The notes under the pieces were generated by a model that saw nothing but the letters and a program-made list of their open reading frames with translations, searched no databases and was not told the DNA's origin. Shown one piece after another: positions 1 to 64,000 of a stretch of DNA of 64,000 nucleotides. Where the stretch lies: IMG/VR virus record IMGVR_UViG_3300030117_003369, positions 1-64,000 of that record. The stretch is one strand, 5' to 3'. How positions within the stretch are numbered: position 1 is the stretch's first letter; each line of letters opens with the position of its first letter. The position numbers and the translations under genes are program-made. This stretch comes from a virus.

Positions 1-142
1 TGGCAACCTCCATTAGGTATGCCAAATCAGTCCAAGAGGTATGCTTGTTAGCATCCCCTTCTAATTTATTCAAATCTTCAAAACTGACAGTCGTCATTGC
101 TGTCAAAACATTCGCCCACCAATCGGTGGGTTGTATTGGCAC
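1..142 (-). CDS. Hypothetical protein, 5' part only (runs off the window start)
   Basis: Read by hand: GTG at 142 preceded by GGTGA, frame open to position 1 (MPIQPTDWWANVLTAM...). Confidence 0.6.
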   Translation of the reverse strand, partial: MPIQPTDWWANVLTAMTTVSFEDLNKLEGDANKHTSWTDLAYLMEVA

Positions 143-211
143 ATCGTCACCGGCCACGCTCAGTCTATAGAGTCATACTTGAAAGTCATTCCCCTACGCA
201 CTTAGAAAAAA

Positions 212-535
212 TTACCACTTTACCTTGTCAGCCCAATATGCAGCACTCATCGGTCCACGCTTGATATTCTTAGCATGACGAGCCTTAAACGAAGCCCGCT
301 TCTTTGCCCGCTTACCTGTTGGCTTATCTTCAGTTACAGTATCTGCACCTTGTTCACCAAATCGAATCGTCTTAACTTTACCACCTGACCTTGCTACAAC
401 CACATGTGATTTCTTAGGGTGATTAGGAGTACGCTTAGGTTTATTGTAACCGCTAACCCCTGCTGCTTTTAGACGAGGATCTGGCTTCTTTGTCTTGAGT
501 AACTGCCAAGCAGACTCAAACATATCGCCTGCCAT
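212..535 (-). CDS. Small basic viral protein with N-terminal FESAWQLLK tag
   Basis: ORF 212..550, ATG 535 preferred. K/R-rich, ending in the common phage motif RASFKARH...SAAYWADKVKW. Confidence 0.8.
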   Translation of the reverse strand: MAGDMFESAWQLLKTKKPDPRLKAAGVSGYNKPKRTPNHPKKSHVVVARSGGKVKTIRFGEQGADTVTEDKPTGKRAKKRASFKARHAKNIKRGPMSAAYWADKVKW

Positions 536-671
536 GGAACGCTGACGCAAGTATAGGAAATAAAGGTGGCCCTTTCACCGGGATAGCATGACGATGAGCG
601 AAAGCGTCAATGAGAGAAAGTGTCGAAGTTTCACGGAGGTGTAGTGTCCGGGCCGGTCAATCTGAGACAAT

Positions 672-827
672 TCAGATATATAGGGCTGTTTCCTTATCCA
701 ACTGAATATGTTGGCACTTGTTACACATCCAAGCAACACCACGCTGCACACTGTTATACTTCGTATACAGTCGCTTAGTAGGTTGGTGCCCACATGCATT
801 GCAGGCAGGACTTGGTTTACGAGGCAT
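672..827 (-). CDS. Small Zn-ribbon protein (51 aa)
   Basis: Read by hand: MPRKPSPACNACGH...WMCNKCQH. GGTGA RBS, directly follows the stop at 832. Confidence 0.7.
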   Translation of the reverse strand: MPRKPSPACNACGHQPTKRLYTKYNSVQRGVAWMCNKCQHIQLDKETALYI

Positions 828-831
828 TTGC

Positions 832-1545
832 TCACCTTGCATCTTCCCAATCTATTATTCTACCTATCTCGTTATACACAGGTCTAACTTCTGCTGGTCC
901 CGGTGGTAAGTTACTTGTATCTGTTTCCGATGCAGTTTGAGGAGATCTAACAGGAGGGCGAGCAAGAAGTTCAGGTCTAACAGGAGGACGAGCGGGTGGG
1001 AGTCGCTTTAAGTTAGCACTCGGCGCAGGGCCTTGGTTTCTTGCCTGTTCAAGCATTTCTTTCAATTTATTATTCGGATTATCCATGTTAGCATCTAATG
1101 ACTGCTGTATAGTGGGTTCAGGTAATTCACTAGCGATCTCGCCATAGTCCATGGCATCATTCTTTAACAATCTAAATGCTATTTCCATTGGATGTCCAGT
1201 TTCTACAGTAAAGCGTGAATCGTCACCACTGTAGATTTCGGGACTTTGGTTAAAAAACTTAACAGTTTCAAAGTTTAATGGGTATCTTTTATTTCCTTCT
1301 TTTACACTTTGTAATTGTGTTTCACTAGGTGCCTCATTTCTTTCATCAGTCATCAATGTTGCTCTAGGAGTATTTTCATAAAAGCCGGGACCGGAAGGAT
1401 TTCTTACAAAATCAGGTTTTTTCGCTTGACTTACAAGGTTATGGGGGTACCCCGGCCTTTGTTCAAGTCGCCTTTCATCTTCAATATGAGCCGTGTCAGA
1501 TCTTCGCTTTAACAAAACCCAACTATCATAAAAGGGACTCGCCAT
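832..1545 (-). CDS. Hypothetical protein with two tag copies (PFYDSWVLLK, internal PMEIAFRLLK)
   Basis: 237 aa ORF, Pro-rich C-terminal part. Confidence 0.75.
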   Translation of the reverse strand: MASPFYDSWVLLKRRSDTAHIEDERRLEQRPGYPHNLVSQAKKPDFVRNPSGPGFYENTPRATLMTDERNEAPSETQLQSVKEGNKRYPLNFETVKFFNQSPEIYSGDDSRFTVETGHPMEIAFRLLKNDAMDYGEIASELPEPTIQQSLDANMDNPNNKLKEMLEQARNQGPAPSANLKRLPPARPPVRPELLARPPVRSPQTASETDTSNLPPGPAEVRPVYNEIGRIIDWEDAR

Positions 1546-1547
1546 GG

Positions 1548-2396
1548 CTACACCGACAGGGTTTGGGCTAAAGAAGGTTCTGCTATCTTCAAAGCAATGC
1601 GCTTGGCGTTGGCAAGGTCATCTATAGACACACCGCAGTCGTAGCCCCTAGCAGTCAACCATTTGACTAGTGACTCGGTTGCCAAGTTGCCGGGACTCCC
1701 ATCTACAAACGGACAGCCCCCTAAGCCAGCAATACTAGAATCAAACTCACTGATGCCACACTCAATGCCTTTGCGAACCAACGAAAGAGCATGCAATTCA
1801 CTATCTGCACGGTGATGAAGGTGAAGCGCAGGGCGAATACCTATCTTCTCACAGATACCTGCAGCAACCTCGACCTCGTGCTCAGTGCCGACCCCAACAG
1901 TATCTGACAAAACCACGGTATCACCAAACAATTTCGCAGCCTGAATCGCTCTGACACGCTTGCTCATAGGAATGTCACCCTCGTAAGGACAGCCGAAGTA
2001 GCACGATATATAGACACGAACATTGGCCTTCGGTATACCCTCAAGCATGAAAGCGTACCTAGCAATTGCCTCATTCAGTTCACAACCAAGGTTACGCCTG
2101 TTAAACTCCTCACTCGGAGAGAATACAATGTTGAAGTAAGTAACCCCTGACTTAATCGCACGGTCCATTCCACGCTGATTCATAACGAGCGCAGCCCCCT
2201 GCCCATCGAAAACCCTCTCAGCATCTGCCATCTGAGGAACATAAAGCGGGTGAGCAAAACTCACAGTTTCTATAGAACGCAAGCCTGCGCTCCTAAGTGC
2301 ATCGATTAACGCCCGCTTCATCCGGGTAGGTACGACCTTCTTGATTGTCTGCAATCCATCACGAGGGCCGACTTCGTAAATTGAAATCTTCTTCAT
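1548..2396 (-). CDS. hmgL: Hydroxymethylglutaryl-CoA lyase (DRE-TIM metallolyase), candidate auxiliary metabolic gene
   Basis: EVGPRDGLQ, PQMADA, FGCPYEG, LSDTVG, HLH metal site, GLGGCP and GNLATE motifs. ATG 2396 preferred over GTG 2405. Confidence 0.92.
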   Translation of the reverse strand: MKKISIYEVGPRDGLQTIKKVVPTRMKRALIDALRSAGLRSIETVSFAHPLYVPQMADAERVFDGQGAALVMNQRGMDRAIKSGVTYFNIVFSPSEEFNRRNLGCELNEAIARYAFMLEGIPKANVRVYISCYFGCPYEGDIPMSKRVRAIQAAKLFGDTVVLSDTVGVGTEHEVEVAAGICEKIGIRPALHLHHRADSELHALSLVRKGIECGISEFDSSIAGLGGCPFVDGSPGNLATESLVKWLTARGYDCGVSIDDLANAKRIALKIAEPSLAQTLSV

Positions 2397-2414
2397 CAGC
2401 CCCACCCATGTCTA

Positions 2415-2567
2415 TCACTTCAGGAAAAACAGGGCTTTCAAGGCTTTAAGCCAATTGACGGTCAACTTTTCACCAGTAACGAACTCAATACCTGTTTCTG
2501 CTTCTACACGATCTAACCTCGATGACTGGTGGTCGAACCACTCGTCTAACAGGGTGCAGCGTGTCAT
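2415..2567 (-). CDS. Hypothetical protein (50 aa)
   Basis: Read by hand: MTRCTLLDEWFDHQSSRLD..., GGAG RBS upstream. Confidence 0.6.
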   Translation of the reverse strand: MTRCTLLDEWFDHQSSRLDRVEAETGIEFVTGEKLTVNWLKALKALFFLK

Positions 2568-2742
2568 GTTGACTCCCAAGGATGTTCAGAAGTTAAGTTT
2601 TACTGTTCAAATGCCCCTAAGTCAACAATTATCGGAGGCTCTTCTCTCGGCCAAAATAGTGTCACAAAAAATGAAACCAAACCCAGTATGACGCATAATA
2701 ACCAAAGGGGCAGGCCTGTCAGTTCAACGGGGTCAGGAAGCG

Positions 2743-2952
2743 TCATTCAATTCCTAGTTCCTCTTGTCTGCGCTTAATTGCTTCCATCGCTTGAGCGGTT
2801 TTGGCTTCTTCTGTCTGCAGATAAGCAGTCCGATCTGCCTGAGCCTTTTCTCGTGCCACCTTCGCTGCCTGTCTTTCAGGGTCAGGAGTAAAAGGATTGT
2901 AAATCTCCTTTTCTTCCTTCAGAAAAGTCCACGCTGCGTCGAAAGGTTGCAT
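2743..2952 (-). CDS. Tagged small protein (MQPFDAAWTFLK)
   Basis: ORF 2743..2970, start placed at the shared motif. Confidence 0.75.
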   Translation of the reverse strand: MQPFDAAWTFLKEEKEIYNPFTPDPERQAAKVAREKAQADRTAYLQTEEAKTAQAMEAIKRRQEELGIE

Positions 2953-2957
2953 GGGTA

Positions 2958-3317
2958 TCACTCTTCCCAAATTACCTCACCATCATAGTCGTCCATAGGT
3001 AGGTTTAATGAGGGGTTTCTAGGAGGCAAACCGTAATCTCGCTGGTAGGCATAGGCAGCAGCAAGTCTCCTCTCGTACTCATCATTCTTTGCGTTTAATT
3101 GATTAAGAGTGTGTTGTCGACCGGGAGTACCTTTGGGTAAATTAAGCACCGCCAAACTCGCTGAGTTGAAAGGCGCAGGTATACCGTACTTGTAATCCAT
3201 ACCTACTTCAGTTGGCCTAGTGTTGCCACCAACATATAACTCAGGAGAGTTTTGCATAGACTGCTCTAGCAAAGTCATTTCTTTCAAAAGAGTCCAAGCC
3301 TGCTCAAATGGTCGCAT
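2958..3317 (-). CDS. Tagged small protein (MRPFEQAWTLLK)
   Basis: ORF 2958..3347, start placed at the shared motif with GGTGA upstream. Confidence 0.75.
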   Translation of the reverse strand: MRPFEQAWTLLKEMTLLEQSMQNSPELYVGGNTRPTEVGMDYKYGIPAPFNSASLAVLNLPKGTPGRQHTLNQLNAKNDEYERRLAAAYAYQRDYGLPPRNPSLNLPMDDYDGEVIWEE

Positions 3318-3327
3318 GGGTATCACC

Positions 3328-3738
3328 TTAGTATTGTCTACCGCCACTCATGTAGCCTTCGCCCGCTGCGGCGTTTCCACCTTCATCGAAAATGTCAGTT
3401 GGGGTAACTTCACCTGCGTCTATACGGCGTTCTAAATCATCATAGTACTTACGACTCATCTCTTCTCGGTGCCATCTGTCCTCTTCTGCTTGCATCTGTT
3501 CTATTTCTTCCTTGGTGGGAGCATAGTATTCAGCAAGGCCGGGATGATCTTCAGGGAAAGGAAGGGGCCTTGGTTGTCTATCGTTAAGATCCTCCCTTGT
3601 TAATGACAAAGGTAAACCTAAGTTTCTCTTACCAGCAACTCGATGCAACCTTACATGTCTATCAGTGTCGTCGAGAGTGCGAGCAGGCTCCGAAGTATAA
3701 CTCTTCAAGAGTCGCCAAGCATGATCGAAAGGTTGCAT
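3328..3738 (-). CDS. Tagged small protein (MQPFDHAWRLLK)
   Basis: ORF track, AGGTGA RBS. Confidence 0.8.
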   Translation of the reverse strand: MQPFDHAWRLLKSYTSEPARTLDDTDRHVRLHRVAGKRNLGLPLSLTREDLNDRQPRPLPFPEDHPGLAEYYAPTKEEIEQMQAEEDRWHREEMSRKYYDDLERRIDAGEVTPTDIFDEGGNAAAGEGYMSGGRQY

Positions 3739-3740
3739 AA

Positions 3741-3914
3741 TTACTCACCTCTAAACGCAGTTGCAGGATTCATCATCGGACTCCACTTTTGATTGTAACA
3801 ACTAATGCACTCTTCGGGACTACCAGTAGCAGGATCTATTTGACTAGGGTTGCCACAATGAGGGCACTTTACATCTTCTTTCAGTATTTTCCAAGCATGA
3901 TCGAAAGGTTGCAT
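3741..3914 (-). CDS. Tagged small Zn-finger protein (MQPFDHAWKILK; CPHC...CISC)
   Basis: ORF 3741..3923, start placed at the motif. Confidence 0.75.
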   Translation of the reverse strand: MQPFDHAWKILKEDVKCPHCGNPSQIDPATGSPEECISCYNQKWSPMMNPATAFRGE

Positions 3915-3919
3915 AAATA

Positions 3920-4288
3920 TCACATCGGTTGTTGCCTATCGCCTGAATAGTATTGTTCAACATCTTCACGGGTCAATTCCTCCATACCAGTATCGAGGGT
4001 GGGTGGATTTACTTGGCGATCATAAGGAGGTTGGCTAGTAAACATATTTGCAAGTAATAATCTCAATCGCTGATTATCAAAGTCATGCTTTTTATCAGAA
4101 TCTAATGGATCCACTGTATCTTGTCCCATTCGATAATGGAACAACTGTTCATTATTATCATCATCTATCAAATGTTGGCTTATTGGTGGGTTTCTTTCTA
4201 CATCAGTTTCTCCAAGTTCAGGTAACCTTACAGGAGAAGGCTTAGTATAATTTTTCAAAAGCCGCCAAGCCTGATCGAAAGGGCGCAT
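3920..4288 (-). CDS. Tagged small protein (MRPFDQAWRLLK)
   Basis: ORF track. Confidence 0.8.
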   Translation of the reverse strand: MRPFDQAWRLLKNYTKPSPVRLPELGETDVERNPPISQHLIDDDNNEQLFHYRMGQDTVDPLDSDKKHDFDNQRLRLLLANMFTSQPPYDRQVNPPTLDTGMEELTREDVEQYYSGDRQQPM

Positions 4289-4320
4289 TGTCTAACCCGA
4301 ACCACTCAAGACACAAATAG

Positions 4321-4671
4321 TTAGCGGGAGTTTTGGTATACTATCGCCCACGCTAAGTCAAAAGGTTCGCTAGCCAATTTTTCTTGGAAGTCCATATCAA
4401 AAGGTTGCTGAGATAGCATCTGTTGTTCAGCATCAGGTGTTCTCAATCTCATTTCATCAGTCAACGCCTGCTTTTGTTCGGGAGTTTGCAAAAAAGGCTT
4501 GTTAAAGCCAATTGAAGCCAGTTCATCATACTCAAACTCAGCAAATGGCCTTGGTGCATTACCTTCCTCCATATCTTTAAGTCGCTTTTCAGTAGCCGCC
4601 TCTCGTTGTAAAAACTCACGGTAACTTGGATCTTCCTTGAGCAAAGTCCACGCTAAATCAAATGGACTCAT
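4321..4671 (-). CDS. Tagged small protein (MSPFDLAWTLLK; second copy EPFDLAWAIV near the C-terminus)
   Basis: ORF 4321..4698, ATG 4671 at the motif. Confidence 0.75.
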   Translation of the reverse strand: MSPFDLAWTLLKEDPSYREFLQREAATEKRLKDMEEGNAPRPFAEFEYDELASIGFNKPFLQTPEQKQALTDEMRLRTPDAEQQMLSQQPFDMDFQEKLASEPFDLAWAIVYQNSR

Positions 4672-4773
4672 AGAACAAGCCAGTGCCAATGCCAACAAAA
4701 ACTTAGCGCTGGTTTTGGTATACTAAAAACGATTTTTTTGTAATTTTTTTTCAAGCGCCGTATGGGGTTAGAA

Positions 4774-4840
4774 GGGGAAAAGTTGGGTGAAAAGTCCCAT
4801 TCCTCCGGTGAAAAGTCGAGGGGGTTTATAAGGGGGGGTA
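4774..4840 (+). promoter_or_regulatory. Putative archaeal TATA promoter with upstream direct repeats at the strand-divergence point
   Basis: TTTATAA at 4825-4831 flanked by G-runs. GGTGAAAAGTC at 4786 and 4807, GGGGAAAAGTT at 4774. Confidence 0.5.
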
Positions 4841-4951
4841 TGTTTTATTGTCTATCGGTGCTGGCCTTCACGGCTCGCACACCTGCCCCTGTTCATAGAG
4901 CAGGGTAGGTACCCCGCTTGCCTGTGAGGGTTGCATCGAGGAGATGACATT

Positions 4952-5404
4952 ATGTCGGACACAGAAACAACAACCCCAACAGGACTAACTGCTATGCAGT
5001 TGAACATGCTGGTCGCAGGGTACGAAGTAACGCTACCTTGCGGAACCACGGTTCACCCGAAAGCAGAGTCCTCGAACCACGAAGCGCAGCCTACGGCTAC
5101 CAAGCCAGCGGCTAAGACAGCACCAGCCAAAGCGAAGAAGCAGAAGAGCGACAAGTACGCACCTGCTGGCTTCAAATACCTAAGCAAGGTGAAACTGCGA
5201 GAGGCAAAAATCGCAGGACTCATCCCGTGGCTAACCACCGTGAACGATGCGATGGAGAAGTACGGCATGACGACTGACTTCGCACCGCACACCGCTAAGG
5301 CAAAGGCTGGCGCAACCAAGGTAACCGTAGCCGGTGCTACGGAGATGTCCAAGCGTGACTCTGACGACCTCGCTCGTCTAAAGCGCAAGGGCATCATTGC
5401 CTGA
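4952..5404 (+). CDS. Basic Lys/Ala-rich protein, first gene of the plus-strand block, possible nucleic-acid binder
   Basis: ORF 4931..5404, ATG 4952 after GAGGAG. PAAKTAPAKAKKQK linker. Confidence 0.8.
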   Translation: MSDTETTTPTGLTAMQLNMLVAGYEVTLPCGTTVHPKAESSNHEAQPTATKPAAKTAPAKAKKQKSDKYAPAGFKYLSKVKLREAKIAGLIPWLTTVNDAMEKYGMTTDFAPHTAKAKAGATKVTVAGATEMSKRDSDDLARLKRKGIIA

Positions 5405-6420
5405 GTCTAAGCCAAGACGCCGTAGGCGCACCTAGAACCACCGCTACACAAAGCGGCCCCCCAGCCGGTAGGTCAACAATGTTGCAAGCCGTGCTGATTA
5501 CGAGGTGAGAAGGGACACCTGTCAAAATAAAACGAGCGTGGTACCCGCCGCTTAACCAAACGGAGTTACCGGACTATACCGGCCCAGCACACGCGATCGT
5601 GTGCGACCATCTGTAGCGGCTGCCCCTATACGCAAATGTAGCGGCAGCCCTCGCAGAATATGGCGAACAACATATTTGGCATAAGCCGAACAAGGCCGGA
5701 CAACCAACCACCTTGCGGGCCAGTTTGCACAAAACAAAGGAACACACGCTGCAAATGCGGCGGAGTTAGATGCAAAGAGCGCTGAAAAAAAGCGCATTCT
5801 ATTCAGCGAGCCGTGTGGGTATTGACATCCCGCACCACATTCACTTCTTGTCATCCCAACATCGTGCGAGGAGATTAATGCGTTAGTACCGCACGGCTCA
5901 AGTCACCTTCACCTATTCACGAACCGTTGTACTGCGAGTCAGCGGCTCGTTACGAATACATGAAATACAACATGTACACTAGTCATGTAATCGAAACCGT
6001 AGTGCTTACGAATACATATACACACTACCCATAGATAATATATCTCTTATTTCTGTAAGGGGTATAGTGTATGTACTGTACATGAAACTACGAATACACG
6101 ACTAGTGGACACGATGTATTCCATGTACACGATGTACGCAGTACAGCGTTTAGCCTATTCAATGCAGATGTACGGAGGGCGTAGAGCCTAGTGGGAGAGC
6201 GAAGCAATTCGCTGTACGCTCGTAGAGATACCGCCACGAAAATCGACAGAGAACCCAAGACCTCTTCGGGGGCTGACAGTCGGGAAAGACCGGCACCTAT
6301 TCCTTCCGGCGACATAAACGCCGGTGTTCACGGGTCGTGTGAACACTCAGTGCATGTAGAGAGGCTGCATGTTGTTAGTAGCACGACCCCCCATTCCTTA
6401 TGCGCACACGATCGCATACA
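5405..6420 (+). ncRNA. Candidate large structured non-coding RNA (~1 kb), family not recognised
   Basis: No credible ORF. Many stems with G-U pairs, GCAA and cUUCGg tetraloops, nested long-range pairings and a 3' pseudoknot. Boundaries approximate. Confidence 0.7.
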
Positions 6421-6445
6421 TCACATTCCCTTGGAGGAAACAAAC

Positions 6446-6628
6446 ATGAGCATGAGTATAGAACAAGTTTGGAAGCACACCGAGTATCAGCGCAAAATGC
6501 TAACCAATGCAATTATGCGATACTTGGGGGCGATACCACATAAAGATTGGACTGAAGAGCAGAAAGCACTTTGGCGAGAAATGGCAGATGTGAACAACAC
6601 ATCAATCGAAGAATACTTCGGAATCTAA
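6446..6628 (+). CDS. Hypothetical protein
   Basis: 3' part of ORF 6191..6628, ATG 6446 after GGAGG. Confidence 0.7.
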   Translation: MSMSIEQVWKHTEYQRKMLTNAIMRYLGAIPHKDWTEEQKALWREMADVNNTSIEEYFGI

Positions 6629-6660
6629 ATCACATATCACATTCCCACGGAGGAAAACAC

Positions 6661-6966
6661 ATGAGGACAGGAGACACAACATACATTGTGGTAAGGTTTG
6701 AGGAACGGGGCATTACATGTGCCGGTACTCATCTTATCCGAGAATGCGCAGAGTTACAGGCAGAAAGCCTTAACGAAAGGCGCAACAAGATACATGAAGC
6801 AAAGTGGCGAGTACAGGAGTCTATGTACTATGACGACTACATGGACTATGCTTACTTCATAAGGCAGAAGAAAGCAGATTTGGCAAAACTCGCTGAAGAT
6901 TGCGGCATAGCAAAATCAGGTACTAAGCACGACATTGCTATGCGCATATTGCGAGCCTGCGAATAA
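6661..6966 (+). CDS. Small protein with C-terminal SAP-like DNA-binding motif
   Basis: ATG 6661 after GGAGG. KKADLAKLAEDCGIAKSGTKHDIAMRI fits the SAP helix-loop-helix pattern. Confidence 0.65.
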   Translation: MRTGDTTYIVVRFEERGITCAGTHLIRECAELQAESLNERRNKIHEAKWRVQESMYYDDYMDYAYFIRQKKADLAKLAEDCGIAKSGTKHDIAMRILRACE

Positions 6967-6998
6967 TCACATTCACACAAACACAGGAGATGAAACAA

Positions 6999-7145
6999 AT
7001 GGACAACAGGAAAAAAGCATATTGTCCGGGCGGTTGCGGTGCGAGTACTTGGTACTCTACCTGCGTACCTGCTGGGAAGGAATCAGTTGTGCACCAAAGT
7101 ACGCACAACACGATACAGCACAAGTGCACATGCGCAAAAGCGTGA
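6999..7145 (+). CDS. Small Cys-rich protein (48 aa)
   Basis: Read by hand: MDNRKKAYCPGGCG...HKCTCAKA, AGGAG RBS. Confidence 0.55.
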   Translation: MDNRKKAYCPGGCGASTWYSTCVPAGKESVVHQSTHNTIQHKCTCAKA

Positions 7146-7193
7146 GCACATATCACATTCCCGCCCACTGAAGGGCGAGATAAGCAAAGAGAG

Positions 7194-7727
7194 ATGAATA
7201 TAATGAGTATGACATTAGGAGATATACTAATGAATGCGACTGTGAACGGACAAGAAGTAGAGGTGACCGCAGGTGTACTTTTACACGGTGCTATGGCAGA
7301 CACATTCGATACGAATGTAACTGCAACAGAAGGCGAACTTGGCTGGGACACGGAATCAGAGCGCATTGAAGCAATAGCGGAAATAGCAGCAAAGAGAAAG
7401 CAGAAGGAAATTGCACGAAGAAACCGAGAAGCACGACGCAAGAAGGGTTCAGGTGCTTACAAGGGCAACTGGAAACCATCTAAGGGCACAAGAGTTGTGA
7501 CAACGACTACAGGCAAGATGACAAAGGCGGAGTTTGATGGCAGCAAGGCGAAGCATGACAAGATAATGGAGAGAGATGCTTCAGGTAAGCGTGTTCACAA
7601 TTGCGCTGCTGCTAAAGCATACAGGCATCAAGTTTACGAATACATGTCCAAGCAGCGTGACGATGCAGGTAATTTGATTCGCACTGAGCACCCTGATGCA
7701 AGGGCAGTACAGTTAGCGGGCATTTGA
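7194..7727 (+). CDS. Hypothetical protein, acidic N-terminus and basic C-terminus
   Basis: ORF track, exact start uncertain. Confidence 0.75.
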   Translation: MNIMSMTLGDILMNATVNGQEVEVTAGVLLHGAMADTFDTNVTATEGELGWDTESERIEAIAEIAAKRKQKEIARRNREARRKKGSGAYKGNWKPSKGTRVVTTTTGKMTKAEFDGSKAKHDKIMERDASGKRVHNCAAAKAYRHQVYEYMSKQRDDAGNLIRTEHPDARAVQLAGI

Positions 7728-7743
7728 ACAGGAGATGAGATGA

Positions 7744-7914
7744 ATGACAGGTGGAAAATCAGGAACAAGAGACAACCCAAGAGGCGTACCGAAAAGACCA
7801 GTAGTGTACTCAGGTATGCTTGAAGAAGAGAAAAAGCGATTCTTAGCGAACTGCCGCAAGTACGGCATGAGCAAGACTCAGTGGCGTAGGCTGCGACATG
7901 TCAGAAAACTCTGA
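7744..7914 (+). CDS. Small basic protein (56 aa)
   Basis: Read by hand: MTGGKSGTRDNPRG..., AGGAG upstream. Confidence 0.55.
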   Translation: MTGGKSGTRDNPRGVPKRPVVYSGMLEEEKKRFLANCRKYGMSKTQWRRLRHVRKL

Positions 7915-8169
7915 TGCGCAGGCGATCGCATGAAGCGAATCACAGTGAGAGTAAGAAAGACGGGTCGATTGGGCAAGCCTCTCGACTCGTCTTTCACAAG
8001 GGAAACCAAATACGCAAGAGATGAGAACAATGCAAATACACAGAATGACGAATGAAGAGTTTGAGATGTGGGAGTCGGGCCTATTGCCTGAACTTCCATG
8101 GGTATGCAAGATGGAAGAGAACCAATGCACGGCAGACAATCCATGCGATGGATGCTGGGGGTTCTTGAG

Positions 8170-8550
8170 ATGACGATTGAAAAAATGGCTAACCAAACCC
8201 TGTATGCAGAAACGGTACAGGTGATGGAGCACATAGACAAGAAGCCATCCGACATATCACGAATAGGTTCCTATGACGGTGAATACGAATGCACATGGGA
8301 TGAGTTCAAAGAACTCGCTGACTTTCACTACGACAGTGGTTTTGGCGGGGTGGAGGTAGCGACGGACTTGATAATCCTGTTCCGTGATGGCACTTGGCTT
8401 GAGCGAGATGAATACGATGGTTCAGAATGGTGGGTCCATCGTGTACCACCTGAGCCCATGTCCTTGTTCAAACTCGACTACAAACAAATCAAAAAGTTAC
8501 AGGGTCATGGTTCGATTGAGCATTTGGATGAAGAATATGAGGAAAGATGA
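8170..8550 (+). CDS. Conserved phage hypothetical protein
   Basis: YDSGFG...GTWLERDEYDGSEWW motif common in phage ORFs. ATG 8170 preferred. Confidence 0.7.
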   Translation: MTIEKMANQTLYAETVQVMEHIDKKPSDISRIGSYDGEYECTWDEFKELADFHYDSGFGGVEVATDLIILFRDGTWLERDEYDGSEWWVHRVPPEPMSLFKLDYKQIKKLQGHGSIEHLDEEYEER

Positions 8551-8684
8551 AGAATGACGAAAAAAATAGAGTTACCCGATTGGAAAGAACTTGGCATATT
8601 ATGGTACGAATACGATGAGAAAATCGCAGTGCTAGAATGGCGATTGGAGGATGCAATATTTGAGTTATACGGAGATGAAGAAGA

Positions 8685-11600
8685 ATGAACAGCGCAGAAA
8701 TGGAATACAACTTGAGCAGACACCCGGACCTGTACTACATGGACGAGGACGGGTTGATACGACTAAACGAAGAAGAATACGAGAAACAAACGGAGATGAA
8801 AACGATGATACCAACATTGACAACAGGCAAGAGAGATATGATTATACGAGCGAAGAATGGCAAAGTGTCACCTGATACTGAGAAGGACAAGAAATCCAAA
8901 CTAGATAGCATACAGGCGAGATACCCGAATGTGCAAATCTACTTGGAGTCCGATTGGGAGAGCATTGATGTTGCAGACATGGTTGCAGCAGAGAATGAGC
9001 ACACCAACTATGTACTGACACAGATTTGAGGCGAATAAATATGTCAACACATTGGATAAAATTAAGAGGCGAAGGAGGTACAACTTCTGACATGCTCAAG
9101 AGTTACGCAAGAGAAAATCATGTTGTAATGACTGAGGTAAAGCACTACTATTCATTTGAAATCATTCCTTGGGCTAAAATACACAAAAGTTTCGCCCATT
9201 GGCATGTTGCTATGGATGATGAAAATATGATTCTAATACACAATGCAGCAACGAATGTAACTGTCATGCTGACATTGGGTAGAGAATACGAGGAGGAATG
9301 AAAATGGTACGAAAAGTGTATAATTTGACACCGCACAGCATAGACATATGCGATAAGGAATTGAAGAAAGTAAAGAGCATCAAGCCTGATGGCTTGGTCG
9401 TGAGAGCAAAGATGGAAGAGGAGATATGGTGCACACTAGGTAACTCGGAAACGAGAATCCCCGTGTGGTCGATACAAGTCACCGACCCAATCGTGATAAA
9501 TGAATCACTTCAACTCACGATTGGCAAGACCCAAGAAATCTTCATCATCGTAAGCAGAATAGCCGCAGACGCGATCCTGAAGGATAATGGGGAAACCAAT
9601 GTCATATGGGATTATGTTTGGGAAGGCGTGAAACAAATCAATGTCTTGACCGTTCACAAATCACAGGTCAACAGAGAAACAGGTGAGCGATACGGGGCAC
9701 TAGGCTTCGCACTACAAGGACAGATAGGGAGATGAATGAATATGAGTAAACTAATTGATACGATGACATGGATGATAGGTTACATACCACGACTACACGA
9801 AATGCTAGTCGATGCAATCAGAGAAGGCGAGCAAGATTACAACCTAGTACATGAGATAGCAAACAGATACGATGAGATGTTTGGTACTGAACATGCACTA
9901 GCACTTGAGGAGGAGTTTAAATGAGTGAATTGAAGATTAGAATAGAGACAGACGAATGGATATACGAGGAGTGGATTGAATGAAGTGCTATGTTAATATC
10001 GAACACTTGTCACATAACCCAAGTGGTTCCCGCAAGAAGTGGTTTACTGATGGAGTTAAGACCTATGTATGTTCATTGACACCGGCCTATTTCATTTGGG
10101 AAAAGAACACCAAATATAATGACTATAATGGTTATTCGGGATATGTAAATTGCAAAGATGTGGAGTTGATTGAATGAAATACAAAAGACAAGGTGACGGC
10201 ACACTGTGCTACGGAATACTGGAAAGAATCGACTACTTCTTTGAAGAAGGATTCGATGAGAATGACAAAGGTGTGTTTGTGTTATTGGAACAAATGCAAG
10301 ACTACCTGTTGTGGACAGAAATGCAGAACACGATGGAGTCAATGCGCTTGAAGCAAAAGCAAGCACGAGCATTCATGGAAGGTGATTGGGAATGAGAAGT
10401 ACAGAAGAAAAGACGATTACAGCCGCACATGTTATGGCAGATTTGACCGGAGTCACACAGTATGTGTTTCGCATTGTGTGCTTTGAAGAGGATGGTTACA
10501 GTTGGCCTGAATACGACATTTCAGAGGATGAGTTGAAACATCACGACACACCTAACAGTGAATTGGTAACCATAGTGTTACCTAGCAGTAAGCAACAAAC
10601 AAACGAGGAGATGAACAAATGAAGATGACAACAGCAGAAAGAAACGAACTAGACAGACAACTATGGATAGGGACAGAATACGACCATAACTTCGGTATGG
10701 GTTGGGATGAAGAAGAAGTATTAGAGCACATGCGAGAGGTTTGCACTGTGACTGAGAAGTATAGCACAATTGCTTGCAATAATGGTACAATTGAACGCAC
10801 TACCACTTTACAATTCCATGACCGACAGGACATGATTGACTTCTACGAGTGCGAAATGAGACTCAAAGAGGACATTAAAGTGGATTACAAAGTTTGGGGG
10901 CACATTGACAGAATGACAATCGAGATTGAGCGACAGGTCAATTTCCTTGACAATGTGGATGCGATCAAGGCGTACTATCACGAAGGAGATGAAGAAGAAT
11001 GAGAATAATACACGCACCAAAATTAGCGATGGAAGTAATAGACAGAATGTGGGAAGAAGCAGGTTACATGGGTGGCAATCACACTGGTGATGACAGCAAC
11101 CCTTGGGTTGAGTTTGTTGGCGAATCTTTGATACTGTTGGCAAATATGTCAGTCGAAGAATATATGCAATTCCTATTAGAAATGCTACAAAGTAAGGAGG
11201 AATGAACATGATAAACGAACTAGACCTAATGGAAACACACTGGAATAACTACAAGGAGGACTACTCCGACCAAGCCATACTTCTTGCATCACACTTAGGT
11301 GTGTGCGTAAGTGAAGCCGAGTCATACATTTACAGCGAGGACTACTTGGTTCTCACAGACGAACAGGCTGACGAAGCAGTGCGTGAAGAAATAGAGGAAA
11401 TGGTATGGGCATTCAACCCATCCTTCCTATTTGCACACACAGGCGTAGACAGTGGTACACTCAAGATAGTGCAAGAGTCATTGTGCGAGGATGCAAACGA
11501 GGCAATCACGGCCATGATAAAAGACTTCGACTACTTTGTTGAAGAAGCAGTGCGTATGGATGGGCGAGGACATTTCCTTGCTGGCTACGACCACAAAGAG

Positions 11601-14600
11601 CATGAAGTACGCTACCTATCAGTGGTGCGTGAGGGACTGTGCTACAAGACTGAAGAAACATGCTACTACATTTACAGGAGGAACTGAACATGACAGAGAA
11701 AGAATACGAGATAGAGATTACGCACATATACCGCATACAAGGTAAGGATGCTTGGGATGCTGTGTGCAAAGCAGAAGATACAGACATTGTAGACATTGTG
11801 GATTACAGAGTAATCAAAGAATACGAACTGGAGGAATGAAGAATGACAAACGAACAAGAAGAATGGACACCACCGTATCACGAGTGGACATTAAGAGAAA
11901 TAAACCAATGGAACAACATCAAAACCAATGACCCTAAAGAGTGGGATAATTGGCATGGAATGAAAGTGAAGAACTTAGTTGCAGCACTTGTAACATACAA
12001 TCCCAACATGCCTATATGCATCAGGGATAGCATTGGATGGCGTGGACAAGACAACTACGGTATTGAAATGAGGAATGTAATTATCAAGGCTAATGGTGCA
12101 AATGACTACGACCAATGTCGTGACGCTATCAGAGCAGGTACTATGCCGTACATGGAAGTCCTTGTACTGACGAAGGAATATTACAATAGTAACAGTGAGC
12201 ACATTGATGCTTACGGTTTTGAGATTGAGGAGGAATGAATATGGCGAACATGAGTTATTGTAGATGGGAGAACACATACAGCGATTGGCTTGATTGCTTA
12301 GAAAGTATAGAAGATGATTGGAATGCTGAAAGGCACGAAAACATGTTCGATGGCTATTCTTACAGCAAGAATGGTGGTAAAGAATGGAGAGCGAAGAAGA
12401 ACATGATTCAGTCTATACTGGACAGCGTATCGACACTAGAGTATGAACTACGACAGATGACAGACTACGAAGAAAACTACAAGGAGGAAGAGTGAAAATG
12501 GGACTGAATGGATGTATAAAATCGACACCAACGCTAGGTGTAACATGCGAGGACTGTGGCAAGGAAGGCAACATGCACCGAGGTTGGATTTTGGAAATGA
12601 GAGATAGGCCAACACTCCGCATTTGTTGGATGTGTTGCAACAAAAAAATAAGACAACAAGGAGAGGAAGAATAATGATAGAAAGATTAGACATGGAAAGA
12701 GACAGTTGGGTAAGATGGGAGAACTCGTTTGGCGGGAGTCAACCTGAGAAAAGAACGATGAAGATAACAGCATGGGCTTGCGCTGATAGACAGCGTGGTG
12801 GCTTTGAGATATACGACACTGAATCCGGTGGCGAAAGTTACTACGGTGAAGGTGGCATGTGGTTTGGTGATGATGGATTCATCAACGACTACGATGGTGT
12901 GTTCTCATTGGACAGAGACATCATACTTTGGTTAGACGACTTGGGTATGGTAGCACCTGATGGCTGGTTTAGAAAAGAAATTGAAAAGATAAAGAAGGAG
13001 GAATGAACATGGCATTGAGAGTAGGAATAGAAAATGGAACAAAAAAGGGCTTTACTAAAGACGAGATAGAATTAACCAACTCATTCGGTATGGGTGTACT
13101 GGCAATGGTAACTGGTGTTGGTAAAATTGGTGGAAAATGTGGGTACAGAGGCACAAACCTCTCTGTACAAGAAGCACACGATCGATTCACAGTGGCACTT
13201 GAAGGACTTGAAATCTTCAACGACCAAGAGCCTGTGAAAGAAATCATAACGCTTGATTTCGTACAGCGCATGGCTGATGCAGATTGGTCTTGTAATGTGA
13301 GTAACGAATCGAAAGAGGAGTTCCTTCACAAAATGTGCGCACAAGTAATGGGCAATTTGCTCAGTAGGACTCGTACAAAAACACTGGGTACATACTACCA
13401 TCAAACATCTTGGAATGACTTACAGTCACGAAGAGAAAATGTAAGAATGTTGATTGGTACATTGTTGTCAGAAGATGAGGATAGAGACTACTACATGCAT
13501 GAGATGATTGATTCGATTACTCATGACTTTGACTTTTGGCACAACGAGAAGTTTTACGGTGACAAGTATCTGATTTACGATGAAGAAACAAACAGGTTCA
13601 GTCTATCAGATGAGAACCCAAACGAGGAGGAATGAATATGAAAGTAATGGAATTAGAAGAAGGAATGAATGTAATTAACCCAAGTCGTTTTGGGAAAATG
13701 CATGTGTTTGTGAAGAATGGAAATGTGTACAAAATGACCGTTTTCAATTCATCAATTAGCAAAAGAAAAACACATGTACAGCAATACAGAGGCAAGAAGT
13801 TGCATCATGTGGACTTAGAAATTAAAGCAGACGGGTTGGAATGAACATGGCAAACATACGAAAAATGGCAAAGCACTTGAGAGAGTTGAGAGAAAGTTAC
13901 GAACACCTCATGCAAATTACTGGAGCACTGAAGCACACACTAGAGGCGATTGCAGAGCAGCCAAGAAACGGTGACTGGGTAGTTGAGAAGTTAGAAGAGG
14001 CTGGCGTACCGATAGGTGGCGAAGAAGAATGAGCCGCACCTACGATCGCAGTGACGCAGAGATAGAGGCCATAATCGAAGAAGCCCAAAAGAGGCAGAAC
14101 AAACACTACACGGCTATGATGAATTGTCCGAAAAAGGCTCGCCTGTATCACATGAGAAATTACAAGGGACTTGAAGGAGTCATTGTCATGGGTGAATGGT
14201 GTTTAGGTAACAAAGACATAACGAAAGCAAGAGTATTAGGAGATGAATGAGATGAACAGAGAAGAAGCAATAGAGAAACTGAAAGAAGCAATCAAAGAAG
14301 GCGATGTGCTGTGGACTGACCTAAGACATGTGTCTAAGTCAGGCATGACAAGACACATAGGGGTGCGTTACATCAAAAACAACTACCCTCTCAACTACAC
14401 TCACCTTGTAGCAAAGGCACTGGGTTCTAAAGTCAGTGATAGATATGATGGTATCAAGAGAGTGGGGTGTGGTATGGATATGGGCTTTGACCTTATCTAC
14501 AACTTATCCTATGTCCTCTATGGCGATGGCTACGCGATCAATCAGAGGTGGCTTTGAATGAGTTATGAAGAAGATGAAAAATACATTTACGAAAACGGAG

Positions 14601-15713
14601 ATTGTGATGTAATGGAGGACTACTACATCTGTGAAACTATATTGTGGGAAGCAAGAGATAAGATTGACCCACCTTACAAGGACTATGTGATGTTTGCATC
14701 GAGTGACCCTGAAACAAATGTTTCACATTTGGTGAATGAAATGGATATAGACCTTGAGGATATTTCAGTCGTCATCATAGGCGGTCACGAAACAATTTGG
14801 TACAAGAAGGAGGAATAGGAATGAGTGGATTTGAAGAAGCGTGGGGATATACTACATGGAATGCAAGTGAAATGAATACTGATGAGAAATTATGCAGAAT
14901 TATACACTTGTTAGAAATTATCATACAAAACATGAATATTGGGGAATGAACATGATGAGAGGATATAATGAGTTTAAGAAACAAAGAGAATTGACAGAAA
15001 AGAGACAGTGTGAACTAGGGGATGGTACTTGGGTCAGTGTACAAGCAAACGAGTTTGTCTATTGTGTACCAAGAGTGAACAACGCTAAGTCTTACAAGGC
15101 AGTTGAGGCTTGGTTTTACACAAAGCACAAATGTTACTTGACCCAAGAACCACTTGCGTACTTACCTGCGACAGAACTCATGGATATGATTGAGTCGCAT
15201 GGTGGACTTGTATCGGGTGAGTTGCCGCCACTTAACTTAGGAGATGAAGAAGAATGACGGACATACCAATTAGTATCAAAGGGTTGAATGAAGCGATAAA
15301 AGAAATCGAAGCCATCTGTCTTGATAGACACCGAACAGGTTACCATGCAGGTATGCACGGTAGTAACATCGAGTGGATTATGCAGGGTTACGCACACATC
15401 TTGGAGATACTGGAAGTAGGCTACCTGTGCTTCTGCGGTAAGTTCAACACAGATAACGACATGTGTAACCACTCACCTGATGACGAAGAAGAATGGAGGG
15501 AAGAAAATGGGCAAACTGAAACAGATAGAGATTGAATTGAATGACTTGAAACAAGCGTTGGAGCACATCGAAAATGCAATTGATGAGTACACGGCCATAG
15601 ACTGGCCTCATGGTGTAGACATACCTCATCATGTAGCGATGGAAATGGAGGAAGCACGATGGCAAATAGAGCACAGAATAAGAGTGATAGAGGACAAACT
15701 GGAGAGGATTTAG
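8685..15713 (+). other. Run of short translationally coupled hypothetical genes (e.g. 8685-9029, 9298-9735, 10174-10395, 10619-11002, 11202-11687, 11843-12238, 12235-12495, 13003-13635, 13632-13844, 14243-14557, 14558-14818, 14821-14949, 14946-15257, 15254-15535)
   Basis: Contiguous plus-strand ORFs, mostly with GGAGG RBS and ATGA stop/start overlaps, acidic composition. Confidence 0.8.
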
Positions 15714-15714
15714 A

Positions 15715-16452
15715 ATGAACATAATGAGAATAGGAGATGCGAAAGCGTGTATAGAAGAAGATGGATTGGTGATGAACACATGGATTCTCGATCCGCCTTA
15801 CAACATTGGGTTCGATTACGAATCGGATTTCAAAGACAACAAGAAGCCTGATGTGTATGCGTCAGAATTGGTGGACATCATACATGCCTGTGCCAAGTCA
15901 CTACGATTTGATGGTTCACTGTTTATCATACACTATCCTGAGATTATCTCACGACTAGTTGATATGATAGAGGGTGACATTCGGAACCACACAGGTTTGG
16001 AACTACATCAATGGATTACATGGGTGTACCCATCCAACATCGGACACAGCAAGTCCAAGTTCACAAGGGCAAGCAGGGCCATCCTATGGTTCAAGAAGCG
16101 TGGACAGAAGCCCAAGTTCAATCACTTGGCAACGGTTCAACCGTACCGTAATCCAAACGACAAGCGCATCAAGCAGCGTATTGCTGACGGACACAAGGGT
16201 GTAGTCCACTATGACTGGTGGGAAATCAACATGTGTAAGAATGTCAGCAAGGACTATCGTGGCTATGTAAATCAGATTCCTTACAAGTTGCTGGAGAGAT
16301 TGATTCTCCACACCACTGACGACCACGACTGGGTTGGCGATTGCTTCGCTGGCTCCGGGTCCACGATAGCGGCAGCGCAGAAGTTAGGAAGAAACGGTTG
16401 GGGTTGTGACATCAACCCTGAGTGCAAAGAATACTGGAGTGATTTAGAATGA
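15715..16452 (+). CDS. DNA amino-methyltransferase, beta class (N4-C/N6-A)
   Basis: Catalytic DPPY near the N-terminus, SAM-binding DCFAGSGST near the C-terminus. Confidence 0.9.
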   Translation: MNIMRIGDAKACIEEDGLVMNTWILDPPYNIGFDYESDFKDNKKPDVYASELVDIIHACAKSLRFDGSLFIIHYPEIISRLVDMIEGDIRNHTGLELHQWITWVYPSNIGHSKSKFTRASRAILWFKKRGQKPKFNHLATVQPYRNPNDKRIKQRIADGHKGVVHYDWWEINMCKNVSKDYRGYVNQIPYKLLERLILHTTDDHDWVGDCFAGSGSTIAAAQKLGRNGWGCDINPECKEYWSDLE

Positions 16453-17495
16453 CTGATACAATTAGTAAATGGGCGATGCGTCAAGACTTGATACAGTGCA
16501 TGGGCTGTAAAGGCTATGACAAATCGAAATACATAATGTGGAAACCTTGGCGTGGTACAGTTATGCCATACTGTACAGAAGAATGTTACAGGAGTGATTT
16601 AGAATGAAGATTACAATTATAACAAAACGAATGGGTTGTATGTCGGGTGGCGAATTGGATATTTACTACGCACTAAATCCTGACAAGCGATTCAGAATAA
16701 AACACAAGAAAGGTGCGCTTGATGGCGTAGATTGGACTAAGTTGAAACTAGGAGGCGAAGAAGAATGAGTGGCTGTTGGATAAGAGCATACAGTGAATGG
16801 GAAACTAAAGGATTCGCTGAACAAGATGTTGAGATGTTGAAAACGCAAGGTAAGAAGGCTCGACTCAATAGTACTACACGACCTGTCAAGACACCATTCG
16901 GAACGATTACAGGCAAGCGTTGGTTTGCTGAAGAGTATAAACCTAATTGGATTAAGGTCAAAGATAAGGGCGCATGGGGAGGTTTTCGATATGAGATTAT
17001 CAAAGGAGGCGAAGAAGAATGATAGAAACAATACACGGAGTGGCAGAGATGCTAGTAATGACAGAGAAAGACGGACAGATGGAGATAGTATTGGAGTTGA
17101 TAGAATGAATATGGAAACATTACAAGAGGCATACAGACAGTTGCAAAGAGATTACATTGACGCACAGAACAAACTGCAAGACATAGGATTTGTACTCGCA
17201 GATGCTGCACAATACCCTGCGGATAGAAGTCCTGCGGGAATGTACATCAAAGAGATTGTAAAAATATGGGAGCGTGATTGAATGAATGGTAATTACTTTG
17301 GCGAATGTACAAATGAAGAAAGGGACTGCGGGAATGAATCGGTGCTAATTGAAGTCGATTTACATGACAGCCCAATGAGTGCTAGTGACGGAAATGTGGA
17401 ATGGTGTTTCACTGGTGAATGTGCTGTATGTGGTAAGGGGCACACATTGACTGTGTATGGGACAGTGCAGGGACATGACTTTGACGGTGATTGAA

Positions 17496-18029
17496 ATGAG
17501 CAACGCATACTATAACAAATCAGAAACAGTTGAGTGGGGTACACCCCAACAATTCTTTGACAACATGAACAAGAGGTTCGGCCCGTTCACACTGGATGCG
17601 GCTGCATCTAACTTGAATCACAAGTGTAAGCATTACTTCACAAAGAGTGATGATGCATTGAGCAGGAGTTGGACTATGCCTGACAACATCATAACTAAGC
17701 AAAACATCGTTTGGTGCAACCCACCTTACGGACATGGTGTTGGCAAATGGGTGCAGAAAGCAGTCGAAGAAGTTCAGGCTGGTAACTGTATGGGAGTAGT
17801 CATGCTCCTGCGATCGACAACTGATGTCAAGTGGTTCCATGACTGGGCTTGGCCTTACTGTTCAGAGATGATATTTGTCAAGGGGCGCATGTGCTTTGAC
17901 AAAGGTGACGGTGAGAACAAACCAGCAGTGTTCCCTTCAATCGTGTTGGTGATTGACAGGGCATTCTTGGGAATGCCGGGTGCCCCAAACATCAGTAGAG
18001 TAGACACAAACGGAGAGAGATTAATATGA
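17496..18029 (+). CDS. Phage Dam-like DNA N6-adenine methyltransferase
   Basis: EWGTPQ, FTLDAAAS, WCNPPY, TDVKWFH and KGR motifs. Confidence 0.88.
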   Translation: MSNAYYNKSETVEWGTPQQFFDNMNKRFGPFTLDAAASNLNHKCKHYFTKSDDALSRSWTMPDNIITKQNIVWCNPPYGHGVGKWVQKAVEEVQAGNCMGVVMLLRSTTDVKWFHDWAWPYCSEMIFVKGRMCFDKGDGENKPAVFPSIVLVIDRAFLGMPGAPNISRVDTNGERLI

Positions 18030-18460
18030 GAGAGATAACATACAGAGTATACAAAATAGATGAACACCCTGACAAAGATAGGTGCTTTGGTTGGGTTAGA
18101 GATAACATGCACGATTTAGGTCAGCATGAAGTAAATGACTTAATCAATTCTTTAGTAAAACTGAGGGAAACTATTGGAGGGCAACTACATTATTCCATAA
18201 GTCAAACGCCGGACAGAGGCGGGTTCATTTATTTCAAAAATTACAACGAAGAAGCGTTGGCCGAGTTGGATGAAGTATCATGCCCGCTGACTGGAGTATT
18301 TTGCGACCATGATGTGATTGAATGCATCAGAAACAATGACATCGTAGAACTCTTTAAGCGACTTCACGATTGGTGTGAGTATCATTACACAGATGAAGCA
18401 ATCGAAGAGCAAGCCCTTGTTAATGACTGGGAGTTTACAATTGAGGGGAGATTAATATGA
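18026..18460 (+). CDS. Conserved phage hypothetical protein
   Basis: ORF track. CPLTG and C-terminal NDWEFTIEG motif. Confidence 0.7.
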   Translation: MREITYRVYKIDEHPDKDRCFGWVRDNMHDLGQHEVNDLINSLVKLRETIGGQLHYSISQTPDRGGFIYFKNYNEEALAELDEVSCPLTGVFCDHDVIECIRNNDIVELFKRLHDWCEYHYTDEAIEEQALVNDWEFTIEGRLI

Positions 18461-19167
18461 GCAACAAAATATACACAGTAGAAAGTAATGACGGCATGAC
18501 GATATTCAATGATGTAGAGGCATTGGGTATGGAACTTAGGGACATACTGCTTAGAGAAGTAGATGGGCTTTGGGAAGAAGAAGCAGACCATTGGAATATT
18601 TGCGGTGACGAATATCAAGTCGAGCCGAAGTATGCCTTTGCATGTATGCTCTATGAAACCCTAACTAAGAATTATCAGAAGAATAATCAGTTGAGAAACA
18701 TAGCACACTGCTACGGCTTAACACCATTACAATTACCCCTCTTCACTACAAATGGTTATTGGGACTGGCGTGACATGCAAGGCATGAAAGATTGCCATGC
18801 TCGCCTTGATGAAATGGTGGAATGGAGAGATGAGTTTGTTAATCGCATCAAGACTACCTTCCCCTCCAGCGGCTTCACATACAAGAACTCAGGCTACAAT
18901 CGCAGGACTGGCGATGAGTGGGTTCGCACAGTGACAGTCAAGGTGGTCGATCTTGACAAGGAGTTCTTCAACGCACCCAAAGTCAAAGTCAATCAGACAA
19001 CTGCGGCTCGTGTCGAGGAGGAACACTGGGCGCATTACAATTCTAAAGAAGGCAAGGCTGAGAGAAAGGCAGCAGCAGAGAGGCAGCGTGAGATTAGCAT
19101 GACTATGCTAGAGAACGGCTGGCACAACATGAGTACCGATGATGATGGTACAGTGAGGATGTGGTAG
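18457..19167 (+). CDS. Hypothetical protein
   Basis: 236 aa coupled ORF. Confidence 0.75.
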   Translation: MSNKIYTVESNDGMTIFNDVEALGMELRDILLREVDGLWEEEADHWNICGDEYQVEPKYAFACMLYETLTKNYQKNNQLRNIAHCYGLTPLQLPLFTTNGYWDWRDMQGMKDCHARLDEMVEWRDEFVNRIKTTFPSSGFTYKNSGYNRRTGDEWVRTVTVKVVDLDKEFFNAPKVKVNQTTAARVEEEHWAHYNSKEGKAERKAAAERQREISMTMLENGWHNMSTDDDGTVRMW

Positions 19168-19168
19168 A

Positions 19169-20746
19169 ATGATTGACACAGACAAATACGAAGGACATAC
19201 AGAAGGGCCTTGGACTCTTAGTGAAGAATACGCTTACGAGTTATTCATTTATGCAGGTGATGTAAGGCTTGCTAAGATGGATGGTAATGCACCACTTCAT
19301 ACTAATGAGCATGGCAATCCCGAAGATGTAAATGCACAACTCATAGCAGACGCACCACTTCTCTTAGCAGAAGTCAAGCGGTTGCGTGGTGTGATAGCAA
19401 AAGTATGGGACTTGATACAGAACTCAAACCACGAAGAACGAGAGATGTTCTTTTGGGGCTTTGATAAAAAGAATACAGGTTGGATAAAGAGGTATGAAGA
19501 ACTCGCTATGAAGGAATTGAATTGGGATTGGTGGGGTGAAGAAGAATGATTGACAAAGACAAATACGAATACATGGTAACACACATAAAGAGTGGAGAAT
19601 CAGATGGGCCATTTGCTACCTACGAAGAAGCAAAGGCTCACTATGATTCACACGATGAAGAATGGCGTGAAGCACATTACATTGAGGAAGTGAGAGAATG
19701 ATTGACACAGACAAATACGAAGGGCATACAGAAGGAGAATGGAGATGGTATGAAGGGGCGAGACACAAAACACTCATTGGTGTTATGTTGTTTGGAGAGG
19801 ATGGAAACAATGTGCATCCAAAACCAGCAGACGCACAACTCATAGCAGACGCACCACTACTGCTCGCAGGATTCAAGCGGTGGAAGAAAGAACATGATAC
19901 AGTGCGTGGTTGGTTTTTGGACATAGACAACTACATGATGGAACACCACCACGATATGTGGCAAGAGATAAGAAAGGAGATTGGTTTAGATGATTGACAC
20001 AGACAAATACGAAGGACACACACCGGGGCCGTGGGACACTTTGGTGTGTTCCACCACTGGAAAGAAGTGGGTAATTGATGGGCCTGAAGATTCAGCATGG
20101 GAGACTATCGCTTTGGTTGAAGGAATAGGTGAAAATGATGTGGGTTGGATTAACATGTGGCTCATAGCAGACGCACCACTTCTCCTTGAAGCGTACAAGC
20201 GGTTGCGTAAAGGTATCATTGATATTGCTGACAAATGGGAGCAACCCTCTATCATAAGGGGATTCCTCAAGGAGTTGAAGGAGTTGATTGAATGAACATA
20301 GATATATTTGTAGAACAATGGATGGGACCGGAATCACTTGACTACTACTACATAGATTGGGTAGTCAAAGAAGTCAAGCGGTTGCAGAAAGAAGTAGACC
20401 TACTATCAATTGATGTTTGCGAATCACTGGAACTGATATTAGATGCACACCATCCTGAAGTAAAGGATAGTGTGATGTCTATGTTTGGTGATGCGATAGG
20501 AGATAACTGGCCCTACTACGGGACACCATTACCGAATAAGGAGATGATTGAATGATTGACACAGACAAATGCGAACACATACTATACGATACCATGTTCA
20601 ATCCGATTGATGTGTATAATGTTGCAGAAGAATTACTCGCAGAGGTCAAGCGGTTGCGTGAAGAAAATGAGCGACTAAAAGACATTGTTGAGAAAGCGAA
20701 TGGGTATGGTAGTTATGACAAAGAATACATGGAGATGATTGAATGA
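19169..20746 (+). repeat. Tandem array of six mosaic paralogous genes (19169-19549, 19546-19701, 19698-19997, 19990-20295, 20292-20555, 20552-20746)
   Basis: Shared MIDTDKYEGHT(E/P)GxW start and/or IADAPLLLxxxKR segment, with matching DNA repeats. Confidence 0.85.
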
Positions 20747-21339
20747 GTGAATATCAAACAATGAATTATGCAGATGCTTTCAAACCTGTAGGTAAGAAAG
20801 TTAATTTTGATAATGGGTGGGTACACGCTCATCCAGTTGAAGAGGAACACTACCGAGAGGGTACATACAAATGTACACTTCATGTAGAAGAGCGATCTAA
20901 TCTCATACCACTTTGGGCTGAAGTCAAAGAGTGGTTGAAGAAACAAAATGCAGAGTTTACCATACTAATTGGTAAGTACAAAAGAGGGGGCACACAACCC
21001 TACTGTTTGGCTTGGGAGAAAGGGCAGTAAAATGCCATACCTTTCAAAATTAAAACGAAACAGTTTATAGTGTGGAGCAAATAGATTAGAAATAACGGAG
21101 ATGGATAGTATGAATGAACTAGACAGATGGAAAAGAATGTGGGACAAAGAAGAAAAGAAATTGGTTACAGAAATTAACCGATGTCGCAAAGAAAATGCCA
21201 GTGTGCGACGCTTGCTTCAAAAAGAATATGTGAAGTTAGAACGCATAGAAAAGGTAGCAAGGAAATGGTTCGACCAACACGACTGGTCTTACGCTGAGAT
21301 ATTAGAAATACTTGGCGTTGAGTTTGGTGAAGAGGAGGA

Positions 21340-22812
21340 ATGAATATGGATAAAATTGTAGTAATTGGAAAAATAAAAGCAAGCAATGAGCAAACAGTAG
21401 ACATGGAGTACGAAGCAGCATCGGGCACTAGAGAAGTGCGCCTGCCAAGAAATCTATTCGACAGAATAGAGAGCATTGGTGATGGTAGAACTGCTATACT
21501 ACTCAATGTTGACGACAGCGAAGATGGACAAATGATTGGTGCATTCATGGGCGGAGGCCCGCATGCACCGTTGCACGATAGTGCAGAAAACCAAAGGATT
21601 GTGGAAGCAATGGAACATGGAGAAGATATAATGAAGAACGAAGAAACAAATGATGAGACACCGCAGTGGAACACAGCAGGACCGACCATCACCGTAGGCG
21701 ATCAAGTGGTCGCTCAGGCTGATGAATCAGGGCCATTCGATGCAGCGTTCCTGTCCGGTGGTAGAGCCAAGCACAAGGCAGTGAACTGGGACTTTACTCC
21801 AGTGAAGAAGCCTGCGCTAGTTATCATGGATGAAGAAGGTAGAGATGGTATGGTGCTTGACACCGTAGCCCGTGTCAACCTAGCAGATGGTGAGCCTGCT
21901 GCTTACCACATCTTCAACCCTGATTACAAAGACGAGAAGCGACCAGCAGGTGCGTACCTTGGTACCTTTAGCAAGCAGTACTACCCTATGCCGTACCGTG
22001 AAGGATTCGGCCCTATCTTGGAACTGGCTGCTCAGAATGGCTGGGAATGTAAGCCACTTGCTTACAAAGAAGGCAAGAGAGCAGACTTGTTTTGTGATGT
22101 GAGTAGCAATGTAAACTGGGACGATGTTCGTGGTAACAGGCACGGCTTCGTGAACACTGGTGACTACCGTATTGGATTCGTAGTCAGAAACAGTCTTGAC
22201 GGCAGTAGCAGTTTCAAGATACAGGCAGTTGCAATGCGTATGGAGTGTAGCAACGGTCAGGTCATGGGCAAAGAGGCTACACTAGTCAGCCTCAAGCACA
22301 CTGAGAACACACTGAAGGGTTACGACTTCGGCAAACTAGCGGCTAAGATTGATGATGTCATCAGATATGCGCAAGAGCAAATTGTAGCAGTTGAGAACCT
22401 GCGTGATGTCGATGTCACCCGTGAAGCCTTTGACAAGTTGATGACGATTTGTGAGAGCAAGGGCTTGATTACCAAGCCAACAGTCACTCGCAATGAGCAA
22501 GGCGATGTCACTGGTTTGACCCGTGGTTACATGTGGCGTGTACTTGGTGCTGGTTGGACTAAGCCTGCTGAACCGTGGGTTGCAGTAGAGCCTGAAGATG
22601 CTGGTACTCTGTACCATGTATACAACATCTTGACTGGTGCAGTTACTCACAAGCCTGAGTGGACTGACGGCAAGCAGGTGTTGAAGGGCAAGGTGCTTCA
22701 GATGGATGCTGTCTCTGACAGACTATCCAAGATTCACACAGTAATCACCGATGTTGCATCGGGCAAGATTGACTTGGAGAATGTCACACCGTTCTCTGAA
22801 CTAATTGTGTGA
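21340..22812 (+). CDS. DUF932-like protein
   Basis: RNSLDGSSSF...RMECSNG...SLKHT matches the NSxDG...RxxCxNG signature. Confidence 0.7.
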   Translation: MNMDKIVVIGKIKASNEQTVDMEYEAASGTREVRLPRNLFDRIESIGDGRTAILLNVDDSEDGQMIGAFMGGGPHAPLHDSAENQRIVEAMEHGEDIMKNEETNDETPQWNTAGPTITVGDQVVAQADESGPFDAAFLSGGRAKHKAVNWDFTPVKKPALVIMDEEGRDGMVLDTVARVNLADGEPAAYHIFNPDYKDEKRPAGAYLGTFSKQYYPMPYREGFGPILELAAQNGWECKPLAYKEGKRADLFCDVSSNVNWDDVRGNRHGFVNTGDYRIGFVVRNSLDGSSSFKIQAVAMRMECSNGQVMGKEATLVSLKHTENTLKGYDFGKLAAKIDDVIRYAQEQIVAVENLRDVDVTREAFDKLMTICESKGLITKPTVTRNEQGDVTGLTRGYMWRVLGAGWTKPAEPWVAVEPEDAGTLYHVYNILTGAVTHKPEWTDGKQVLKGKVLQMDAVSDRLSKIHTVITDVASGKIDLENVTPFSELIV

Positions 22813-23159
22813 AACAAGAGGTGAACACAAATGAAAGTTGCAGAATTAATAGAGATTTTACAAGGGATGCCTGAAAAGGCTGAATTGGTTTGGAGTGCTT
22901 CATTAGAAGATGAAGAATACGAAGAATTGAAACTAGTAAATGTGACTGAGGAGAGTGCTGTGTGTATGTATTTCAACCAAGACCCTTCTTTTGAAGGTGT
23001 CGAAACATGTTGGGTGTCCGTACACATAAGTGACAGTGTGTGATTGTGCAATAGCACTTACATTGGGGTTTGCCCAGTAATAACAGGGAAAGTTTTCGCT
23101 TTGGGAATAGTAGCGGGGGTTGCTATGAACCTGTTTCCCCAGTGGTAGGAGTTGATGAT

Positions 23160-23261
23160 ATGGATAGATGTAATAGATGTAAACATGAAACGCATCCCGA
23201 CGAGTTGAAGTTTAACTTTGGCGTGTGCGATGGATGCGACCAATACAAAGAGGAGGAATAG
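23160..23261 (+). CDS. Tiny Zn-finger protein (33 aa)
   Basis: MDRCNRC...CDGC, AGGAG RBS, 3' part of ORF 23070..23261. Confidence 0.55.
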   Translation: MDRCNRCKHETHPDELKFNFGVCDGCDQYKEEE

Positions 23262-23263
23262 AA

Positions 23264-23713
23264 ATGAGTTATCAAGCGAATTGTTATAGATGCAATAAAG
23301 TGTTTTTGAAAACATCTATGAAATCGACAAGGACGATTTGTAGAGAGTGTCAATTACAAAGAGAAGATGGTGAGCAAACTGAATCTACCAATACAAGGGT
23401 AGTGGCTGCGCTAGAGGAAATGAACAAGAAAGAAATCTTGAAGTTACTTCAGTCGATGCAGACTAAACAGGACGAACTACAAGCGAAGGTGGATGAATTA
23501 ATGGTTACCACCCACGAACTTACTTCGGTTACTGTCGATGACTTAATCGCTGACGACACTTTCAAAGTTCGCATTAAAACTTTAGTGCGGGAGGGGTTGA
23601 GTACTAGGTTAGGTCCAATCCGTGAAAGTGTCAAGCAGGTGAGAAGTTTGCAAGAAGATCACGGTTACTGGAAGCAGATGGTTAGAGCGATAATCAAGGA
23701 GGAATTACAATGA
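23264..23713 (+). CDS. Zn-finger plus coiled-coil protein
   Basis: CYRC...CREC followed by heptad-like helices. Confidence 0.7.
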   Translation: MSYQANCYRCNKVFLKTSMKSTRTICRECQLQREDGEQTESTNTRVVAALEEMNKKEILKLLQSMQTKQDELQAKVDELMVTTHELTSVTVDDLIADDTFKVRIKTLVREGLSTRLGPIRESVKQVRSLQEDHGYWKQMVRAIIKEELQ

Positions 23714-23895
23714 ACGCAGACGAAGAAAAATTACTGAAATTGAGAAATCAACTGTATGAAGAATGGATTAAACACAGGACAAGCACGAGATATGATGCTG
23801 ATTTGATAGATTATTTGTATCTGTATATGAATGAACTAGAGTATGTGCTTCACGGTCCTAGAGGTCATCCCGATTTTAGGAGGAGTCCAGCATGA
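23710..23895 (+). CDS. Hypothetical protein, paralog of 24023-24241
   Basis: Shared MNA(D/E)E start and YMNxLxYVxHGPRGHPDF. Confidence 0.75.
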   Translation: MNADEEKLLKLRNQLYEEWIKHRTSTRYDADLIDYLYLYMNELEYVLHGPRGHPDFRRSPA

Positions 23896-24022
23896 TAGCA
23901 TTGTGCGACAGGGCTGACTTTTACTTACAATTGACACAAGGTAGGCACGAACATCCTAGTAAACTTTGGTGGACTAAGGACTGTATTGGGTGCGACTTTT
24001 GTTACACGATGGAGGAATTACA

Positions 24023-24241
24023 ATGAACGCAGAAGAATATGAACTATACCAATTACAAATGAAGATGTTTGATGCTTGGTTTGCACTGATTCAAGAGCCT
24101 GATAGTTACGCTACTTTGCGATACTGGGCTGACGAGTATGTTAGACCATACATGAATAAACTGTGTTATGTAAAGCACGGTCCTAGAGGTCACCCTGATT
24201 TTGACCCTGAATATCAACAGCAACTATTGGAGGAGGAATAG
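24023..24241 (+). CDS. Hypothetical protein, paralog of 23710-23895
   Basis: ATG 24023 after GGAGG, HGPRGHPDF. Confidence 0.75.
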   Translation: MNAEEYELYQLQMKMFDAWFALIQEPDSYATLRYWADEYVRPYMNKLCYVKHGPRGHPDFDPEYQQQLLEEE

Positions 24242-24243
24242 AA

Positions 24244-24786
24244 ATGAGTTGGAATAATGTAGAGAGAAAGATGGTTATGTTTTTGGACAGAATGCCTGAC
24301 AAAGCGGCAACACTGTACTTAGATGCAGAGTTGCCAAGAGCAGTAGAGAATGTACACAATGTACTATGCAGGCCTGACCTGCTAGACGAGGTTGTACTCA
24401 GACAGTACATGTGGACATACGAGAGTATACCTAACTACTCTTGGATGGTTTTGCATGCACATCACTTGGCGAAGAGGTACAACCGTTCCTCTTTCAATAG
24501 TGTAGACCAAGACATCTTAGACAGGATTGACAAGGTACACAAGTCACCAGTCCCACACAGATTGGGCGGTGACAGATTCACAGATGTACCGCTGTGCGTA
24601 CCTGAACAGTACAGGGCAGTGGCGTTTGAGAATCCACCACCACGCACCGAAGAGGATGCGTTGTACCACAGAGAACTTGAGATAGAATACTTAGAGTATG
24701 TGCCACTTGCAGATGCGGTGGATATTTACAAAGAGTATCAGGATCTCAAGGAGAGAGCACACATAGCGGGGTATTTACATGAATGA
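24244..24786 (+). CDS. Divergent paralog of the pyrimidine-dimer glycosylase-like protein at 34232
   Basis: Colinear similarity: FLDRMPDKAA/VLDESPTIAA, NYSWMVLHA/NFQWLAQHA, VPEQYR/MPDEYK, DAVDIY/DAVKAY. Confidence 0.55.
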   Translation: MSWNNVERKMVMFLDRMPDKAATLYLDAELPRAVENVHNVLCRPDLLDEVVLRQYMWTYESIPNYSWMVLHAHHLAKRYNRSSFNSVDQDILDRIDKVHKSPVPHRLGGDRFTDVPLCVPEQYRAVAFENPPPRTEEDALYHRELEIEYLEYVPLADAVDIYKEYQDLKERAHIAGYLHE

Positions 24787-25573
24787 CATTAAAGTAGTGA
24801 GGCAAGATAACTTAGACTTACTCTTCAGTCTTGAAAGTGAATCAATAGATTTAATTTATTGTGACATATTATACGGGACAGGCAAGGATTTCAAAGATTA
24901 CAAAGACATCAAAGCAGACAGAAAAACTGTTGAAGAACATTACATTCCGAGAATAAGGGAAATGCACAGGGTCTTGAAAAAAGATGGCAGTATCTATTTG
25001 CATATGGACACAAGAATTAACCATTGGTTAAGGTGTATCATGGATGACATATTCGGCTACAAATGTTTTAGAAATGAAATATCTTGGTGGTATAAAAGAT
25101 GGTCTAATGTGAGTTATGGTTATCAAAAAATGCACGATGTAATATTGTTTTACTCTAAAGGTAAAGGCACTTTCAACATACAGTATCAAGGGTATTCTCA
25201 ACCTGACACTATTGAAGATACAGTGAGGGGAGTTATTGATGGCAAACTTGTGAGGTTGAAAGACGAGAGTGGAAATTACATTAAGCGTCAAAAAGAAAAC
25301 AAAGGTGTTCCTTTACACGATGTGTGGGAAATGCAACATCTTCAACCCACATCTAAAGAACGGATTGGATATGCGACACAGAAACCAAAGGCACTGATTG
25401 AAAGAATAATAAAGGCAAGTAGTAACGAGGGGGATTTAGTTGCAGATTTCTATTTGGGTAGTGGAACCACGGCAGTAGTTTGTAAAGAATTGAATAGAAG
25501 ATTCATAGGATGCGACATAAGTGAAGTAGCGGTAAATACTACATTGAATAGACTAAAGGAGATGATTGAATGA
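24779..25573 (+). CDS. DNA amino-methyltransferase, beta class, with non-canonical motif IV (DILY)
   Basis: SIDLIYCDILYG, RVLKKDGSIY, FRNEI, YATQKPKALIERII, ADFYLGSGTT. Confidence 0.88.
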   Translation: MNDIKVVRQDNLDLLFSLESESIDLIYCDILYGTGKDFKDYKDIKADRKTVEEHYIPRIREMHRVLKKDGSIYLHMDTRINHWLRCIMDDIFGYKCFRNEISWWYKRWSNVSYGYQKMHDVILFYSKGKGTFNIQYQGYSQPDTIEDTVRGVIDGKLVRLKDESGNYIKRQKENKGVPLHDVWEMQHLQPTSKERIGYATQKPKALIERIIKASSNEGDLVADFYLGSGTTAVVCKELNRRFIGCDISEVAVNTTLNRLKEMIE

Positions 25574-28115
25574 GTGTTAATCCTAACTATTTAATGAAAT
25601 GTGAAAAATGCCATGTGCATTCATACGATCTAATATTTTTACAGTGTGAAAATTGCGGTCACATGACTGATGAGCACAAAGAATTAGTGGGCGAGAATAG
25701 AGAAAACCTTACCAACTATTTTAAGGCAAGAAGAGCGGCGAGAGAAGAGTACGCCAACAGAGTATGGAGGAATAAAGAATGAAAGAAGAATTAGAAGCGA
25801 TAGAAGAATTGAAACTACATTTGGAAGAGGCGTGTCACGCTGCTTTCAGATTAAAGAGGTCAGGTGTTTTCGACCATGACACCTATGAGCAAGAGTTCAA
25901 TGGTAAGATAGCCTTTATGGAATCTCTGGTAGCGGTAGCAGAGGCAGTGATTAGAGGTGATGAATGATGAAGTGCCGTACATGTAGCAAAGGTGGAGTGA
26001 CCGATTGCGATCACTGTGGCATGCCCGTATGCCGGGAGTGTTCACGGATTGTAGTAAAGAAGGTGACTGATGAGCATGTTTACATTTATCACAAAGAAAC
26101 ATGTGTGCCTAGAAAGTACAGAAAGAAGGAGATAGAAGCATGACTAATTTGACTGATGATTTTTGGAGATTGGCTGAAGAACACAAGCGGTTGAAAGAAG
26201 AACTTGAACGCTTGAAGAAGCAACATGATTGGGACCATGAGGTATTAATGCACATAGATAATCACGGACTGGATTACTCGTATGACTATTTCCTGTATCT
26301 TAGGACTCATGGAGGTTGGTGTCCAAAGTGTGAAACGATAGACACTGCTGAAGGTGGAGAGTTTTACGGGGGTCGAGAACTTCAAAGTCCAAACGATGAT
26401 GGGCAATACGAATGTGGCATTTGTTATCACAATGAGGTGACTGCATGAGTTTAGCATGGATAATGAGAATGTTTCTGAAGAAGGAACCTGAAGAACCACA
26501 CATACCAGTAATGTCACAATGTCCTGTTTGTGAAAGGGATTCTGTCGAGGATGGACAATTTTATCATTATGTTGCGAGAGATAGATTGTATAAGGCTTAT
26601 GAGAGGATTCACGAATACATGGATTTAGGCTATGCAATAGAAAGGCTTACCCATGAGTGCTGTGAAGATTGCTATTACGAAAAGGGTTATGCCTCTGACA
26701 TGAATGAACTTGAAGATTACCTTTTGGATATAATAAACGGGGAAGTGGAAGCATGAATAAAGAAGGACGGAAACAATTAGCAGAAGCAATGTCGAAGATT
26801 GCAGAAGCAAAAGAAATTATTGAACAAGTACGAGAAGAAGAGCAGGAAAAGTTGGATAACTTAGAAGCGGTAGGACTTGAGTATTCTCCAAACGGTGAGA
26901 AAATGCAAGAGGCCATAGATGCTCTATACGAAGCAGAGTATGCCTGTGAAACTTGCGATGAACAACTACAAGAGGCGAGCGCATGACAAGAAATATAGAA
27001 AGAGCGAAGCAGGATTTGAAAATGATAGTAACCACTAGTTGGATCAACTGGTGTGTAGAAAATGGAATAGATTGGGACAAGTGTTACCCAGTCATCAGTG
27101 ACTTCGGCACTAAGTTTGAAGTACAGATGCCTGAATCACTCGTACCCATGACAGAGGAGGAATAGAAATGAATAGAATGATAGCAGAAGAAGGAATGAAT
27201 GTAGTGACTGTAAGTGGATTCGGTGACTTGCACATATTTGTAAGGAAGGGGGATTTGTACGAAGTGACAATTTTCAATGCAAGGGTCACCAAGAAGAAAA
27301 CACATGTGATGAAACACAACAGTGAGAAATTGCATCATGTAAACTTAAAGATAACAGTAGATGATAAGTGAGGGATGAATATGAATATAGATAGTTTAAC
27401 ACACGCAAGCGTATGCTTAGACATAGCATTAGAAAAAGCAGAAAATAGAGATTACGAAAGTGCACGGGAATACATTCGTAAGTGCAAAGAAAGTTTGGAG
27501 ATGGTAGAATGAAGTACAGATTGACAATAGAAGAAAACGATATTGATTCAGACGCATCATCAGATTTCACCTTTAGTAACAAAGACCACTTGATTGAGTT
27601 TTTACTCATGGAACTGGATGCTTACACATTCAAGAACCCAAAACTGACAAGGAGTAATTAATATGAATATGAATAGAGAAGTATTAGAAGAACGAGCAAG
27701 GAAGATACAGGAGCAGGCTAAGTTAGCGCAGGCTGGCTTACAGACTATGAAGAACTTACAGAAGTGTTTGCAACACGGACACACCTTTGAGTTGCAGTTA
27801 GAGCAGCAGGAGTTTCATGAGATACTCAAGATGGGGCTAAGGTGCAGTGTGTGCGGAGCAGAAACAGAACTGTTTGAGAACATCTCACTAGAGATGCCTG
27901 ACGATGAAGAGAAGGTCGGTGAATTGGCTACTTTAGGCTTGGATGAAATAGATGTTGAAACGCCTGAAGAGGAACCCGTAGAGGAAGCCACTGAACCATA
28001 CGGGTTCAACCCTGCGGAACCTAGCGTAGACAACCCCTATGAAACCAAGCCTAACAAAGTCCCAAGCGATATAATGGAGAGAGTACAGAGGCGATATGAT
28101 GGTGGAACTAATTGA
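25570..28115 (+). other. Run of short hypothetical genes, several with CxxC pairs (25570-25782, 25779-25967, 26140-26448, 26445-26756, 26753-26986, 26983-27165, 27168-27371, 27663-28115)
   Basis: Coupled ORFs with RBS. Confidence 0.75.
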
Positions 28116-30081
28116 TTACAGTGACAAATATGGCAAGCGAATTGGTATGAAGTACCCATACAATCCCGATCTCAACAACGCTTTGAAAACAAGAATTGGT
28201 TTTCCCGGTGTCAAGTGGGACGGTGAGCAGAAGGTTTGGAGCATACAAGACAATCGCAACATAATATTGATTGCAGCAGAAGCGTTGGTGGACTTTGGCC
28301 TTGATGGTGAAGAGTTGTACAATCGTGCAAACATACATCCAAGGGACCAAAAGAACCCTGACGATTGCTGGGTAGAAGAAGTCGGTACTAGACTCAAAGT
28401 ACACTGGCCTTACATCAAGGACACAGACTTACGAGAGAATGTCAGACTTGCTATCCGTTCAATCGATGGTCGTAAGTTTGAGCCGCTAGCAAAGTGTTGG
28501 AGTATTCCTTTAGCACAGGGCAAGATACTTTACAATACTATGAAGGACTTGTACCCTCCGCTAGCAGAGGCTATCCTAGACTGTGATGCAGCGGTGCACG
28601 ATGTGTGGGATAGCATCAGGCGAGTAGAGATGAGTGGTGCGGCCACCCTCACTGATGAGGACTTGGTGGCAATAGACAGGCGACTTGAGTCGAGAATACC
28701 ACCGCACTTAGAACTGTACCCCTTTCAGAAAGTGGGAGTAGCATTCGCTGAAGCCAGCAATGGACGCTGTTTGATTGGCGATGAGATGGGTATTGGTAAA
28801 ACAATACAGGCCATCGCTTACGCAGCCTTGAACCCTGCTAGACCTGCGCTTGTAGTGTGCCCTGCGAATGTCAAGTACAACTGGCAGAAGGAAATCAAGA
28901 AGTGGTTACCTGCTGAAACTGTACAAGTAATTGACAGTGGTAAAGCAGAACTAATTGCCGCAGACTTCTATGTTATCAATTACGATTTGATGGGCAAGAA
29001 GTTAGACGAACTACTGAAAGTGAATCCAAGACTGACTATCATTGACGAAGCCCACTATCTGAAAAACAAGAAGGCCAAGCGCACAGTTGCGACTATGACG
29101 CTGGCTAGATTCTGTCCTAAAGTGGTTGCACTGAGTGGTACAGCCATAGCCAGTAGACCCAAGGAGTTCTTCAACATCTTGAATCTATTGAGGCCGGATG
29201 AGTTTTCATCAGAGTGGAACTTCTTACAGAGTTACTGCGATCCATTCCACAATGGATGGGGTTGGAACTTCGATGGTGCATCTAACACCAAAGAATTGAA
29301 TGAGCGAACCCGTGATGTTTGCATCCGTAGACTCAAGAGTGAAGTGTTACCTGACCTGCCTCCAAAGACTAGGCAGTTCTTACCTATTCGACTTACAGCA
29401 GACCAGCGTGACATGTATGATGTAGCGCAGGATGAGTGGGAGCAGCGCTTGAATGAATACTATCTCAACGGTGAACCTATTCCTCCGGGCACTATGCTGA
29501 ACATGCTGAGTGACTTGAGGCACAAGTGTGGCACCATCAAGATACCATATGCTTGTGATTGGATTAGAGAATACAACTCAAGTACAGGTAAGCCTGTCAT
29601 TGTATTCGCACATCACAAGGATGTAATCAAGGGAATACACTTGGCCCTAGATAAGGAATACAATGTTGCTTGTATCACTGGGGAAACTGCCCCTAAGACG
29701 AGGCAGGCAATTGTCAATGGATTCCAAGAGGGGGCAATTGATGTGCTACTGTGTAATACTATAGCGGCCAAGGAAGGATTGACTCTGACTAAGGCCGACA
29801 CTGTACTGTTCATAGAGAGAGAATGGGTGCCTTCGGATGAAGAGCAGGCCGAGGCTAGAGTGCACCGTATCGGGCAAGAAAGTAGTAGTGTCCATTCGGT
29901 GTACCTGTCTTGTATGAATACTATTGATGAGCACTTCGATCGAGTAGTCGAACAGAAGCGGCAGGTTGTTAAAGCCGTACTTGACGGAGGAGATGTTGAG
30001 GAGAGAAAGAGCCTAGTAAAGGAGTTAGTGAAGAAGATGAAAGCAGATAGAAATTGGAAATGGGAAGAGGTGTTTGAATGA
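28096..30081 (+). CDS. SNF2-family ATPase, SMARCAL1/HARP-like annealing helicase
   Basis: DEMGIGKT, IIDEAH, LSGT and QAEARVHRIGQ motifs, plus two N-terminal HARP-like repeats. Confidence 0.9.
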   Translation: MMVELIDYSDKYGKRIGMKYPYNPDLNNALKTRIGFPGVKWDGEQKVWSIQDNRNIILIAAEALVDFGLDGEELYNRANIHPRDQKNPDDCWVEEVGTRLKVHWPYIKDTDLRENVRLAIRSIDGRKFEPLAKCWSIPLAQGKILYNTMKDLYPPLAEAILDCDAAVHDVWDSIRRVEMSGAATLTDEDLVAIDRRLESRIPPHLELYPFQKVGVAFAEASNGRCLIGDEMGIGKTIQAIAYAALNPARPALVVCPANVKYNWQKEIKKWLPAETVQVIDSGKAELIAADFYVINYDLMGKKLDELLKVNPRLTIIDEAHYLKNKKAKRTVATMTLARFCPKVVALSGTAIASRPKEFFNILNLLRPDEFSSEWNFLQSYCDPFHNGWGWNFDGASNTKELNERTRDVCIRRLKSEVLPDLPPKTRQFLPIRLTADQRDMYDVAQDEWEQRLNEYYLNGEPIPPGTMLNMLSDLRHKCGTIKIPYACDWIREYNSSTGKPVIVFAHHKDVIKGIHLALDKEYNVACITGETAPKTRQAIVNGFQEGAIDVLLCNTIAAKEGLTLTKADTVLFIEREWVPSDEEQAEARVHRIGQESSSVHSVYLSCMNTIDEHFDRVVEQKRQVVKAVLDGGDVEERKSLVKELVKKMKADRNWKWEEVFE

Positions 30082-30195
30082 ACTATTCAGAGTTTGACAA
30101 TGAAATAAAAGACTGTTGTATAAGAGAACTAAAGTATCGCACAGACGAAAAGAAATACGGTTGCGGCATGTGCGGCACCATATGGAAGGTGACTG

Positions 30196-30480
30196 ATGAT
30201 GTATGATAATAGAATAAACGAATTAGAAGAGATATTGAACGCAGCGACTCAAGTCATCGACAAGATGTCAGAGGAGATCGCTAATTTGAAAGAAGAAGTT
30301 AAGGAGAAAAACGAATGGCTCTTAGGAATGATTCAAAGCAATAGGCAAGAAATCATTAGCGAGTTTCACAAACTGAGTGACGAAGTAATGACTGTAGAAG
30401 TAATGGGAAGCGCAATTCGTGAAATCCAAGACGAGATGAAAAAGAAAAACAGGAAACTGATACTAATACATGAGGTGTAA
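30196..30480 (+). CDS. Coiled-coil hypothetical protein
   Basis: ORF track. Confidence 0.7.
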   Translation: MMYDNRINELEEILNAATQVIDKMSEEIANLKEEVKEKNEWLLGMIQSNRQEIISEFHKLSDEVMTVEVMGSAIREIQDEMKKKNRKLILIHEV

Positions 30481-30482
30481 AT

Positions 30483-30920
30483 ATGACAAATAGATTTGAA
30501 GAATTAAAACAGAAAGCATTGAACGGAGAAATGGACTATGACGCTGAAGGCTCAGTGGCATTGATGATAGAAGTAGGTAAATTACCTAGAACACAAAGAT
30601 GGGAAATAGGCCTAATAACTTACAACCGACTCAATCCCGAACAGAAAATTAAGGAATTGAACATGGAGAACATACATAGAGTTCAATATTTCGATGACCT
30701 AATGAATTGGGAACCTAATGGAGAAATTAACTCCGCAATAAAGGAAGCCACTGAAAGACTAGAAAGTAAAGAATGGTTATGGAGTGAAGTATTGTATTTG
30801 TTTGCTAGAAGAGTCCGTGACTTTGTTTTGGAAAGTAACTACATTTACGAAATGAAAGAGCGAAACGGTTGGTACTCATTTAGAGAAGCGAAACAACTTG
30901 AACTGGAGATGAGCGAATGA
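30483..30920 (+). CDS. Hypothetical protein
   Basis: ORF track. Confidence 0.7.
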   Translation: MTNRFEELKQKALNGEMDYDAEGSVALMIEVGKLPRTQRWEIGLITYNRLNPEQKIKELNMENIHRVQYFDDLMNWEPNGEINSAIKEATERLESKEWLWSEVLYLFARRVRDFVLESNYIYEMKERNGWYSFREAKQLELEMSE

Positions 30921-31240
30921 CAGAAGAAAAAGCAGTAACAATGAAACCCACAGAGATTGACAATGACGGTGTATGGCACTGGGAAGGCAAGGAGATACCA
31001 CTACTTGGTAACCACATGCCTATACCTGACAATGTTAGACTAGACATGGACCCTGTTCGACAGGAGGTCTTGGTTATTGTAGATGTTAGTGACTGGATGA
31101 GCGAGTGTCCCGGTTGCGGTACGGAGGCCAAGGGCATCATATTGATGACAGAGTTTACCAAGGTCTACCCAGCGCACTGCTGTGACAGAATGATATGGAT
31201 GACAGATGAGAGGGATTACAGTGAAATCTACGAAGCATGA
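30917..31240 (+). CDS. Zn-binding hypothetical protein
   Basis: CPGC...HCC. Confidence 0.7.
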   Translation: MTEEKAVTMKPTEIDNDGVWHWEGKEIPLLGNHMPIPDNVRLDMDPVRQEVLVIVDVSDWMSECPGCGTEAKGIILMTEFTKVYPAHCCDRMIWMTDERDYSEIYEA

Positions 31241-31949
31241 TGAGGCAACACCTGAGCAGCAGATAGAACTACTGTTGAGCGGGCTAGCGATTGGTGCCCT
31301 TTGGGAGCCAGCCGGTCACGGCTTGACATACATGAAAACTGGTGATAGAGAGGTTGAACTGATGGTGCAACAAGACAACGCAGAGTCAGCACAGTCCCGT
31401 GTTCGATTGGGAATACTCATGGCTAAAACTGGCTGGCAGGTAAAGGAGGACAATGTACAGATTGCTCCATCCGAAAACCTGTCACCACAGCAGCAGTACA
31501 TGAAGGAGCAGATGAAGCGGCAGGAGATAGCACAGTCCACATGGAAGTGCACCAATCCTGACTGTGGTTGTTTGTTGTCAGCCTTCCCACTTGAGGAGGC
31601 CACTTGGCTTCTCGTGGGTCAAAACAAGATAACCGATGACGAAGGCAATGAGCATGATGCGGAGATGTGGGCGGTCAACATTACCTGCCCTGTCTGTAGC
31701 ACACTAATTTCTATGGAGCCACTGGAGTTTGCGATGTTGGCTGGTGACGATCTGATGATGTCATACAGAACACCCAAGGTTCAACTGGAGGCACTTGACA
31801 GAAATACAATCGTGAGAATGATTGACTCCAATCCGGGTGCTGATAACATAATCATCACTGGTTCATTCTGTCCATTCAGCGGTGCTTTGTTGCCACCGCA
31901 TGTTAGAGGGGCAGTAGTGATGTGGAAAGGAATAGGAGAGGAAGAATGA
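31206..31949 (+). CDS. Cys-rich hypothetical protein
   Basis: CTNPDC...CPVC, start uncertain. Confidence 0.75.
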   Translation: MRGITVKSTKHDEATPEQQIELLLSGLAIGALWEPAGHGLTYMKTGDREVELMVQQDNAESAQSRVRLGILMAKTGWQVKEDNVQIAPSENLSPQQQYMKEQMKRQEIAQSTWKCTNPDCGCLLSAFPLEEATWLLVGQNKITDDEGNEHDAEMWAVNITCPVCSTLISMEPLEFAMLAGDDLMMSYRTPKVQLEALDRNTIVRMIDSNPGADNIIITGSFCPFSGALLPPHVRGAVVMWKGIGEEE

Positions 31950-32224
31950 TGGCGAAGAATATTAGATTGAGAACAAAGTTTGCTAACTTAGCAGAAGAGG
32001 TATTGAGAGAATCAGATGAGGCATTGCCGATTACTGTAATCGTAGACAGGGTTGCAGCCAAGGCACTGACTAAGAGGCGCAAGAATGGTAGACAAGCATC
32101 TAACAGGTACTTGCGTGATATGAAGCGAAAAACAGTCCATCACATCTTCAAGAATGATAAGCGCTTTGTCAAGACAGAGCAAGAAGAGTGGCGTGTCAAC
32201 TTATGGACACTAGCGGAGGAATGA
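31946..32224 (+). CDS. Small basic protein, possible winged-helix DNA binder
   Basis: Helical basic core ending in F..T.....W.L, resembling 43888-44181. Confidence 0.5.
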   Translation: MMAKNIRLRTKFANLAEEVLRESDEALPITVIVDRVAAKALTKRRKNGRQASNRYLRDMKRKTVHHIFKNDKRFVKTEQEEWRVNLWTLAEE

Positions 32225-32315
32225 GTATGAGTTGGATTGAAGAATGGTTTCCACCTGAATGTACTAAGTGCATGAAGTTCGGGAAGGAATGTAAGTGTAA
32301 AGAAAAAAAGGAGGA

Positions 32316-32606
32316 ATGAATATGAGCGAAGTAGACATTGGTAAAGCATATCCGCAGTACATCGTATGGCGCAAACCTGCTACGAGCAAGCGTCACAAAG
32401 GTAAGAAGGAAACAGTGCTTACCAAAGTCTACCCACCGAGCGGTCCACAAGTGGACATCAGACTACGCAACAATGTAACAGGTGGCTTTACAAGGGAGGG
32501 CATTCGCCTTTCCTTGGAAGATGCAGTGTCCCTGAGCAAGGCACTGTCTAAACTTGTAGAGCATTTGCAAGAAGAGAGGGAGAGTGAAGAAGGTGTTACT
32601 GGCTGA
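32316..32606 (+). CDS. PC4-like ssDNA-binding protein
   Basis: VDIR...TREGIRLS resembles the PC4 VDIR...TKKGISL pattern. Confidence 0.55.
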   Translation: MNMSEVDIGKAYPQYIVWRKPATSKRHKGKKETVLTKVYPPSGPQVDIRLRNNVTGGFTREGIRLSLEDAVSLSKALSKLVEHLQEERESEEGVTG

Positions 32607-34059
32607 AGCAGCAATGCTGTCACGCAGGCTCAAAGAGTCCTATACAAGATGGAGGCGTGAAACCGAATCAAGATCGGAAGCCTTCAAAATATCAATCAAA
32701 GCATTGAAGCAGCGACTCAGTGAGAGAGTCGAAGTGATTGAAGATGTCATCGATATATTCTACCCCAAGTATTCTAAATACGAACAGCAGTTTGTGTCAG
32801 TGCTTTGGGTTAGAGATAATGTGTGTACAGAGTTGGGCATATCACCCATACACTGGAACACAGTTATGACAGGTAAACCAATCGTGCCATTCTTGGCAAC
32901 CGAGTCCTCTGAGATAGGAGGCGAAGGCTGGACAATCAAGCAGGCGCTGATGGCAATGCACCGCATCAAGGATGAGGGTGTGCTGTCTATGGCTCAGAAC
33001 ATGAATGAGGATGAAGCACTGCTGTTTTGGTCTAGGGCAATGGGTGAACAGGAACCTATGCCCATCGACAGATTCTTGCAGATGCTTTCGTATCTACCTG
33101 AGTCGAATGGCATAACCAATCTACAAAGCATTCGTCACCTACTGACGACCATGAGTCCTCAAGAGGTGGCAATCAAGATATTGCACAAGGAGTTGGTTAC
33201 ACCTAACAATGAACTGTTCCTTCAGCCGGGACAGCCATTCGTGGCACCTATCTTCCAAGCATGGACATCGATGGTAGCACCATCCGGTGTGTATGCAGAT
33301 GTGATGAAAGGCTCAAGGAGATACTTGCACATCACTGAGTTCCCAAAGGGTTCCTTCAGAGGAACAGTTTACTCTAGGGACAGACAAGTGGTGGGCAAGA
33401 TACACACATTCGGCTTGCCATTCCAAGTCGAGGCCATCCTTGAAGTAGAGATGTCCGGTGATAAAATCACCAAGATAACTGATGCCTACTCAATTGGAGA
33501 GGACTGGGGCGTTTACAAACTAAATAGGGCTGAGCGCCTTTCTCAGGCAAATAGTTTAGAACCATCTGTACCTGTTGGCGGTGGTAAATTGATAGAGAGC
33601 GGGTCGGACATTGGCTCTCTATTGAATCAACTAGACGGCAGAGAGCGGCTGCGCCTAGTTAAGTCCGGCCCAGTGGAGATGCGTGATAGCAACGGATGGG
33701 TTGTGATTCAGCAGGCGTTCCACATACACTTCTTAGTAAGTGCAATTCGTAAGGATGAGGAGTTCGATACAATCCTGCGCCTGTCTGTCTTAGATGGTTA
33801 TGAGACATTTGAGGTAGGCGAGAGCAAGGTTCCGACTGATGTAGCCCAACACATAAGAACGAGGCTGGGTCAACAGGGGGTACTTGCGGGGAAATCTTGG
33901 ATGCCTATAGACGAATATGGTTTGGTTGTAGTAGCCGAAGTAACCGGCTTCGATCTTGAGAAGATGAAAGCCACACACTTGAACATACTATATGCAGATG
34001 ATACACTGGGTTACAGTGATACATCGCAACTAACAGATTTGATAGAATTAGCGGAGTGA
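32584..34059 (+). CDS. Divergent ATP-dependent DNA ligase-like protein
   Basis: Helical N-domain, then PGQPF..P, G-S-R..LH, YSR and a C-terminal OB-like region. The KxDG motif is not intact. Confidence 0.55.
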   Translation: MKKVLLAEAAMLSRRLKESYTRWRRETESRSEAFKISIKALKQRLSERVEVIEDVIDIFYPKYSKYEQQFVSVLWVRDNVCTELGISPIHWNTVMTGKPIVPFLATESSEIGGEGWTIKQALMAMHRIKDEGVLSMAQNMNEDEALLFWSRAMGEQEPMPIDRFLQMLSYLPESNGITNLQSIRHLLTTMSPQEVAIKILHKELVTPNNELFLQPGQPFVAPIFQAWTSMVAPSGVYADVMKGSRRYLHITEFPKGSFRGTVYSRDRQVVGKIHTFGLPFQVEAILEVEMSGDKITKITDAYSIGEDWGVYKLNRAERLSQANSLEPSVPVGGGKLIESGSDIGSLLNQLDGRERLRLVKSGPVEMRDSNGWVVIQQAFHIHFLVSAIRKDEEFDTILRLSVLDGYETFEVGESKVPTDVAQHIRTRLGQQGVLAGKSWMPIDEYGLVVVAEVTGFDLEKMKATHLNILYADDTLGYSDTSQLTDLIELAE

Positions 34060-34231
34060 GAGAAATGAAAGAAATGAAATGTTGTGACAAAATAGATGAT
34101 GATTGGATAAACGGTGATATGTGGCATGATAACCACACTACATTTGGGTTTAGTGGTAGGATGCTTTTAGTGACTTACCAATGCCCTCACTGTGGCAAAA
34201 GAAGTGAGAGAGATTTCTTAGAGGTGGAAGC

Positions 34232-34738
34232 ATGAACATATTCGTATTAGATGAAAGTCCAACAATAGCAGCACAAATGATGGACTGTGTAAGAGTGCCG
34301 AAGATGGTGACAGAATCAGCACAGATGATGGCATCAGCCCTGCGTAGGCATGGTGCCACTGATGAGCAGATGCCACTTACTAAGTCAGGGACTCCTTACA
34401 AGGGAGGCTACAAGCATCACCCATGCACAGTATGGGCTGGTGACAGTCGAGATAACTTTCAATGGCTTGCTCAACATGCTTGCATATTGTTCTTAGAATA
34501 TGAAAGAAGGTTTGGTAAAGAACATGCTTGTGAACTGCCGATTAAGACCATGTGTACAATGTGGGATATGATACCCGAAGGTGGTTTGACTCCATTTGCA
34601 CAGGCTATGCCTGACGAATACAAAGACAATGATGCGGTCAAAGCATACAGGGCTTACTACAAATCAAAGGTAGACAGTCCGGGTGGTGTGCATTACAGAC
34701 ACACAAGCCCGCCTGATTGGTGGGAGGTGACGGCGTGA
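34232..34738 (+). CDS. Pyrimidine-dimer DNA glycosylase / endonuclease V-like family protein
   Basis: MNIFVLD, KMVTESAQM, HHPCTVWA, PFAQAMP and AYRAYY motifs. Confidence 0.75.
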   Translation: MNIFVLDESPTIAAQMMDCVRVPKMVTESAQMMASALRRHGATDEQMPLTKSGTPYKGGYKHHPCTVWAGDSRDNFQWLAQHACILFLEYERRFGKEHACELPIKTMCTMWDMIPEGGLTPFAQAMPDEYKDNDAVKAYRAYYKSKVDSPGGVHYRHTSPPDWWEVTA

Positions 34739-34845
34739 ATTGGGCTATACACAGGGCGTATTACATTGACCTACTCAAGAAGGGTTGGCCTCTCAAGAAG
34801 GCTTACGATGAAGCAATTAGATTGAGCGTGGAGGTGACGGCGTGA
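34735..34845 (+). CDS. Tiny hypothetical protein (36 aa)
   Basis: Read by hand: GTG start, coupled on both sides, flanked by a 16 bp direct repeat. Confidence 0.55.
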   Translation: MNWAIHRAYYIDLLKKGWPLKKAYDEAIRLSVEVTA

Positions 34846-35786
34846 TAGTATGGAGAGAGAAATACAGACCAAACAAAATAGACGACCTAGCAGGTTGTAA
34901 AGATTTCAAGGAGGCAGCAAAGGCTTGGTTAGCCAAAGGTAGCCTACCAGCAAACATGCTGTATGTAGGGCCACCCGGTGTAGGCAAGACCAGCGCAGCC
35001 TATGCACTAGCCAAGGAGTTGTATGGTGATTACTTCGATAGATCTAACTTCATTGTAACCAATGCAAGTGATGAGCGTGGTATCGATTTCGTCAGAGAAC
35101 TGAAGCACATGGCTAAGCAGAAAGGAATAGGAGTCAGGAGGCGCATATTCGTACTGGATGAAGCAGACTCTCTGACACCTGCGGCACAGAAGGCACTGAG
35201 GCAAGTGATGGAGGACAGTCACAAAACTGCGATATTCATATTGACAGCCAATGACATCTCTCCGATTCACAAAGCAATTAGAGATAGATGCCTCACATTC
35301 AGATTCAAACCTCTCAGCGATGAAGAGGCAAAAAGCAAACTAACTCAGATTCACTTAGTAGAAAACCTGCCGGAACCATGGCTAGAACAGTATACTATGT
35401 TGAACCGTTTAACCAACGGAAGTTTGAGGCAAAGTATCGATATTTTGGAGGGTACGCCCAAGACAGATGACGGTCTTTTGCAGAAACTCAAACGCAACAC
35501 TGAGAGCCTAAACAAGGCAGCACTCAGTTTTGTCGGTGGTGACTACCAGCGACTAGCAGAACACATGAAAACCAACCTCAGAGAGGGAAACAGTCGTGTC
35601 GCAACCCTAATAGGTCTGAGGCATCGAGGGCGAACTCTACTGGAGGGCGGTCAGGACGATTGGTACGCATTTATGCTAACATATGGAGAGTTTATCCTAT
35701 TAGCAAACATGTGGCCGGACGATGACGATTCCTTTGTAGACTACTTTGTAGCAAAATTGAGGAAAAACAAGGAGGAAAAAATATGA
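34842..35786 (+). CDS. rfcS: Replication factor C small subunit (clamp loader)
   Basis: WREKYRP, GPPGVGKT, NASDERGID, LDEAD, AQKALR, IRDRC. Confidence 0.93.
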   Translation: MIVWREKYRPNKIDDLAGCKDFKEAAKAWLAKGSLPANMLYVGPPGVGKTSAAYALAKELYGDYFDRSNFIVTNASDERGIDFVRELKHMAKQKGIGVRRRIFVLDEADSLTPAAQKALRQVMEDSHKTAIFILTANDISPIHKAIRDRCLTFRFKPLSDEEAKSKLTQIHLVENLPEPWLEQYTMLNRLTNGSLRQSIDILEGTPKTDDGLLQKLKRNTESLNKAALSFVGGDYQRLAEHMKTNLREGNSRVATLIGLRHRGRTLLEGGQDDWYAFMLTYGEFILLANMWPDDDDSFVDYFVAKLRKNKEEKI

Positions 35787-37063
35787 ACGAAGAAAGAAAA
35801 TTACCGGAAGGCGTACTAGAGCGCTTACAAGGTTATGCAGAGAGAACAGAGAAGAGAATAGGGGAGGCAGTAAACGAGTACCTTGCTTGGATCGAGCAAG
35901 AGTTTGCTGTATCTGATTGGAAAGACGAAGATGATGATTTGCTGGTCGAGTGGGCAGAGATGTTTACTCTTGAAACCCGCAATCTAGGTAGCAGCGGCAG
36001 TAGTCGTGAAACAGTAACCTTCGTTGGGGAGTATGTAGGAATAGATGACAAAATCAATGACTACAGAGAAAACCTAAGAAATGCAGCAATCACTGCGTAT
36101 AGAAACAATTCTAACCAAGCCATAGACAACGGCCTGATTGGTATTGTAAAGGCGAAAGACGGCGTATGGCATGTCAACGGCGAGCCAACCAAGGAGCGCA
36201 TCGATGGCGACAAACTACCTTGGTTTGGACTACAGGTTGATGGCGACTTGATTTGTCTGATGAATGAAAAGGGTACACCTATTGCACCTGAAAGCAGAGT
36301 GCGCAACCTATACTTGTTAGGTAACGCTAAAGAGGATTTCAACCGAGCAATCAGTGTTTGGCGTATCTCACTAACAGGTAACAATATGACTGAGGAATAC
36401 GAGTTCGGCAGACCAGTTACTTGTCAAGTAATTAGGGCTAAGAAAGAAGGCTCGGACACACTTTACACAAACAGGGACTTCAGTAAGACTATGGTTTACA
36501 CTGATTCCTTCGTGGATGAAGATGACAGGGTGCTACTCAAGCCTGAGAAGTACTTGGTTAGCAAGGGGATGCATGATGCCTTTGTTGAACTTGATGAACT
36601 AAGCGAAGCATACGATGAGCGCAAGGAGCAGGGCAGCAACGGTAACTACTACGGTCCAACTATCATCACTAAGGGATATGTCAGCAGACTAAACAAGGAA
36701 CCATCTGACAATGCTTACGACCAAACAGGTCGTGCATTCAGACTCAGCGTAACCAGCCCTAACTTGCAGCGCAAGTATGGCAGGGATTCAGCAATGTCTG
36801 AAGTAACTGTATGGGTACCGGGTCGAGTCTATGATGACAGCCACCCGTTTGAGTTCAAGGACAACTACGGCGAATGGCAACCATACGCAGAAAAGACACC
36901 TGTGATTATCTTTGGTAGAGTGCGCATGAGTGTGTACAACGACCAAACAACACCAAGCCTGACGGCATTCGGCATCTATGTACCATCTCGTACAGCGAGG
37001 CCGGGTGCCAAGGGTGGTGACACCAGCATAGAGCAATTTAGAAACAATGGAGAGGAATACTGA
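35783..37063 (+). CDS. Replication-module protein, possibly OB-fold ssDNA-binding (RPA-like)
   Basis: 426 aa, beta-rich and acidic, between RFC and an ATPase. Function inferred from context only. Confidence 0.45.
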   Translation: MNEERKLPEGVLERLQGYAERTEKRIGEAVNEYLAWIEQEFAVSDWKDEDDDLLVEWAEMFTLETRNLGSSGSSRETVTFVGEYVGIDDKINDYRENLRNAAITAYRNNSNQAIDNGLIGIVKAKDGVWHVNGEPTKERIDGDKLPWFGLQVDGDLICLMNEKGTPIAPESRVRNLYLLGNAKEDFNRAISVWRISLTGNNMTEEYEFGRPVTCQVIRAKKEGSDTLYTNRDFSKTMVYTDSFVDEDDRVLLKPEKYLVSKGMHDAFVELDELSEAYDERKEQGSNGNYYGPTIITKGYVSRLNKEPSDNAYDQTGRAFRLSVTSPNLQRKYGRDSAMSEVTVWVPGRVYDDSHPFEFKDNYGEWQPYAEKTPVIIFGRVRMSVYNDQTTPSLTAFGIYVPSRTARPGAKGGDTSIEQFRNNGEEY

Positions 37064-38070
37064 TGGCAGGATTTGGAGCAATGAAGAAGAAAGAAGAAGA
37101 GAGAGCAGAAGCGATCTTCCAAGCGGAAGCAGCAGAAGTAGACAAGCAAGAAAAGGAGCAATTTCCTATAATTGCATCTAACAGTAACTTCCCCGAATTG
37201 GAGGCAGAGTTTGTACAGCAGACTAACCCTAACAGGATGAGGCCTAGTAAGATATTCTGTGGTATAGTTGGACATGAAGGCACTGGTAAGTCCGGTATCG
37301 TGATTGACGGGCACATGCACAGATACCCTGAAGGTATGCTTTGGGCATTAGACTTCGATAACGGGGCTATGGCTTGTAAAGAAGCACACTACCCCGGAGA
37401 AGATGACCGTATCAGAATATGGTCGCCTTGGGCCATGCAAAAAGAAGATAGCACTGCTTATGACTACCCAGCAACGCACAGTCGTATGATGGAATTATTG
37501 CGATTCGCTGTAGAATATGCAGAGAAGCAGACTAAGCCTGAGTTTGGGGGTAGAAAACTTAACACTGTTTTGATTACATCTGTAGACCAATGGGATTCAG
37601 TATGTATGAACAACATGAAGATATACGATCTAGAAGATAACAATGTAAAGGATGCAATCGGTGCTGCTAAGGTTGAAGTCAATCAAGGCATCGGTTGGAA
37701 CTGGAGTATTAGGTCCACTAGATTCAAACAAATGACAGCATTGTGTCAGAAACTAAACGCTCTCGGTGTCGATGTATACTGGGAAACCCACCTCAAAGAG
37801 GACAAGGATGGTAAGGTCGGATTTGACGGCTGGAAGTTCGCATGGGAAAAGAGCGCAAACAATGACCTGTTCCAAATCATTTGGTGTCACGCTAACAAAG
37901 TGCGTGGTGACGATGGCAAGGAAACAGGCGAAATCAGACACACAGCAGAGTTCTTCAAAGAAAAGACCAACTCTGACCTAAAGGGTCAGGAGAGGCTTTA
38001 CTTCGTCACTAAGAAAGGCGAGCCTGCGCAATGGCACGGGCTTGCTGAACTGCGTGAAGGAGTTCTTTGA
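37063..38070 (+). CDS. RecA-superfamily / AAA_24-type ATPase (Sak4/RadB-like)
   Basis: Walker A GHEGTGKS, LDFDNG, VYWETH. Confidence 0.65.
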   Translation: MAGFGAMKKKEEERAEAIFQAEAAEVDKQEKEQFPIIASNSNFPELEAEFVQQTNPNRMRPSKIFCGIVGHEGTGKSGIVIDGHMHRYPEGMLWALDFDNGAMACKEAHYPGEDDRIRIWSPWAMQKEDSTAYDYPATHSRMMELLRFAVEYAEKQTKPEFGGRKLNTVLITSVDQWDSVCMNNMKIYDLEDNNVKDAIGAAKVEVNQGIGWNWSIRSTRFKQMTALCQKLNALGVDVYWETHLKEDKDGKVGFDGWKFAWEKSANNDLFQIIWCHANKVRGDDGKETGEIRHTAEFFKEKTNSDLKGQERLYFVTKKGEPAQWHGLAELREGVL

Positions 38071-38181
38071 TACAACACACATGGGGTTCTTGGCAGGTAA
38101 TTGGGTATATCCTAAACCAAAGGCATGTGCTGGCTCACCACGAGATGAGTCGTACCCTCCCCCACCTGTGTAGGTGATATT

Positions 38182-38940
38182 ATGGTAAGTTTCAAAGTAA
38201 ACAACAAAGATCTAACACAGTTCATAACTGGCTTCGGCAAGGAGTTGCCGGACATAGTGTTCAGAGTGAAAGGTGATTATGTCGAGTCAGCAGTGGGCAA
38301 AGACACTCACTATCTCAGGCGTAGAATGAATGTCAGAGAGGCAGAGGCTGGAGATATTGCAGTTAGTGATGTTTCTAGGCTTCTTGCATTTCTGAAGGCT
38401 ACCAAAACTGGTGAAGTATCTATCAATCAGATGGGCAAAACATCAGTGTTACATGTAGCCTGCGGTAAATCTACACTACAATTGCCGACATCATCATATC
38501 TAACTACTCAGAAGCAATTGCCTCTAATCGAGAGATTAGTGATTGAAGGTGAAAAGAACATGTGGCAGAAGTGGGCATCGTTTAGTTTAGACTGTCACGG
38601 TATAGTGAACGGTGAGGACTTTGCACCAGCAGCGCAATTCGATAAGGTGATTGGAGGCAAGTTCTCCTGTAAAGCATCATTCGATCCATCAGGGGAGTTT
38701 GTTGTCAGTGCAGGGTCGAAGCCTAAAGGCAAGATGTTTGTGCGTGTACCTATCACTAATTGCGAATCAAGAAACGATACAGTGAACTCAGCCTTTGCCT
38801 ATTGGCTACCGTCACTCCTGTCTAACTTACCACCGGGGCCGCTCAATCTCCACACTGGGGATGAAACAGTGCTTGTGATAGAGCAGGGTGACACTGGTTT
38901 CCTGTTAGTTGTAATGGACCAAGAATACGAGGAGGACTGA
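38182..38940 (+). CDS. PCNA-like sliding clamp
   Basis: 252 aa with a two-domain clamp-like pattern, located between the clamp loader and PolB. Confidence 0.6.
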   Translation: MVSFKVNNKDLTQFITGFGKELPDIVFRVKGDYVESAVGKDTHYLRRRMNVREAEAGDIAVSDVSRLLAFLKATKTGEVSINQMGKTSVLHVACGKSTLQLPTSSYLTTQKQLPLIERLVIEGEKNMWQKWASFSLDCHGIVNGEDFAPAAQFDKVIGGKFSCKASFDPSGEFVVSAGSKPKGKMFVRVPITNCESRNDTVNSAFAYWLPSLLSNLPPGPLNLHTGDETVLVIEQGDTGFLLVVMDQEYEED

Positions 38941-39134
38941 TGATGTCACATTACATTAGGGATTCTTATGGTAATATTTGGCCTGTAAATCAGAACTTGT
39001 TAGTAAATCTAAATCAGTGTGACTGTGGTAAAGACATACCTCATCACAAAGGTAAGCCACTTTGTCCACATTGCAAGAGTTATCAAGGTGAAGGTGGGTG
39101 TAATGATTGCGAGTGCTTGGAGGGGGAAAAGTGA
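38940..39134 (+). CDS. Small Cys-rich protein
   Basis: CDC, CPHC, CNDC. Confidence 0.6.
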   Translation: MMSHYIRDSYGNIWPVNQNLLVNLNQCDCGKDIPHHKGKPLCPHCKSYQGEGGCNDCECLEGEK

Positions 39135-41491
39135 TTATCAATTCATACCACCCTGACCCCGAAGAGCATGCACACATATACAAGCGGTGGCGTGACTCTG
39201 AGGGCAACCTCATAGAGGAACACATTGACAACTTCAGACCTTACTTTTGGATTAAAGCCGACACTAGTGACCGTATTGTAAATAGGGTCTTGGGTCGCTA
39301 CTATGGTAGTAGCATAGACCGGAATGACACTGCTACAGCACTAAGGACAGAAGAGGACTTAGTGAAGGTGTATGCTTACAGGCAATCTGATTTAAGGAAC
39401 ATGCAGAAGGAGTTCGGCAAAACATGGGAGGCTGACCTAAGCCTAACAGACAGATACCTCATAGACAAGATACAAGAGATGCCGGAATGGAAGCCTCGTG
39501 TTTGGCACTTTGACTTGGAATGGGATCCCGATGAAGATTTCACCACTGTGATGTCTGTAGCGGACAATTACAACAATCGGAATGTTACATTTTGCTGGAG
39601 CGAAGAAACAGCCGAGATAGAAGAAAAGGGCTTCGTTAGAAAAGAAGTACGCCATGTAAAGTACGAAGATGTCGAGTTTAGTTACGAGCGTTTATTTTAC
39701 ACTGATGAGAAATCTATGCACAGTGCCTTTTTGGATTACTTAGAGGAATGTAACCCTGACATACTCGTAGCCCACGCTATCATGTGGGCAGATTTACCAC
39801 ACCTAGTTCGTAGACTAGATGAGTTTAGGCGACTCAGCCCACTTGGGCGTGTATTACGCCCACCTAAGAATGAGCGTGGCTACAAGTACACAGACCAGCC
39901 AATCATAGGTAGACTGTGCTTTGATACAGCAGCACCCTATGACAGTGGTACGGGCTTTGAGCGTGTATGGAAGGATAGCGGCAAACCGCAGTTAGCCAGT
40001 CGAAAACTAGATCACATTACAGGCCCCGATGTATTGAATTACGGCGGCAAGTTTGACATGGATGTATTTACAGGATGGAGAGAAAGGTTTGATGACTACT
40101 GCGACTACTGTATGCAAGATACTTTACTACTCAAAAGAATGGATGAAGAAAACCATGTTCTAAACTTCTTCCTATCATTACAACGCATATGTGGTGTGAC
40201 ATTCACTTCATGCCACAATGTAACTAGATTCGCTCGTGGCCTGCTCAGCAGACGCACACACTGGAAGGCACCAACTAGACCTGATACAGAAAAGCAGGAG
40301 TACGAAGGTGCATACATTCCTCCGCCCAAACCGGGCAGATACGAAGGCGTGGCTTGTGTAGACTACAAAGGGTTGTACCCTTCATTGATTTTGAGTCATA
40401 ACCTTTCGTGGGAAACTCAAGTAGAGAGAAGCAGGGCTGGAGAAGAGGGGATTCACAAACTACCTGACGGTTCTTGTTGGGACCAATCCAAGAAGGGCTT
40501 ACTTCCTCAGATTGTAGAAGAAATGTTTGAACTGCGTGACGAATATAAGCGCAGAATGAAAGAGGCAGAAACCCCGACTGAAAGAGCGGGTTGGAATACA
40601 ATGCAACTTGCCACCAAGCGAGTGATGGCGTCACAGTACGGTATGGTCGCCAGTGCTCACTGGGGCTGGTGTGACTTCGACATAGCCAACGCTATCACAG
40701 CCTGTGGTAGAGAGGCAATCAAGTTCCTAATGGAGGAATCAGAGGCTCAGGGCTACGAGGCCCTGTACGGTCACACTGATTCGGCATTCGTGAGTGTACC
40801 ATTCGATGAAGCACCGGCACTAGCCAAGCATCTGACAGACAAGGTACAAGTCGATCTCAATGCAAGTCACCTATTCGTGGAGTTTGAGGCATATATGCCA
40901 TACTGGTTAGTAGCGGGGAAAAATCTTTACTACGGTATATGCTCTTGGCCCCCTGAAGATGAGGGCAAGGCTAAATCTGCCCGATTCGGTAAGATTTCTA
41001 CTCTTGCACCTATCTCTCGCAACTTAGAGAGAGATGTGCTAAACTTGGTGTGCCAAGGTGCATCAGAAGCAGATGTGATAGACCATGTTAGACCAATCGC
41101 ACTCAAGATACAGAAAGAAAAGGTCGAGTTGAAAGATGTCACTGGAGTTACTAGGATATCTAAACGGTTGAAAGATTATTCGCCAACTGTGGGTGTACCC
41201 GGAGTAAAGGCTGCACGATATTACAACAAACATATGGCGGGGCGATTCAACCAGCCCAAGTTTGATGAAGGTGACAGTGTTCCGTGGATATATGTTGCCG
41301 CTTCTCCTAACTGGGCCGCACCTACAGATATTGTCTGTTACAAGGACATATCTGAACTAGATGGGTTTACACCCGATTGGGAGAAAATGGTTGACCGACT
41401 GGTTAAGCGCAAAGTTAAGCCTATCTTCCAAGCCCTTGATTGGGATTTGGAGGCGGCTTCGGGTGCAGCACGACCAAAGAGGTACTGGTGA
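39131..41491 (+). CDS. polB: Family B DNA polymerase with 3'-5' exonuclease domain
   Basis: FDLEW (ExoI), YCMQD (ExoIII), DYKGLYPS, Q.ATKRVMASQYG, YGHTDS. GTG 39131 preferred. Confidence 0.95.
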   Translation: MIINSYHPDPEEHAHIYKRWRDSEGNLIEEHIDNFRPYFWIKADTSDRIVNRVLGRYYGSSIDRNDTATALRTEEDLVKVYAYRQSDLRNMQKEFGKTWEADLSLTDRYLIDKIQEMPEWKPRVWHFDLEWDPDEDFTTVMSVADNYNNRNVTFCWSEETAEIEEKGFVRKEVRHVKYEDVEFSYERLFYTDEKSMHSAFLDYLEECNPDILVAHAIMWADLPHLVRRLDEFRRLSPLGRVLRPPKNERGYKYTDQPIIGRLCFDTAAPYDSGTGFERVWKDSGKPQLASRKLDHITGPDVLNYGGKFDMDVFTGWRERFDDYCDYCMQDTLLLKRMDEENHVLNFFLSLQRICGVTFTSCHNVTRFARGLLSRRTHWKAPTRPDTEKQEYEGAYIPPPKPGRYEGVACVDYKGLYPSLILSHNLSWETQVERSRAGEEGIHKLPDGSCWDQSKKGLLPQIVEEMFELRDEYKRRMKEAETPTERAGWNTMQLATKRVMASQYGMVASAHWGWCDFDIANAITACGREAIKFLMEESEAQGYEALYGHTDSAFVSVPFDEAPALAKHLTDKVQVDLNASHLFVEFEAYMPYWLVAGKNLYYGICSWPPEDEGKAKSARFGKISTLAPISRNLERDVLNLVCQGASEADVIDHVRPIALKIQKEKVELKDVTGVTRISKRLKDYSPTVGVPGVKAARYYNKHMAGRFNQPKFDEGDSVPWIYVAASPNWAAPTDIVCYKDISELDGFTPDWEKMVDRLVKRKVKPIFQALDWDLEAASGAARPKRYW

Positions 41492-41644
41492 TAATATGAA
41501 TAAACCGAAATCTGAAAGAATATGTAATTGTGGTCGCACAGTTAAGGCTAGTCAATTTTCCGCTATGGCGGGCGGCTATCAAGCGTGGGGCTTTTGTAGT
41601 ACCTGTGGGACTTCTCACGCTTTCAATGAATGGAGGGATAGGAG

Positions 41645-41848
41645 ATGAGTTTGTTTGGGCAAAAGCCGTTTATTCAAGCAGATATGGATTATCCTAAGTG
41701 TTGTATTGGGTGTGGATTACACCGACCATTGTTTACTATTTACGGGCAATGGACTTGGGACCTTTGTTATGATTGTAAAACTGAAATGCGCAATATAGGC
41801 ATAGAGGAATGGTATAGAAAAAACATATCGAAGGAGGAGAGCGAATGA
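41645..41848 (+). CDS. Small Zn-finger protein
   Basis: CIGC...CYDC. Confidence 0.6.
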   Translation: MSLFGQKPFIQADMDYPKCCIGCGLHRPLFTIYGQWTWDLCYDCKTEMRNIGIEEWYRKNISKEESE

Positions 41849-42795
41849 GTAGAGATTTTGAAGCATACCGTAAATCCTCCTATATCATGGGAAAAAAAGA
41901 ATATTTGAGAATTACCAAATCTAGTCTGACGAGTGACTTCGATTTCTGTCCACAGCAATATCATTTCAAGCGCAGAGAGGGTAGAAAGACACCCGAAACT
42001 GACGCAATGCGTAAGGGTACGAATGTACACAACGCAATGGAGGAGTTCTATGTCTATGTTAGACCTAACTTGGATAAGGTTCTCAAATTACTTAACGACA
42101 AAAAGCGAGAAGAGGCATTTGCTTTGTTTGTGAAAAGTCTACCTGAGCCTGAAGAGCCTTACATTTTAGGCGAGCAGGAAATACTAATCAAAAGGCTAGA
42201 TTGGGAGTTAGATCGGCTAGAAGCCACACAAGGTCACAACTTTTTACCAGTTATCAACGAGGACGAAATACATGTATTTACAGAGCGTGAGTTTGTACAC
42301 AACGGGAAAACGCACACAGTCCCTATACACTTCGCAGGTATGATTGACCGTGGCTTTGAGAATGAAGATGGCTCAATTAGCCTCATGGAGTTGAAAACAG
42401 GCAAGTGGAAACAAAAGTGGGACAAGAGAAAAAATGACTGGGCTGACGACAGGTACAAGGTACAGGGAATGCGCAAAGAAATGGCATTTTATGTCGATTT
42501 GCTCAAAATGGCAGAACACCCACTACAGAATGTAACACACTGGGGCTGGTTCTACCCCGATGGCTCATGTGGAGAAGATATGGAGGGTGTCAGATTCATA
42601 GATAGTTGGACGCACGAGAAGGTCATCAAATCATATTCAGGCAAAATAGAGAAGGATGTAGATGCGCTATTAGAGGCGTACTTCAACGACCATTTCCCAC
42701 CTAAACCACACCAAGGTAAATGTGCTTGGTGCAGTTTTACTGAAGATTGCCCCGCTTGGCAACCGGGCGGCGAGCACTATTGGCCGAGGTGGTGA
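41845..42795 (+). CDS. Cas4-like PD-(D/E)xK exonuclease with Fe-S cysteines
   Basis: FCPQQY, GTNVH, GMIDR, ELKTG, CAWC...C. Confidence 0.85.
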   Translation: MSRDFEAYRKSSYIMGKKEYLRITKSSLTSDFDFCPQQYHFKRREGRKTPETDAMRKGTNVHNAMEEFYVYVRPNLDKVLKLLNDKKREEAFALFVKSLPEPEEPYILGEQEILIKRLDWELDRLEATQGHNFLPVINEDEIHVFTEREFVHNGKTHTVPIHFAGMIDRGFENEDGSISLMELKTGKWKQKWDKRKNDWADDRYKVQGMRKEMAFYVDLLKMAEHPLQNVTHWGWFYPDGSCGEDMEGVRFIDSWTHEKVIKSYSGKIEKDVDALLEAYFNDHFPPKPHQGKCAWCSFTEDCPAWQPGGEHYWPRW

Positions 42796-42796
42796 A

Positions 42797-43891
42797 ATGT
42801 ATGTACAGTTTGATTTTCCGAGAGAAGTATTAGAGTTGAGCACAGAGAAAGGTAAAGGCTTCAGAAAGTTGGTGCGAAATAGTAGTGAGTTTGAGCGATA
42901 TTGGGCTGGTAAAAATGGCGTATCTAACGCATATACCACTGTTTATGGATATCGTGCTACAGAAGCCCCTAATCACAAGAGAGTAAATCTACAAACTCCG
43001 ATAATCAGACACTTTGTCTTGGATTTCGATCCTAAAGATTTCACCAACCCTAGTCGCCCTGATGTAGCACTAGATGTACCGCTATCACAGGCTCTCAGGC
43101 TACACAAAGAACTCTTAGAAAAGGACATAGAGCACGGTGTGTGGTTTAGTGGCGGCGGCTTCCACATATGGATAGCATTATCAGAAACATATACCCCTGC
43201 CAGTGGTTCTCATTTATCGGCTATCAGAGAAGCCGGTATGAGGAGAGTAAATGACTGGATTAAGGACTTAAATCTGTACTGTTCTGACCCAGCAGTACCA
43301 TTCGACACAAGTGGGTTAATTCGTATTCCTAACTCCTATAACGCCAAGCGTGGCTACTGGAGTGTGCCTCTAAACACAGAGGATTTAGAGAGTGGTATAG
43401 GTCACATTCTTGAAAAGGCCCTAGAGCCGACAAGTGGAGTGATTTCGTACGGCAAGGATGGTGTAAAATTGCAGGTTAAGAAGCCCGGTGAAAAGAAGGG
43501 CGTATTCCAAAAGAATACTGCGCCGTTAGATTTGCCAACTCTCAAGATGGATGGAGTAATCATACTCCCCTGTCTGAATCAAGCAGCCTGTCATGTAGGA
43601 GGCAACCCTAGTCACGACTCTAGGGTACAATTGGTGAAATATCTAGCAAAACGCCTTAGACACTTCCTTCCTTTGAACAGATTTACACCCGACATTTTGA
43701 CATCACACACAGAGAAAATTGTTTCTTTCATAAAGGGCCTACAATGGGCTGATTTCGATGAAGGGGTCACCCGTTATCAAGTTCGTACAATTGTTGGTAA
43801 AGACTACCCTCAAACCTGCAGTATGTTGTGGTCTAAGGGACTGTGTATGGGCAAGTGTAGATATTGGGACAAAACGGGGGCCGTAGAATGA
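42797..43891 (+). CDS. Archaeo-eukaryotic primase, PriS catalytic domain fused to PriL Fe-S domain
   Basis: LDFD, SGGGFH and RIPNS, then PCL...HDSR...C...C...C. Confidence 0.85.
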   Translation: MYVQFDFPREVLELSTEKGKGFRKLVRNSSEFERYWAGKNGVSNAYTTVYGYRATEAPNHKRVNLQTPIIRHFVLDFDPKDFTNPSRPDVALDVPLSQALRLHKELLEKDIEHGVWFSGGGFHIWIALSETYTPASGSHLSAIREAGMRRVNDWIKDLNLYCSDPAVPFDTSGLIRIPNSYNAKRGYWSVPLNTEDLESGIGHILEKALEPTSGVISYGKDGVKLQVKKPGEKKGVFQKNTAPLDLPTLKMDGVIILPCLNQAACHVGGNPSHDSRVQLVKYLAKRLRHFLPLNRFTPDILTSHTEKIVSFIKGLQWADFDEGVTRYQVRTIVGKDYPQTCSMLWSKGLCMGKCRYWDKTGAVE

Positions 43892-44181
43892 AAGAAAATA
43901 GAAATTATTACCCTAGAGGGAATACAGTAAAGCGAATAATCAGAGTGTTTGACGAAAATGGTGAATCGCTTTCAACGAATGAGATATATGTTTTCTTGTT
44001 AAACCAAAAGTCAATCAAAACCGGACGCCTCTACAAGAAAAACCCTTCAAAGGGTTCACTTGCACAAATCCTAAGCAAGTACCCTTATTTTTCAAAAACA
44101 GGGTATACTGATGAAACCACTATACAAGGTGCTAGAATGAGAGCAACTACTTGGAAATTGAATGAGGTGGAAGAGAGATGA
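43888..44181 (+). CDS. Small basic protein, possible winged helix
   Basis: LSTNEIY...SLAQILSK..F...WKL. Confidence 0.55.
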   Translation: MKENRNYYPRGNTVKRIIRVFDENGESLSTNEIYVFLLNQKSIKTGRLYKKNPSKGSLAQILSKYPYFSKTGYTDETTIQGARMRATTWKLNEVEER

Positions 44182-44891
44182 AAGTACCTCTAATAATTGA
44201 TTCAAACGAAAGAGGTCCTCTAAAGGACGCTGTTGAGAGGGCTGCAGAAAGACAGGGTATTCCTGTAAAGATGGAGTTTCTGCAAGGGATGGGTGATTAC
44301 AAAGCAGGAGATGGACACATAGAGTGCAAAAGCATCTCTGATTTATTCCAATCTACATACTCAGGGCATTTGATGCGACAGATGGAAAACTTAGACGCTA
44401 ATTGTCAGAGAGTATTTCTAGTAGTCCACGGAGATCTAGCAAAGTATGTCAAGATTTCAAACAACCAAGGTAGAAAAACCACTTATTCCAAATCACTTAA
44501 CACATTGACAGGAATTATTGCTCGCATAATGGCTGATTTTGACTGTCATGTATGGAGGGCTAACAATTACAGCGAAGCGGCTATGTTCATCACTAAATTA
44601 CATTCCAAACTACACACCTCTGCATCCAGTCATGGTGCAAAGGCAATCACTAGAGTGAGCACTAACGACATACGAGCGGATATGTTGCTTGCAATACCCG
44701 GCTTTGGGCAAGATTTAGTGGAAAAGTTACTAGAGAGGTGTGGCTGCATAGAAGAGATGTTACATGTCGAATCTGTTAAACAGGTGAAGGGGATGGGTTC
44801 TGTTCTGCGGCAACGATTAATTGAGGTTCTGACGAGCGAAGAACCAGTCAAAGTAGAGCGGAAGTATAACAAGAGGAGAGAGAAGGTATGA
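44178..44891 (+). CDS. ERCC4/XPF-family structure-specific nuclease with HhH motifs
   Basis: IIDSNE, GDY, IECKSISDL, IPGFG, VKGMG. Confidence 0.88.
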   Translation: MKVPLIIDSNERGPLKDAVERAAERQGIPVKMEFLQGMGDYKAGDGHIECKSISDLFQSTYSGHLMRQMENLDANCQRVFLVVHGDLAKYVKISNNQGRKTTYSKSLNTLTGIIARIMADFDCHVWRANNYSEAAMFITKLHSKLHTSASSHGAKAITRVSTNDIRADMLLAIPGFGQDLVEKLLERCGCIEEMLHVESVKQVKGMGSVLRQRLIEVLTSEEPVKVERKYNKRREKV

Positions 44892-46297
44892 TAGACCACA
44901 GCGTAGAACATTACGAATGCATGCAAAATTACCCAATACTTAGAGGGTACTTAGAACATTTTAGAGAAGTTTCCAAAGATAACGAAATACCGGGACTACT
45001 GTCCTTTTTCTTTATTTTAGGACAGGTGGCATTGCCATTTGTTAGGATGCCAATAGGTGCATCTAACATCGATCCAAGAGTTAGCATGTTTTGGATTCAA
45101 GATACTAGAACTGGTAAGTCGGTGGCGTTTGAAATCATTCAGAAGGTGATGAAAGATGTGGGTATAGACTGTGTTGATTACACCACTGGTACAGATGCGG
45201 CTATGGTCGGCTCATGGAGTAGAGATGGCGATGATAACTTAGTGCAAACACCCGGTGTATTGGCGGGTGCAAAGGGTATGAACTTCGATGAAGGCTCTAT
45301 TATCCTTAAACCAACACAACACTCAGAGCAAACCGTTCTATTCTTGCAGTCAGCGTTAAACGCTGCAGGTACAGGTAGGAACTTCTTGACTAAGCACTTG
45401 AAAGATGGTACGATTACCATAGAGTCGTTAGTATCTTTATGGATTACTACATTCCCTCCACAGGGTATCAAAGAGCATGTACTTGACAAGGGTATTTTCC
45501 AAAGAGTGTTGGTTTATTGGAGGCACTGGACTCTTGAAATGAAGCGTAACATTGCGCACGAACTTGCAGATGCTGTGCACAACAGGGTCGAGTTTGAAGT
45601 ATCTTACGAAGAAGTTGTTGAGTTCTTCACTGATTTGCAGACTCGCTTAAAACAAAGGGTCTTGGACATCAATGGTATTAGTGGTGAAGAATGGATTCAG
45701 TCTACTCGTGAATTACAAGAGGGTTGGGCTATGAACGCTATGTACGATATGTTTGAAATTGATGCATCGTACAGATCGGCACTACATCAGGCTATTGATG
45801 ACTACTATGATTTAGTAGAAAACATGGACCCTAAGAAACAAGGTGTGTGTGCTTCTTTCATTATGGGATTACAGAATTACACTAACATATTGGCACATCA
45901 CATGGCTATGATAGAGGGGGTATGGGTAGTTACAGGCGACCATGTTGACATGGCTAAAGAAATACTGTATGACCTATATCACAATCTAATTGACTGGCTT
46001 GAATCCGAAGTAAAAGTAGGCATGGCAGGTGCCGCTAAGAGAAAGTTGCAGGCTAGTTGGAAAGCAGCATATTGGCGCTGTGAACATTTTGACTTTAACG
46101 ATAATCGTGGGCCGGGTTGGGCTAAGAAGGCAGTTATGATGCAAATGTTTGGCAAGAATGAGAATCTAAGCAGTAAAGCGGGCATTCACAATAAATACAA
46201 CGAATCGGGGAAAAGTCTGTTTGAAGAAACCCGTGAGGGGAAAAGTAAGTATGTCCGACTACTCAAAGAGCATAGGAATAAGGAGGCAGATAAATGA
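44888..46297 (+). CDS. MCM-like AAA+ helicase
   Basis: Walker A TRTGKS, AMVGS, PGVLA, FDEG, FQR arginine finger. Confidence 0.7.
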   Translation: MIDHSVEHYECMQNYPILRGYLEHFREVSKDNEIPGLLSFFFILGQVALPFVRMPIGASNIDPRVSMFWIQDTRTGKSVAFEIIQKVMKDVGIDCVDYTTGTDAAMVGSWSRDGDDNLVQTPGVLAGAKGMNFDEGSIILKPTQHSEQTVLFLQSALNAAGTGRNFLTKHLKDGTITIESLVSLWITTFPPQGIKEHVLDKGIFQRVLVYWRHWTLEMKRNIAHELADAVHNRVEFEVSYEEVVEFFTDLQTRLKQRVLDINGISGEEWIQSTRELQEGWAMNAMYDMFEIDASYRSALHQAIDDYYDLVENMDPKKQGVCASFIMGLQNYTNILAHHMAMIEGVWVVTGDHVDMAKEILYDLYHNLIDWLESEVKVGMAGAAKRKLQASWKAAYWRCEHFDFNDNRGPGWAKKAVMMQMFGKNENLSSKAGIHNKYNESGKSLFEETREGKSKYVRLLKEHRNKEADK

Positions 46298-46451
46298 AGA
46301 AGGCCTGTACTCTATGCGGCGCTAAGTATGAACATGACGAAGAAGGCGTCAGTGGTTACTTTGGGTTACTAAAGGTGGACTTTTGTGATTTTTGTTTAGC
46401 CTGTATGGGCGCAATGCACGAGAGCCTAAACACACTGTCAGGTGAGGAGGA

Positions 46452-47006
46452 ATGAAAGACGAATACTTTGTAGTGTTCGCCTATGGTAGTGAGTTTTCGC
46501 ATATAGTGAATGCACCCCAAGTAGTTATCATAACTGGCGAGAACTACTTGTCTGTATACACTAGTCATCGATCTTACATCAATTCCAAACCTATCAAATA
46601 CTCAAAAATACAAGACGAAATGGCACTTATTGTAGATAATGGAGGGATATTAGTTTTGAAAAATACTCAAGATTACGGACTCACTTTATCTTGGTCGGGT
46701 ATAACCAAATCTAACCCCAGCGATATGATGGATTACATTGAAAATCATGTCATAGATATCGATAAGGATTTGAAAGAACTGACCGGGCAGAAACTGAATC
46801 TAAACGATACAGATTTAACATCTCAGTTACTCACTGAGATATACGCACCAATTTGGCAAAAAGGTAGCGAAGTCAAAATAATTGAAGATTGCATATCAGA
46901 TGCAAATATAATTCTCGACTTAATCCAGCGTTGTAGTAACGCAGGTGATATAAGGGTGAGATTGAGAAATGAAGAAATACCAATGGAGTTTGATGTAGAA
47001 TGGTAA
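46452..47006 (+). CDS. Hypothetical protein
   Basis: ORF with GAGGAGG RBS. Confidence 0.7.
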
Positions 47007-48496
47007 ACAACGGAGAGCAACAACAAACAGCACAGAGCCTAAACATTCGTGCTGCGAAAGCAATCGCAGACACAGTTAGAACGACGCTAGGTCCGGCGGG
47101 AATGGACAAGATGATGGTAGATGGAGGTGGCAATGTCATTGTAACAAATGATGGGGCTACAATTCTGCAGGAACTTGATGTTTCCCACCCCGGTGCCAAG
47201 ATGATAATTGAAGCCGCTAACACGCAAGAAAGCATGTGTTACGATGGCACGACAAGTACAGTTGTATTGGCAGGTCAATTACTAAGTAACACAGAATCAC
47301 TATTTGAAAAGGGTCTACACCCTAATGTAATCTGTAAAGGTTACAGACAAGCAGCACAATGGGCTGTCGAGCATATACAATCACTATCAGAGTCAGCCAA
47401 GCCTCATCTGACGCATGTGGCTCAGACTTCAATCACAGGTAAATCACTAGAATCTGCCATGGAACATGTCAGTTGGTTATGTGTAAAGGCGGCAGAATTG
47501 GCTGGGGGCGACTTTGAGCGCATCCGTGTCCTGTGTCAGCCCGGTGGAGGCTTAGAAGATTCAACATGCTTCTCAGGTGTAGTTTTACACAAGGAGTTCA
47601 TGCTACCTGCTATGCCACTACTACAAGGTAAAGCACTACTAATCAACACTGGACTCAGCAATAAGAAGAATGAGGACAATGTACAGGTATCACTTGGATC
47701 TGCTGCTGAATATCAGCAATATCAGCAGACCACGACTAGAGATATTTGGGTCAAGAAGGCAGAGGCTATTATTGAGCGCCTACCTGATGGTGGTGCAGTA
47801 TTCGTTAGGGACCATGTAAATGAAGTGGTTGCCGCTACACTGGCTAAGGCTGGTGTCAGCGTTGTACAGCGTTTGCCTGAGAGTGATATGACCGCACTAG
47901 GTCTACTTCTCAATACAAATGTAGCCCACACTATCGAGGACTTAGGAGATGCTGTCGATGCAGATATCGAATGCAGAGCCATTGGTGACATGAAGTATGT
48001 CGTAGTCGAAGGCGAGGGTGAAGTCACTACTCTCATCCTTAGAGGCGCTACTAAGCAGACACTCGATGAAACCGAGCGTGGCTTTGAAGATGCTCTCGGT
48101 GTTGTGTGCTTAGCATACAATACTCTTGAAGTCGTACCGGGTGGAGGTGCAGCATATCTCAACTCTGCTATCAATCTAAGAAGCAGGGCGGCAGAGATTG
48201 GTGGCCGTGCTCAGATGGCAATTGACGCCTTTGCAGACGCACTAGAAACAATCCCTGCTACTATCGCTGAGAATGCAGGTCACGATCCACTGGACACTGT
48301 GTTGGCACTCAGAAATGAGCACCTATCAGGTAACATTGATTATGGCCCCGATATTGAAAACGGAGGCACTATGTCAATGAAGAGTGCTGATGTATGGGAG
48401 CCGTTGAATCTAGTCAGGCAGGCTATTCAGTCTGCAAGTGAAGTCACTATCAGCATCCTGCGCATCGATGACATCATCGGTAAGCGTGGTGAATAA
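47000..48496 (+). CDS. ths: Group II chaperonin (thermosome subunit)
   Basis: [41 protein letters not shown]. Confidence 0.95.
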
Positions 48497-48544
48497 AGCG
48501 AAAATACTCAGCACCTTTAACTATGGTATGGTATACCAAAAGGT

Positions 48545-48982
48545 ATGGCGGAGAAAGACCATAACAAGGAGAGCGAGAATAACGAACAAACAGCCAGTGA
48601 CGAGGCACTAGCACAGTATTTGTCACTACCTGTCATAGAGCAGCAATCAGAGCAATTAGATGATATGATTGCCACTGCGATTGATGACTTAGAACATGCT
48701 AAGTCTATACCTGAAAACGGCTATGATGAAGATAAGGGAGAAGGAGCATACTTTGGTGATTATGTCGCATTAGCCTCATCATTCTTTGATGATGATGTAG
48801 CCTTTCTAATGCACTTATTAGCACACCACGCTCAAACTGAGCAATTTAATAATAAAAATGATACTACATATTGTATGGAAAGCATGCTTTATTTGTTAAA
48901 ATTATGTAAAGTAAACCCTGAATTGATGCTGTCGGGCAAATATCCCAGTGGCGGAATAATGGAACAAGTACCTATTGCCTAG
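48545..48982 (+). CDS. Acidic hypothetical protein, possibly leaderless with its own promoter
   Basis: ORF track. CTTTAA about 28 nt upstream of the ATG. Confidence 0.7.
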   Translation: MAEKDHNKESENNEQTASDEALAQYLSLPVIEQQSEQLDDMIATAIDDLEHAKSIPENGYDEDKGEGAYFGDYVALASSFFDDDVAFLMHLLAHHAQTEQFNNKNDTTYCMESMLYLLKLCKVNPELMLSGKYPSGGIMEQVPIA

Positions 48983-49211
48983 AAGCAGTAACTAATTCTC
49001 TAGCAAAGCGCCCGTAGGGAAACCTGCGGGCCTTGCTAGACTTAGATTTAGGTAGCGACTTTTCACCCAATTTGGACATATGCCCGCAGATCGGACATTC
49101 CTGAATTGTCGTACCTTTGCCGGAAAAGTAAACGCCTCTAATTACAAGGGGAATGCTTTTCTCGTTACAATTGACGCATTCTATCTGCAATTCAGTGAGT
49201 AATTTACCCAT
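48972..49211 (-). CDS. Small Zn-ribbon protein
   Basis: CVNC...CPIC. Confidence 0.75.
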   Translation of the reverse strand: MGKLLTELQIECVNCNEKSIPLVIRGVYFSGKGTTIQECPICGHMSKLGEKSLPKSKSSKARRFPYGRFARELVTASRQ

Positions 49212-49215
49212 ATTA

Positions 49216-50403
49216 TCAGGCCTGTAGTATTAGCAAATGCCAATCGGCACCATCGTATGCGAATCTAGCATACTTACCATTGGCTATGTTGATGTTGGCG
49301 GCGCTGGCATTGTCTGTCTTAGCGTTGAATACCGTATTGTAAGAGCCACTGGTAGATATGTTTCTAATTTCAATCACATGACCCGGCGGGAATGTACCGC
49401 TAGGTGTGAGTGTAGCGTGAGCGCTACCCCCGTTGGGATTCACTAGCCATATGTTCGCTTGGTCGAAGGTGAATGAGGTATTAGCGGTCACTATACTCAA
49501 CTCATTGGGTCCGAGCCTATGCGTGTGCATTGCCTTAGTGCCACCTAATGTCTTAGAAGCAGCATAATAGAGCATAGAGTGGGAGTCAGGAGTATGGCTT
49601 TGCCAAATAGCCCCGTATTCACTGTTAGTCAAATCACCGGATTCAGGTGAGCCGTAAAGTGCGGCAAGATCGGTGTGAGAATCTATGGCATTACCGGCAG
49701 TGTGGAATCCAGTGCCTGTTGTTATGCCACCCTTTGTCATATGCTGTAAATAGATAGGGCTGGTTCTAATGAAAACCCGCCTGTCGTGCAACACTGGGCT
49801 GGCGTTGAGAGAAGCAGTTACATTTGCTGCTCCACCTGTCATCGTGTAGCGCAAAACGCCTAAAACAATCGATTGGTGATTGCTACGAGTGTTACCGATA
49901 GAAGGATTAGACAAGAATCCTGATGGTATCAGCGGTGTGCCCTGTGAAGGTACCACTGGTGTACCCATTTCATATCTAATTCTAGCAGTTGTGCCGCTAT
50001 CTGAGCAGATATAGACTACTACAAACACATCACTAGTTGCTGTAGGAACTGCTGGAAGTGAGCCATTGAAGTTGGCTGTACCAGTTGCACCTATTGTGAT
50101 TTGCTGGGTAGCACCCGGCCCGCCTGCGAACTTGTAAAGTGCACCGTCCAGTACACACCATCCACCGTGGATAGTGACTACACCTGATGATGCAGTTTCT
50201 ATAAATCCGGGTGTGGATGCCGCTATGCTGTTTCTTAGAGCAGTACCCACCGCTGTATCAGACATACGAATGATACCGTTGCCGTGTATTCCTTCGTATG
50301 GGTTAGTCAAACTAGGAGATGATAGGCCATCTCCGTCTTTCAATCCTTCTGCGCTGCTACTCATACCTGCAGCGGCCATATGTCCTGCCTTTGGGTTCGT
50401 CAT
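49216..50403 (-). CDS. Putative virion (tail/baseplate) protein
   Basis: G/S/T/A-rich, beta-type sequence at the end of the late operon. Confidence 0.6.
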   Translation of the reverse strand: MTNPKAGHMAAAGMSSSAEGLKDGDGLSSPSLTNPYEGIHGNGIIRMSDTAVGTALRNSIAASTPGFIETASSGVVTIHGGWCVLDGALYKFAGGPGATQQITIGATGTANFNGSLPAVPTATSDVFVVVYICSDSGTTARIRYEMGTPVVPSQGTPLIPSGFLSNPSIGNTRSNHQSIVLGVLRYTMTGGAANVTASLNASPVLHDRRVFIRTSPIYLQHMTKGGITTGTGFHTAGNAIDSHTDLAALYGSPESGDLTNSEYGAIWQSHTPDSHSMLYYAASKTLGGTKAMHTHRLGPNELSIVTANTSFTFDQANIWLVNPNGGSAHATLTPSGTFPPGHVIEIRNISTSGSYNTVFNAKTDNASAANINIANGKYARFAYDGADWHLLILQA

Positions 50404-50756
50404 GGTGTCACCTCAATAATTGCCGAGAATACAATTTCATTGTTGCTCGTCTTAGTTATTGAATCATATGTATATCTTGCTATGGCCGTAGTATCGGTTG
50501 CATCTGAGGGGTTTTTGTACTGTATAACTACTTCTTTCAAAGGAGTGCTGAAAGTGCTACTGAGTGGTACCTTGGCTTCTACTGACAAACTATGGTCGTC
50601 AATGACTCTAACCACAGGTGTGACTACGATCGCTGGCTGTGCGGCCCCTGCATCGTCTTGGGTAGCCAGTGTTCCTCCAAATCCAAACACCACCTGATTG
50701 ATTCTGTCTTTTAGCGTGTCAATTACATATCTTGTTCCTTGGTTTAATAGTGGCAT
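50400..50756 (-). CDS. Putative virion (tail) protein
   Basis: Coupled gene, LKEV...ARY...ITKT pattern seen in tail-fibre-associated small proteins. Confidence 0.55.
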   Translation of the reverse strand: MPLLNQGTRYVIDTLKDRINQVVFGFGGTLATQDDAGAAQPAIVVTPVVRVIDDHSLSVEAKVPLSSTFSTPLKEVVIQYKNPSDATDTTAIARYTYDSITKTSNNEIVFSAIIEVTP

Positions 50757-50757
50757 A

Positions 50758-52443
50758 TCAGCCCCTCCTTCTGTTTGAGAATGTGCCTTTGTTCATCTTT
50801 ATCTTCAGATGGTCGTTTGCAGACTCAGGTAGCGAATCTGTAGAGATTTGGAATAGTTCTTCATTGTTATCAACAGCGTGAGGCGAAGCAGTTGCGATTA
50901 CTACAGATGTAGTACCAGCACTGCTCACTTTACCTAGCAGGTTGCCATTAGCCTTGTAGACAAATGCATCTGCTTTACCATCACTAATTACACTTGAAGT
51001 GAATATCGAGTTTGCATTGGTACCGTCAGTAGTGAAGTTAGTAGTGCCGATAGCGTAACCTCCACCGTTATTGATTAGTATTCCTGTAGACTTCAAGTGC
51101 ATTCTACCATGCACTGTGTTTCTATTAGGTACGCCAATCACGATACCTGCAGTTGGATCTTTGACATCCCTAGTTTCTACACGCCAACTAATTTTAACTT
51201 TGAAACCAAATGCTGTTGCAAACTCTTCTTGGCTGAACTGCCTGTTTCTTTCTTCGTTATCACGGGTGCTGGAACTGATGTCCACCTCTTGAAAACGCTG
51301 TAGTATATCCTCTATAGAGCCGTCAACGGAATTGATATCTATGTCTGATTTACGCTGTGTCAAATAGTGCTTAGTAGACAAAACTATCTTCCTTTCAGAA
51401 TCGGTGATGGTTTCGTATGAGATTACATCCCCCGGCTGTACTCTACTTGACATGAGTGTGCCCCTCAACTTCTCATTACCTTCTGCTTTCTTTGCCATAG
51501 ATAGTAACCTTCGTCCAATTGCCTTAGCACTGGCTTTGGTTACTGCTGTCGGAGCATAAATACCACCCGGTATCTCATTCACTGTGTCTTTTTGCGGCCC
51601 GAAGTCGTCAACTTGCACTACATTTTGGTCGTTATTAGCACGGACTTTTCCCCGCACTACTACACGGTTGAGTGTACTTTTCCCCTCAGATTCGATAGAG
51701 CCTTCAGAAACCATTGTCTGCGTAACTATGTGTTCTCTGCCGTGCTTTTGCTGATGAGAGTAATGTAAGTTGCCAAACTGATCTGTACTGACATTGTACC
51801 CGTCATGTTTTGCTAAGAATCGCATAGCACTAACTCCATCTACACCATAGAAGTCCTGTGCTACGAAAGTACCACTTGGATTTTTGATAGATAATCCGTT
51901 TAGTGAGTTAGTACTGGCTTTGGCTAGCCTGCCGACTAAATCAGTAGTACGCAAGCCGACATTTGCTTTCTGTCCAATCCGTACCTTTTTGTCAGTAAAA
52001 CCAATTTGTTTTAATTCTGAGCCTTTCAGATTTCCAAGGCGGTAGCGTGAGCCTTTGTTGCTGGCTTCTATAGAAGCAGGTACTAATGCTTGGTTGGGAT
52101 TGTCTGCACCTATGATTAGTGGAGGTAAAGTGGCGTCGGTTACCTTACTGACCTTTTCTTCGTTGACGAAAATATCACCAGTGTACCTGTGACCGTCACT
52201 GGTGTTGTGCAATAATCGAATAGTATCTTCTTCTTCAATTAAAGAGTACTTTCGATCGTGAGTAGGCATGAAATCGCTGGATGTGGGTGCCTTTACTAAG
52301 AATCCACTTTGTTGTTTCGTGTACTCTCCATGCCGGACGCCATTATCTACAAACTTAGGCTTGCGTATTCTTTTCATAATTGGAGCCTGTGCTGCATCAG
52401 CACGACCAGTTGCGAGATTCTTACCTAGTGCCAGCCAAATCAC
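50758..52443 (-). CDS. Putative tail/baseplate hub-like protein
   Basis: LAKHDGY..STDQFGNLHY, NRVVVRG and VQPGDVI resemble hub / late-control-D type proteins. Confidence 0.55.
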   Translation of the reverse strand: MIWLALGKNLATGRADAAQAPIMKRIRKPKFVDNGVRHGEYTKQQSGFLVKAPTSSDFMPTHDRKYSLIEEEDTIRLLHNTSDGHRYTGDIFVNEEKVSKVTDATLPPLIIGADNPNQALVPASIEASNKGSRYRLGNLKGSELKQIGFTDKKVRIGQKANVGLRTTDLVGRLAKASTNSLNGLSIKNPSGTFVAQDFYGVDGVSAMRFLAKHDGYNVSTDQFGNLHYSHQQKHGREHIVTQTMVSEGSIESEGKSTLNRVVVRGKVRANNDQNVVQVDDFGPQKDTVNEIPGGIYAPTAVTKASAKAIGRRLLSMAKKAEGNEKLRGTLMSSRVQPGDVISYETITDSERKIVLSTKHYLTQRKSDIDINSVDGSIEDILQRFQEVDISSSTRDNEERNRQFSQEEFATAFGFKVKISWRVETRDVKDPTAGIVIGVPNRNTVHGRMHLKSTGILINNGGGYAIGTTNFTTDGTNANSIFTSSVISDGKADAFVYKANGNLLGKVSSAGTTSVVIATASPHAVDNNEELFQISTDSLPESANDHLKIKMNKGTFSNRRRG

Positions 52444-52978
52444 CCCAAGTGTTTTCTGTGTTCATTTCAGTTGTTGGTGGTAAACTTACCAATAATTCAG
52501 GAGGTATATTTTGTTGAATGTAAGCCTCTGCCCCTTCACCTATTAAGCCTTGATTTCTAAATTGGCCCTTAGTTTCAGCAACTGGTATTCTCATACCTAT
52601 CAATTTTCTATTCTGACCCAAATCTGAAGTTATATTACCTTTGTAAGGAGCCACCCATGTACCGGGTTTTGACAAATCAAAAGGTATTACTCTGCCCATT
52701 TTAGCACCGCTTTCTTGTGCGAATCTAATATCATCCTCCCAATCCTGAGTTTCTTTATCTGAGTCTATTGTAGGTAGTCCTGTTTGAATCAAACTTTCAT
52801 AGGGAGGGTGTATGTTTTTAGGTAAAGGGTCAAACCTTTTTTGTTGCTTATACCAATCTTTGGTAGGGTGTAGTCGCATCATAGTTACAGGGCCGTATGG
52901 GCTTGGCATATCAGGGTGGAACTCACCAAGCGTAGTTTGACGCTTCAGTATCATCCAAGCCTCATCCATTGGTGTCAT
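52421..52978 (-). CDS. Tagged protein with possible ADP-ribosyltransferase-like fold
   Basis: Shares its first 31 aa with the next gene. RLHPT...GL...GTWV...EAYI..NIPPE. Confidence 0.55.
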   Translation of the reverse strand: MTPMDEAWMILKRQTTLGEFHPDMPSPYGPVTMMRLHPTKDWYKQQKRFDPLPKNIHPPYESLIQTGLPTIDSDKETQDWEDDIRFAQESGAKMGRVIPFDLSKPGTWVAPYKGNITSDLGQNRKLIGMRIPVAETKGQFRNQGLIGEGAEAYIQQNIPPELLVSLPPTTEMNTENTWGDLAGTR

Positions 52979-53594
52979 GCGCCTCACTCCAACCCCTCTG
53001 TATTCTGAGTACCCCATTTTTGTCGCCATTCATCCATATTGAAAGTATTAACAGTCTCTCCTTCAAAAGAAGGAGGTTTGTCATTAACATAAAATGGTGG
53101 CATTATTGATGAGAATTGGTATTCATCATCGTTTATTTCACTATCAGTTGGGGGGAGATGTGTTAAGAATTGAGGAGGAACTTTGTTTGGAAACCTCCAA
53201 TCATCCTCAAAAATCCGCTGAGCAGTGTAACTATTTGGTGTTCTCCCAAGGTGTTCATCTCCAAATCCAAAATAAGGTTCAGGAGTACCTGCACCTTGTC
53301 TTACACCTATAAGCACTGGTTTAGAGGAGGGTTGTTTCGCAGTACCTACATCAAGTTTTCCATAATACTGTGCACCGCTCAGTGAAGGGGTGACAAATGC
53401 ACCCCGAAACGCATCCCCCCAATCATTTTTATCTTTAGCCCTCAATCCTTCTCTCATAATAGAGGGCACTCTATGTTGCTTAGTTCCATGAAAATACATC
53501 ACAGGGCCATAAGGACTTGGCATATCAGGGTGGAACTCACCAAGCGTAGTCTGACGCTTTAGTATCATCCAAGCCTCATCCATTGGTGTCATGC
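52887..53594. repeat. 94 bp direct repeat (52887-52980 and 53501-53594)
   Basis: Five mismatches by eye, encoded peptide identical. Confidence 0.9.
52984..53592 (-). CDS. Tagged ADP-ribosyltransferase-like protein (HYE/KptA-type pattern)
   Basis: YFHGT...SIMREGL...GAFVTPS...AQYYG...VPPQFL. Confidence 0.65.
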   Translation of the reverse strand: MTPMDEAWMILKRQTTLGEFHPDMPSPYGPVMYFHGTKQHRVPSIMREGLRAKDKNDWGDAFRGAFVTPSLSGAQYYGKLDVGTAKQPSSKPVLIGVRQGAGTPEPYFGFGDEHLGRTPNSYTAQRIFEDDWRFPNKVPPQFLTHLPPTDSEINDDEYQFSSIMPPFYVNDKPPSFEGETVNTFNMDEWRQKWGTQNTEGLE

Positions 53595-53597
53595 CAC

Positions 53598-56500
53598 TCA
53601 CTCCCCGCTATGGTCGCCTGTATTATAACTTGCATCCCCATCACTACCTTTTGGATGTAGTGTTTGGCTGTGCCTCGGCTGCACATTGTAATCGCCTTCT
53701 TCATCATCAGGAGACTTGCGACTTGCATCTGCTCTGAAGTGCTCAAGTGTGTTTTCAGACATAACTACTCTTGCTACCGGAGATCGGATGTCAGTCTTGT
53801 CATATCCTGTTACATCGACACCCTCAATCTTAGGCCCTTGACTTGTAGGTACTGTTGTGCTAGAACCGGGTGTAATCGAATAAACAGGTGCATATGGTGG
53901 GCTGCTAGGAGTACCTGTCAGTGCACCCGGTGCGTCACTTGTGAACAGTCCATATTTGCCTCCGGCTGTCGCTCTATAGAAGTTAGAGCCAACTTGGTCT
54001 GCACTGCTCTTCATTACAGGAGCAGGTCTGAAGAACTGTATGTGTTTACTGTCCAATACTTGAGCAGGTCTATACAAGAACTCTATCTTAGAATCAGTAA
54101 AATTAGTATTCTGTATAATAGGGTCGTGGTTAGCATCTTGGTATGGGTTGGACGAAGTAGATACACCCGTCTGCCCCCATCCCTTGACATCTAATACGCC
54201 TGAATGTCTGCTCCATTCCATGATGTAAGTGCCACCTAAAGGCCAGTATGCGTGTGCATTGGAGAATCTTGTAATTCCAGCAACCGGATTGGTGCTGAAG
54301 TTTAGAGCAGTCAGATCGAAATTACCTAATGTGCGACTGCCACCAGTCATGGCTCCTCTTAGATTGGTTCTCTGTCCCACTTCTCTGTCAGTGTGCAAAC
54401 TTGCTGCTTCCGTGGACATGATAACATACTCTCTGCTGACACCATCATTGAGTTCAGCGATAGTATCTACATCTAATCCCATTCGGATATCATCTCTAGC
54501 AACAGGGTCTACTAATCTAGTATCAGCAGTTACAGTTTCTACTCCTTCACCGACAGATGAACTTGGCTTGAGCAAGCCATCTTCGTCAGCCAAATCTAAT
54601 CTTGCACTAATACCTCTATCTATTTCGCTTGGCTGTAGTATTTCGTTACTTGGCCTAACTAATCCCTGTCCAAACGCAGGCTCGGCTGTGCTATGAGACA
54701 GGACTAAGCCTGTAGCCTCGTGTGTTTCGCTAACATCCATGAGCATACTTTCATTGAATACTGTAGGCCAGCGAACCCCTCTTCCATCTCCTCTGTCACC
54801 GACACGCATAGCGCTGGCTGGGTTAAACCAATCCGCAGTGCCCATGTTACTTGCATCGTTATTGGCAGTGTTAGCGTTACCACTGTAGCGGTCATTTCCG
54901 TCACCACCAAACAAGTCGTGTGCTGCTGGTCTATGAGTTACATTGGTGTCTTTGTAAGCATCTTCAGGGTCCCAAGATGGTCTGATACCAAATCCTCTTA
55001 CAGGGAATCTGCGAACATCTTCTCCACGAGTATTGCCCCACCAATCCACTAGGTAGTATCGATGCGCATTTGCTAATTCTGAAATGCCTTTACCTGCATG
55101 GTCGCCCGGATATTCTCTTCTGACTGTAGATGCATTTCTTATGGTTCTGATAGCACAACCAAACGGCTCAGTCATTCTTCTACCGTCGCTGTATCTGACC
55201 TGTCGCCCGATTTGGTCTTGGTTCAGCAGTGCACTGATTTGAGTTAATCTCTCAAGTATTCCTATGTAAGTAGCATTGAATGTTATGTCTGATTGAGAGC
55301 CAGTGTCCGTACCGACATAATCCCATCCGTTTGACTTGGTGTCTTGCTGTACAAATGGCCCATGGTAGTAACCTAACAGGGCGTTTGCATTAGCCACTTC
55401 TAACCAACCTCTGACATAGTTAGCCCAGCGTGGTCTATTGTATGCCTGTCTTATTCCAAATCTATAACCGAAGCAGTAATTGCGAGCGTATGCTGATGCT
55501 GATGTCATCTCTGCGTATGTTCTAGTTCTAACTCCAGTGTTGTCGTCAAATCCACCACATTCCATTCCATGTGTTTCGCCGCCCCAGCCAATCAATGCTG
55601 TTGCATAAGATTCTAAACGACTTACTGCGCCACCACCGTGCGAACCACCCGGCCAAAAGCCTGCAAAGTTATACTTCTCTGAACTATCTGTACCACCTTG
55701 GTGATTTAGAGTACCGGAACCATCGACAAGTGCATCTATTTGTGCAGCAGTGTATATCGATCCATCGTGACTTAGTGCTGTACCGCCATCATTGTCATGG
55801 TCGTGAGGCGGCGCTACCCACTTCATAGCAAAGCCAAACGGACCCTTGCTAGCGACATAGTTGAAGTCGTGATAATGTATAGTTTCAAAGAACTCAGGCA
55901 AATGGTTGTAAGGCTTTTTGTCTATAGGGGTATCTGCCACTCCGGTCTTGTCGTAGAAGTTACGAGTGCCACCTGTAGCAGTGTCACTGTACCAAGTAAA
56001 CGGTCTACCTAGATTTGGATGCCACATACAAAGATATGCGTCAGGTAAGTGTAGGCTGTTTGTGTCACCTGTACCATCAACTAATGATTTACCAAATCTC
56101 TCTTCCAATTGCTTTGGAGGGAAGAGTCTAGTCGCTATGCTGGATTTGACATCTGTGTAAATGCTATCAGAAGCGTATGTGTTGTAAGGTCTAGTCAATT
56201 TCAAAACAGCGTTTGCTGCAAGATTTGCCCAAAACTCTGCACTACCTGTCACACTCTCAAATGTAGTAGATACACCCAAAGTAGCGTGTGCCAAAGTACC
56301 TGTGCGGTTGCCATAAGTAGCAGTGTATGTTATTCCATTCTTAGTGTATTCCAACTGTTCACCATAATACGGATCGACAGGGAATAAGTCGTTATTATCG
56401 ACTGTGATTGTAGAGCCTCCGCTGTTAGTAGCGAGCACGACACAAGTTGGATTTAGGCTTCTATTGCGCCTGTGTACTTCGTAAATATCCATGAATGATG

Positions 56501-59500
56501 TAGGATATCCAGCAATTGTAATCTGTGCGCCCACGCAACCATAAGACATTCTGCAGAACTCGTAGTAGTTGTCAGGCTTGTGCCACTCTAAGTGCTTGAA
56601 CTTGTTAGCGCCGCTAGCAGTAGCACCGTCTTTGTGCAAAATACCCCACCAAGGAATTGTAACTGTGTAGCCCGGAGTAGCACTACTAAACATTCCCGGC
56701 TTGTAAGGTAGGCTTCTTCGACTCAGTGAAGGAGATGTAGTTTCCTGTACACCTAACGGGTTGTAAAGACCTAAAGAGGGGATATTTGCAAAATGGCTAC
56801 CGGAATCCGGCTCTATGTCGAGTATGACTTCATTGATAATTACTTCACAACCTCGTACATCAGCCATAATTGCTTCAGACAAAATGAGTGTGTGTGCTCC
56901 ATTTGTGCTAATATCTTGTTCAATTGCAATTACGGTGTTTACTTGTTGCCCAGTCAATTCAGTAACTTTGTCTCCGCTTTCAGAAGGTGCCTTAGCAGCA
57001 TCACTGTGGTTCAAATGGAAACCTTTGAGTTGCTGCGCAAACACATTCGGCTGTATCACAATTTGATAAGCACCGACTTCCATCGGATCGGGGAAGTGGT
57101 TATTGAGTGTGTATGTACCAGCCGCCTCTAATACTAATTCGTGTCCGCCAGCAGCATTCTTGCTACCTGCATCACCCACTGATGCCGCTATACCATAGCC
57201 CTCGTACTTGACTTTAGTTTCAGTCAATAGTGTAAATCCTCCACCGTGTATGTCAGATGGAGAGAACGCAGCAGTTGGTCCTGAGAAGTAAATGTAAGGG
57301 TCACGACCCGGTTCGTGCGTAGTTGTAGTTGCAGTTGCACTGGTTCTCGTACCTTCATTTGTACCAATCAAACTATCGATTGCAGGTGAATTGTTAGAAG
57401 TTCTACAACTTTGATTCAACTGATACAATCTTTGGTATGCAGGGTGAGCATAATGACCCGGCATCAAAGCCATAGTTGGATTGACATAATGGTGCCCCAT
57501 TCTTGGGACAGGCATAGGTGTCATCTTTGGCTTGACAATATTAGTATGTGCCGTTGATGGCCTAGACATGGCACCTGTATTTGCAGGTAAAGCGCCGTAC
57601 AGTGTGAACCAATCTGTAATCTTCATGTCAGGACTTGCACCACTGTATTCACTATGGTCCCGCAATCTACGGGATGCGAATATACGAGTGCTACCGGCAG
57701 GCATGTAGTAACTTGGTACAACCTTGAGGCCAGTTTTACCTGTAACAAACTCTACAAAATCAGGACTGTAAACTACACCTGTAAACTTGTTAGTCCCTAC
57801 ACCCGTATAAGAGGCAATTACACCTTTGTCAGTTGTTGGGTCATAAACTCTGAGGAAATATCTACCGCCACTTAATTCATTTGAATCAGTCCAAGTGGCA
57901 GTTTCAGGAGTAGAAGTTACAGTTATTTCTGTACCACTATAACTACTGTATGTCAATTCATCGACATCATCTCTGTGAGTCATACTCACACCCATCTTCG
58001 TTACATGGAAGTACAGGCTTCTGTCGTGTGGCTCATAAGATGTAGTCAATGGCTTGTTATCTGTATGGTCTAACCAACCTTCAGATGTAGAAGCAGGGAA
58101 ATTAAGTCTATGTTCATGCTTATCAATAGATACATCTGTCAAGTCTTGACTCAAATGCTCCCAACCATTATTCTCCCAAGTAGGCCAAAGGCGAGGACCT
58201 GCGTATGTATTGTCGAATATTTCCTTAATGTGCTGTACTGGTTGCGATGGGTGCTGAAGGCCACCTGAACCAATAGTTTCATTCTGATAGGCTTGAATGC
58301 GATCGAATCCGGGTCTGACAATTATGTTGCCCGGTATTTCATCAGGATTAGGTAGCCTAATCTTCATGTTAGGGGAAACACCTGTACCTGCCAATGCTGG
58401 GGCTAGACCTTGTATTTCTCTATCACTAACATGTCTAAAGTCCATAATAACTGTACCTAACGGAGAGCCACCTTCTAGTCTGTGCTCTTGACCCGTGTCG
58501 TCTACAACTGTCATGCTTTGGAATTGCATCTCTTCGTTTGGAATCATCAACGCATTCTTGATTTCTATTGGATGCTGTTCTGCCAACTGCGGGTGCGCCA
58601 ATTCCTGCGCTTGTATAACAGGGAACATTGCAGAGTTTGTAGATTCAAAACTAAACCTAACATTACCTAATACCTTTTCACCCACTAACTTGTACGAACC
58701 GCCGTCCTTTCGCTTCACCCATGGAACAGCCCCTAACCCTCTAGCATTAGCGGCAGGCATAGTTAGGCTACCGCCATCCATGCGCTTCCAAACTACATGT
58801 TCAGCCGAGAAGTTACGAGCAGCACTTCGCTTTTGATAATAACCAAACAATCCGGGGTGAGGCATAGCAGTGGTTGCTGCTGCAGGATTTAGGTAGTCCT
58901 TTATACCACTATTACCAATACATTCTACTCCATATGTACCAAAGTCCTCGTGGAAGTTAGAACCTTTGACTATACTCTCATCCCAATACAAATCACCAGT
59001 AGGGTGTAAACAAGCGTTGGCCTGTACCATGTCACCCGATTGTATTGTACGATGCCATTCTGCATCTGACGGAACAGCATTAGTTGCCGGATAATCTGTA
59101 TTGTCAAACGGTCTAGTGAAACCAGTGTGCATCTGTGCTTCTACACGAGGCCCAGCGTTAGCGTAAGCAACATATCTCGATTTGTTGTGCACTTTACCTG
59201 TGTCCCATTGAATTGTACCAGCGTGTAAAATGTTACCATTTTCCTTTGCCATCAGCCAATCGCCTGAACAAAGTATACCATCTCTGTCTGCTTTAGCAAT
59301 GAGTGGCAATTCACTTTCATTTGTGATTGCGATGAGGTGCCTTGAAGATAAACCGTTTACGCAATAATCGGAGAAAGTTGCCGTAGCAGTATCACCAGTG
59401 CCCACAGGGGCAGACGATGCTAAACAAGTTTCAGCAGCACCATACGGATTGAACCCAAGGAACGGATGCCAAGCGCCAAGTCCGGCAGGGTAGACTCCTG

Positions 59501-62500
59501 AGCCTATCTGAGTGCCTGTGTAAGAATTGAGATAGGAATAGGCTTCACCCGCCCAACCCACTGCGCCGATTGGCTTGGTTCTGTCTATTGCATCAATTAG
59601 CCCATTGTAGTGTACTTGACACATGTGATCTCGTGCAGTTACAGAGTTGTCGTTATTGTGCCTATGCGTACCGGCTTTAGTCCAAACATACGCCTTGTAA
59701 GTATTGTCTATCGTCAAATCCCTCATGTTTGTAGGGTCGGTTACATTAGAGTTAGCAATGACAGTATTGATTGAAACTCTAGCATCGCCTGAAGAGCCAC
59801 CTTGTTCAATAATCACCAGTTCTCCTGCTACATAGCCTGAGCCTGCATTAGTGATTGCGACACCTGTGACTCGACCTGCACTCACTGATGTTATTTCCAC
59901 AGTCAAGCCAGTACCGGAACCTCCAGTTGTAGGTAAACCTGCTGCTGTAGAATATCCAGCACTTCCCGGCGCTGCAATCGCTATGACGGAAGGGGTACTA
60001 AGGGCTGGACTTTTACCGAGTGTAAATGTAGTATTAGGTGCACTTATCGATTGACTAATGTAAGGTGCATAACCTGAGTTTGTCCCATCACTAAACCTAA
60101 GCCAACCGTAATCAGGAAGCGTGGTTGCCACACTAGTTACCCTAACAGAAGCAGCAGTGCCTCCTGATTGAGCAGTATACTGATTTACTGCAAGTTCTAC
60201 CCAACCGTACCTGTCCTGCTTGTGTGCGTTTTGCATAGATGGCAAGAATGTACCACCAATAGCCTTGAGAGGGTCTTTGCCGGGGAATGTATTGATAGAT
60301 GCGCTGATAACCGCCCCTAACTCTTCTGCGTTTTGTACACGGGTAGCATCAATTAACACTATGTTTTGGTCGCTCACTTGGTCGTCTGCAGAGCCATATG
60401 CTGCGACATAAGCCTCCGCTAACAACCCGCATGGCCTAAATGCAGACACATTGTGTTTGTTAGTACCACCTGTGGCTAATCTACCATTTTCAATTGGGTG
60501 CTTTGGATTTAGATTTACATGGTTATCAAGGAAATGACCGCCCGGATGATAACCTCCATCCATGTGCCAAATTGCAAACGCTTTCTTTGTAGCAGCATGC
60601 GAAGCACTCTGTAAAGTATTGCCAGCCAAATCGGTGAATGCGTGATTGAAAGGATGCGCTGTTGGCGGGAATGTCAGATGCGGAGAAGTAAAGTCTGAAC
60701 CTTCATAATAGAACGCCCTATCATATGTTTGTGCAAAACTATCTCCACTGCTTGCGTGTACTGCTACACTTGGGAATCCCTTAGTTGGCTCCCAATTCAT
60801 ATCATAATTAAAAGCGCTAAGTCTATTCTTTTGGAAGAAAGTCGTCCTTGGTAAATGAGCAGATGCAGCCAAAGTTCTGTTGAATCCACTTAAAGTGTCG
60901 TGTCCATTTGCCAATTGATTTGGTAAGAATGACGGAGAGTCACCCGTTGTGTAAATTGGCACGGCACTGTACCCGTTACCTGTAGTTACTATGTTCGATC
61001 CTTGCGGCTCAAATGTAGCACTGTTGTGAGGGAAGGCTTGGCCGGGACCAAACACCATGTAGATAGTTTGGTCGTTAGTATCTCCTGAAGAAGTGTACCT
61101 AGCGTGTGGGTGAGCAAACCGTAGTATGATAGGGCTTGGTAAGTTTACAGAAACTGTATTTGTACTGTCAGTGTAAGTCGTACCCGTGGCTTTGCTATTT
61201 GCACCTTTAGCCATATCAAACGGCAAAATGCCATCTTGGTTGAATAGAGGCGGGTTGTTTTTCCCTTTATGGTCGTCTAAGTATGGTGTACCGGGAAACA
61301 TAGCCAGCATGGCGTTAGTATCAAGGAGAGCATAAGAGCCAGCGATTTCTCCGACATTTTGTAGTCCGGCAGAACCTGTTGGGCCACCAGCATAAGGGTG
61401 CGTATAGAAATCGCCATAATCATTCTGAGTGCCGTCATTTACATCCATGACTACTCCGCTGAAGCCACCACCAAAGTACAACGGTACCCAGTGGTCCGGG
61501 CTATCTCTGCCGCCTCTAAAGTAAAGGAATGGGCTGGACATTTTGCTTCCAGCCCTACGGACTCCATCGGTTTTCATTCCGTTTTTGACATCACCGTTTC
61601 GCATCAAAATATCTGTGTTTCCACAATATGATGCAAAATTAGCGCTAACACCTGTAGCCGCTCCGTAAGTAAGTTTGGTTTCAACTGCCGCACCGGGTTT
61701 ACTAACGACTTCTGCATACTCCTCTGAACCCCACCAAATTGTAAATCGCTCGCCCCAAGCCTGTGCGTTGTCGGAACCCGGTACGCATATTGAGTACAAG
61801 TAACTGTTGCTATGGGTGGTTAGTTCGGTACCACTGTCAGCACTCAATAGAATCATAGGGCTATCAACCTTTGGAATGATATGGTCGCCCGCTATGCTAG
61901 TGTAATTGTCACCACGAAGGTTTCTTTGCCATGTCGATGCATCAACAGGGTTGTTTTGATTATCGACTAGTATAGGAGTGGCAGTATTAGCGTTAGTCCC
62001 TCTATAGCGAGTGGTAATGTGTAATACGGTTTCAGGGATATAACCCACATCTAATCGTGTACCGTCATCCCTTTCACTGTCACTAAGTCCACCAGTGTGC
62101 TTCGTTGAAACAACGGCGTCACTACTTGCACCCTCAACTAATCCCCAATCTTTGCCTCTCGACACCTCAAACAATTTGTTGAGTGGTGTTTTGGCTTTAG
62201 CATTAGACCTAACTTTGATTGCTTTAGGGCTAACTCCCCATTCTGCAAGCGTCTTGCCATCAGGTGCAAACATATGCGTACAGTCAAAGTAGTTGCCATC
62301 TTTTGTTGGGTCAGCATTCATAGCAAACTCAACTGCCGCTGCAATTACTTCGTCAGTGAGTACGCTTGTGAAGTTGATTCTTGGACTGATTAACAACCCC
62401 TCATTACCAGTTATAGCACGACCACCTGTACAGCCATAGAAGTAGTGCTTGTTAGATGCACCAGTATCACCATCGTGGTCGTAATGAGATCGGCTGGTGT

Positions 62501-64000
62501 AATGAATTGTAATTCCTTGGTCGCCACTGGTACCGGCATCATCTGTTAATTGCAACACTCCCGACTCAGGGAATCCAAGATAGCCCAATACATCAGGGTG
62601 AGTTAGTGTATCTCCTGTGCTGTAAGGTGCAGTAAGGGTGACATCTAATGTAACCCCTGTACCAGCAGACTTGTTACAAGTTGCATGTATTCCCACAGAC
62701 GGCGAAGGATAGTTATTCCAAAGGTTACCTTTGTATGGCTTAGCAGTACCTCCACTTTTTTCACCGCACACTTCACCTGTACCAACCATATGTTTACCAA
62801 TTGTAAATCCACCCTGTGCTACATCTTTGTCATCAAAGTAAATTACAACCTCTTCGTCAAATGTAGGTGGAACCATTGTTAAGTCGTTACCAAATGGCTT
62901 GTCACATTCTTTGTACACCATTCTGATAGTATGATTGTTGCCGATGTGGTCTGTAAATCTAAATCCGTATAGGTTGCCGTCACCTATGTTGTCAGGTTTC
63001 ATTTGCTCTTCAGGAATGTAACCAGTTGGATTGCTACTTGTATAAATCGTGCTACCTAACATGGCGGTAGCAGCGTTAGATGCGTTACCATATATTGCTT
63101 TGAATCTAGCCTCTCCATCTCTACCCATACCCCATTTGCCAGTATTAGGTGCCCAGCCCGGAATACCAGCCTGTGTCAAGCCACCAAAGTTAATGCGGGC
63201 CTTTGCAGTAGTTCCAATTCTGAGTCCATCCACCATTGTAGAAGATGGGCTTTTCGTTTCAAACGACTCGTTGATGACAGTGTTTGAGTTTCTACCCGAA
63301 GCGTTTTCACGGAATGCATCTGTCTTTTGTGTAGAACCAGCGACAGTTTCGGGACCGAGACTTAGATTGTTTTCAAACGAGTCTAATGTTTCTTCAGGCG
63401 GTATGAACTCTTTGAGGGTAGTGATTGGTGCAAACGGTCTGCCAAATCTATTGATTGGCATAGGCGCAGGGTGCATGTTTTCACCTGTCATTTCGTCAGG
63501 CTGGCACCAATAGTTACGGAATCTGCCACCATGCCCTATCAAATACTGTGGGCGATAAGGACTCTGCGCACGACTGTTGTCTAACCAAACACAGAAGTTT
63601 CTCCCCTGTGCACCCGGTACTGTAGAATGTATGACTACAGAGAAACCTTCTTTACCATTAGAGTCTAACATAACTCTACCAAGGTGAGCACGGACATACC
63701 CCATGTGGCTACCCTTATCGTGACTAGAGAATCCTTTCTTGATATCCCAAAATGGCGCAGGGTCGTGAGTAGAACCTGTGCTTTTACCTAAGTGCTGTTC
63801 TGCAGTTTTCTTGACATGCGTTCTACCATTCTTAGCACCGGCTTGGTTGATTAGTCTAACAACTTCAAGTGCAGCAGATTCTATGTTAGTGACACCATCT
63901 CTTAGTGCCACCTCGCCAAGATCGACTGTCAAACGGCGCACGAAATCCATCTGAGTCCAGTGGTCTAAGTGTTGCAGGCGGGTTTCTTCATGCCCACTTA
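53598..64000 (-). CDS. Giant virion structural protein (>3450 aa), 5' end outside the window
   Basis: Frame stays open from 63950 to the window edge. G/T/S/P/H-rich, within the late operon. Confidence 0.85.
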   Translation of the reverse strand, partial: SGHEETRLQHLDHWTQMDFVRRLTVDLGEVALRDGVTNIESAALEVVRLINQAGAKNGRTHVKKTAEQHLGKSTGSTHDPAPFWDIKKGFSSHDKGSHMGYVRAHLGRVMLDSNGKEGFSVVIHSTVPGAQGRNFCVWLDNSRAQSPYRPQYLIGHGGRFRNYWCQPDEMTGENMHPAPMPINRFGRPFAPITTLKEFIPPEETLDSFENNLSLGPETVAGSTQKTDAFRENASGRNSNTVINESFETKSPSSTMVDGLRIGTTAKARINFGGLTQAGIPGWAPNTGKWGMGRDGEARFKAIYGNASNAATAMLGSTIYTSSNPTGYIPEEQMKPDNIGDGNLYGFRFTDHIGNNHTIRMVYKECDKPFGNDLTMVPPTFDEEVVIYFDDKDVAQGGFTIGKHMVGTGEVCGEKSGGTAKPYKGNLWNNYPSPSVGIHATCNKSAGTGVTLDVTLTAPYSTGDTLTHPDVLGYLGFPESGVLQLTDDAGTSGDQGITIHYTSRSHYDHDGDTGASNKHYFYGCTGGRAITGNEGLLISPRINFTSVLTDEVIAAAVEFAMNADPTKDGNYFDCTHMFAPDGKTLAEWGVSPKAIKVRSNAKAKTPLNKLFEVSRGKDWGLVEGASSDAVVSTKHTGGLSDSERDDGTRLDVGYIPETVLHITTRYRGTNANTATPILVDNQNNPVDASTWQRNLRGDNYTSIAGDHIIPKVDSPMILLSADSGTELTTHSNSYLYSICVPGSDNAQAWGERFTIWWGSEEYAEVVSKPGAAVETKLTYGAATGVSANFASYCGNTDILMRNGDVKNGMKTDGVRRAGSKMSSPFLYFRGGRDSPDHWVPLYFGGGFSGVVMDVNDGTQNDYGDFYTHPYAGGPTGSAGLQNVGEIAGSYALLDTNAMLAMFPGTPYLDDHKGKNNPPLFNQDGILPFDMAKGANSKATGTTYTDSTNTVSVNLPSPIILRFAHPHARYTSSGDTNDQTIYMVFGPGQAFPHNSATFEPQGSNIVTTGNGYSAVPIYTTGDSPSFLPNQLANGHDTLSGFNRTLAASAHLPRTTFFQKNRLSAFNYDMNWEPTKGFPSVAVHASSGDSFAQTYDRAFYYEGSDFTSPHLTFPPTAHPFNHAFTDLAGNTLQSASHAATKKAFAIWHMDGGYHPGGHFLDNHVNLNPKHPIENGRLATGGTNKHNVSAFRPCGLLAEAYVAAYGSADDQVSDQNIVLIDATRVQNAEELGAVISASINTFPGKDPLKAIGGTFLPSMQNAHKQDRYGWVELAVNQYTAQSGGTAASVRVTSVATTLPDYGWLRFSDGTNSGYAPYISQSISAPNTTFTLGKSPALSTPSVIAIAAPGSAGYSTAAGLPTTGGSGTGLTVEITSVSAGRVTGVAITNAGSGYVAGELVIIEQGGSSGDARVSINTVIANSNVTDPTNMRDLTIDNTYKAYVWTKAGTHRHNNDNSVTARDHMCQVHYNGLIDAIDRTKPIGAVGWAGEAYSYLNSYTGTQIGSGVYPAGLGAWHPFLGFNPYGAAETCLASSAPVGTGDTATATFSDYCVNGLSSRHLIAITNESELPLIAKADRDGILCSGDWLMAKENGNILHAGTIQWDTGKVHNKSRYVAYANAGPRVEAQMHTGFTRPFDNTDYPATNAVPSDAEWHRTIQSGDMVQANACLHPTGDLYWDESIVKGSNFHEDFGTYGVECIGNSGIKDYLNPAAATTAMPHPGLFGYYQKRSAARNFSAEHVVWKRMDGGSLTMPAANARGLGAVPWVKRKDGGSYKLVGEKVLGNVRFSFESTNSAMFPVIQAQELAHPQLAEQHPIEIKNALMIPNEEMQFQSMTVVDDTGQEHRLEGGSPLGTVIMDFRHVSDREIQGLAPALAGTGVSPNMKIRLPNPDEIPGNIIVRPGFDRIQAYQNETIGSGGLQHPSQPVQHIKEIFDNTYAGPRLWPTWENNGWEHLSQDLTDVSIDKHEHRLNFPASTSEGWLDHTDNKPLTTSYEPHDRSLYFHVTKMGVSMTHRDDVDELTYSSYSGTEITVTSTPETATWTDSNELSGGRYFLRVYDPTTDKGVIASYTGVGTNKFTGVVYSPDFVEFVTGKTGLKVVPSYYMPAGSTRIFASRRLRDHSEYSGASPDMKITDWFTLYGALPANTGAMSRPSTAHTNIVKPKMTPMPVPRMGHHYVNPTMALMPGHYAHPAYQRLYQLNQSCRTSNNSPAIDSLIGTNEGTRTSATATTTTHEPGRDPYIYFSGPTAAFSPSDIHGGGFTLLTETKVKYEGYGIAASVGDAGSKNAAGGHELVLEAAGTYTLNNHFPDPMEVGAYQIVIQPNVFAQQLKGFHLNHSDAAKAPSESGDKVTELTGQQVNTVIAIEQDISTNGAHTLILSEAIMADVRGCEVIINEVILDIEPDSGSHFANIPSLGLYNPLGVQETTSPSLSRRSLPYKPGMFSSATPGYTVTIPWWGILHKDGATASGANKFKHLEWHKPDNYYEFCRMSYGCVGAQITIAGYPTSFMDIYEVHRRNRSLNPTCVVLATNSGGSTITVDNNDLFPVDPYYGEQLEYTKNGITYTATYGNRTGTLAHATLGVSTTFESVTGSAEFWANLAANAVLKLTRPYNTYASDSIYTDVKSSIATRLFPPKQLEERFGKSLVDGTGDTNSLHLPDAYLCMWHPNLGRPFTWYSDTATGGTRNFYDKTGVADTPIDKKPYNHLPEFFETIHYHDFNYVASKGPFGFAMKWVAPPHDHDNDGGTALSHDGSIYTAAQIDALVDGSGTLNHQGGTDSSEKYNFAGFWPGGSHGGGAVSRLESYATALIGWGGETHGMECGGFDDNTGVRTRTYAEMTSASAYARNYCFGYRFGIRQAYNRPRWANYVRGWLEVANANALLGYYHGPFVQQDTKSNGWDYVGTDTGSQSDITFNATYIGILERLTQISALLNQDQIGRQVRYSDGRRMTEPFGCAIRTIRNASTVRREYPGDHAGKGISELANAHRYYLVDWWGNTRGEDVRRFPVRGFGIRPSWDPEDAYKDTNVTHRPAAHDLFGGDGNDRYSGNANTANNDASNMGTADWFNPASAMRVGDRGDGRGVRWPTVFNESMLMDVSETHEATGLVLSHSTAEPAFGQGLVRPSNEILQPSEIDRGISARLDLADEDGLLKPSSSVGEGVETVTADTRLVDPVARDDIRMGLDVDTIAELNDGVSREYVIMSTEAASLHTDREVGQRTNLRGAMTGGSRTLGNFDLTALNFSTNPVAGITRFSNAHAYWPLGGTYIMEWSRHSGVLDVKGWGQTGVSTSSNPYQDANHDPIIQNTNFTDSKIEFLYRPAQVLDSKHIQFFRPAPVMKSSADQVGSNFYRATAGGKYGLFTSDAPGALTGTPSSPPYAPVYSITPGSSTTVPTSQGPKIEGVDVTGYDKTDIRSPVARVVMSENTLEHFRADASRKSPDDEEGDYNVQPRHSQTLHPKGSDGDASYNTGDHSGE

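Follow-up and report, generated by a model that had tools for sequence, protein, structure and literature searches.

The closest parallel to the locus described here is the capsid-targeting sequence (CTS) of phage T4, which, as summarized in PMC9026906 (with Mullaney and Black 1996 as cited there), comprises 10 residues, serves both targeting and cleavage by gp21, and is found on diverse internal proteins (IPs; IPI-III) and on the ADP-ribosyltransferase (ART) Alt. In the giant phages phiKZ and SPN3US, the prohead protease likewise cuts many head-internal proteins (inner-body and ejection proteins) at a short consensus, and large precursors are cleaved at multiple sites (PMC5694885, PMC7411985, PMC10052503). 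In phage P1, the Dar system fills the head, in a DarA/Hdf-dependent manner, with diverse anti-host proteins, anti-restriction proteins among them, which are then injected (PMC9024508, PMC12810830). The phiKZ and SPN3US propeptides are long and dissimilar outside the cleavage motif, whereas the virus analyzed here reuses a complete, conserved and predicted helix; P1 loading is hierarchical and proceeds via specific partner proteins, with no common short tag described there.

The window, that is, the whole 64,000-nucleotide stretch that was analyzed, covers positions 1 to 64,000 of IMG/VR record IMGVR_UViG_3300030117_003369, whose complete genome contig is 109,462 bp long. Its source is a group A magrovirus, and this group ranks with the most abundant archaeal viruses of the surface ocean. 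A 12-residue tag of consensus M-x-P-[F/M]-[D/E]-x-A-W-x-[L/I]-L-K opens ten minus-strand genes with start ATGs at 535, 1545, 2952, 3317, 3738, 3914, 4288, 4671, 52978, and 53592. These ten copies had been listed in a preliminary description of the window, together with an internal copy (PMEIAFRLLK) in gene 832-1545 and a near-C-terminal copy (PFDLAWAI) in gene 4321-4671; all were recovered, the internal one at 1162-1191 and the near-C-terminal one without L-L-K. A six-frame scan of the whole contig with the pattern [FMY][DEY]x[AS][WF]x[LIFVM][LIVM]K returned 11 sites, the ten N-terminal ones and one internal, all in the window; this contig-wide scan found no strict match elsewhere and none in the plus-strand replication module. 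Two degenerate copies lie outside the window, upstream of terminase, in contig genes 102301-103437 and 107975-109369. When a profile built from the tags of relatives was applied, 13 tag sites of this genome outranked every other segment of the predicted proteome. At the DNA level, the window contains 6 matches to a pattern for A-W-x-L-L-K, versus 0.04 expected from shuffles. The Leu, Phe, Asp, Ala, and Lys codons vary at synonymous sites among the copies, and an SD-like GGTG(A) precedes the ATGs, which argues for selection on the peptide at real starts; a translation- or DNA-level repeat was rejected on the same codon differences. The literature searched contained no mention of the tag motif and no virion proteome for a magrovirus.

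All tagged genes discussed below are encoded on the minus strand. Gene 212-535/550 begins with M-A-G-D-M-FESAWQLLK (494..535), and its very basic 93-aa body has a weak DUF5754 match (E 0.018). Gene 832-1545 is composed of two units, unit A starting with M-A-S-P-FYDSWVLLK (1507..1545) and unit B with the internal tag T-G-H-P-MEIAFRLLK (1162..1200). Inside the cluster lies an HMGL-like gene (1548..2405, minus strand), syntenic together with the tag cluster in three complete relatives; it is untagged, which shows that not all genes of this region bear the tag. Next come MQP-FDAAWTFLK (2917..2952; gene 2743-2952) with a 57-aa body, MRP-FEQAWTLLK (3282..3317; gene 2958-3317) with a 107-aa ORFan body, MQP-FDHAWRLLK (3703..3738; gene 3328-3738) with a 124-aa acidic body whose homologs are found in marine metagenomes only, MQP-FDHAWKILK (3879..3914; gene 3741-3914) with a 45-aa CxxC...CxxC zinc-ribbon body, and MRP-FDQAWRLLK (4253..4288; gene 3920-4288) with a 110-aa acidic body. 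Gene 4321-4671/4698 carries MSP-FDLAWTLLK (4636..4671) at its N terminus and the vestigial tag (E)-PFDLAWAI (4342..4368) at its C terminus; A-S precedes the vestige, as in the internal form, and it scores 10.1 bits against the tag profile. Genes 52421-52978 and 52984-53592/53601 both start with MTP-MDEAWMILK (52943..52978 and 53557..53592, respectively), followed by the extension RQTTLGEFHPD.

Related marine contigs contain 472 unique copies of the tag, of which 336 (71%) are N-terminal, 2 to 3 residues from the initiator Met, and 95 are internal; Met stands exactly at -3 in 271 of the 336. The Lys is invariant in 431 of 431 N-terminal and internal tags tabulated, in a scan whose pattern itself required Lys, and conservation drops sharply after it. 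The strict pattern was present in more than 120 marine metagenome stretches among the matches listed. A search of 596 Gb of prokaryote genomes gave no N-terminal M-x-P copies and 29 single matches, about the chance level by a rough estimate. The preliminary description had named an equally common motif in early or host genes as a refuting result; the contig and prokaryote scans did not show this. Of the IMG/VR contigs that bear tags, 35 have an MCP match, and in each of these the match to the MCP of this virus is full-length with at least 63% identity. Tag clusters are found in five of five complete relatives, and the cluster beside the HMGL-like gene is syntenic in four complete genomes, which differ in the number and bodies of the tagged genes. 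Tagged genes also occur inside the head module in relatives, directly after MCP in one (G005) and between TerL and portal in another (G004), and a tagged pair lies inside the tail module in this genome. The tag is a lineage-wide system restricted to one virus lineage.

Between the modules of polyprotein-like genes, the tag takes a distinct internal form, T-G-E-P-M-D-I-A-W/F-R-L-L-K. Multi-unit genes in relatives possess 2 to 5 internal tags each, and the units behind these tags belong to families identical to stand-alone tagged genes. Unit B of 832-1545 is itself a stand-alone tagged gene in one relative (L040), which, together with the multi-tag genes of relatives, supports the earlier reading of 832-1545 as a polyprotein. 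In the multi-tag proteins, the acidic and basic stretches are long and disordered, and the homolog in this genome (102301-103437) is located just upstream of the terminase-portal-protease-MCP block. Conservation of T-G-E-P upstream of the internal helix could point to cleavage before, not after, the tag or, alternatively, could reflect an N-capping constraint.

An S78 protease-scaffold fusion is encoded beside the MCP, and the protease matches Pfam S78 / S78_2, with no other family above threshold. The HK97 cut site is K103/S104 and P1 in phi12 is K/R; judging from these sites, cleavage after LLK would be compatible with S78-type proteases. The invariant terminal Lys and an S78 protease occur in the same genome, and the presumed specificity is that of HK97 and phi12. 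Both the MCP (..ELLK|AD) and the protease domain boundary (..ILK|ED) have L-L-K-like ends, which persist even in the lineage whose MCP is 63% identical, and HVTV-1 has ..SK|AD at both aligned places. Against the tag profile, the protease boundary EASFRILK scores -1.0 bits, which is noise level, and the scaffold C terminus is outside the top 30 matches; an argument from receptor mimicry is therefore unsupported here.

The reading that we favor, at about even odds, is that the tag is a helix for virion loading, similar in kind to the T4 CTS, whose last residue is the P1 Lys of the S78 prohead protease. In the AF2 model, the tag is a helix at residues 3 to 11, followed by a low-confidence linker and then a folded body. 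It would act as a short amphipathic docking helix, consisting of an N-cap residue, Pro, and F-D-x-A-W-x-L-L-K, in which F, A/W, and L line one face. It would steer soluble proteins of a rapidly changing repertoire (enzymes, zinc ribbons, and basic proteins of the DNA-binding type) into the virion during assembly, with the procapsid interior as the most likely destination. The terminal Lys would be the P1 residue for the HK97-type protease of the virus, which would clip the tag off single-unit cargo and split multi-unit genes into modules, leaving the clipped cargo free to exit together with the DNA. We infer docking to a virion component, cleavage after the Lys, and delivery into the host. More tentatively, and at somewhat less than even chances, these steps would amount to a general peptide-addressed cargo system open to any protein that carries the helix, running from helix to virion loading, release at the Lys by an HK97-type protease, and injection with the DNA, in which fusion and fission at the tag site turn well over 100 effector families into interchangeable cassettes.

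As with the T4 CTS, an N-terminal peptide of about 10 to 12 residues is common to otherwise unrelated, fast-evolving proteins (PMC9026906). The carriers in both cases include basic proteins and an ADP-ribosyltransferase (by predicted fold in the magrovirus) encoded in a polymorphic gene cluster, and by analogy the conserved last residue would fit what the prohead protease of the virus prefers at P1. The two peptides have no sequence similarity, however, and the magrovirus host is an archaeon; the magrovirus protease is S78 (HK97-type, basic P1), while T4 gp21 is S77 (Glu P1), and the magrovirus repertoire is far larger (163 body clusters) and includes a dedicated internal form between modules. 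Packaging and cleavage, established for T4, are predictions for the magrovirus tag. Homology to the CTS and gp21 was rejected, as the protease matches S78 / S78_2 only and the closest cultured relatives are haloarchaeal siphoviruses; the likeness is one of analogy, not homology.

Within the window, similarity past the Lys was detected for the 52421/52984 pair only (E 1.7e-12), all other body pairs having E of at least 0.03. The stop of similarity at the Lys, proposed earlier, holds for every gene except this pair, which is similar beyond its 31-residue leader and represents diverged paralogs over ~180 residues; homologous bodies, which would have told against a modular tag, are confined to it. 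In relatives, 414 complete bodies fall into 163 BLAST-unrelated clusters, with 114 singletons. Their Pfam matches are NUDIX (4e-22), HD_4, DUF6321, and double zinc ribbon, and other bodies are ART-fold proteins, basic proteins, and ORFans; the NUDIX, HD, zinc-ribbon, and ART-fold bodies are unrelated folds. A NUDIX or HD enzyme does not have to travel in the virion, which counts against the loading reading. Both comparisons bear out the preliminary view of a modular tag on mostly unrelated bodies. A simple paralogy, in which one family kept its N terminus while the bodies diverged beyond recognition and the tag has no common function, could draw on the true paralogs of the 52421/52984 pair and on several many-membered body clusters, but it is at odds with the unrelated Pfam families and the ART fold, with the number of clusters and singletons, and with the presence of the identical tag between modules; we find it scarcely credible, and it is largely refuted here.

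That all carriers lie on the minus strand was confirmed. The main cluster forms the promoter-proximal head of the minus-strand block, beside a divergent intergenic region, so that the strand shared with the virion genes is no proof of late timing and the tagged genes could be early; we infer late timing. This position would also suit docking to a non-virion hub (the virus thermosome, a host proteasome activator, or a replication/transcription hub), with the carriers being intracellular takeover effectors, possibly early; in the thermosome case, the helix would serve as a signal for clients or for recruitment. NUDIX, HD, and ART bodies are typical of host takeover, and the F-x-x-x-W-x-x-L spacing matches that of hydrophobic docking helices in general (p53/MDM2-type). 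A thermosome is encoded in every near-complete tag-bearing genome tested, but this co-occurrence is inseparable from all other lineage traits, and we know of no group II chaperonin that recognizes a short linear motif. Such a hub leaves the 2 to 5 tags per polypeptide, the very basic DNA-binding-like units, and the invariant Lys unexplained, and tagged genes are also inserted in head and tail modules; we consider it unlikely. It is improbable that the tags bind each other or a single abundant partner and so build an internal core or condensate, a matrix resembling a scaffold, without proteolysis and cross-linked by multi-tag proteins: the disordered acidic and basic stretches of these proteins and the location of 102301-103437 would fit, but most carriers combine one tag with a small globular or enzymatic body, and a signal for cleavage or for a boundary accounts better for the invariant Lys at the helix end and for the abrupt drop in conservation behind it. 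A signal for processing only, at which a protease of the virus or of the host would cut polyproteins, and which is devoid of targeting, would agree with the internal form, its upstream T-G-E-P and final Lys, and with the ends seen at the MCP and protease boundary and in HVTV-1. We regard it as very doubtful, since cleavage at the 71% of tags next to the Met would merely remove 12 residues and since nine conserved helix positions are far above the known needs of S78 sites.

Magroviruses have yet to be cultured, and the majority of their genes lack annotation; if the tag addresses cargo to the virion, about 1 in 10 genes gains a functional class. Virion loading would predict that Marine Group II archaea are injected with NUDIX, HD, and DNA-binding proteins and with proteins of the ADP-ribosyltransferase fold. 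It would carry the T4 principle of capsid targeting over to viruses of archaea and to HK97-type (S78) proteases, and would be the first peptide-addressed cargo system of archaeal viruses. Fusing and splitting genes where a peptide signal lies is a way to shuffle effectors, and a 12-residue loading tag for HK97-fold shells would be useful in engineering. Encapsulin cargo-loading peptides and the encapsulation peptides of BMCs also dock unrelated enzymes to the inner face of a shell; the encapsulin shell has the HK97 fold, and BMC peptides are N-terminal amphipathic helices with a linker. Encapsulin peptides are usually C-terminal, rarely N-terminal, and extended, on cargo encoded together with a non-viral HK97-fold shell, and neither system has proteolytic release or delivery into another cell. 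An encapsulin cargo peptide was rejected here because the magrovirus peptide sits at the N terminus or internally, its modelled structure is helical, and the shell gene is a virus MCP accompanied by terminase and portal.

Payloads of the extracellular contractile injection system PVC have an N-terminal signal on diverse genes beside a phage-tail-like operon, a likeness relevant to the tagged pair inside the magrovirus tail module; the PVC signals are disordered stretches of ~50 residues with poor conservation, and they depend on a dedicated AAA+ ATPase. The second gene of this pair (52984-53592/53601) had been described as ART-like, and a fold search on its predicted structure supports this as a candidate assignment: every top Foldseek match of the body is to Tpt1/KptA, tankyrase PARP, or diphtheria toxin (E about 1e-3, prob 1.0, TM 0.35-0.4), for a model with a mean pLDDT of only 60. 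An H-G-T motif, containing the candidate NAD-site His, is invariant in 9 homologs of this body.

As the preliminary description had reported, ten minus-strand open reading frames (ORFs), starting at window positions 535, 1545, 2952, 3317, 3738, 3914, 4288, 4671, 52978, and 53592, begin with the tag M-x-P-[F/M]-[D/E]-x-A-W-x-[L/I]-L-K. Gene 832-1545 indeed carries a second, internal copy, while the copy near the C-terminus of gene 4321-4671 is present but truncated. A genome-wide six-frame scan turned up no further strict tag, and the A-W-x-L-L-K DNA pattern was observed 6 times versus 0.04 expected. Beyond the window there are two degenerate copies, T-G-E-P-M-A-D-A-W-S-S-L-L-K in a 378-aa gene (102301-103437) and P-T-E-A-A-W-A-V-L-K close to the start of gene 107975-109369. 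The true start of the tagged genes is an ATG two codons upstream of the Pro, with a GGTG(A)-like ribosome-binding site in front of it. Among the copies, the codons for Phe, Asp, Ala, Leu, and Lys vary, indicating that conservation acts on the peptide and not on the DNA; a DNA- or translation-level element was rejected because synonymous sites vary. The bodies, the protein remainders after the Lys, are unrelated except in one pair of tagged genes in the tail region (52421-52978 and 52984-53592), which share more than the leader and are diverged paralogs (E 1.7e-12 over ~180 residues).

The window covers the first 64 kb of a contig of 109,462 bp. Overlap between the two contig ends shows a complete genome with either circular permutation or terminal redundancy. 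Its plus-strand block encodes a family B DNA polymerase, an SNF2 helicase, and a thermosome subunit; thermosome and SNF2 together are the hallmark of group A magroviruses (PMC5434244). The minus strand encodes the terminase, portal, S78 (HK97-type) prohead protease, which is fused here to a long acidic/helical scaffold-like region, HK97-type major capsid protein (MCP), and tail genes. Among cultured viruses, the MCP is closest to those of the haloarchaeal siphoviruses HVTV-1 and HCTV-1/5 (31-33% identity). On the circular contig, minus-strand genes from 4698 to 212 run straight on into 109369 to 64649 and then 63950 to 49216, forming a single ~65-kb block that opens with the tagged genes.

The tag is a lineage-wide system. 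A back-translated tag pattern matched 55 stretches in IMG/VR, many of them multi-copy, and a stricter pattern including the ATG matched over 120 marine metagenomic stretches among the matches listed. The 885 kb of matching stretches, again among the matches listed, contained 472 unique tags, among them 336 N-terminal copies, of which 271 have a Met at exactly position -3, and 95 internal ones. In the same set, 414 complete bodies fell into 163 BLAST clusters, 114 of which were singletons. According to Pfam, most tagged bodies are ORFans, and the recognizable families (NUDIX, 4e-22; HD_4; DUF6321; DUF3293; double zinc ribbon) are mutually unrelated. Paralogy was rejected on the basis of these unrelated Pfam families, the 163 body clusters, and the fact that only the tail-region pair is similar in the window. 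In 596 Gb of prokaryote genomes the pattern gave 29 single matches, about the number expected by chance according to our estimate; no N-terminal M-x-P copy was among them and none was clustered, and a host or general prokaryotic motif was rejected accordingly. Of the tag-bearing IMG/VR contigs, 35 gave an MCP match, in every case full-length and at least 63% identical to this MCP, which confines this form of the tag to one lineage. Tag clusters occur in all five complete relatives (5/5), in which a reversed control pattern gave zero clusters. Protein homology searches with the tagged proteins returned only homologs of the bodies, the tag being too short to reach relatives that share it alone. 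The relatives recovered in a TerL search all had at least 72% identity, with no other magrovirus groups among them.

Synteny of the main tag cluster extends from this genome to three complete relatives. The cluster adjoins an untagged HMGL-like gene and heads the structural strand beside a divergent intergenic region. Extra tagged genes are inserted at varying points within the structural modules: directly after the MCP gene in one complete relative (G005), between terminase and portal in another (G004), and, in this genome, as the tagged pair in the tail region between a 3450-aa giant protein and a downstream 561-aa protein. The plus-strand replication module of this genome contains no tags. 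In each of the three complete relatives mapped, the HMGL-like gene (HMG-CoA lyase family; window 1548-2405, minus strand; Pfam E 2.5e-22) is retained next to the tag cluster.

The residue pattern of the tag corresponds to a capped 2.5-turn amphipathic helix, with an N-cap (N/T/S) and a Pro followed by F-D-x-A-W-x-L-L-K, in which F, A/W, and L lie on one face and D and K are conserved. In the AlphaFold model of 52984-53592, the tag forms a helix (residues 3-11) followed by a low-confidence linker and a folded body. The body, modeled with nine homologs, has a core pLDDT of 70-86, and its best PDB structure matches all belong to the ADP-ribosyltransferase superfamily (Tpt1/KptA, tankyrase PARP domains, and diphtheria toxin; E about 1e-3, probability 1.0). 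On the strength of this pattern and model, we read the tag as a putative docking helix, and the conservation of D, W, and K argues for a specific protein contact. A secretion or membrane signal was rejected, as the tag has no hydrophobic stretch, and a RiPP-type leader was rejected because the bodies are proteins of 50-800 residues with enzyme folds. An optional second motif, (R/K)-Q-(S/T)-x-L, often continued by G-E-[F/Y]-H-P-D, follows 17 of the 472 tags among the matches listed, on otherwise differing bodies (window 52943-52912 and 53557-53526, and many loci).

The internal tag has the consensus T-G-E-P-M-D-[I/L]-A-[W/F]-R-L-L-K, compared with M-[N/T/S]-P-F-D-Q-A-W-x-L-L-K at N-termini. Proteins of the relatives with two to five internal-type tags are 200-960 residues long, and the units that follow these tags, including HD-domain, K-rich basic, R-Q-T-T-L, and very basic conserved C-terminal units, belong to the same families as stand-alone N-terminally tagged genes elsewhere; the second unit of gene 832-1545, for example, stands alone as a tagged gene in locus L040. 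This recurrence indicates gene fusion and splitting at the tag, and the truncated tag that closes 4321-4671 resembles a remnant of this kind of event. That internal tags are hidden starts, with G-E-P-M encoding a Shine-Dalgarno (SD) sequence and ATG, was mostly rejected, since SD-like words accompany 30 of 95 internal versus 201 of 270 N-terminal tags. The codon at position -3 of the internal tag is nearly always RGY (GGC, GGT, or AGC; loci L004-L058 and L187-L266), with GGA and GGG accounting for 4 of the 41 Gly codons at this position versus 38% in bodies, a bias that could reflect shared ancestry or a nucleotide-level constraint. Several multi-unit genes (L024, L034, L045, L053, and G001:51813-54695) end in a conserved, very basic C-terminal unit of ~80 residues (E-R-K-S-P-...-Y-D-K-Q-Y-...-R-R-R-G-I-Y-G...), in every case preceded by an internal tag; this unit is a candidate DNA-condensing core protein. 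In L008, L013, L047, and G004:91208-92116, internal tags come after an N-terminal domain with R-W-F-K-E-K-W-V-D-V ... P-C-G-R ... Y-P-K-C-R-P, and in one multi-unit protein (L050:1774-3207, minus strand) two tags flank a DnaJ-like CxxCxGxG ... CxxCxGxG zinc-finger unit.

Conservation drops abruptly past the invariant Lys that ends the tag. The HK97 S78-type protease cuts at K103/S104 (PMC10275583), and that of phi12 has K/R at P1 (PMC8569155). The presence of an S78 prohead protease gene, cleavage by such enzymes behind basic residues, and the invariance of the terminal Lys suggest a link between the tag and the virion with its protease. The helix would dock its carriers onto a virion component, and the S78 prohead protease would then cut after the terminal Lys. 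We infer packaging, cleavage, a receptor, and late timing alike, and consider the chances about even that the tag is a virion-loading helix ending in the S78 P1 Lys. In this virus, S-E-L-L-K/A-D occurs at MCP residue 33, and F-R-I-L-K/E-D closes the protease domain just before a variable linker; both L-K-type sites are retained as far out as the lineage at 63% MCP identity, and HVTV-1 has S-K/A-D at both aligned places, with K102 as the MCP site. This is a weaker observation than the three above, and we take the sites as no more than leads. PDB sequence searches with the protease and MCP gave no solved relative fixing the mature N-terminus.

A precedent by likeness is the T4 capsid targeting sequence (CTS), 10 N-terminal residues that direct the internal proteins (IPs) and Alt to the core of the prohead and that gp21 cleaves off; IP genes are polymorphic among T-even phages (PMC9026906). 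Here, in contrast, the virus is archaeal and the protease HK97-type, the repertoire is far larger, and a dedicated inter-module form exists. By analogy, we read the tag as putative CTS-like cargo addressing, undescribed in the literature searched: it is mentioned neither in magrovirus papers nor in a full-text literature search on motif words.

Other readings of the tag carry less weight than virion loading. It is unlikely, in our judgment, to be a docking signal for a non-virion hub such as the viral thermosome or a host factor; a thermosome is encoded in every near-complete tag-bearing genome tested and the promoter-proximal main cluster would suit early genes, but a hub leaves unexplained both the repeated tags between modules and the terminal Lys. 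Below the hub we place a self-associating matrix element, which appears improbable, and, slightly lower still, a processing signal only. Mimicry of the scaffold C-terminus (MSWDEVHNLA) or of the protease domain end (NPEASFRILK), each of which bears a loose by-eye likeness only, is not supported by the tag profile: in this genome the former is absent from its top 30 matches and the latter scores -1.0 bits, at noise level.

Large proteins are also encoded on the structural strand. The 3450-aa protein of the tail region is a single ORF (window 53598-63950, minus strand) with 41-44% identity over ~2000-2250 aligned residues in three complete relatives. Pfam and PHROGs searches gave nothing useful for the neighboring genes at 99286-109369 or for a 1939-aa protein encoded between portal and protease (L002:3709-9528, minus strand, equal to contig 87709-93528), in which a weak ATP-dependent DNA ligase-like segment was seen (PF01068, E 6e-4, residues 1518-1604). 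A run of ten Ns at contig 64685-64694, which is either an assembly gap or withheld bases, lies inside a 1652-aa minus-strand ORF just past the window. The position of the 1939-aa protein is that of the large head-internal proteins of HVTV-1 (gp113-gp115).

Follow-up and report, generated by a model that had tools for sequence, protein, structure and literature searches.

A conserved, mosaic non-coding region with an AT-centred palindrome at the gene divergence point of a group A magrovirus genome: a candidate early control region and replication origin

Results

A single kilobase-scale gap in the genome

The DNA analysed here (the window, 64,000 nt) is part of the complete 109,462-bp genome of a group A magrovirus, in which positions 5405–6445, from the stop codon of gene 4952–5404 to the ATG at 6446, are free of genes. 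This is the only kilobase-scale gap in the entire genome; other apparent gaps carry long genes. An initial annotation, made from the letters of the window, had described the gap as the sole one of its size and as non-coding, and examination of the whole genome and its frames bears this out. No credible reading frame was found in 5405–6445, reassigned stop codons included: all six frames are interrupted by stops, and reading through TAG yields a string that is not protein-like. An open frame from GTG 6191 was rejected; it has no ribosome-binding site and contains a stop in the relative L083. A tRNA search found none, and a sigma-70 promoter scan, whose consensus is not relevant to an archaeal host, gave 0 matches. 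The non-coding DNA has a GC content of 53–57%, compared with 44% for the genome, and its plus strand is A-rich, as in transcribed strands.

Genes point away from the gap region on both sides and converge at ∼50 kb; those for replication (RFC-like, PolB, nucleases and SNF2) are 22–38 kb distant from the gap. The virus also encodes two methyltransferases. The attribution to an archaeal virus, and to a magrovirus, proved correct: the genome encodes a thermosome subunit together with an SNF2 helicase, a combination reported for group A magroviruses (PMC5434244), and its PolB is closest to that of haloarchaeal tailed viruses.

The gap had been placed at the head of the plus-strand transcription unit, but it actually lies behind the first plus-strand gene (4952–5404), the stop codon of which adjoins it. 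This gene encodes a 150-amino-acid, Lys/Ala-rich protein with 14 homologues in marine metagenomes and a poor AlphaFold model (pLDDT 51); no Pfam or PHROG family was matched, and different Lys-rich genes take its place in the relatives L086 and G028. The flanking proteins (4952–5404 and 7194–7727) belong to no Pfam or PHROG family and were not found in the 15 longest relatives, and viral contigs, scanned with protein patterns from the flanking protein, returned no match.

Upstream of this first gene, the plus strand carries a control block (4733–4831) with T-runs at 4733–4752, three GGTGAAAAGT-like repeats (4774–4783, 4787–4796 and 4807–4816) around a conserved CCATTCCTCC box, and a TTTATAA box (4825–4831) that is the single plus-strand occurrence of this word in the 109-kb genome. 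The block is alignable in relatives, each with repeat words of its own at the corresponding position, and we consider it a putative promoter. A TATA-like box is likewise found 5′ of the spacer in G023 and G026. On the other side of the gap, positions 6393–6445 of the plus strand hold the first copy of an early-gene cassette, consisting of a hairpin (6399–6416), ATCACATTCC (6420–6429), GGAGGA and the ATG at 6446. The word ATCACATT occurs six times on the plus strand of the genome, and four of these copies lie 22–42 nt 5′ of the starts at 6446, 6661, 6990 and 7194; such motif words were defined post hoc, after inspecting the data. From 4860 to 6445 the plus strand is devoid of T5 runs, which is not unusual, as there are only 11 in the 41 kb of the plus block.

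The gap region is conserved but mosaic

Seven homologous copies of the gap region were recovered. In its core (5585–6303) the identity in relatives is 82–92.5% (92.5% in L086, 82% in L083), versus 57–66% for the neighbouring protein; the gene adjacent to the gap in L083 has 75% nucleotide and 66% amino acid identity. Because the core exceeds the adjacent gene in identity, and because 62 nt (6183–6244) are invariant across three lineages, i.e. the window, L086 and L083, this stretch is under selection at the nucleotide level and is conserved above its flanking gene.

At the same time, the region is a mosaic in which modules have been swapped, inserted or lost among relatives. The variable 5′ module (5405–5584, plus strand) is shared by the window, L081, L085 and, partially, L123; in L082, L083 and L086 it is substituted by other sequence, as seen in the alignment and the segment map. 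An A/C-rich conserved block (5655–5800, plus strand) retains 82–93% identity in L083, L085 and L086, while L082 and L123 have an unrelated module instead; the block ends in a hairpin with an A7 loop (5779–5795), which together with the T-rich tail that follows is terminator-like on the plus strand. The most conserved block (6154–6303, plus strand) holds a GNRA hairpin (6198–6213) and a UUCG hairpin (6261–6272). No reading frame is conserved in it, its sole open plus-strand frame having a stop in L083. An optional segment of ∼93 nt with three small hairpins (6300–6392, plus strand) is missing from L086, and its borders are ambiguous owing to a flanking direct repeat (CCTATTCC / CCCATTCC); that 93 is divisible by three was set aside as a chance hint of coding. 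Modules are gained and lost at short direct repeats, and CCTATTC is found at the module borders 5912, 6154 and 6296.

Among further relatives, G034 and G030 have no alignable sequence, yet the architecture recurs in both. G034 carries an 806-nt non-coding hairpin array (z −10.7 sense, −8.3 antisense) with an AT-centred palindrome just 5′ of its first early gene. In G030, a palindrome is followed by TTTATAAG and then by the first early gene. The gap region is short or missing in G023, G026 and G029; in G023 and G026 the spacer measures only 330–390 nt, is weakly structured (z −1.0 to −1.5) and has no obvious palindrome. Wider searches were negative: the gap region had no match in GenBank phage DNA and no real match among 49 related IMG/VR records, and an 18-mer scan of prokaryote genomes gave six matches, all at chance level. 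Exact-word scans of viral contigs found real matches in L086 and L123 only, the other 36 being due to chance. Within the genome there are no further copies, and complementarity between the region and other parts of the sequence is at chance level except for the repeat word.

The region does not behave as a single large RNA

The expectation that the region would fold better than shuffled controls was confirmed for the region as a whole. The minimum free energy of 5405–6445 (1041 nt) corresponded to z −6.9 on the plus and −3.9 on the minus strand, compared with −0.9, 0.1, −0.8, −4.3, 1.0, −3.9 and 0.1 for seven control chunks of 1041 nt from the same genome; the difference between strands is partly compositional, as shuffles of the minus strand, which is rich in G and U, fold better. 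The excess resides mainly in 5500–5800 (200-nt windows, z −4.2 to −4.7), in the hairpin 5804–5899 (z −4.3) and in a palindrome at 5920–6153 (z −5.5 plus, −6.9 minus), and half of the signal is contributed by this two-strand DNA palindrome. Block 5655–5800 scored −1.8 to −2.7 on the plus and −1.6 to +1.5 on the minus strand. There was no folding excess in 5405–5587 (z −0.9) or in 6154–6262, which includes the GNRA hairpin (z 0.0 plus, +0.7 minus), and windows 6100–6299 and 6200–6399 over the UUCG hairpin gave −0.3 and −1.2. Thus, the GNRA and UUCG hairpins to which the initial annotation had drawn attention do exist at their positions, but the block that hosts them shows no excess structure.

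All helices that had been listed were found, the main ones also by a repeat search: 5587–5593/5598–5604, 5618–5624/5643–5649, 5808–5826/5882–5899, 5925–5936/6137–6148, the hairpins 6198–6213 (GCAA loop) and 6261–6272 (UUCG loop), and the long-range pairings 5533–5539/6216–6222 and, gapped, 5464–5473/6295–6310. They had been taken as signs of selection on a single folded RNA, for which covariation among homologues is largely absent, an outcome that the initial annotation itself had named as refuting. Among the altered pairs of the window's fold, L086 retains 7 and has lost 11, and L083 retains 7 and has lost 34; no double changes occur, and slid controls performed equally well or better. The nested long-range pairs could not have been conserved, because 5405–5584 is replaced in L082, L083 and L086 and 6300–6392 is absent from L086, so that partner segments are missing in relatives. 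Nor do G-U pairs testify to RNA-level selection, as had been argued: single mismatches in Watson–Crick helices of the window and its homologues comprise 12 G-T versus 15 A-C (24 versus 56 in shuffles). Rfam covariance models gave 0 matches in the whole window at the gathering threshold, and in 4700–6700, with E up to 5, two chance-level matches of 15–20 bits against cut-offs of 45 and 330, in keeping with the statement that the RNA family was not recognised.

Since the modules are mosaic, global covariation is missing, G-U pairs are not in excess and the best-conserved block is unstructured, the interpretation of the gap as a single large folded RNA does not hold up. What survives of the proposed large viral non-coding RNA (ncRNA) is a non-coding, selected sequence with no Rfam family; the single ornate RNA or ribozyme does not. 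N4-type hairpin promoters, which are read by a giant virion RNA polymerase, were also considered and set aside; the giant protein encoded at 53598–63950 matched no Pfam family, polymerase PHROG or PDB sequence.

Local hairpins change in sequence but keep their shape

The 7-bp hairpin with a CGAT loop at 5587–5604 is kept in L081, L082, L085, L086 and L123, and is replaced by a perfect 16-nt palindrome in L083. Positions 5593–5605 are perfectly complementary to 6403–6415, forming a 13-nt inverted repeat with its copies 797 nt apart. In the adjoining module (5612–5650), the loop of hairpin 5618–5624/5643–5649 is conserved, and its pair 5623/5644 underwent a double change from C-G to G-C that is common to L086, L082 and L123; L083 and L085 have a different hairpin instead. 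The alignment fold energy of this module is strand-neutral (−38.5 versus −38.0).

The long stem-loop at 5804–5899 (plus strand) consists of an 18-bp helix and an apical stem. Its 5′ strand is invariant, the apical stem is made of a different pairing sequence in L083 and L123, and the basal helix shifts in register between variants, which makes column-wise pair counts unusable. Nevertheless, one long hairpin is formed in four variants (z −4.3 to −5.7 plus, −1.5 to −3.5 minus), with an alignment fold of −19.1 on the plus versus −10.6 on the minus strand. A 13-bp stem present in relatives only is paired in 52 of 52 cells, including a double change in L085 and three wobble-compatible changes in L083; its covariation was matched in 125 of 500 shuffles and is not significant at four sequences. 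Shape is thus kept through sequence change in 5618–5649, in 5804–5899 and in the relatives' 13-bp stem, and individual hairpin modules may possibly have a function at the RNA level.

An AT-centred palindrome at the GC-skew minimum

Positions 5920–6153 form an imperfect 230-nt palindrome, a candidate origin core, whose arms (5922–6007 and 6088–6151) surround an 80-nt AT-rich centre (6008–6087). The arms contain three copies of TACGAATACA (at 5951, 6007 and 6089), and two more copies of the 12-mer are found at 7634 and 19564, a recurrence hard to attribute to chance; GTAC is clustered in the palindrome, with a 6.6-fold enrichment. Only one substitution in L086 and three in L083 fall into the 80 nt of the centre (97–99% identity). 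Fold scores of the palindrome in the window, L086 and L083 range from z −5 to −9 for either strand, and neither strand is consistently favoured. Arm substitutions disrupt pairing (two of two in L086, eight of nine in L083) and are uncompensated, although the total fold energy is kept. The palindrome is therefore a DNA-level feature, conserved on both strands.

The cumulative GC-skew minimum of the whole genome, at 6053, coincides with the centre of the palindrome. The curve is flat from 4 to 7 kb, and the minimum cannot be counted as independent evidence, because the orientation of the genes switches at the same place; the AT-skew shifts at ∼4950 rather than at 6050. AT-centred palindromes are found at the equivalent genomic position in G034 and G030, with their centres 50–140 nt 5′ of the first early gene, compared with 370 nt to the next gene in the window. 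In G030 the skew minimum (1283) is just beyond the palindrome; the skew of G034 is not simple. Overall, the locus has the anatomy of an archaeal-type origin in being a long intergenic region with a conserved AT-rich stretch between inverted repeats. Beside the gap, neither an initiator gene (Orc1/Cdc6, MCM or Rep) nor known origin recognition boxes were recognized.

Discussion

We tentatively favour the view that the gap is an early control region whose origin would be the AT-centred, repeat-bearing palindrome at the GC-skew minimum, with presumably transcribed hairpin modules on either side, and we place this account a little short of probable. The palindrome (5920–6153) would then be the candidate origin, with initiator-binding repeats arranged around an unwinding element. 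The GC-rich hairpin modules would probably lie within an early plus-strand transcript starting at the TTTATAA box (4825), where, as hairpins formed locally in RNA or DNA, they could bind proteins or influence termination, processing or stability, and transcription through the region may help to open or prime the origin. Origin function, promoter function and transcription are what we infer from the sequence comparisons.

Chromosomal origins of haloarchaea and other euryarchaea have inverted repeats around an AT-rich unwinding stretch and are located next to orc1/cdc6. Like the haloarchaeal origins, the gap combines arms of repeat words, a conserved AT-rich core, a long intergenic site, a GC-skew minimum (confounded with the switch in gene orientation) and divergent genes; unlike them, it has no adjacent initiator gene or recognizable origin recognition box, and its setting is viral. 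The likeness is one of anatomy only. Transcription-activated origins are known from T4 (ori(uvsY) and ori(34)), T7 (primary origin) and ColE1 (RNA II). The locus shares with them a layout in which a promoter, putative here, precedes structured non-coding DNA and this in turn an AT-rich element, but no sequence or structural homology; those systems are bacterial, and an R-loop or primer would be hypothetical here.

A less likely but serious alternative is that the locus encodes one or several structured plus-strand ncRNAs (5587–5650, 5804–5899, the 13-bp stem module and perhaps 6154–6303), whose synthesis could begin at the 4825 promoter or at internal starts and which could act as decoy, scaffold, processing or stability signal or primer RNA. 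It draws on the structure-preserving change of the local hairpins, a feature not called for in an element that acts purely as DNA: the double changes at 5623/5644 and in the L085 stem, the three wobble-compatible changes in L083, and the exchange of the apical stem of 5804–5899 for another pairing sequence. The lower plus-strand z of the whole region and of the modules outside the palindrome, and the plus-strand preference of the 5804–5899 alignment fold, point the same way, but the strand difference is partly one of composition. Similarly, the GC-rich DNA with its A-rich plus strand and the TATA-like box upstream of the spacer in G023 and G026 are consistent with such transcripts, as is the lack of T5 runs, although their scarcity is usual in this genome. 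Against this, most changed pairs are broken and do not outperform slid controls, G-T mismatches are not in excess of A-C, the counts for the 13-bp stem are not significant, the invariant block has a z of ∼0, and Rfam gave no match with E up to 5.

We are more doubtful still that the modules make up one long, modular and fast-evolving ncRNA, or a string of small RNAs punctuated by CCTATTC, expressed from the single TTTATAA promoter. It is just as doubtful that such RNA would act in the first minutes of Poseidoniales infection, as decoy, scaffold or origin-firing primer. The region does resemble GOLLD, ROOL, HEARO and OLE in being hundreds of nucleotides long, non-coding and rich in hairpins, here in a virus genome; it differs in having neither an Rfam match nor conserved long-range helices, and its modules are interchangeable.

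Quite unlikely, in our view, is a purely transcriptional control region with no origin, in which regulators would bind at the repeats, the hairpins would be terminators or attenuators, CCTATTC and ATCACATT would be promoter or start elements, and the palindrome would function as an operator or bidirectional promoter. The haloarchaeal tailed virus HF2, a relative by PolB, offers a parallel: its intergenic repeats of 29–58 bp are AT-rich, proven promoters, and a conserved bidirectional promoter region contains three direct repeats (PMC8707807). Here, too, a short word (ATCACATT) precedes successive early genes, four in all, and a conserved block with three direct repeats (4774–4816) lies at the divergence point; the words of the magrovirus are not AT-rich, however, and are putative promoters only, and HF2 has no reported 1-kb hairpin array. 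CCTATTC at the module borders, the terminator-like hairpin 5779–5795 and the short distance between palindrome centre and first early gene in G034 and G030 (50–140 nt) would fit a switch of this kind. Yet 1 kb with a 230-nt palindrome far exceeds the needs of known archaeal promoters, the centre is 370 nt from the next gene in the window, and the motif words were chosen post hoc.

The gap could also mark genome ends or a packaging region, which we judge improbable: the genome would be linear, with terminal repeats in the gap and gene blocks read inward, and the palindrome and repeats would be sites at which concatemers are processed and which terminase recognizes. HF1 and HF2, related by PolB, have linear genomes with terminal repeats. 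In keeping with such a layout, genes diverge at the gap and converge at ∼50 kb, and long contigs of relatives often end in or beside the region (L083, L123, G028, G030 and G035, within ∼0–1 kb). Such breaks are also expected from a palindromic and strain-variable locus; they are scattered across ∼2 kb with no common coordinate, the sequences of L086, G034, G023 and G026 are continuous through the region, and the window's own contig closes on itself elsewhere, through a 97-nt overlap. Finally, explanations that leave the gap without a function today (decay of genes, or insertion of a non-autonomous mobile element), as might be suggested by the 13-nt perfect inverted repeat (5593–5605/6403–6415), by gain and loss of modules at short direct repeats and by the short or missing region in G023, G026 and G029, appear far-fetched given conservation above the neighbouring gene with a 62-nt invariant block, the lack of any protein-like frame and of other copies in the genome or 49 related records, and a position that is fixed in all carriers.

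Magroviruses are among the commonest archaeal viruses of the surface ocean; to our knowledge, neither a member of the group nor its host has been cultivated. Two reports on these viruses (PMC5434244, PMC11706807) mention no replication origin and no non-coding or intergenic elements. The locus described here accounts for the tendency of magrovirus assemblies to break at this place. If structured RNAs are indeed made from it, they would represent a new viral RNA class in Archaea, and a modular RNA spanning the region would, as a large structured RNA, be without a described precedent among archaeal viruses. At no other place in the genome is selection clearly directed at nucleotides rather than at a protein, and the locus lies at the point from which the gene blocks diverge; for both reasons, it offers a concrete candidate for the virus's origin of replication and early switch.

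A structured non-coding gap in an archaeal virus genome

The gap at 5405-6445 begins right after the stop codon of a gene (4952-5404) for a 150-aa Lys/Ala-rich protein and extends to an ATG at 6446 preceded by a GGAGGA site. It has stops in all six frames, and single stop-codon reassignments gave no protein-like frame. As the initial annotation had observed, this is the sole kilobase-scale gap in the genome (other apparent gaps contain long genes); every helix listed there was found in place, and no Rfam family matched. Folding of the 1041 nt yielded MFE z-scores of -6.9 (plus strand) and -3.9 (minus strand), compared with -4.3 to +1.0 for seven equal-length control chunks; the stronger plus-strand value is partly a composition effect, because shuffles of the G/U-rich minus strand fold better. 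The signal was uneven, being strong at 5500-5800, in a hairpin at 5804-5899 and in an imperfect palindrome at 5920-6153. No excess folding was detected by z tests for 5405-5587 and 6154-6262, the latter containing the GNRA hairpin and adjoining the UUCG hairpin (z -0.3 and -1.2 in windows spanning the UUCG hairpin).

The window comprises the initial 64 kb of a virus record in IMG/VR (G000; 109,462 bp), whose termini (1-97 and 109366-109462) overlap by ~97 nt with one mismatch (the first base); the assembly is therefore closed, despite being listed as linear in IMG/VR. Its genes encode a family B DNA polymerase (PolB), an SNF2 helicase and a Cpn60-type chaperonin, the last scoring as a thermosome subunit of archaeal type; further genes specify two DNA methyltransferases, two nucleases and a clamp-loader ATPase resembling RFC. 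The initial assignment to the archaeal magroviruses stands because of this gene content, the thermosome and SNF2 helicase combination known from group A magroviruses (PMC5434244), and a PolB closest to those of haloarchaeal tailed viruses (24-25% identity). Genes point leftward up to 4698 and rightward from 4952 to ~49 kb, where the blocks converge. Two giant minus-strand genes (window 53598-64000 and G000 64649-69607; about 3,700 and 1,652 aa) had no Pfam or PDB sequence match; the only hit was a weak one to a head-closure PHROG. Of 49 related virus records, 8 contain the HMG-CoA-lyase-like gene at 1548-2405 (Pfam HMGL-like), with 44-93% identity.

A conserved core within a mosaic of modules

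Relatives were sought with PolB (78 related IMG/VR loci), and no DNA similar to the region was found in the 49 related IMG/VR records searched. Homologs of the neighbouring protein occur in marine metagenomes; through this protein and exact words, seven copies were recovered, namely a full-length copy in L086 (92.5% identical over 5585-6303), one in L083 (82% over 5666-6263), one in L081 (99%, stopping at window position 5985), and partial copies in L082, L084, L085 and L123. The gene adjacent to the region in L083 is just 75% (DNA) and 66% (protein) identical, and 6183-6244 is invariant in three lineages. Core identity above that of the adjacent gene, together with this invariant segment, indicates by sequence comparison that purifying selection acts on the nucleotide sequence of the non-coding core.

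The region is a mosaic. Other sequence replaces 5405-5584 in L082, L083 and L086; a different hairpin replaces 5612-5650 in L083 and L085; an unrelated 150-nt module replaces 5655-5800 in L082 and L123. L082, L083, L085 and L086 contain a module of 60 nt, including a 13-bp stem, that is lacking from the window, and ~93 nt (6300-6392), flanked by a direct repeat, are missing from L086. CCTATTC marks three module borders (5912, 6154 and 6296). A perfect 13-nt inverted repeat (5593-5605/6403-6415, 797 nt apart) has both copies identical in L086; its 6403-6415 copy belongs to the first early-gene cassette and might pair in competition with the hairpin at 5587-5604.

Tests of RNA structure

The initial annotation had proposed a single ornate plus-strand RNA or ribozyme, citing long-range pairs (5464-5473/6295-6310 and 5533-5539/6216-6222) and G-U pairing. 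The partners of these long-range pairs are swapped or missing in relatives, so they cannot be conserved features. Single mismatches within Watson-Crick helices comprised 12 G-T vs 15 A-C, and the G-U argument therefore fails. When the window fold of 5655-6305 was projected on the alignment, 7 changed pairs were kept and 11 broken in L086 (7 and 34 in L083), with no double change in either, and sliding the 3' partners as a control gave figures equal to or better than the real pairs. A single RNA or ribozyme is thus not supported, with the proviso that covariation tests resting on three to seven sequences have little power.

Local elements gave a mixed picture. The hairpin at 5618-5649 keeps its shape through a C-G to G-C exchange, and 5804-5899 folds into a single long hairpin in four variants (z -4.3 to -5.7) that differ in apical stem sequence and in the register of the basal helix. 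In the relatives' 13-bp stem every cell stays paired through one double change and three wobble-compatible ones, which is not significant for four sequences. We regard it as possible, though less likely than not, that individual modules act as RNA elements.

The palindrome as a candidate origin

In the palindrome, arm changes break pairs in 2 of 2 cases in L086 and 8 of 9 in L083. Its fold is still equally good in each virus and on either strand, as expected of a DNA inverted repeat. Within the 80-nt AT-rich centre (6008-6087), L086 differs by one substitution and L083 by three; the arms contain TACGAATACA three times, and GTAC is enriched 6.6-fold. The genome-wide cumulative GC-skew minimum lies at 6053, coinciding with the gene-strand switch on a curve that stays flat between 4 and 7 kb. 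By anatomy, position and analogy, this AT-centred palindrome with repeats is a probable origin of replication; no initiator gene was recognised among the flanking genes.

Two extra, exact copies of the palindrome's 12-13-nt repeat (TTACGAATACATG) lie within early genes at 7634 and 19564. GTAC is densest in the genome at 24300-24680 (10 in 330 nt), just upstream of a DNA methyltransferase gene (24779-25573). In the L081 copy, otherwise 99% identical, positions 1690-1728 (window 5945-5985) show eight differences within ~25 nt of the first repeat pair, with AATAC changed to ATTCC in parallel in both tandem units directly before the contig end, which would reflect a conversion patch or else an error of assembly.

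Among more distant virus records, G034 (PolB 64%) contains a non-coding array of hairpins, 806 nt long (z -10.7 sense, -8.3 antisense), that ends in an AT-centred palindrome directly before the first early gene. In G030 the order is AT-centred palindrome, TTTATAAG, first early gene, and the GC-skew minimum of that genome lies at 1283. The spacer is just 330-390 nt and weakly structured in G023 and G026, and nothing comparable was found within the first 8 kb of G029. A packaging or terminus role is possible, as long contigs of relatives often stop in or near the locus (L083, L123, G028, G030 and G035). These ends are scattered, however, a pattern easier to reconcile with broken assemblies at a palindromic locus that varies between strains than with a single fixed end of the genome.

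Promoter-like sequences on both sides

Upstream lies a block (4733-4831) that combines T-runs with three GGTGAAAAGT-like repeats and a TTTATAA found nowhere else on the plus strand of the genome; relatives keep this block, but the repeat word at that site is particular to each. No other intergenic sequence of these viruses is as widely conserved as this putative divergent promoter block (L086 7455-7570; L129 4400-4510; L127 1300-1460; L128, reverse, 9480-9600; L157 1-200). The lineage-specific word, in 3-9 copies just ahead of the TATA-like box, is GGTGAAAAGT in the window, GCAAATTC in G028, GTCTAAAC in G023 and G026, and GTAAACTCC in G035; these look like co-evolving sites for a regulator or initiator.

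Downstream, ATCACATT, related to CCTATTC, stands ahead of four successive early genes, in ATCACATT(C) cassettes at 6420, 6636, 6966 and 7152, 22-42 nt before each gene and preceded by a small hairpin beginning ATGCGCA; these account for four of the six plus-strand ATCACATT copies in the genome. The nearest described parallel to this repeated word is found in halovirus HF2, with its promoter-bearing intergenic repeats (PMC8707807). A purely transcriptional role of the region is also possible.

A proposed composite control region

Two magrovirus papers (PMC5434244, PMC11706807), checked for mentions of an origin of replication and of non-coding or intergenic elements, contained none. Collectively, the region fits best as a composite control region: its core would be the probable replication origin, the AT-centred palindrome with repeats; hairpin modules, with probable transcription from a putative promoter at 4825, would flank this core, and the first early-gene cassette would close the region.
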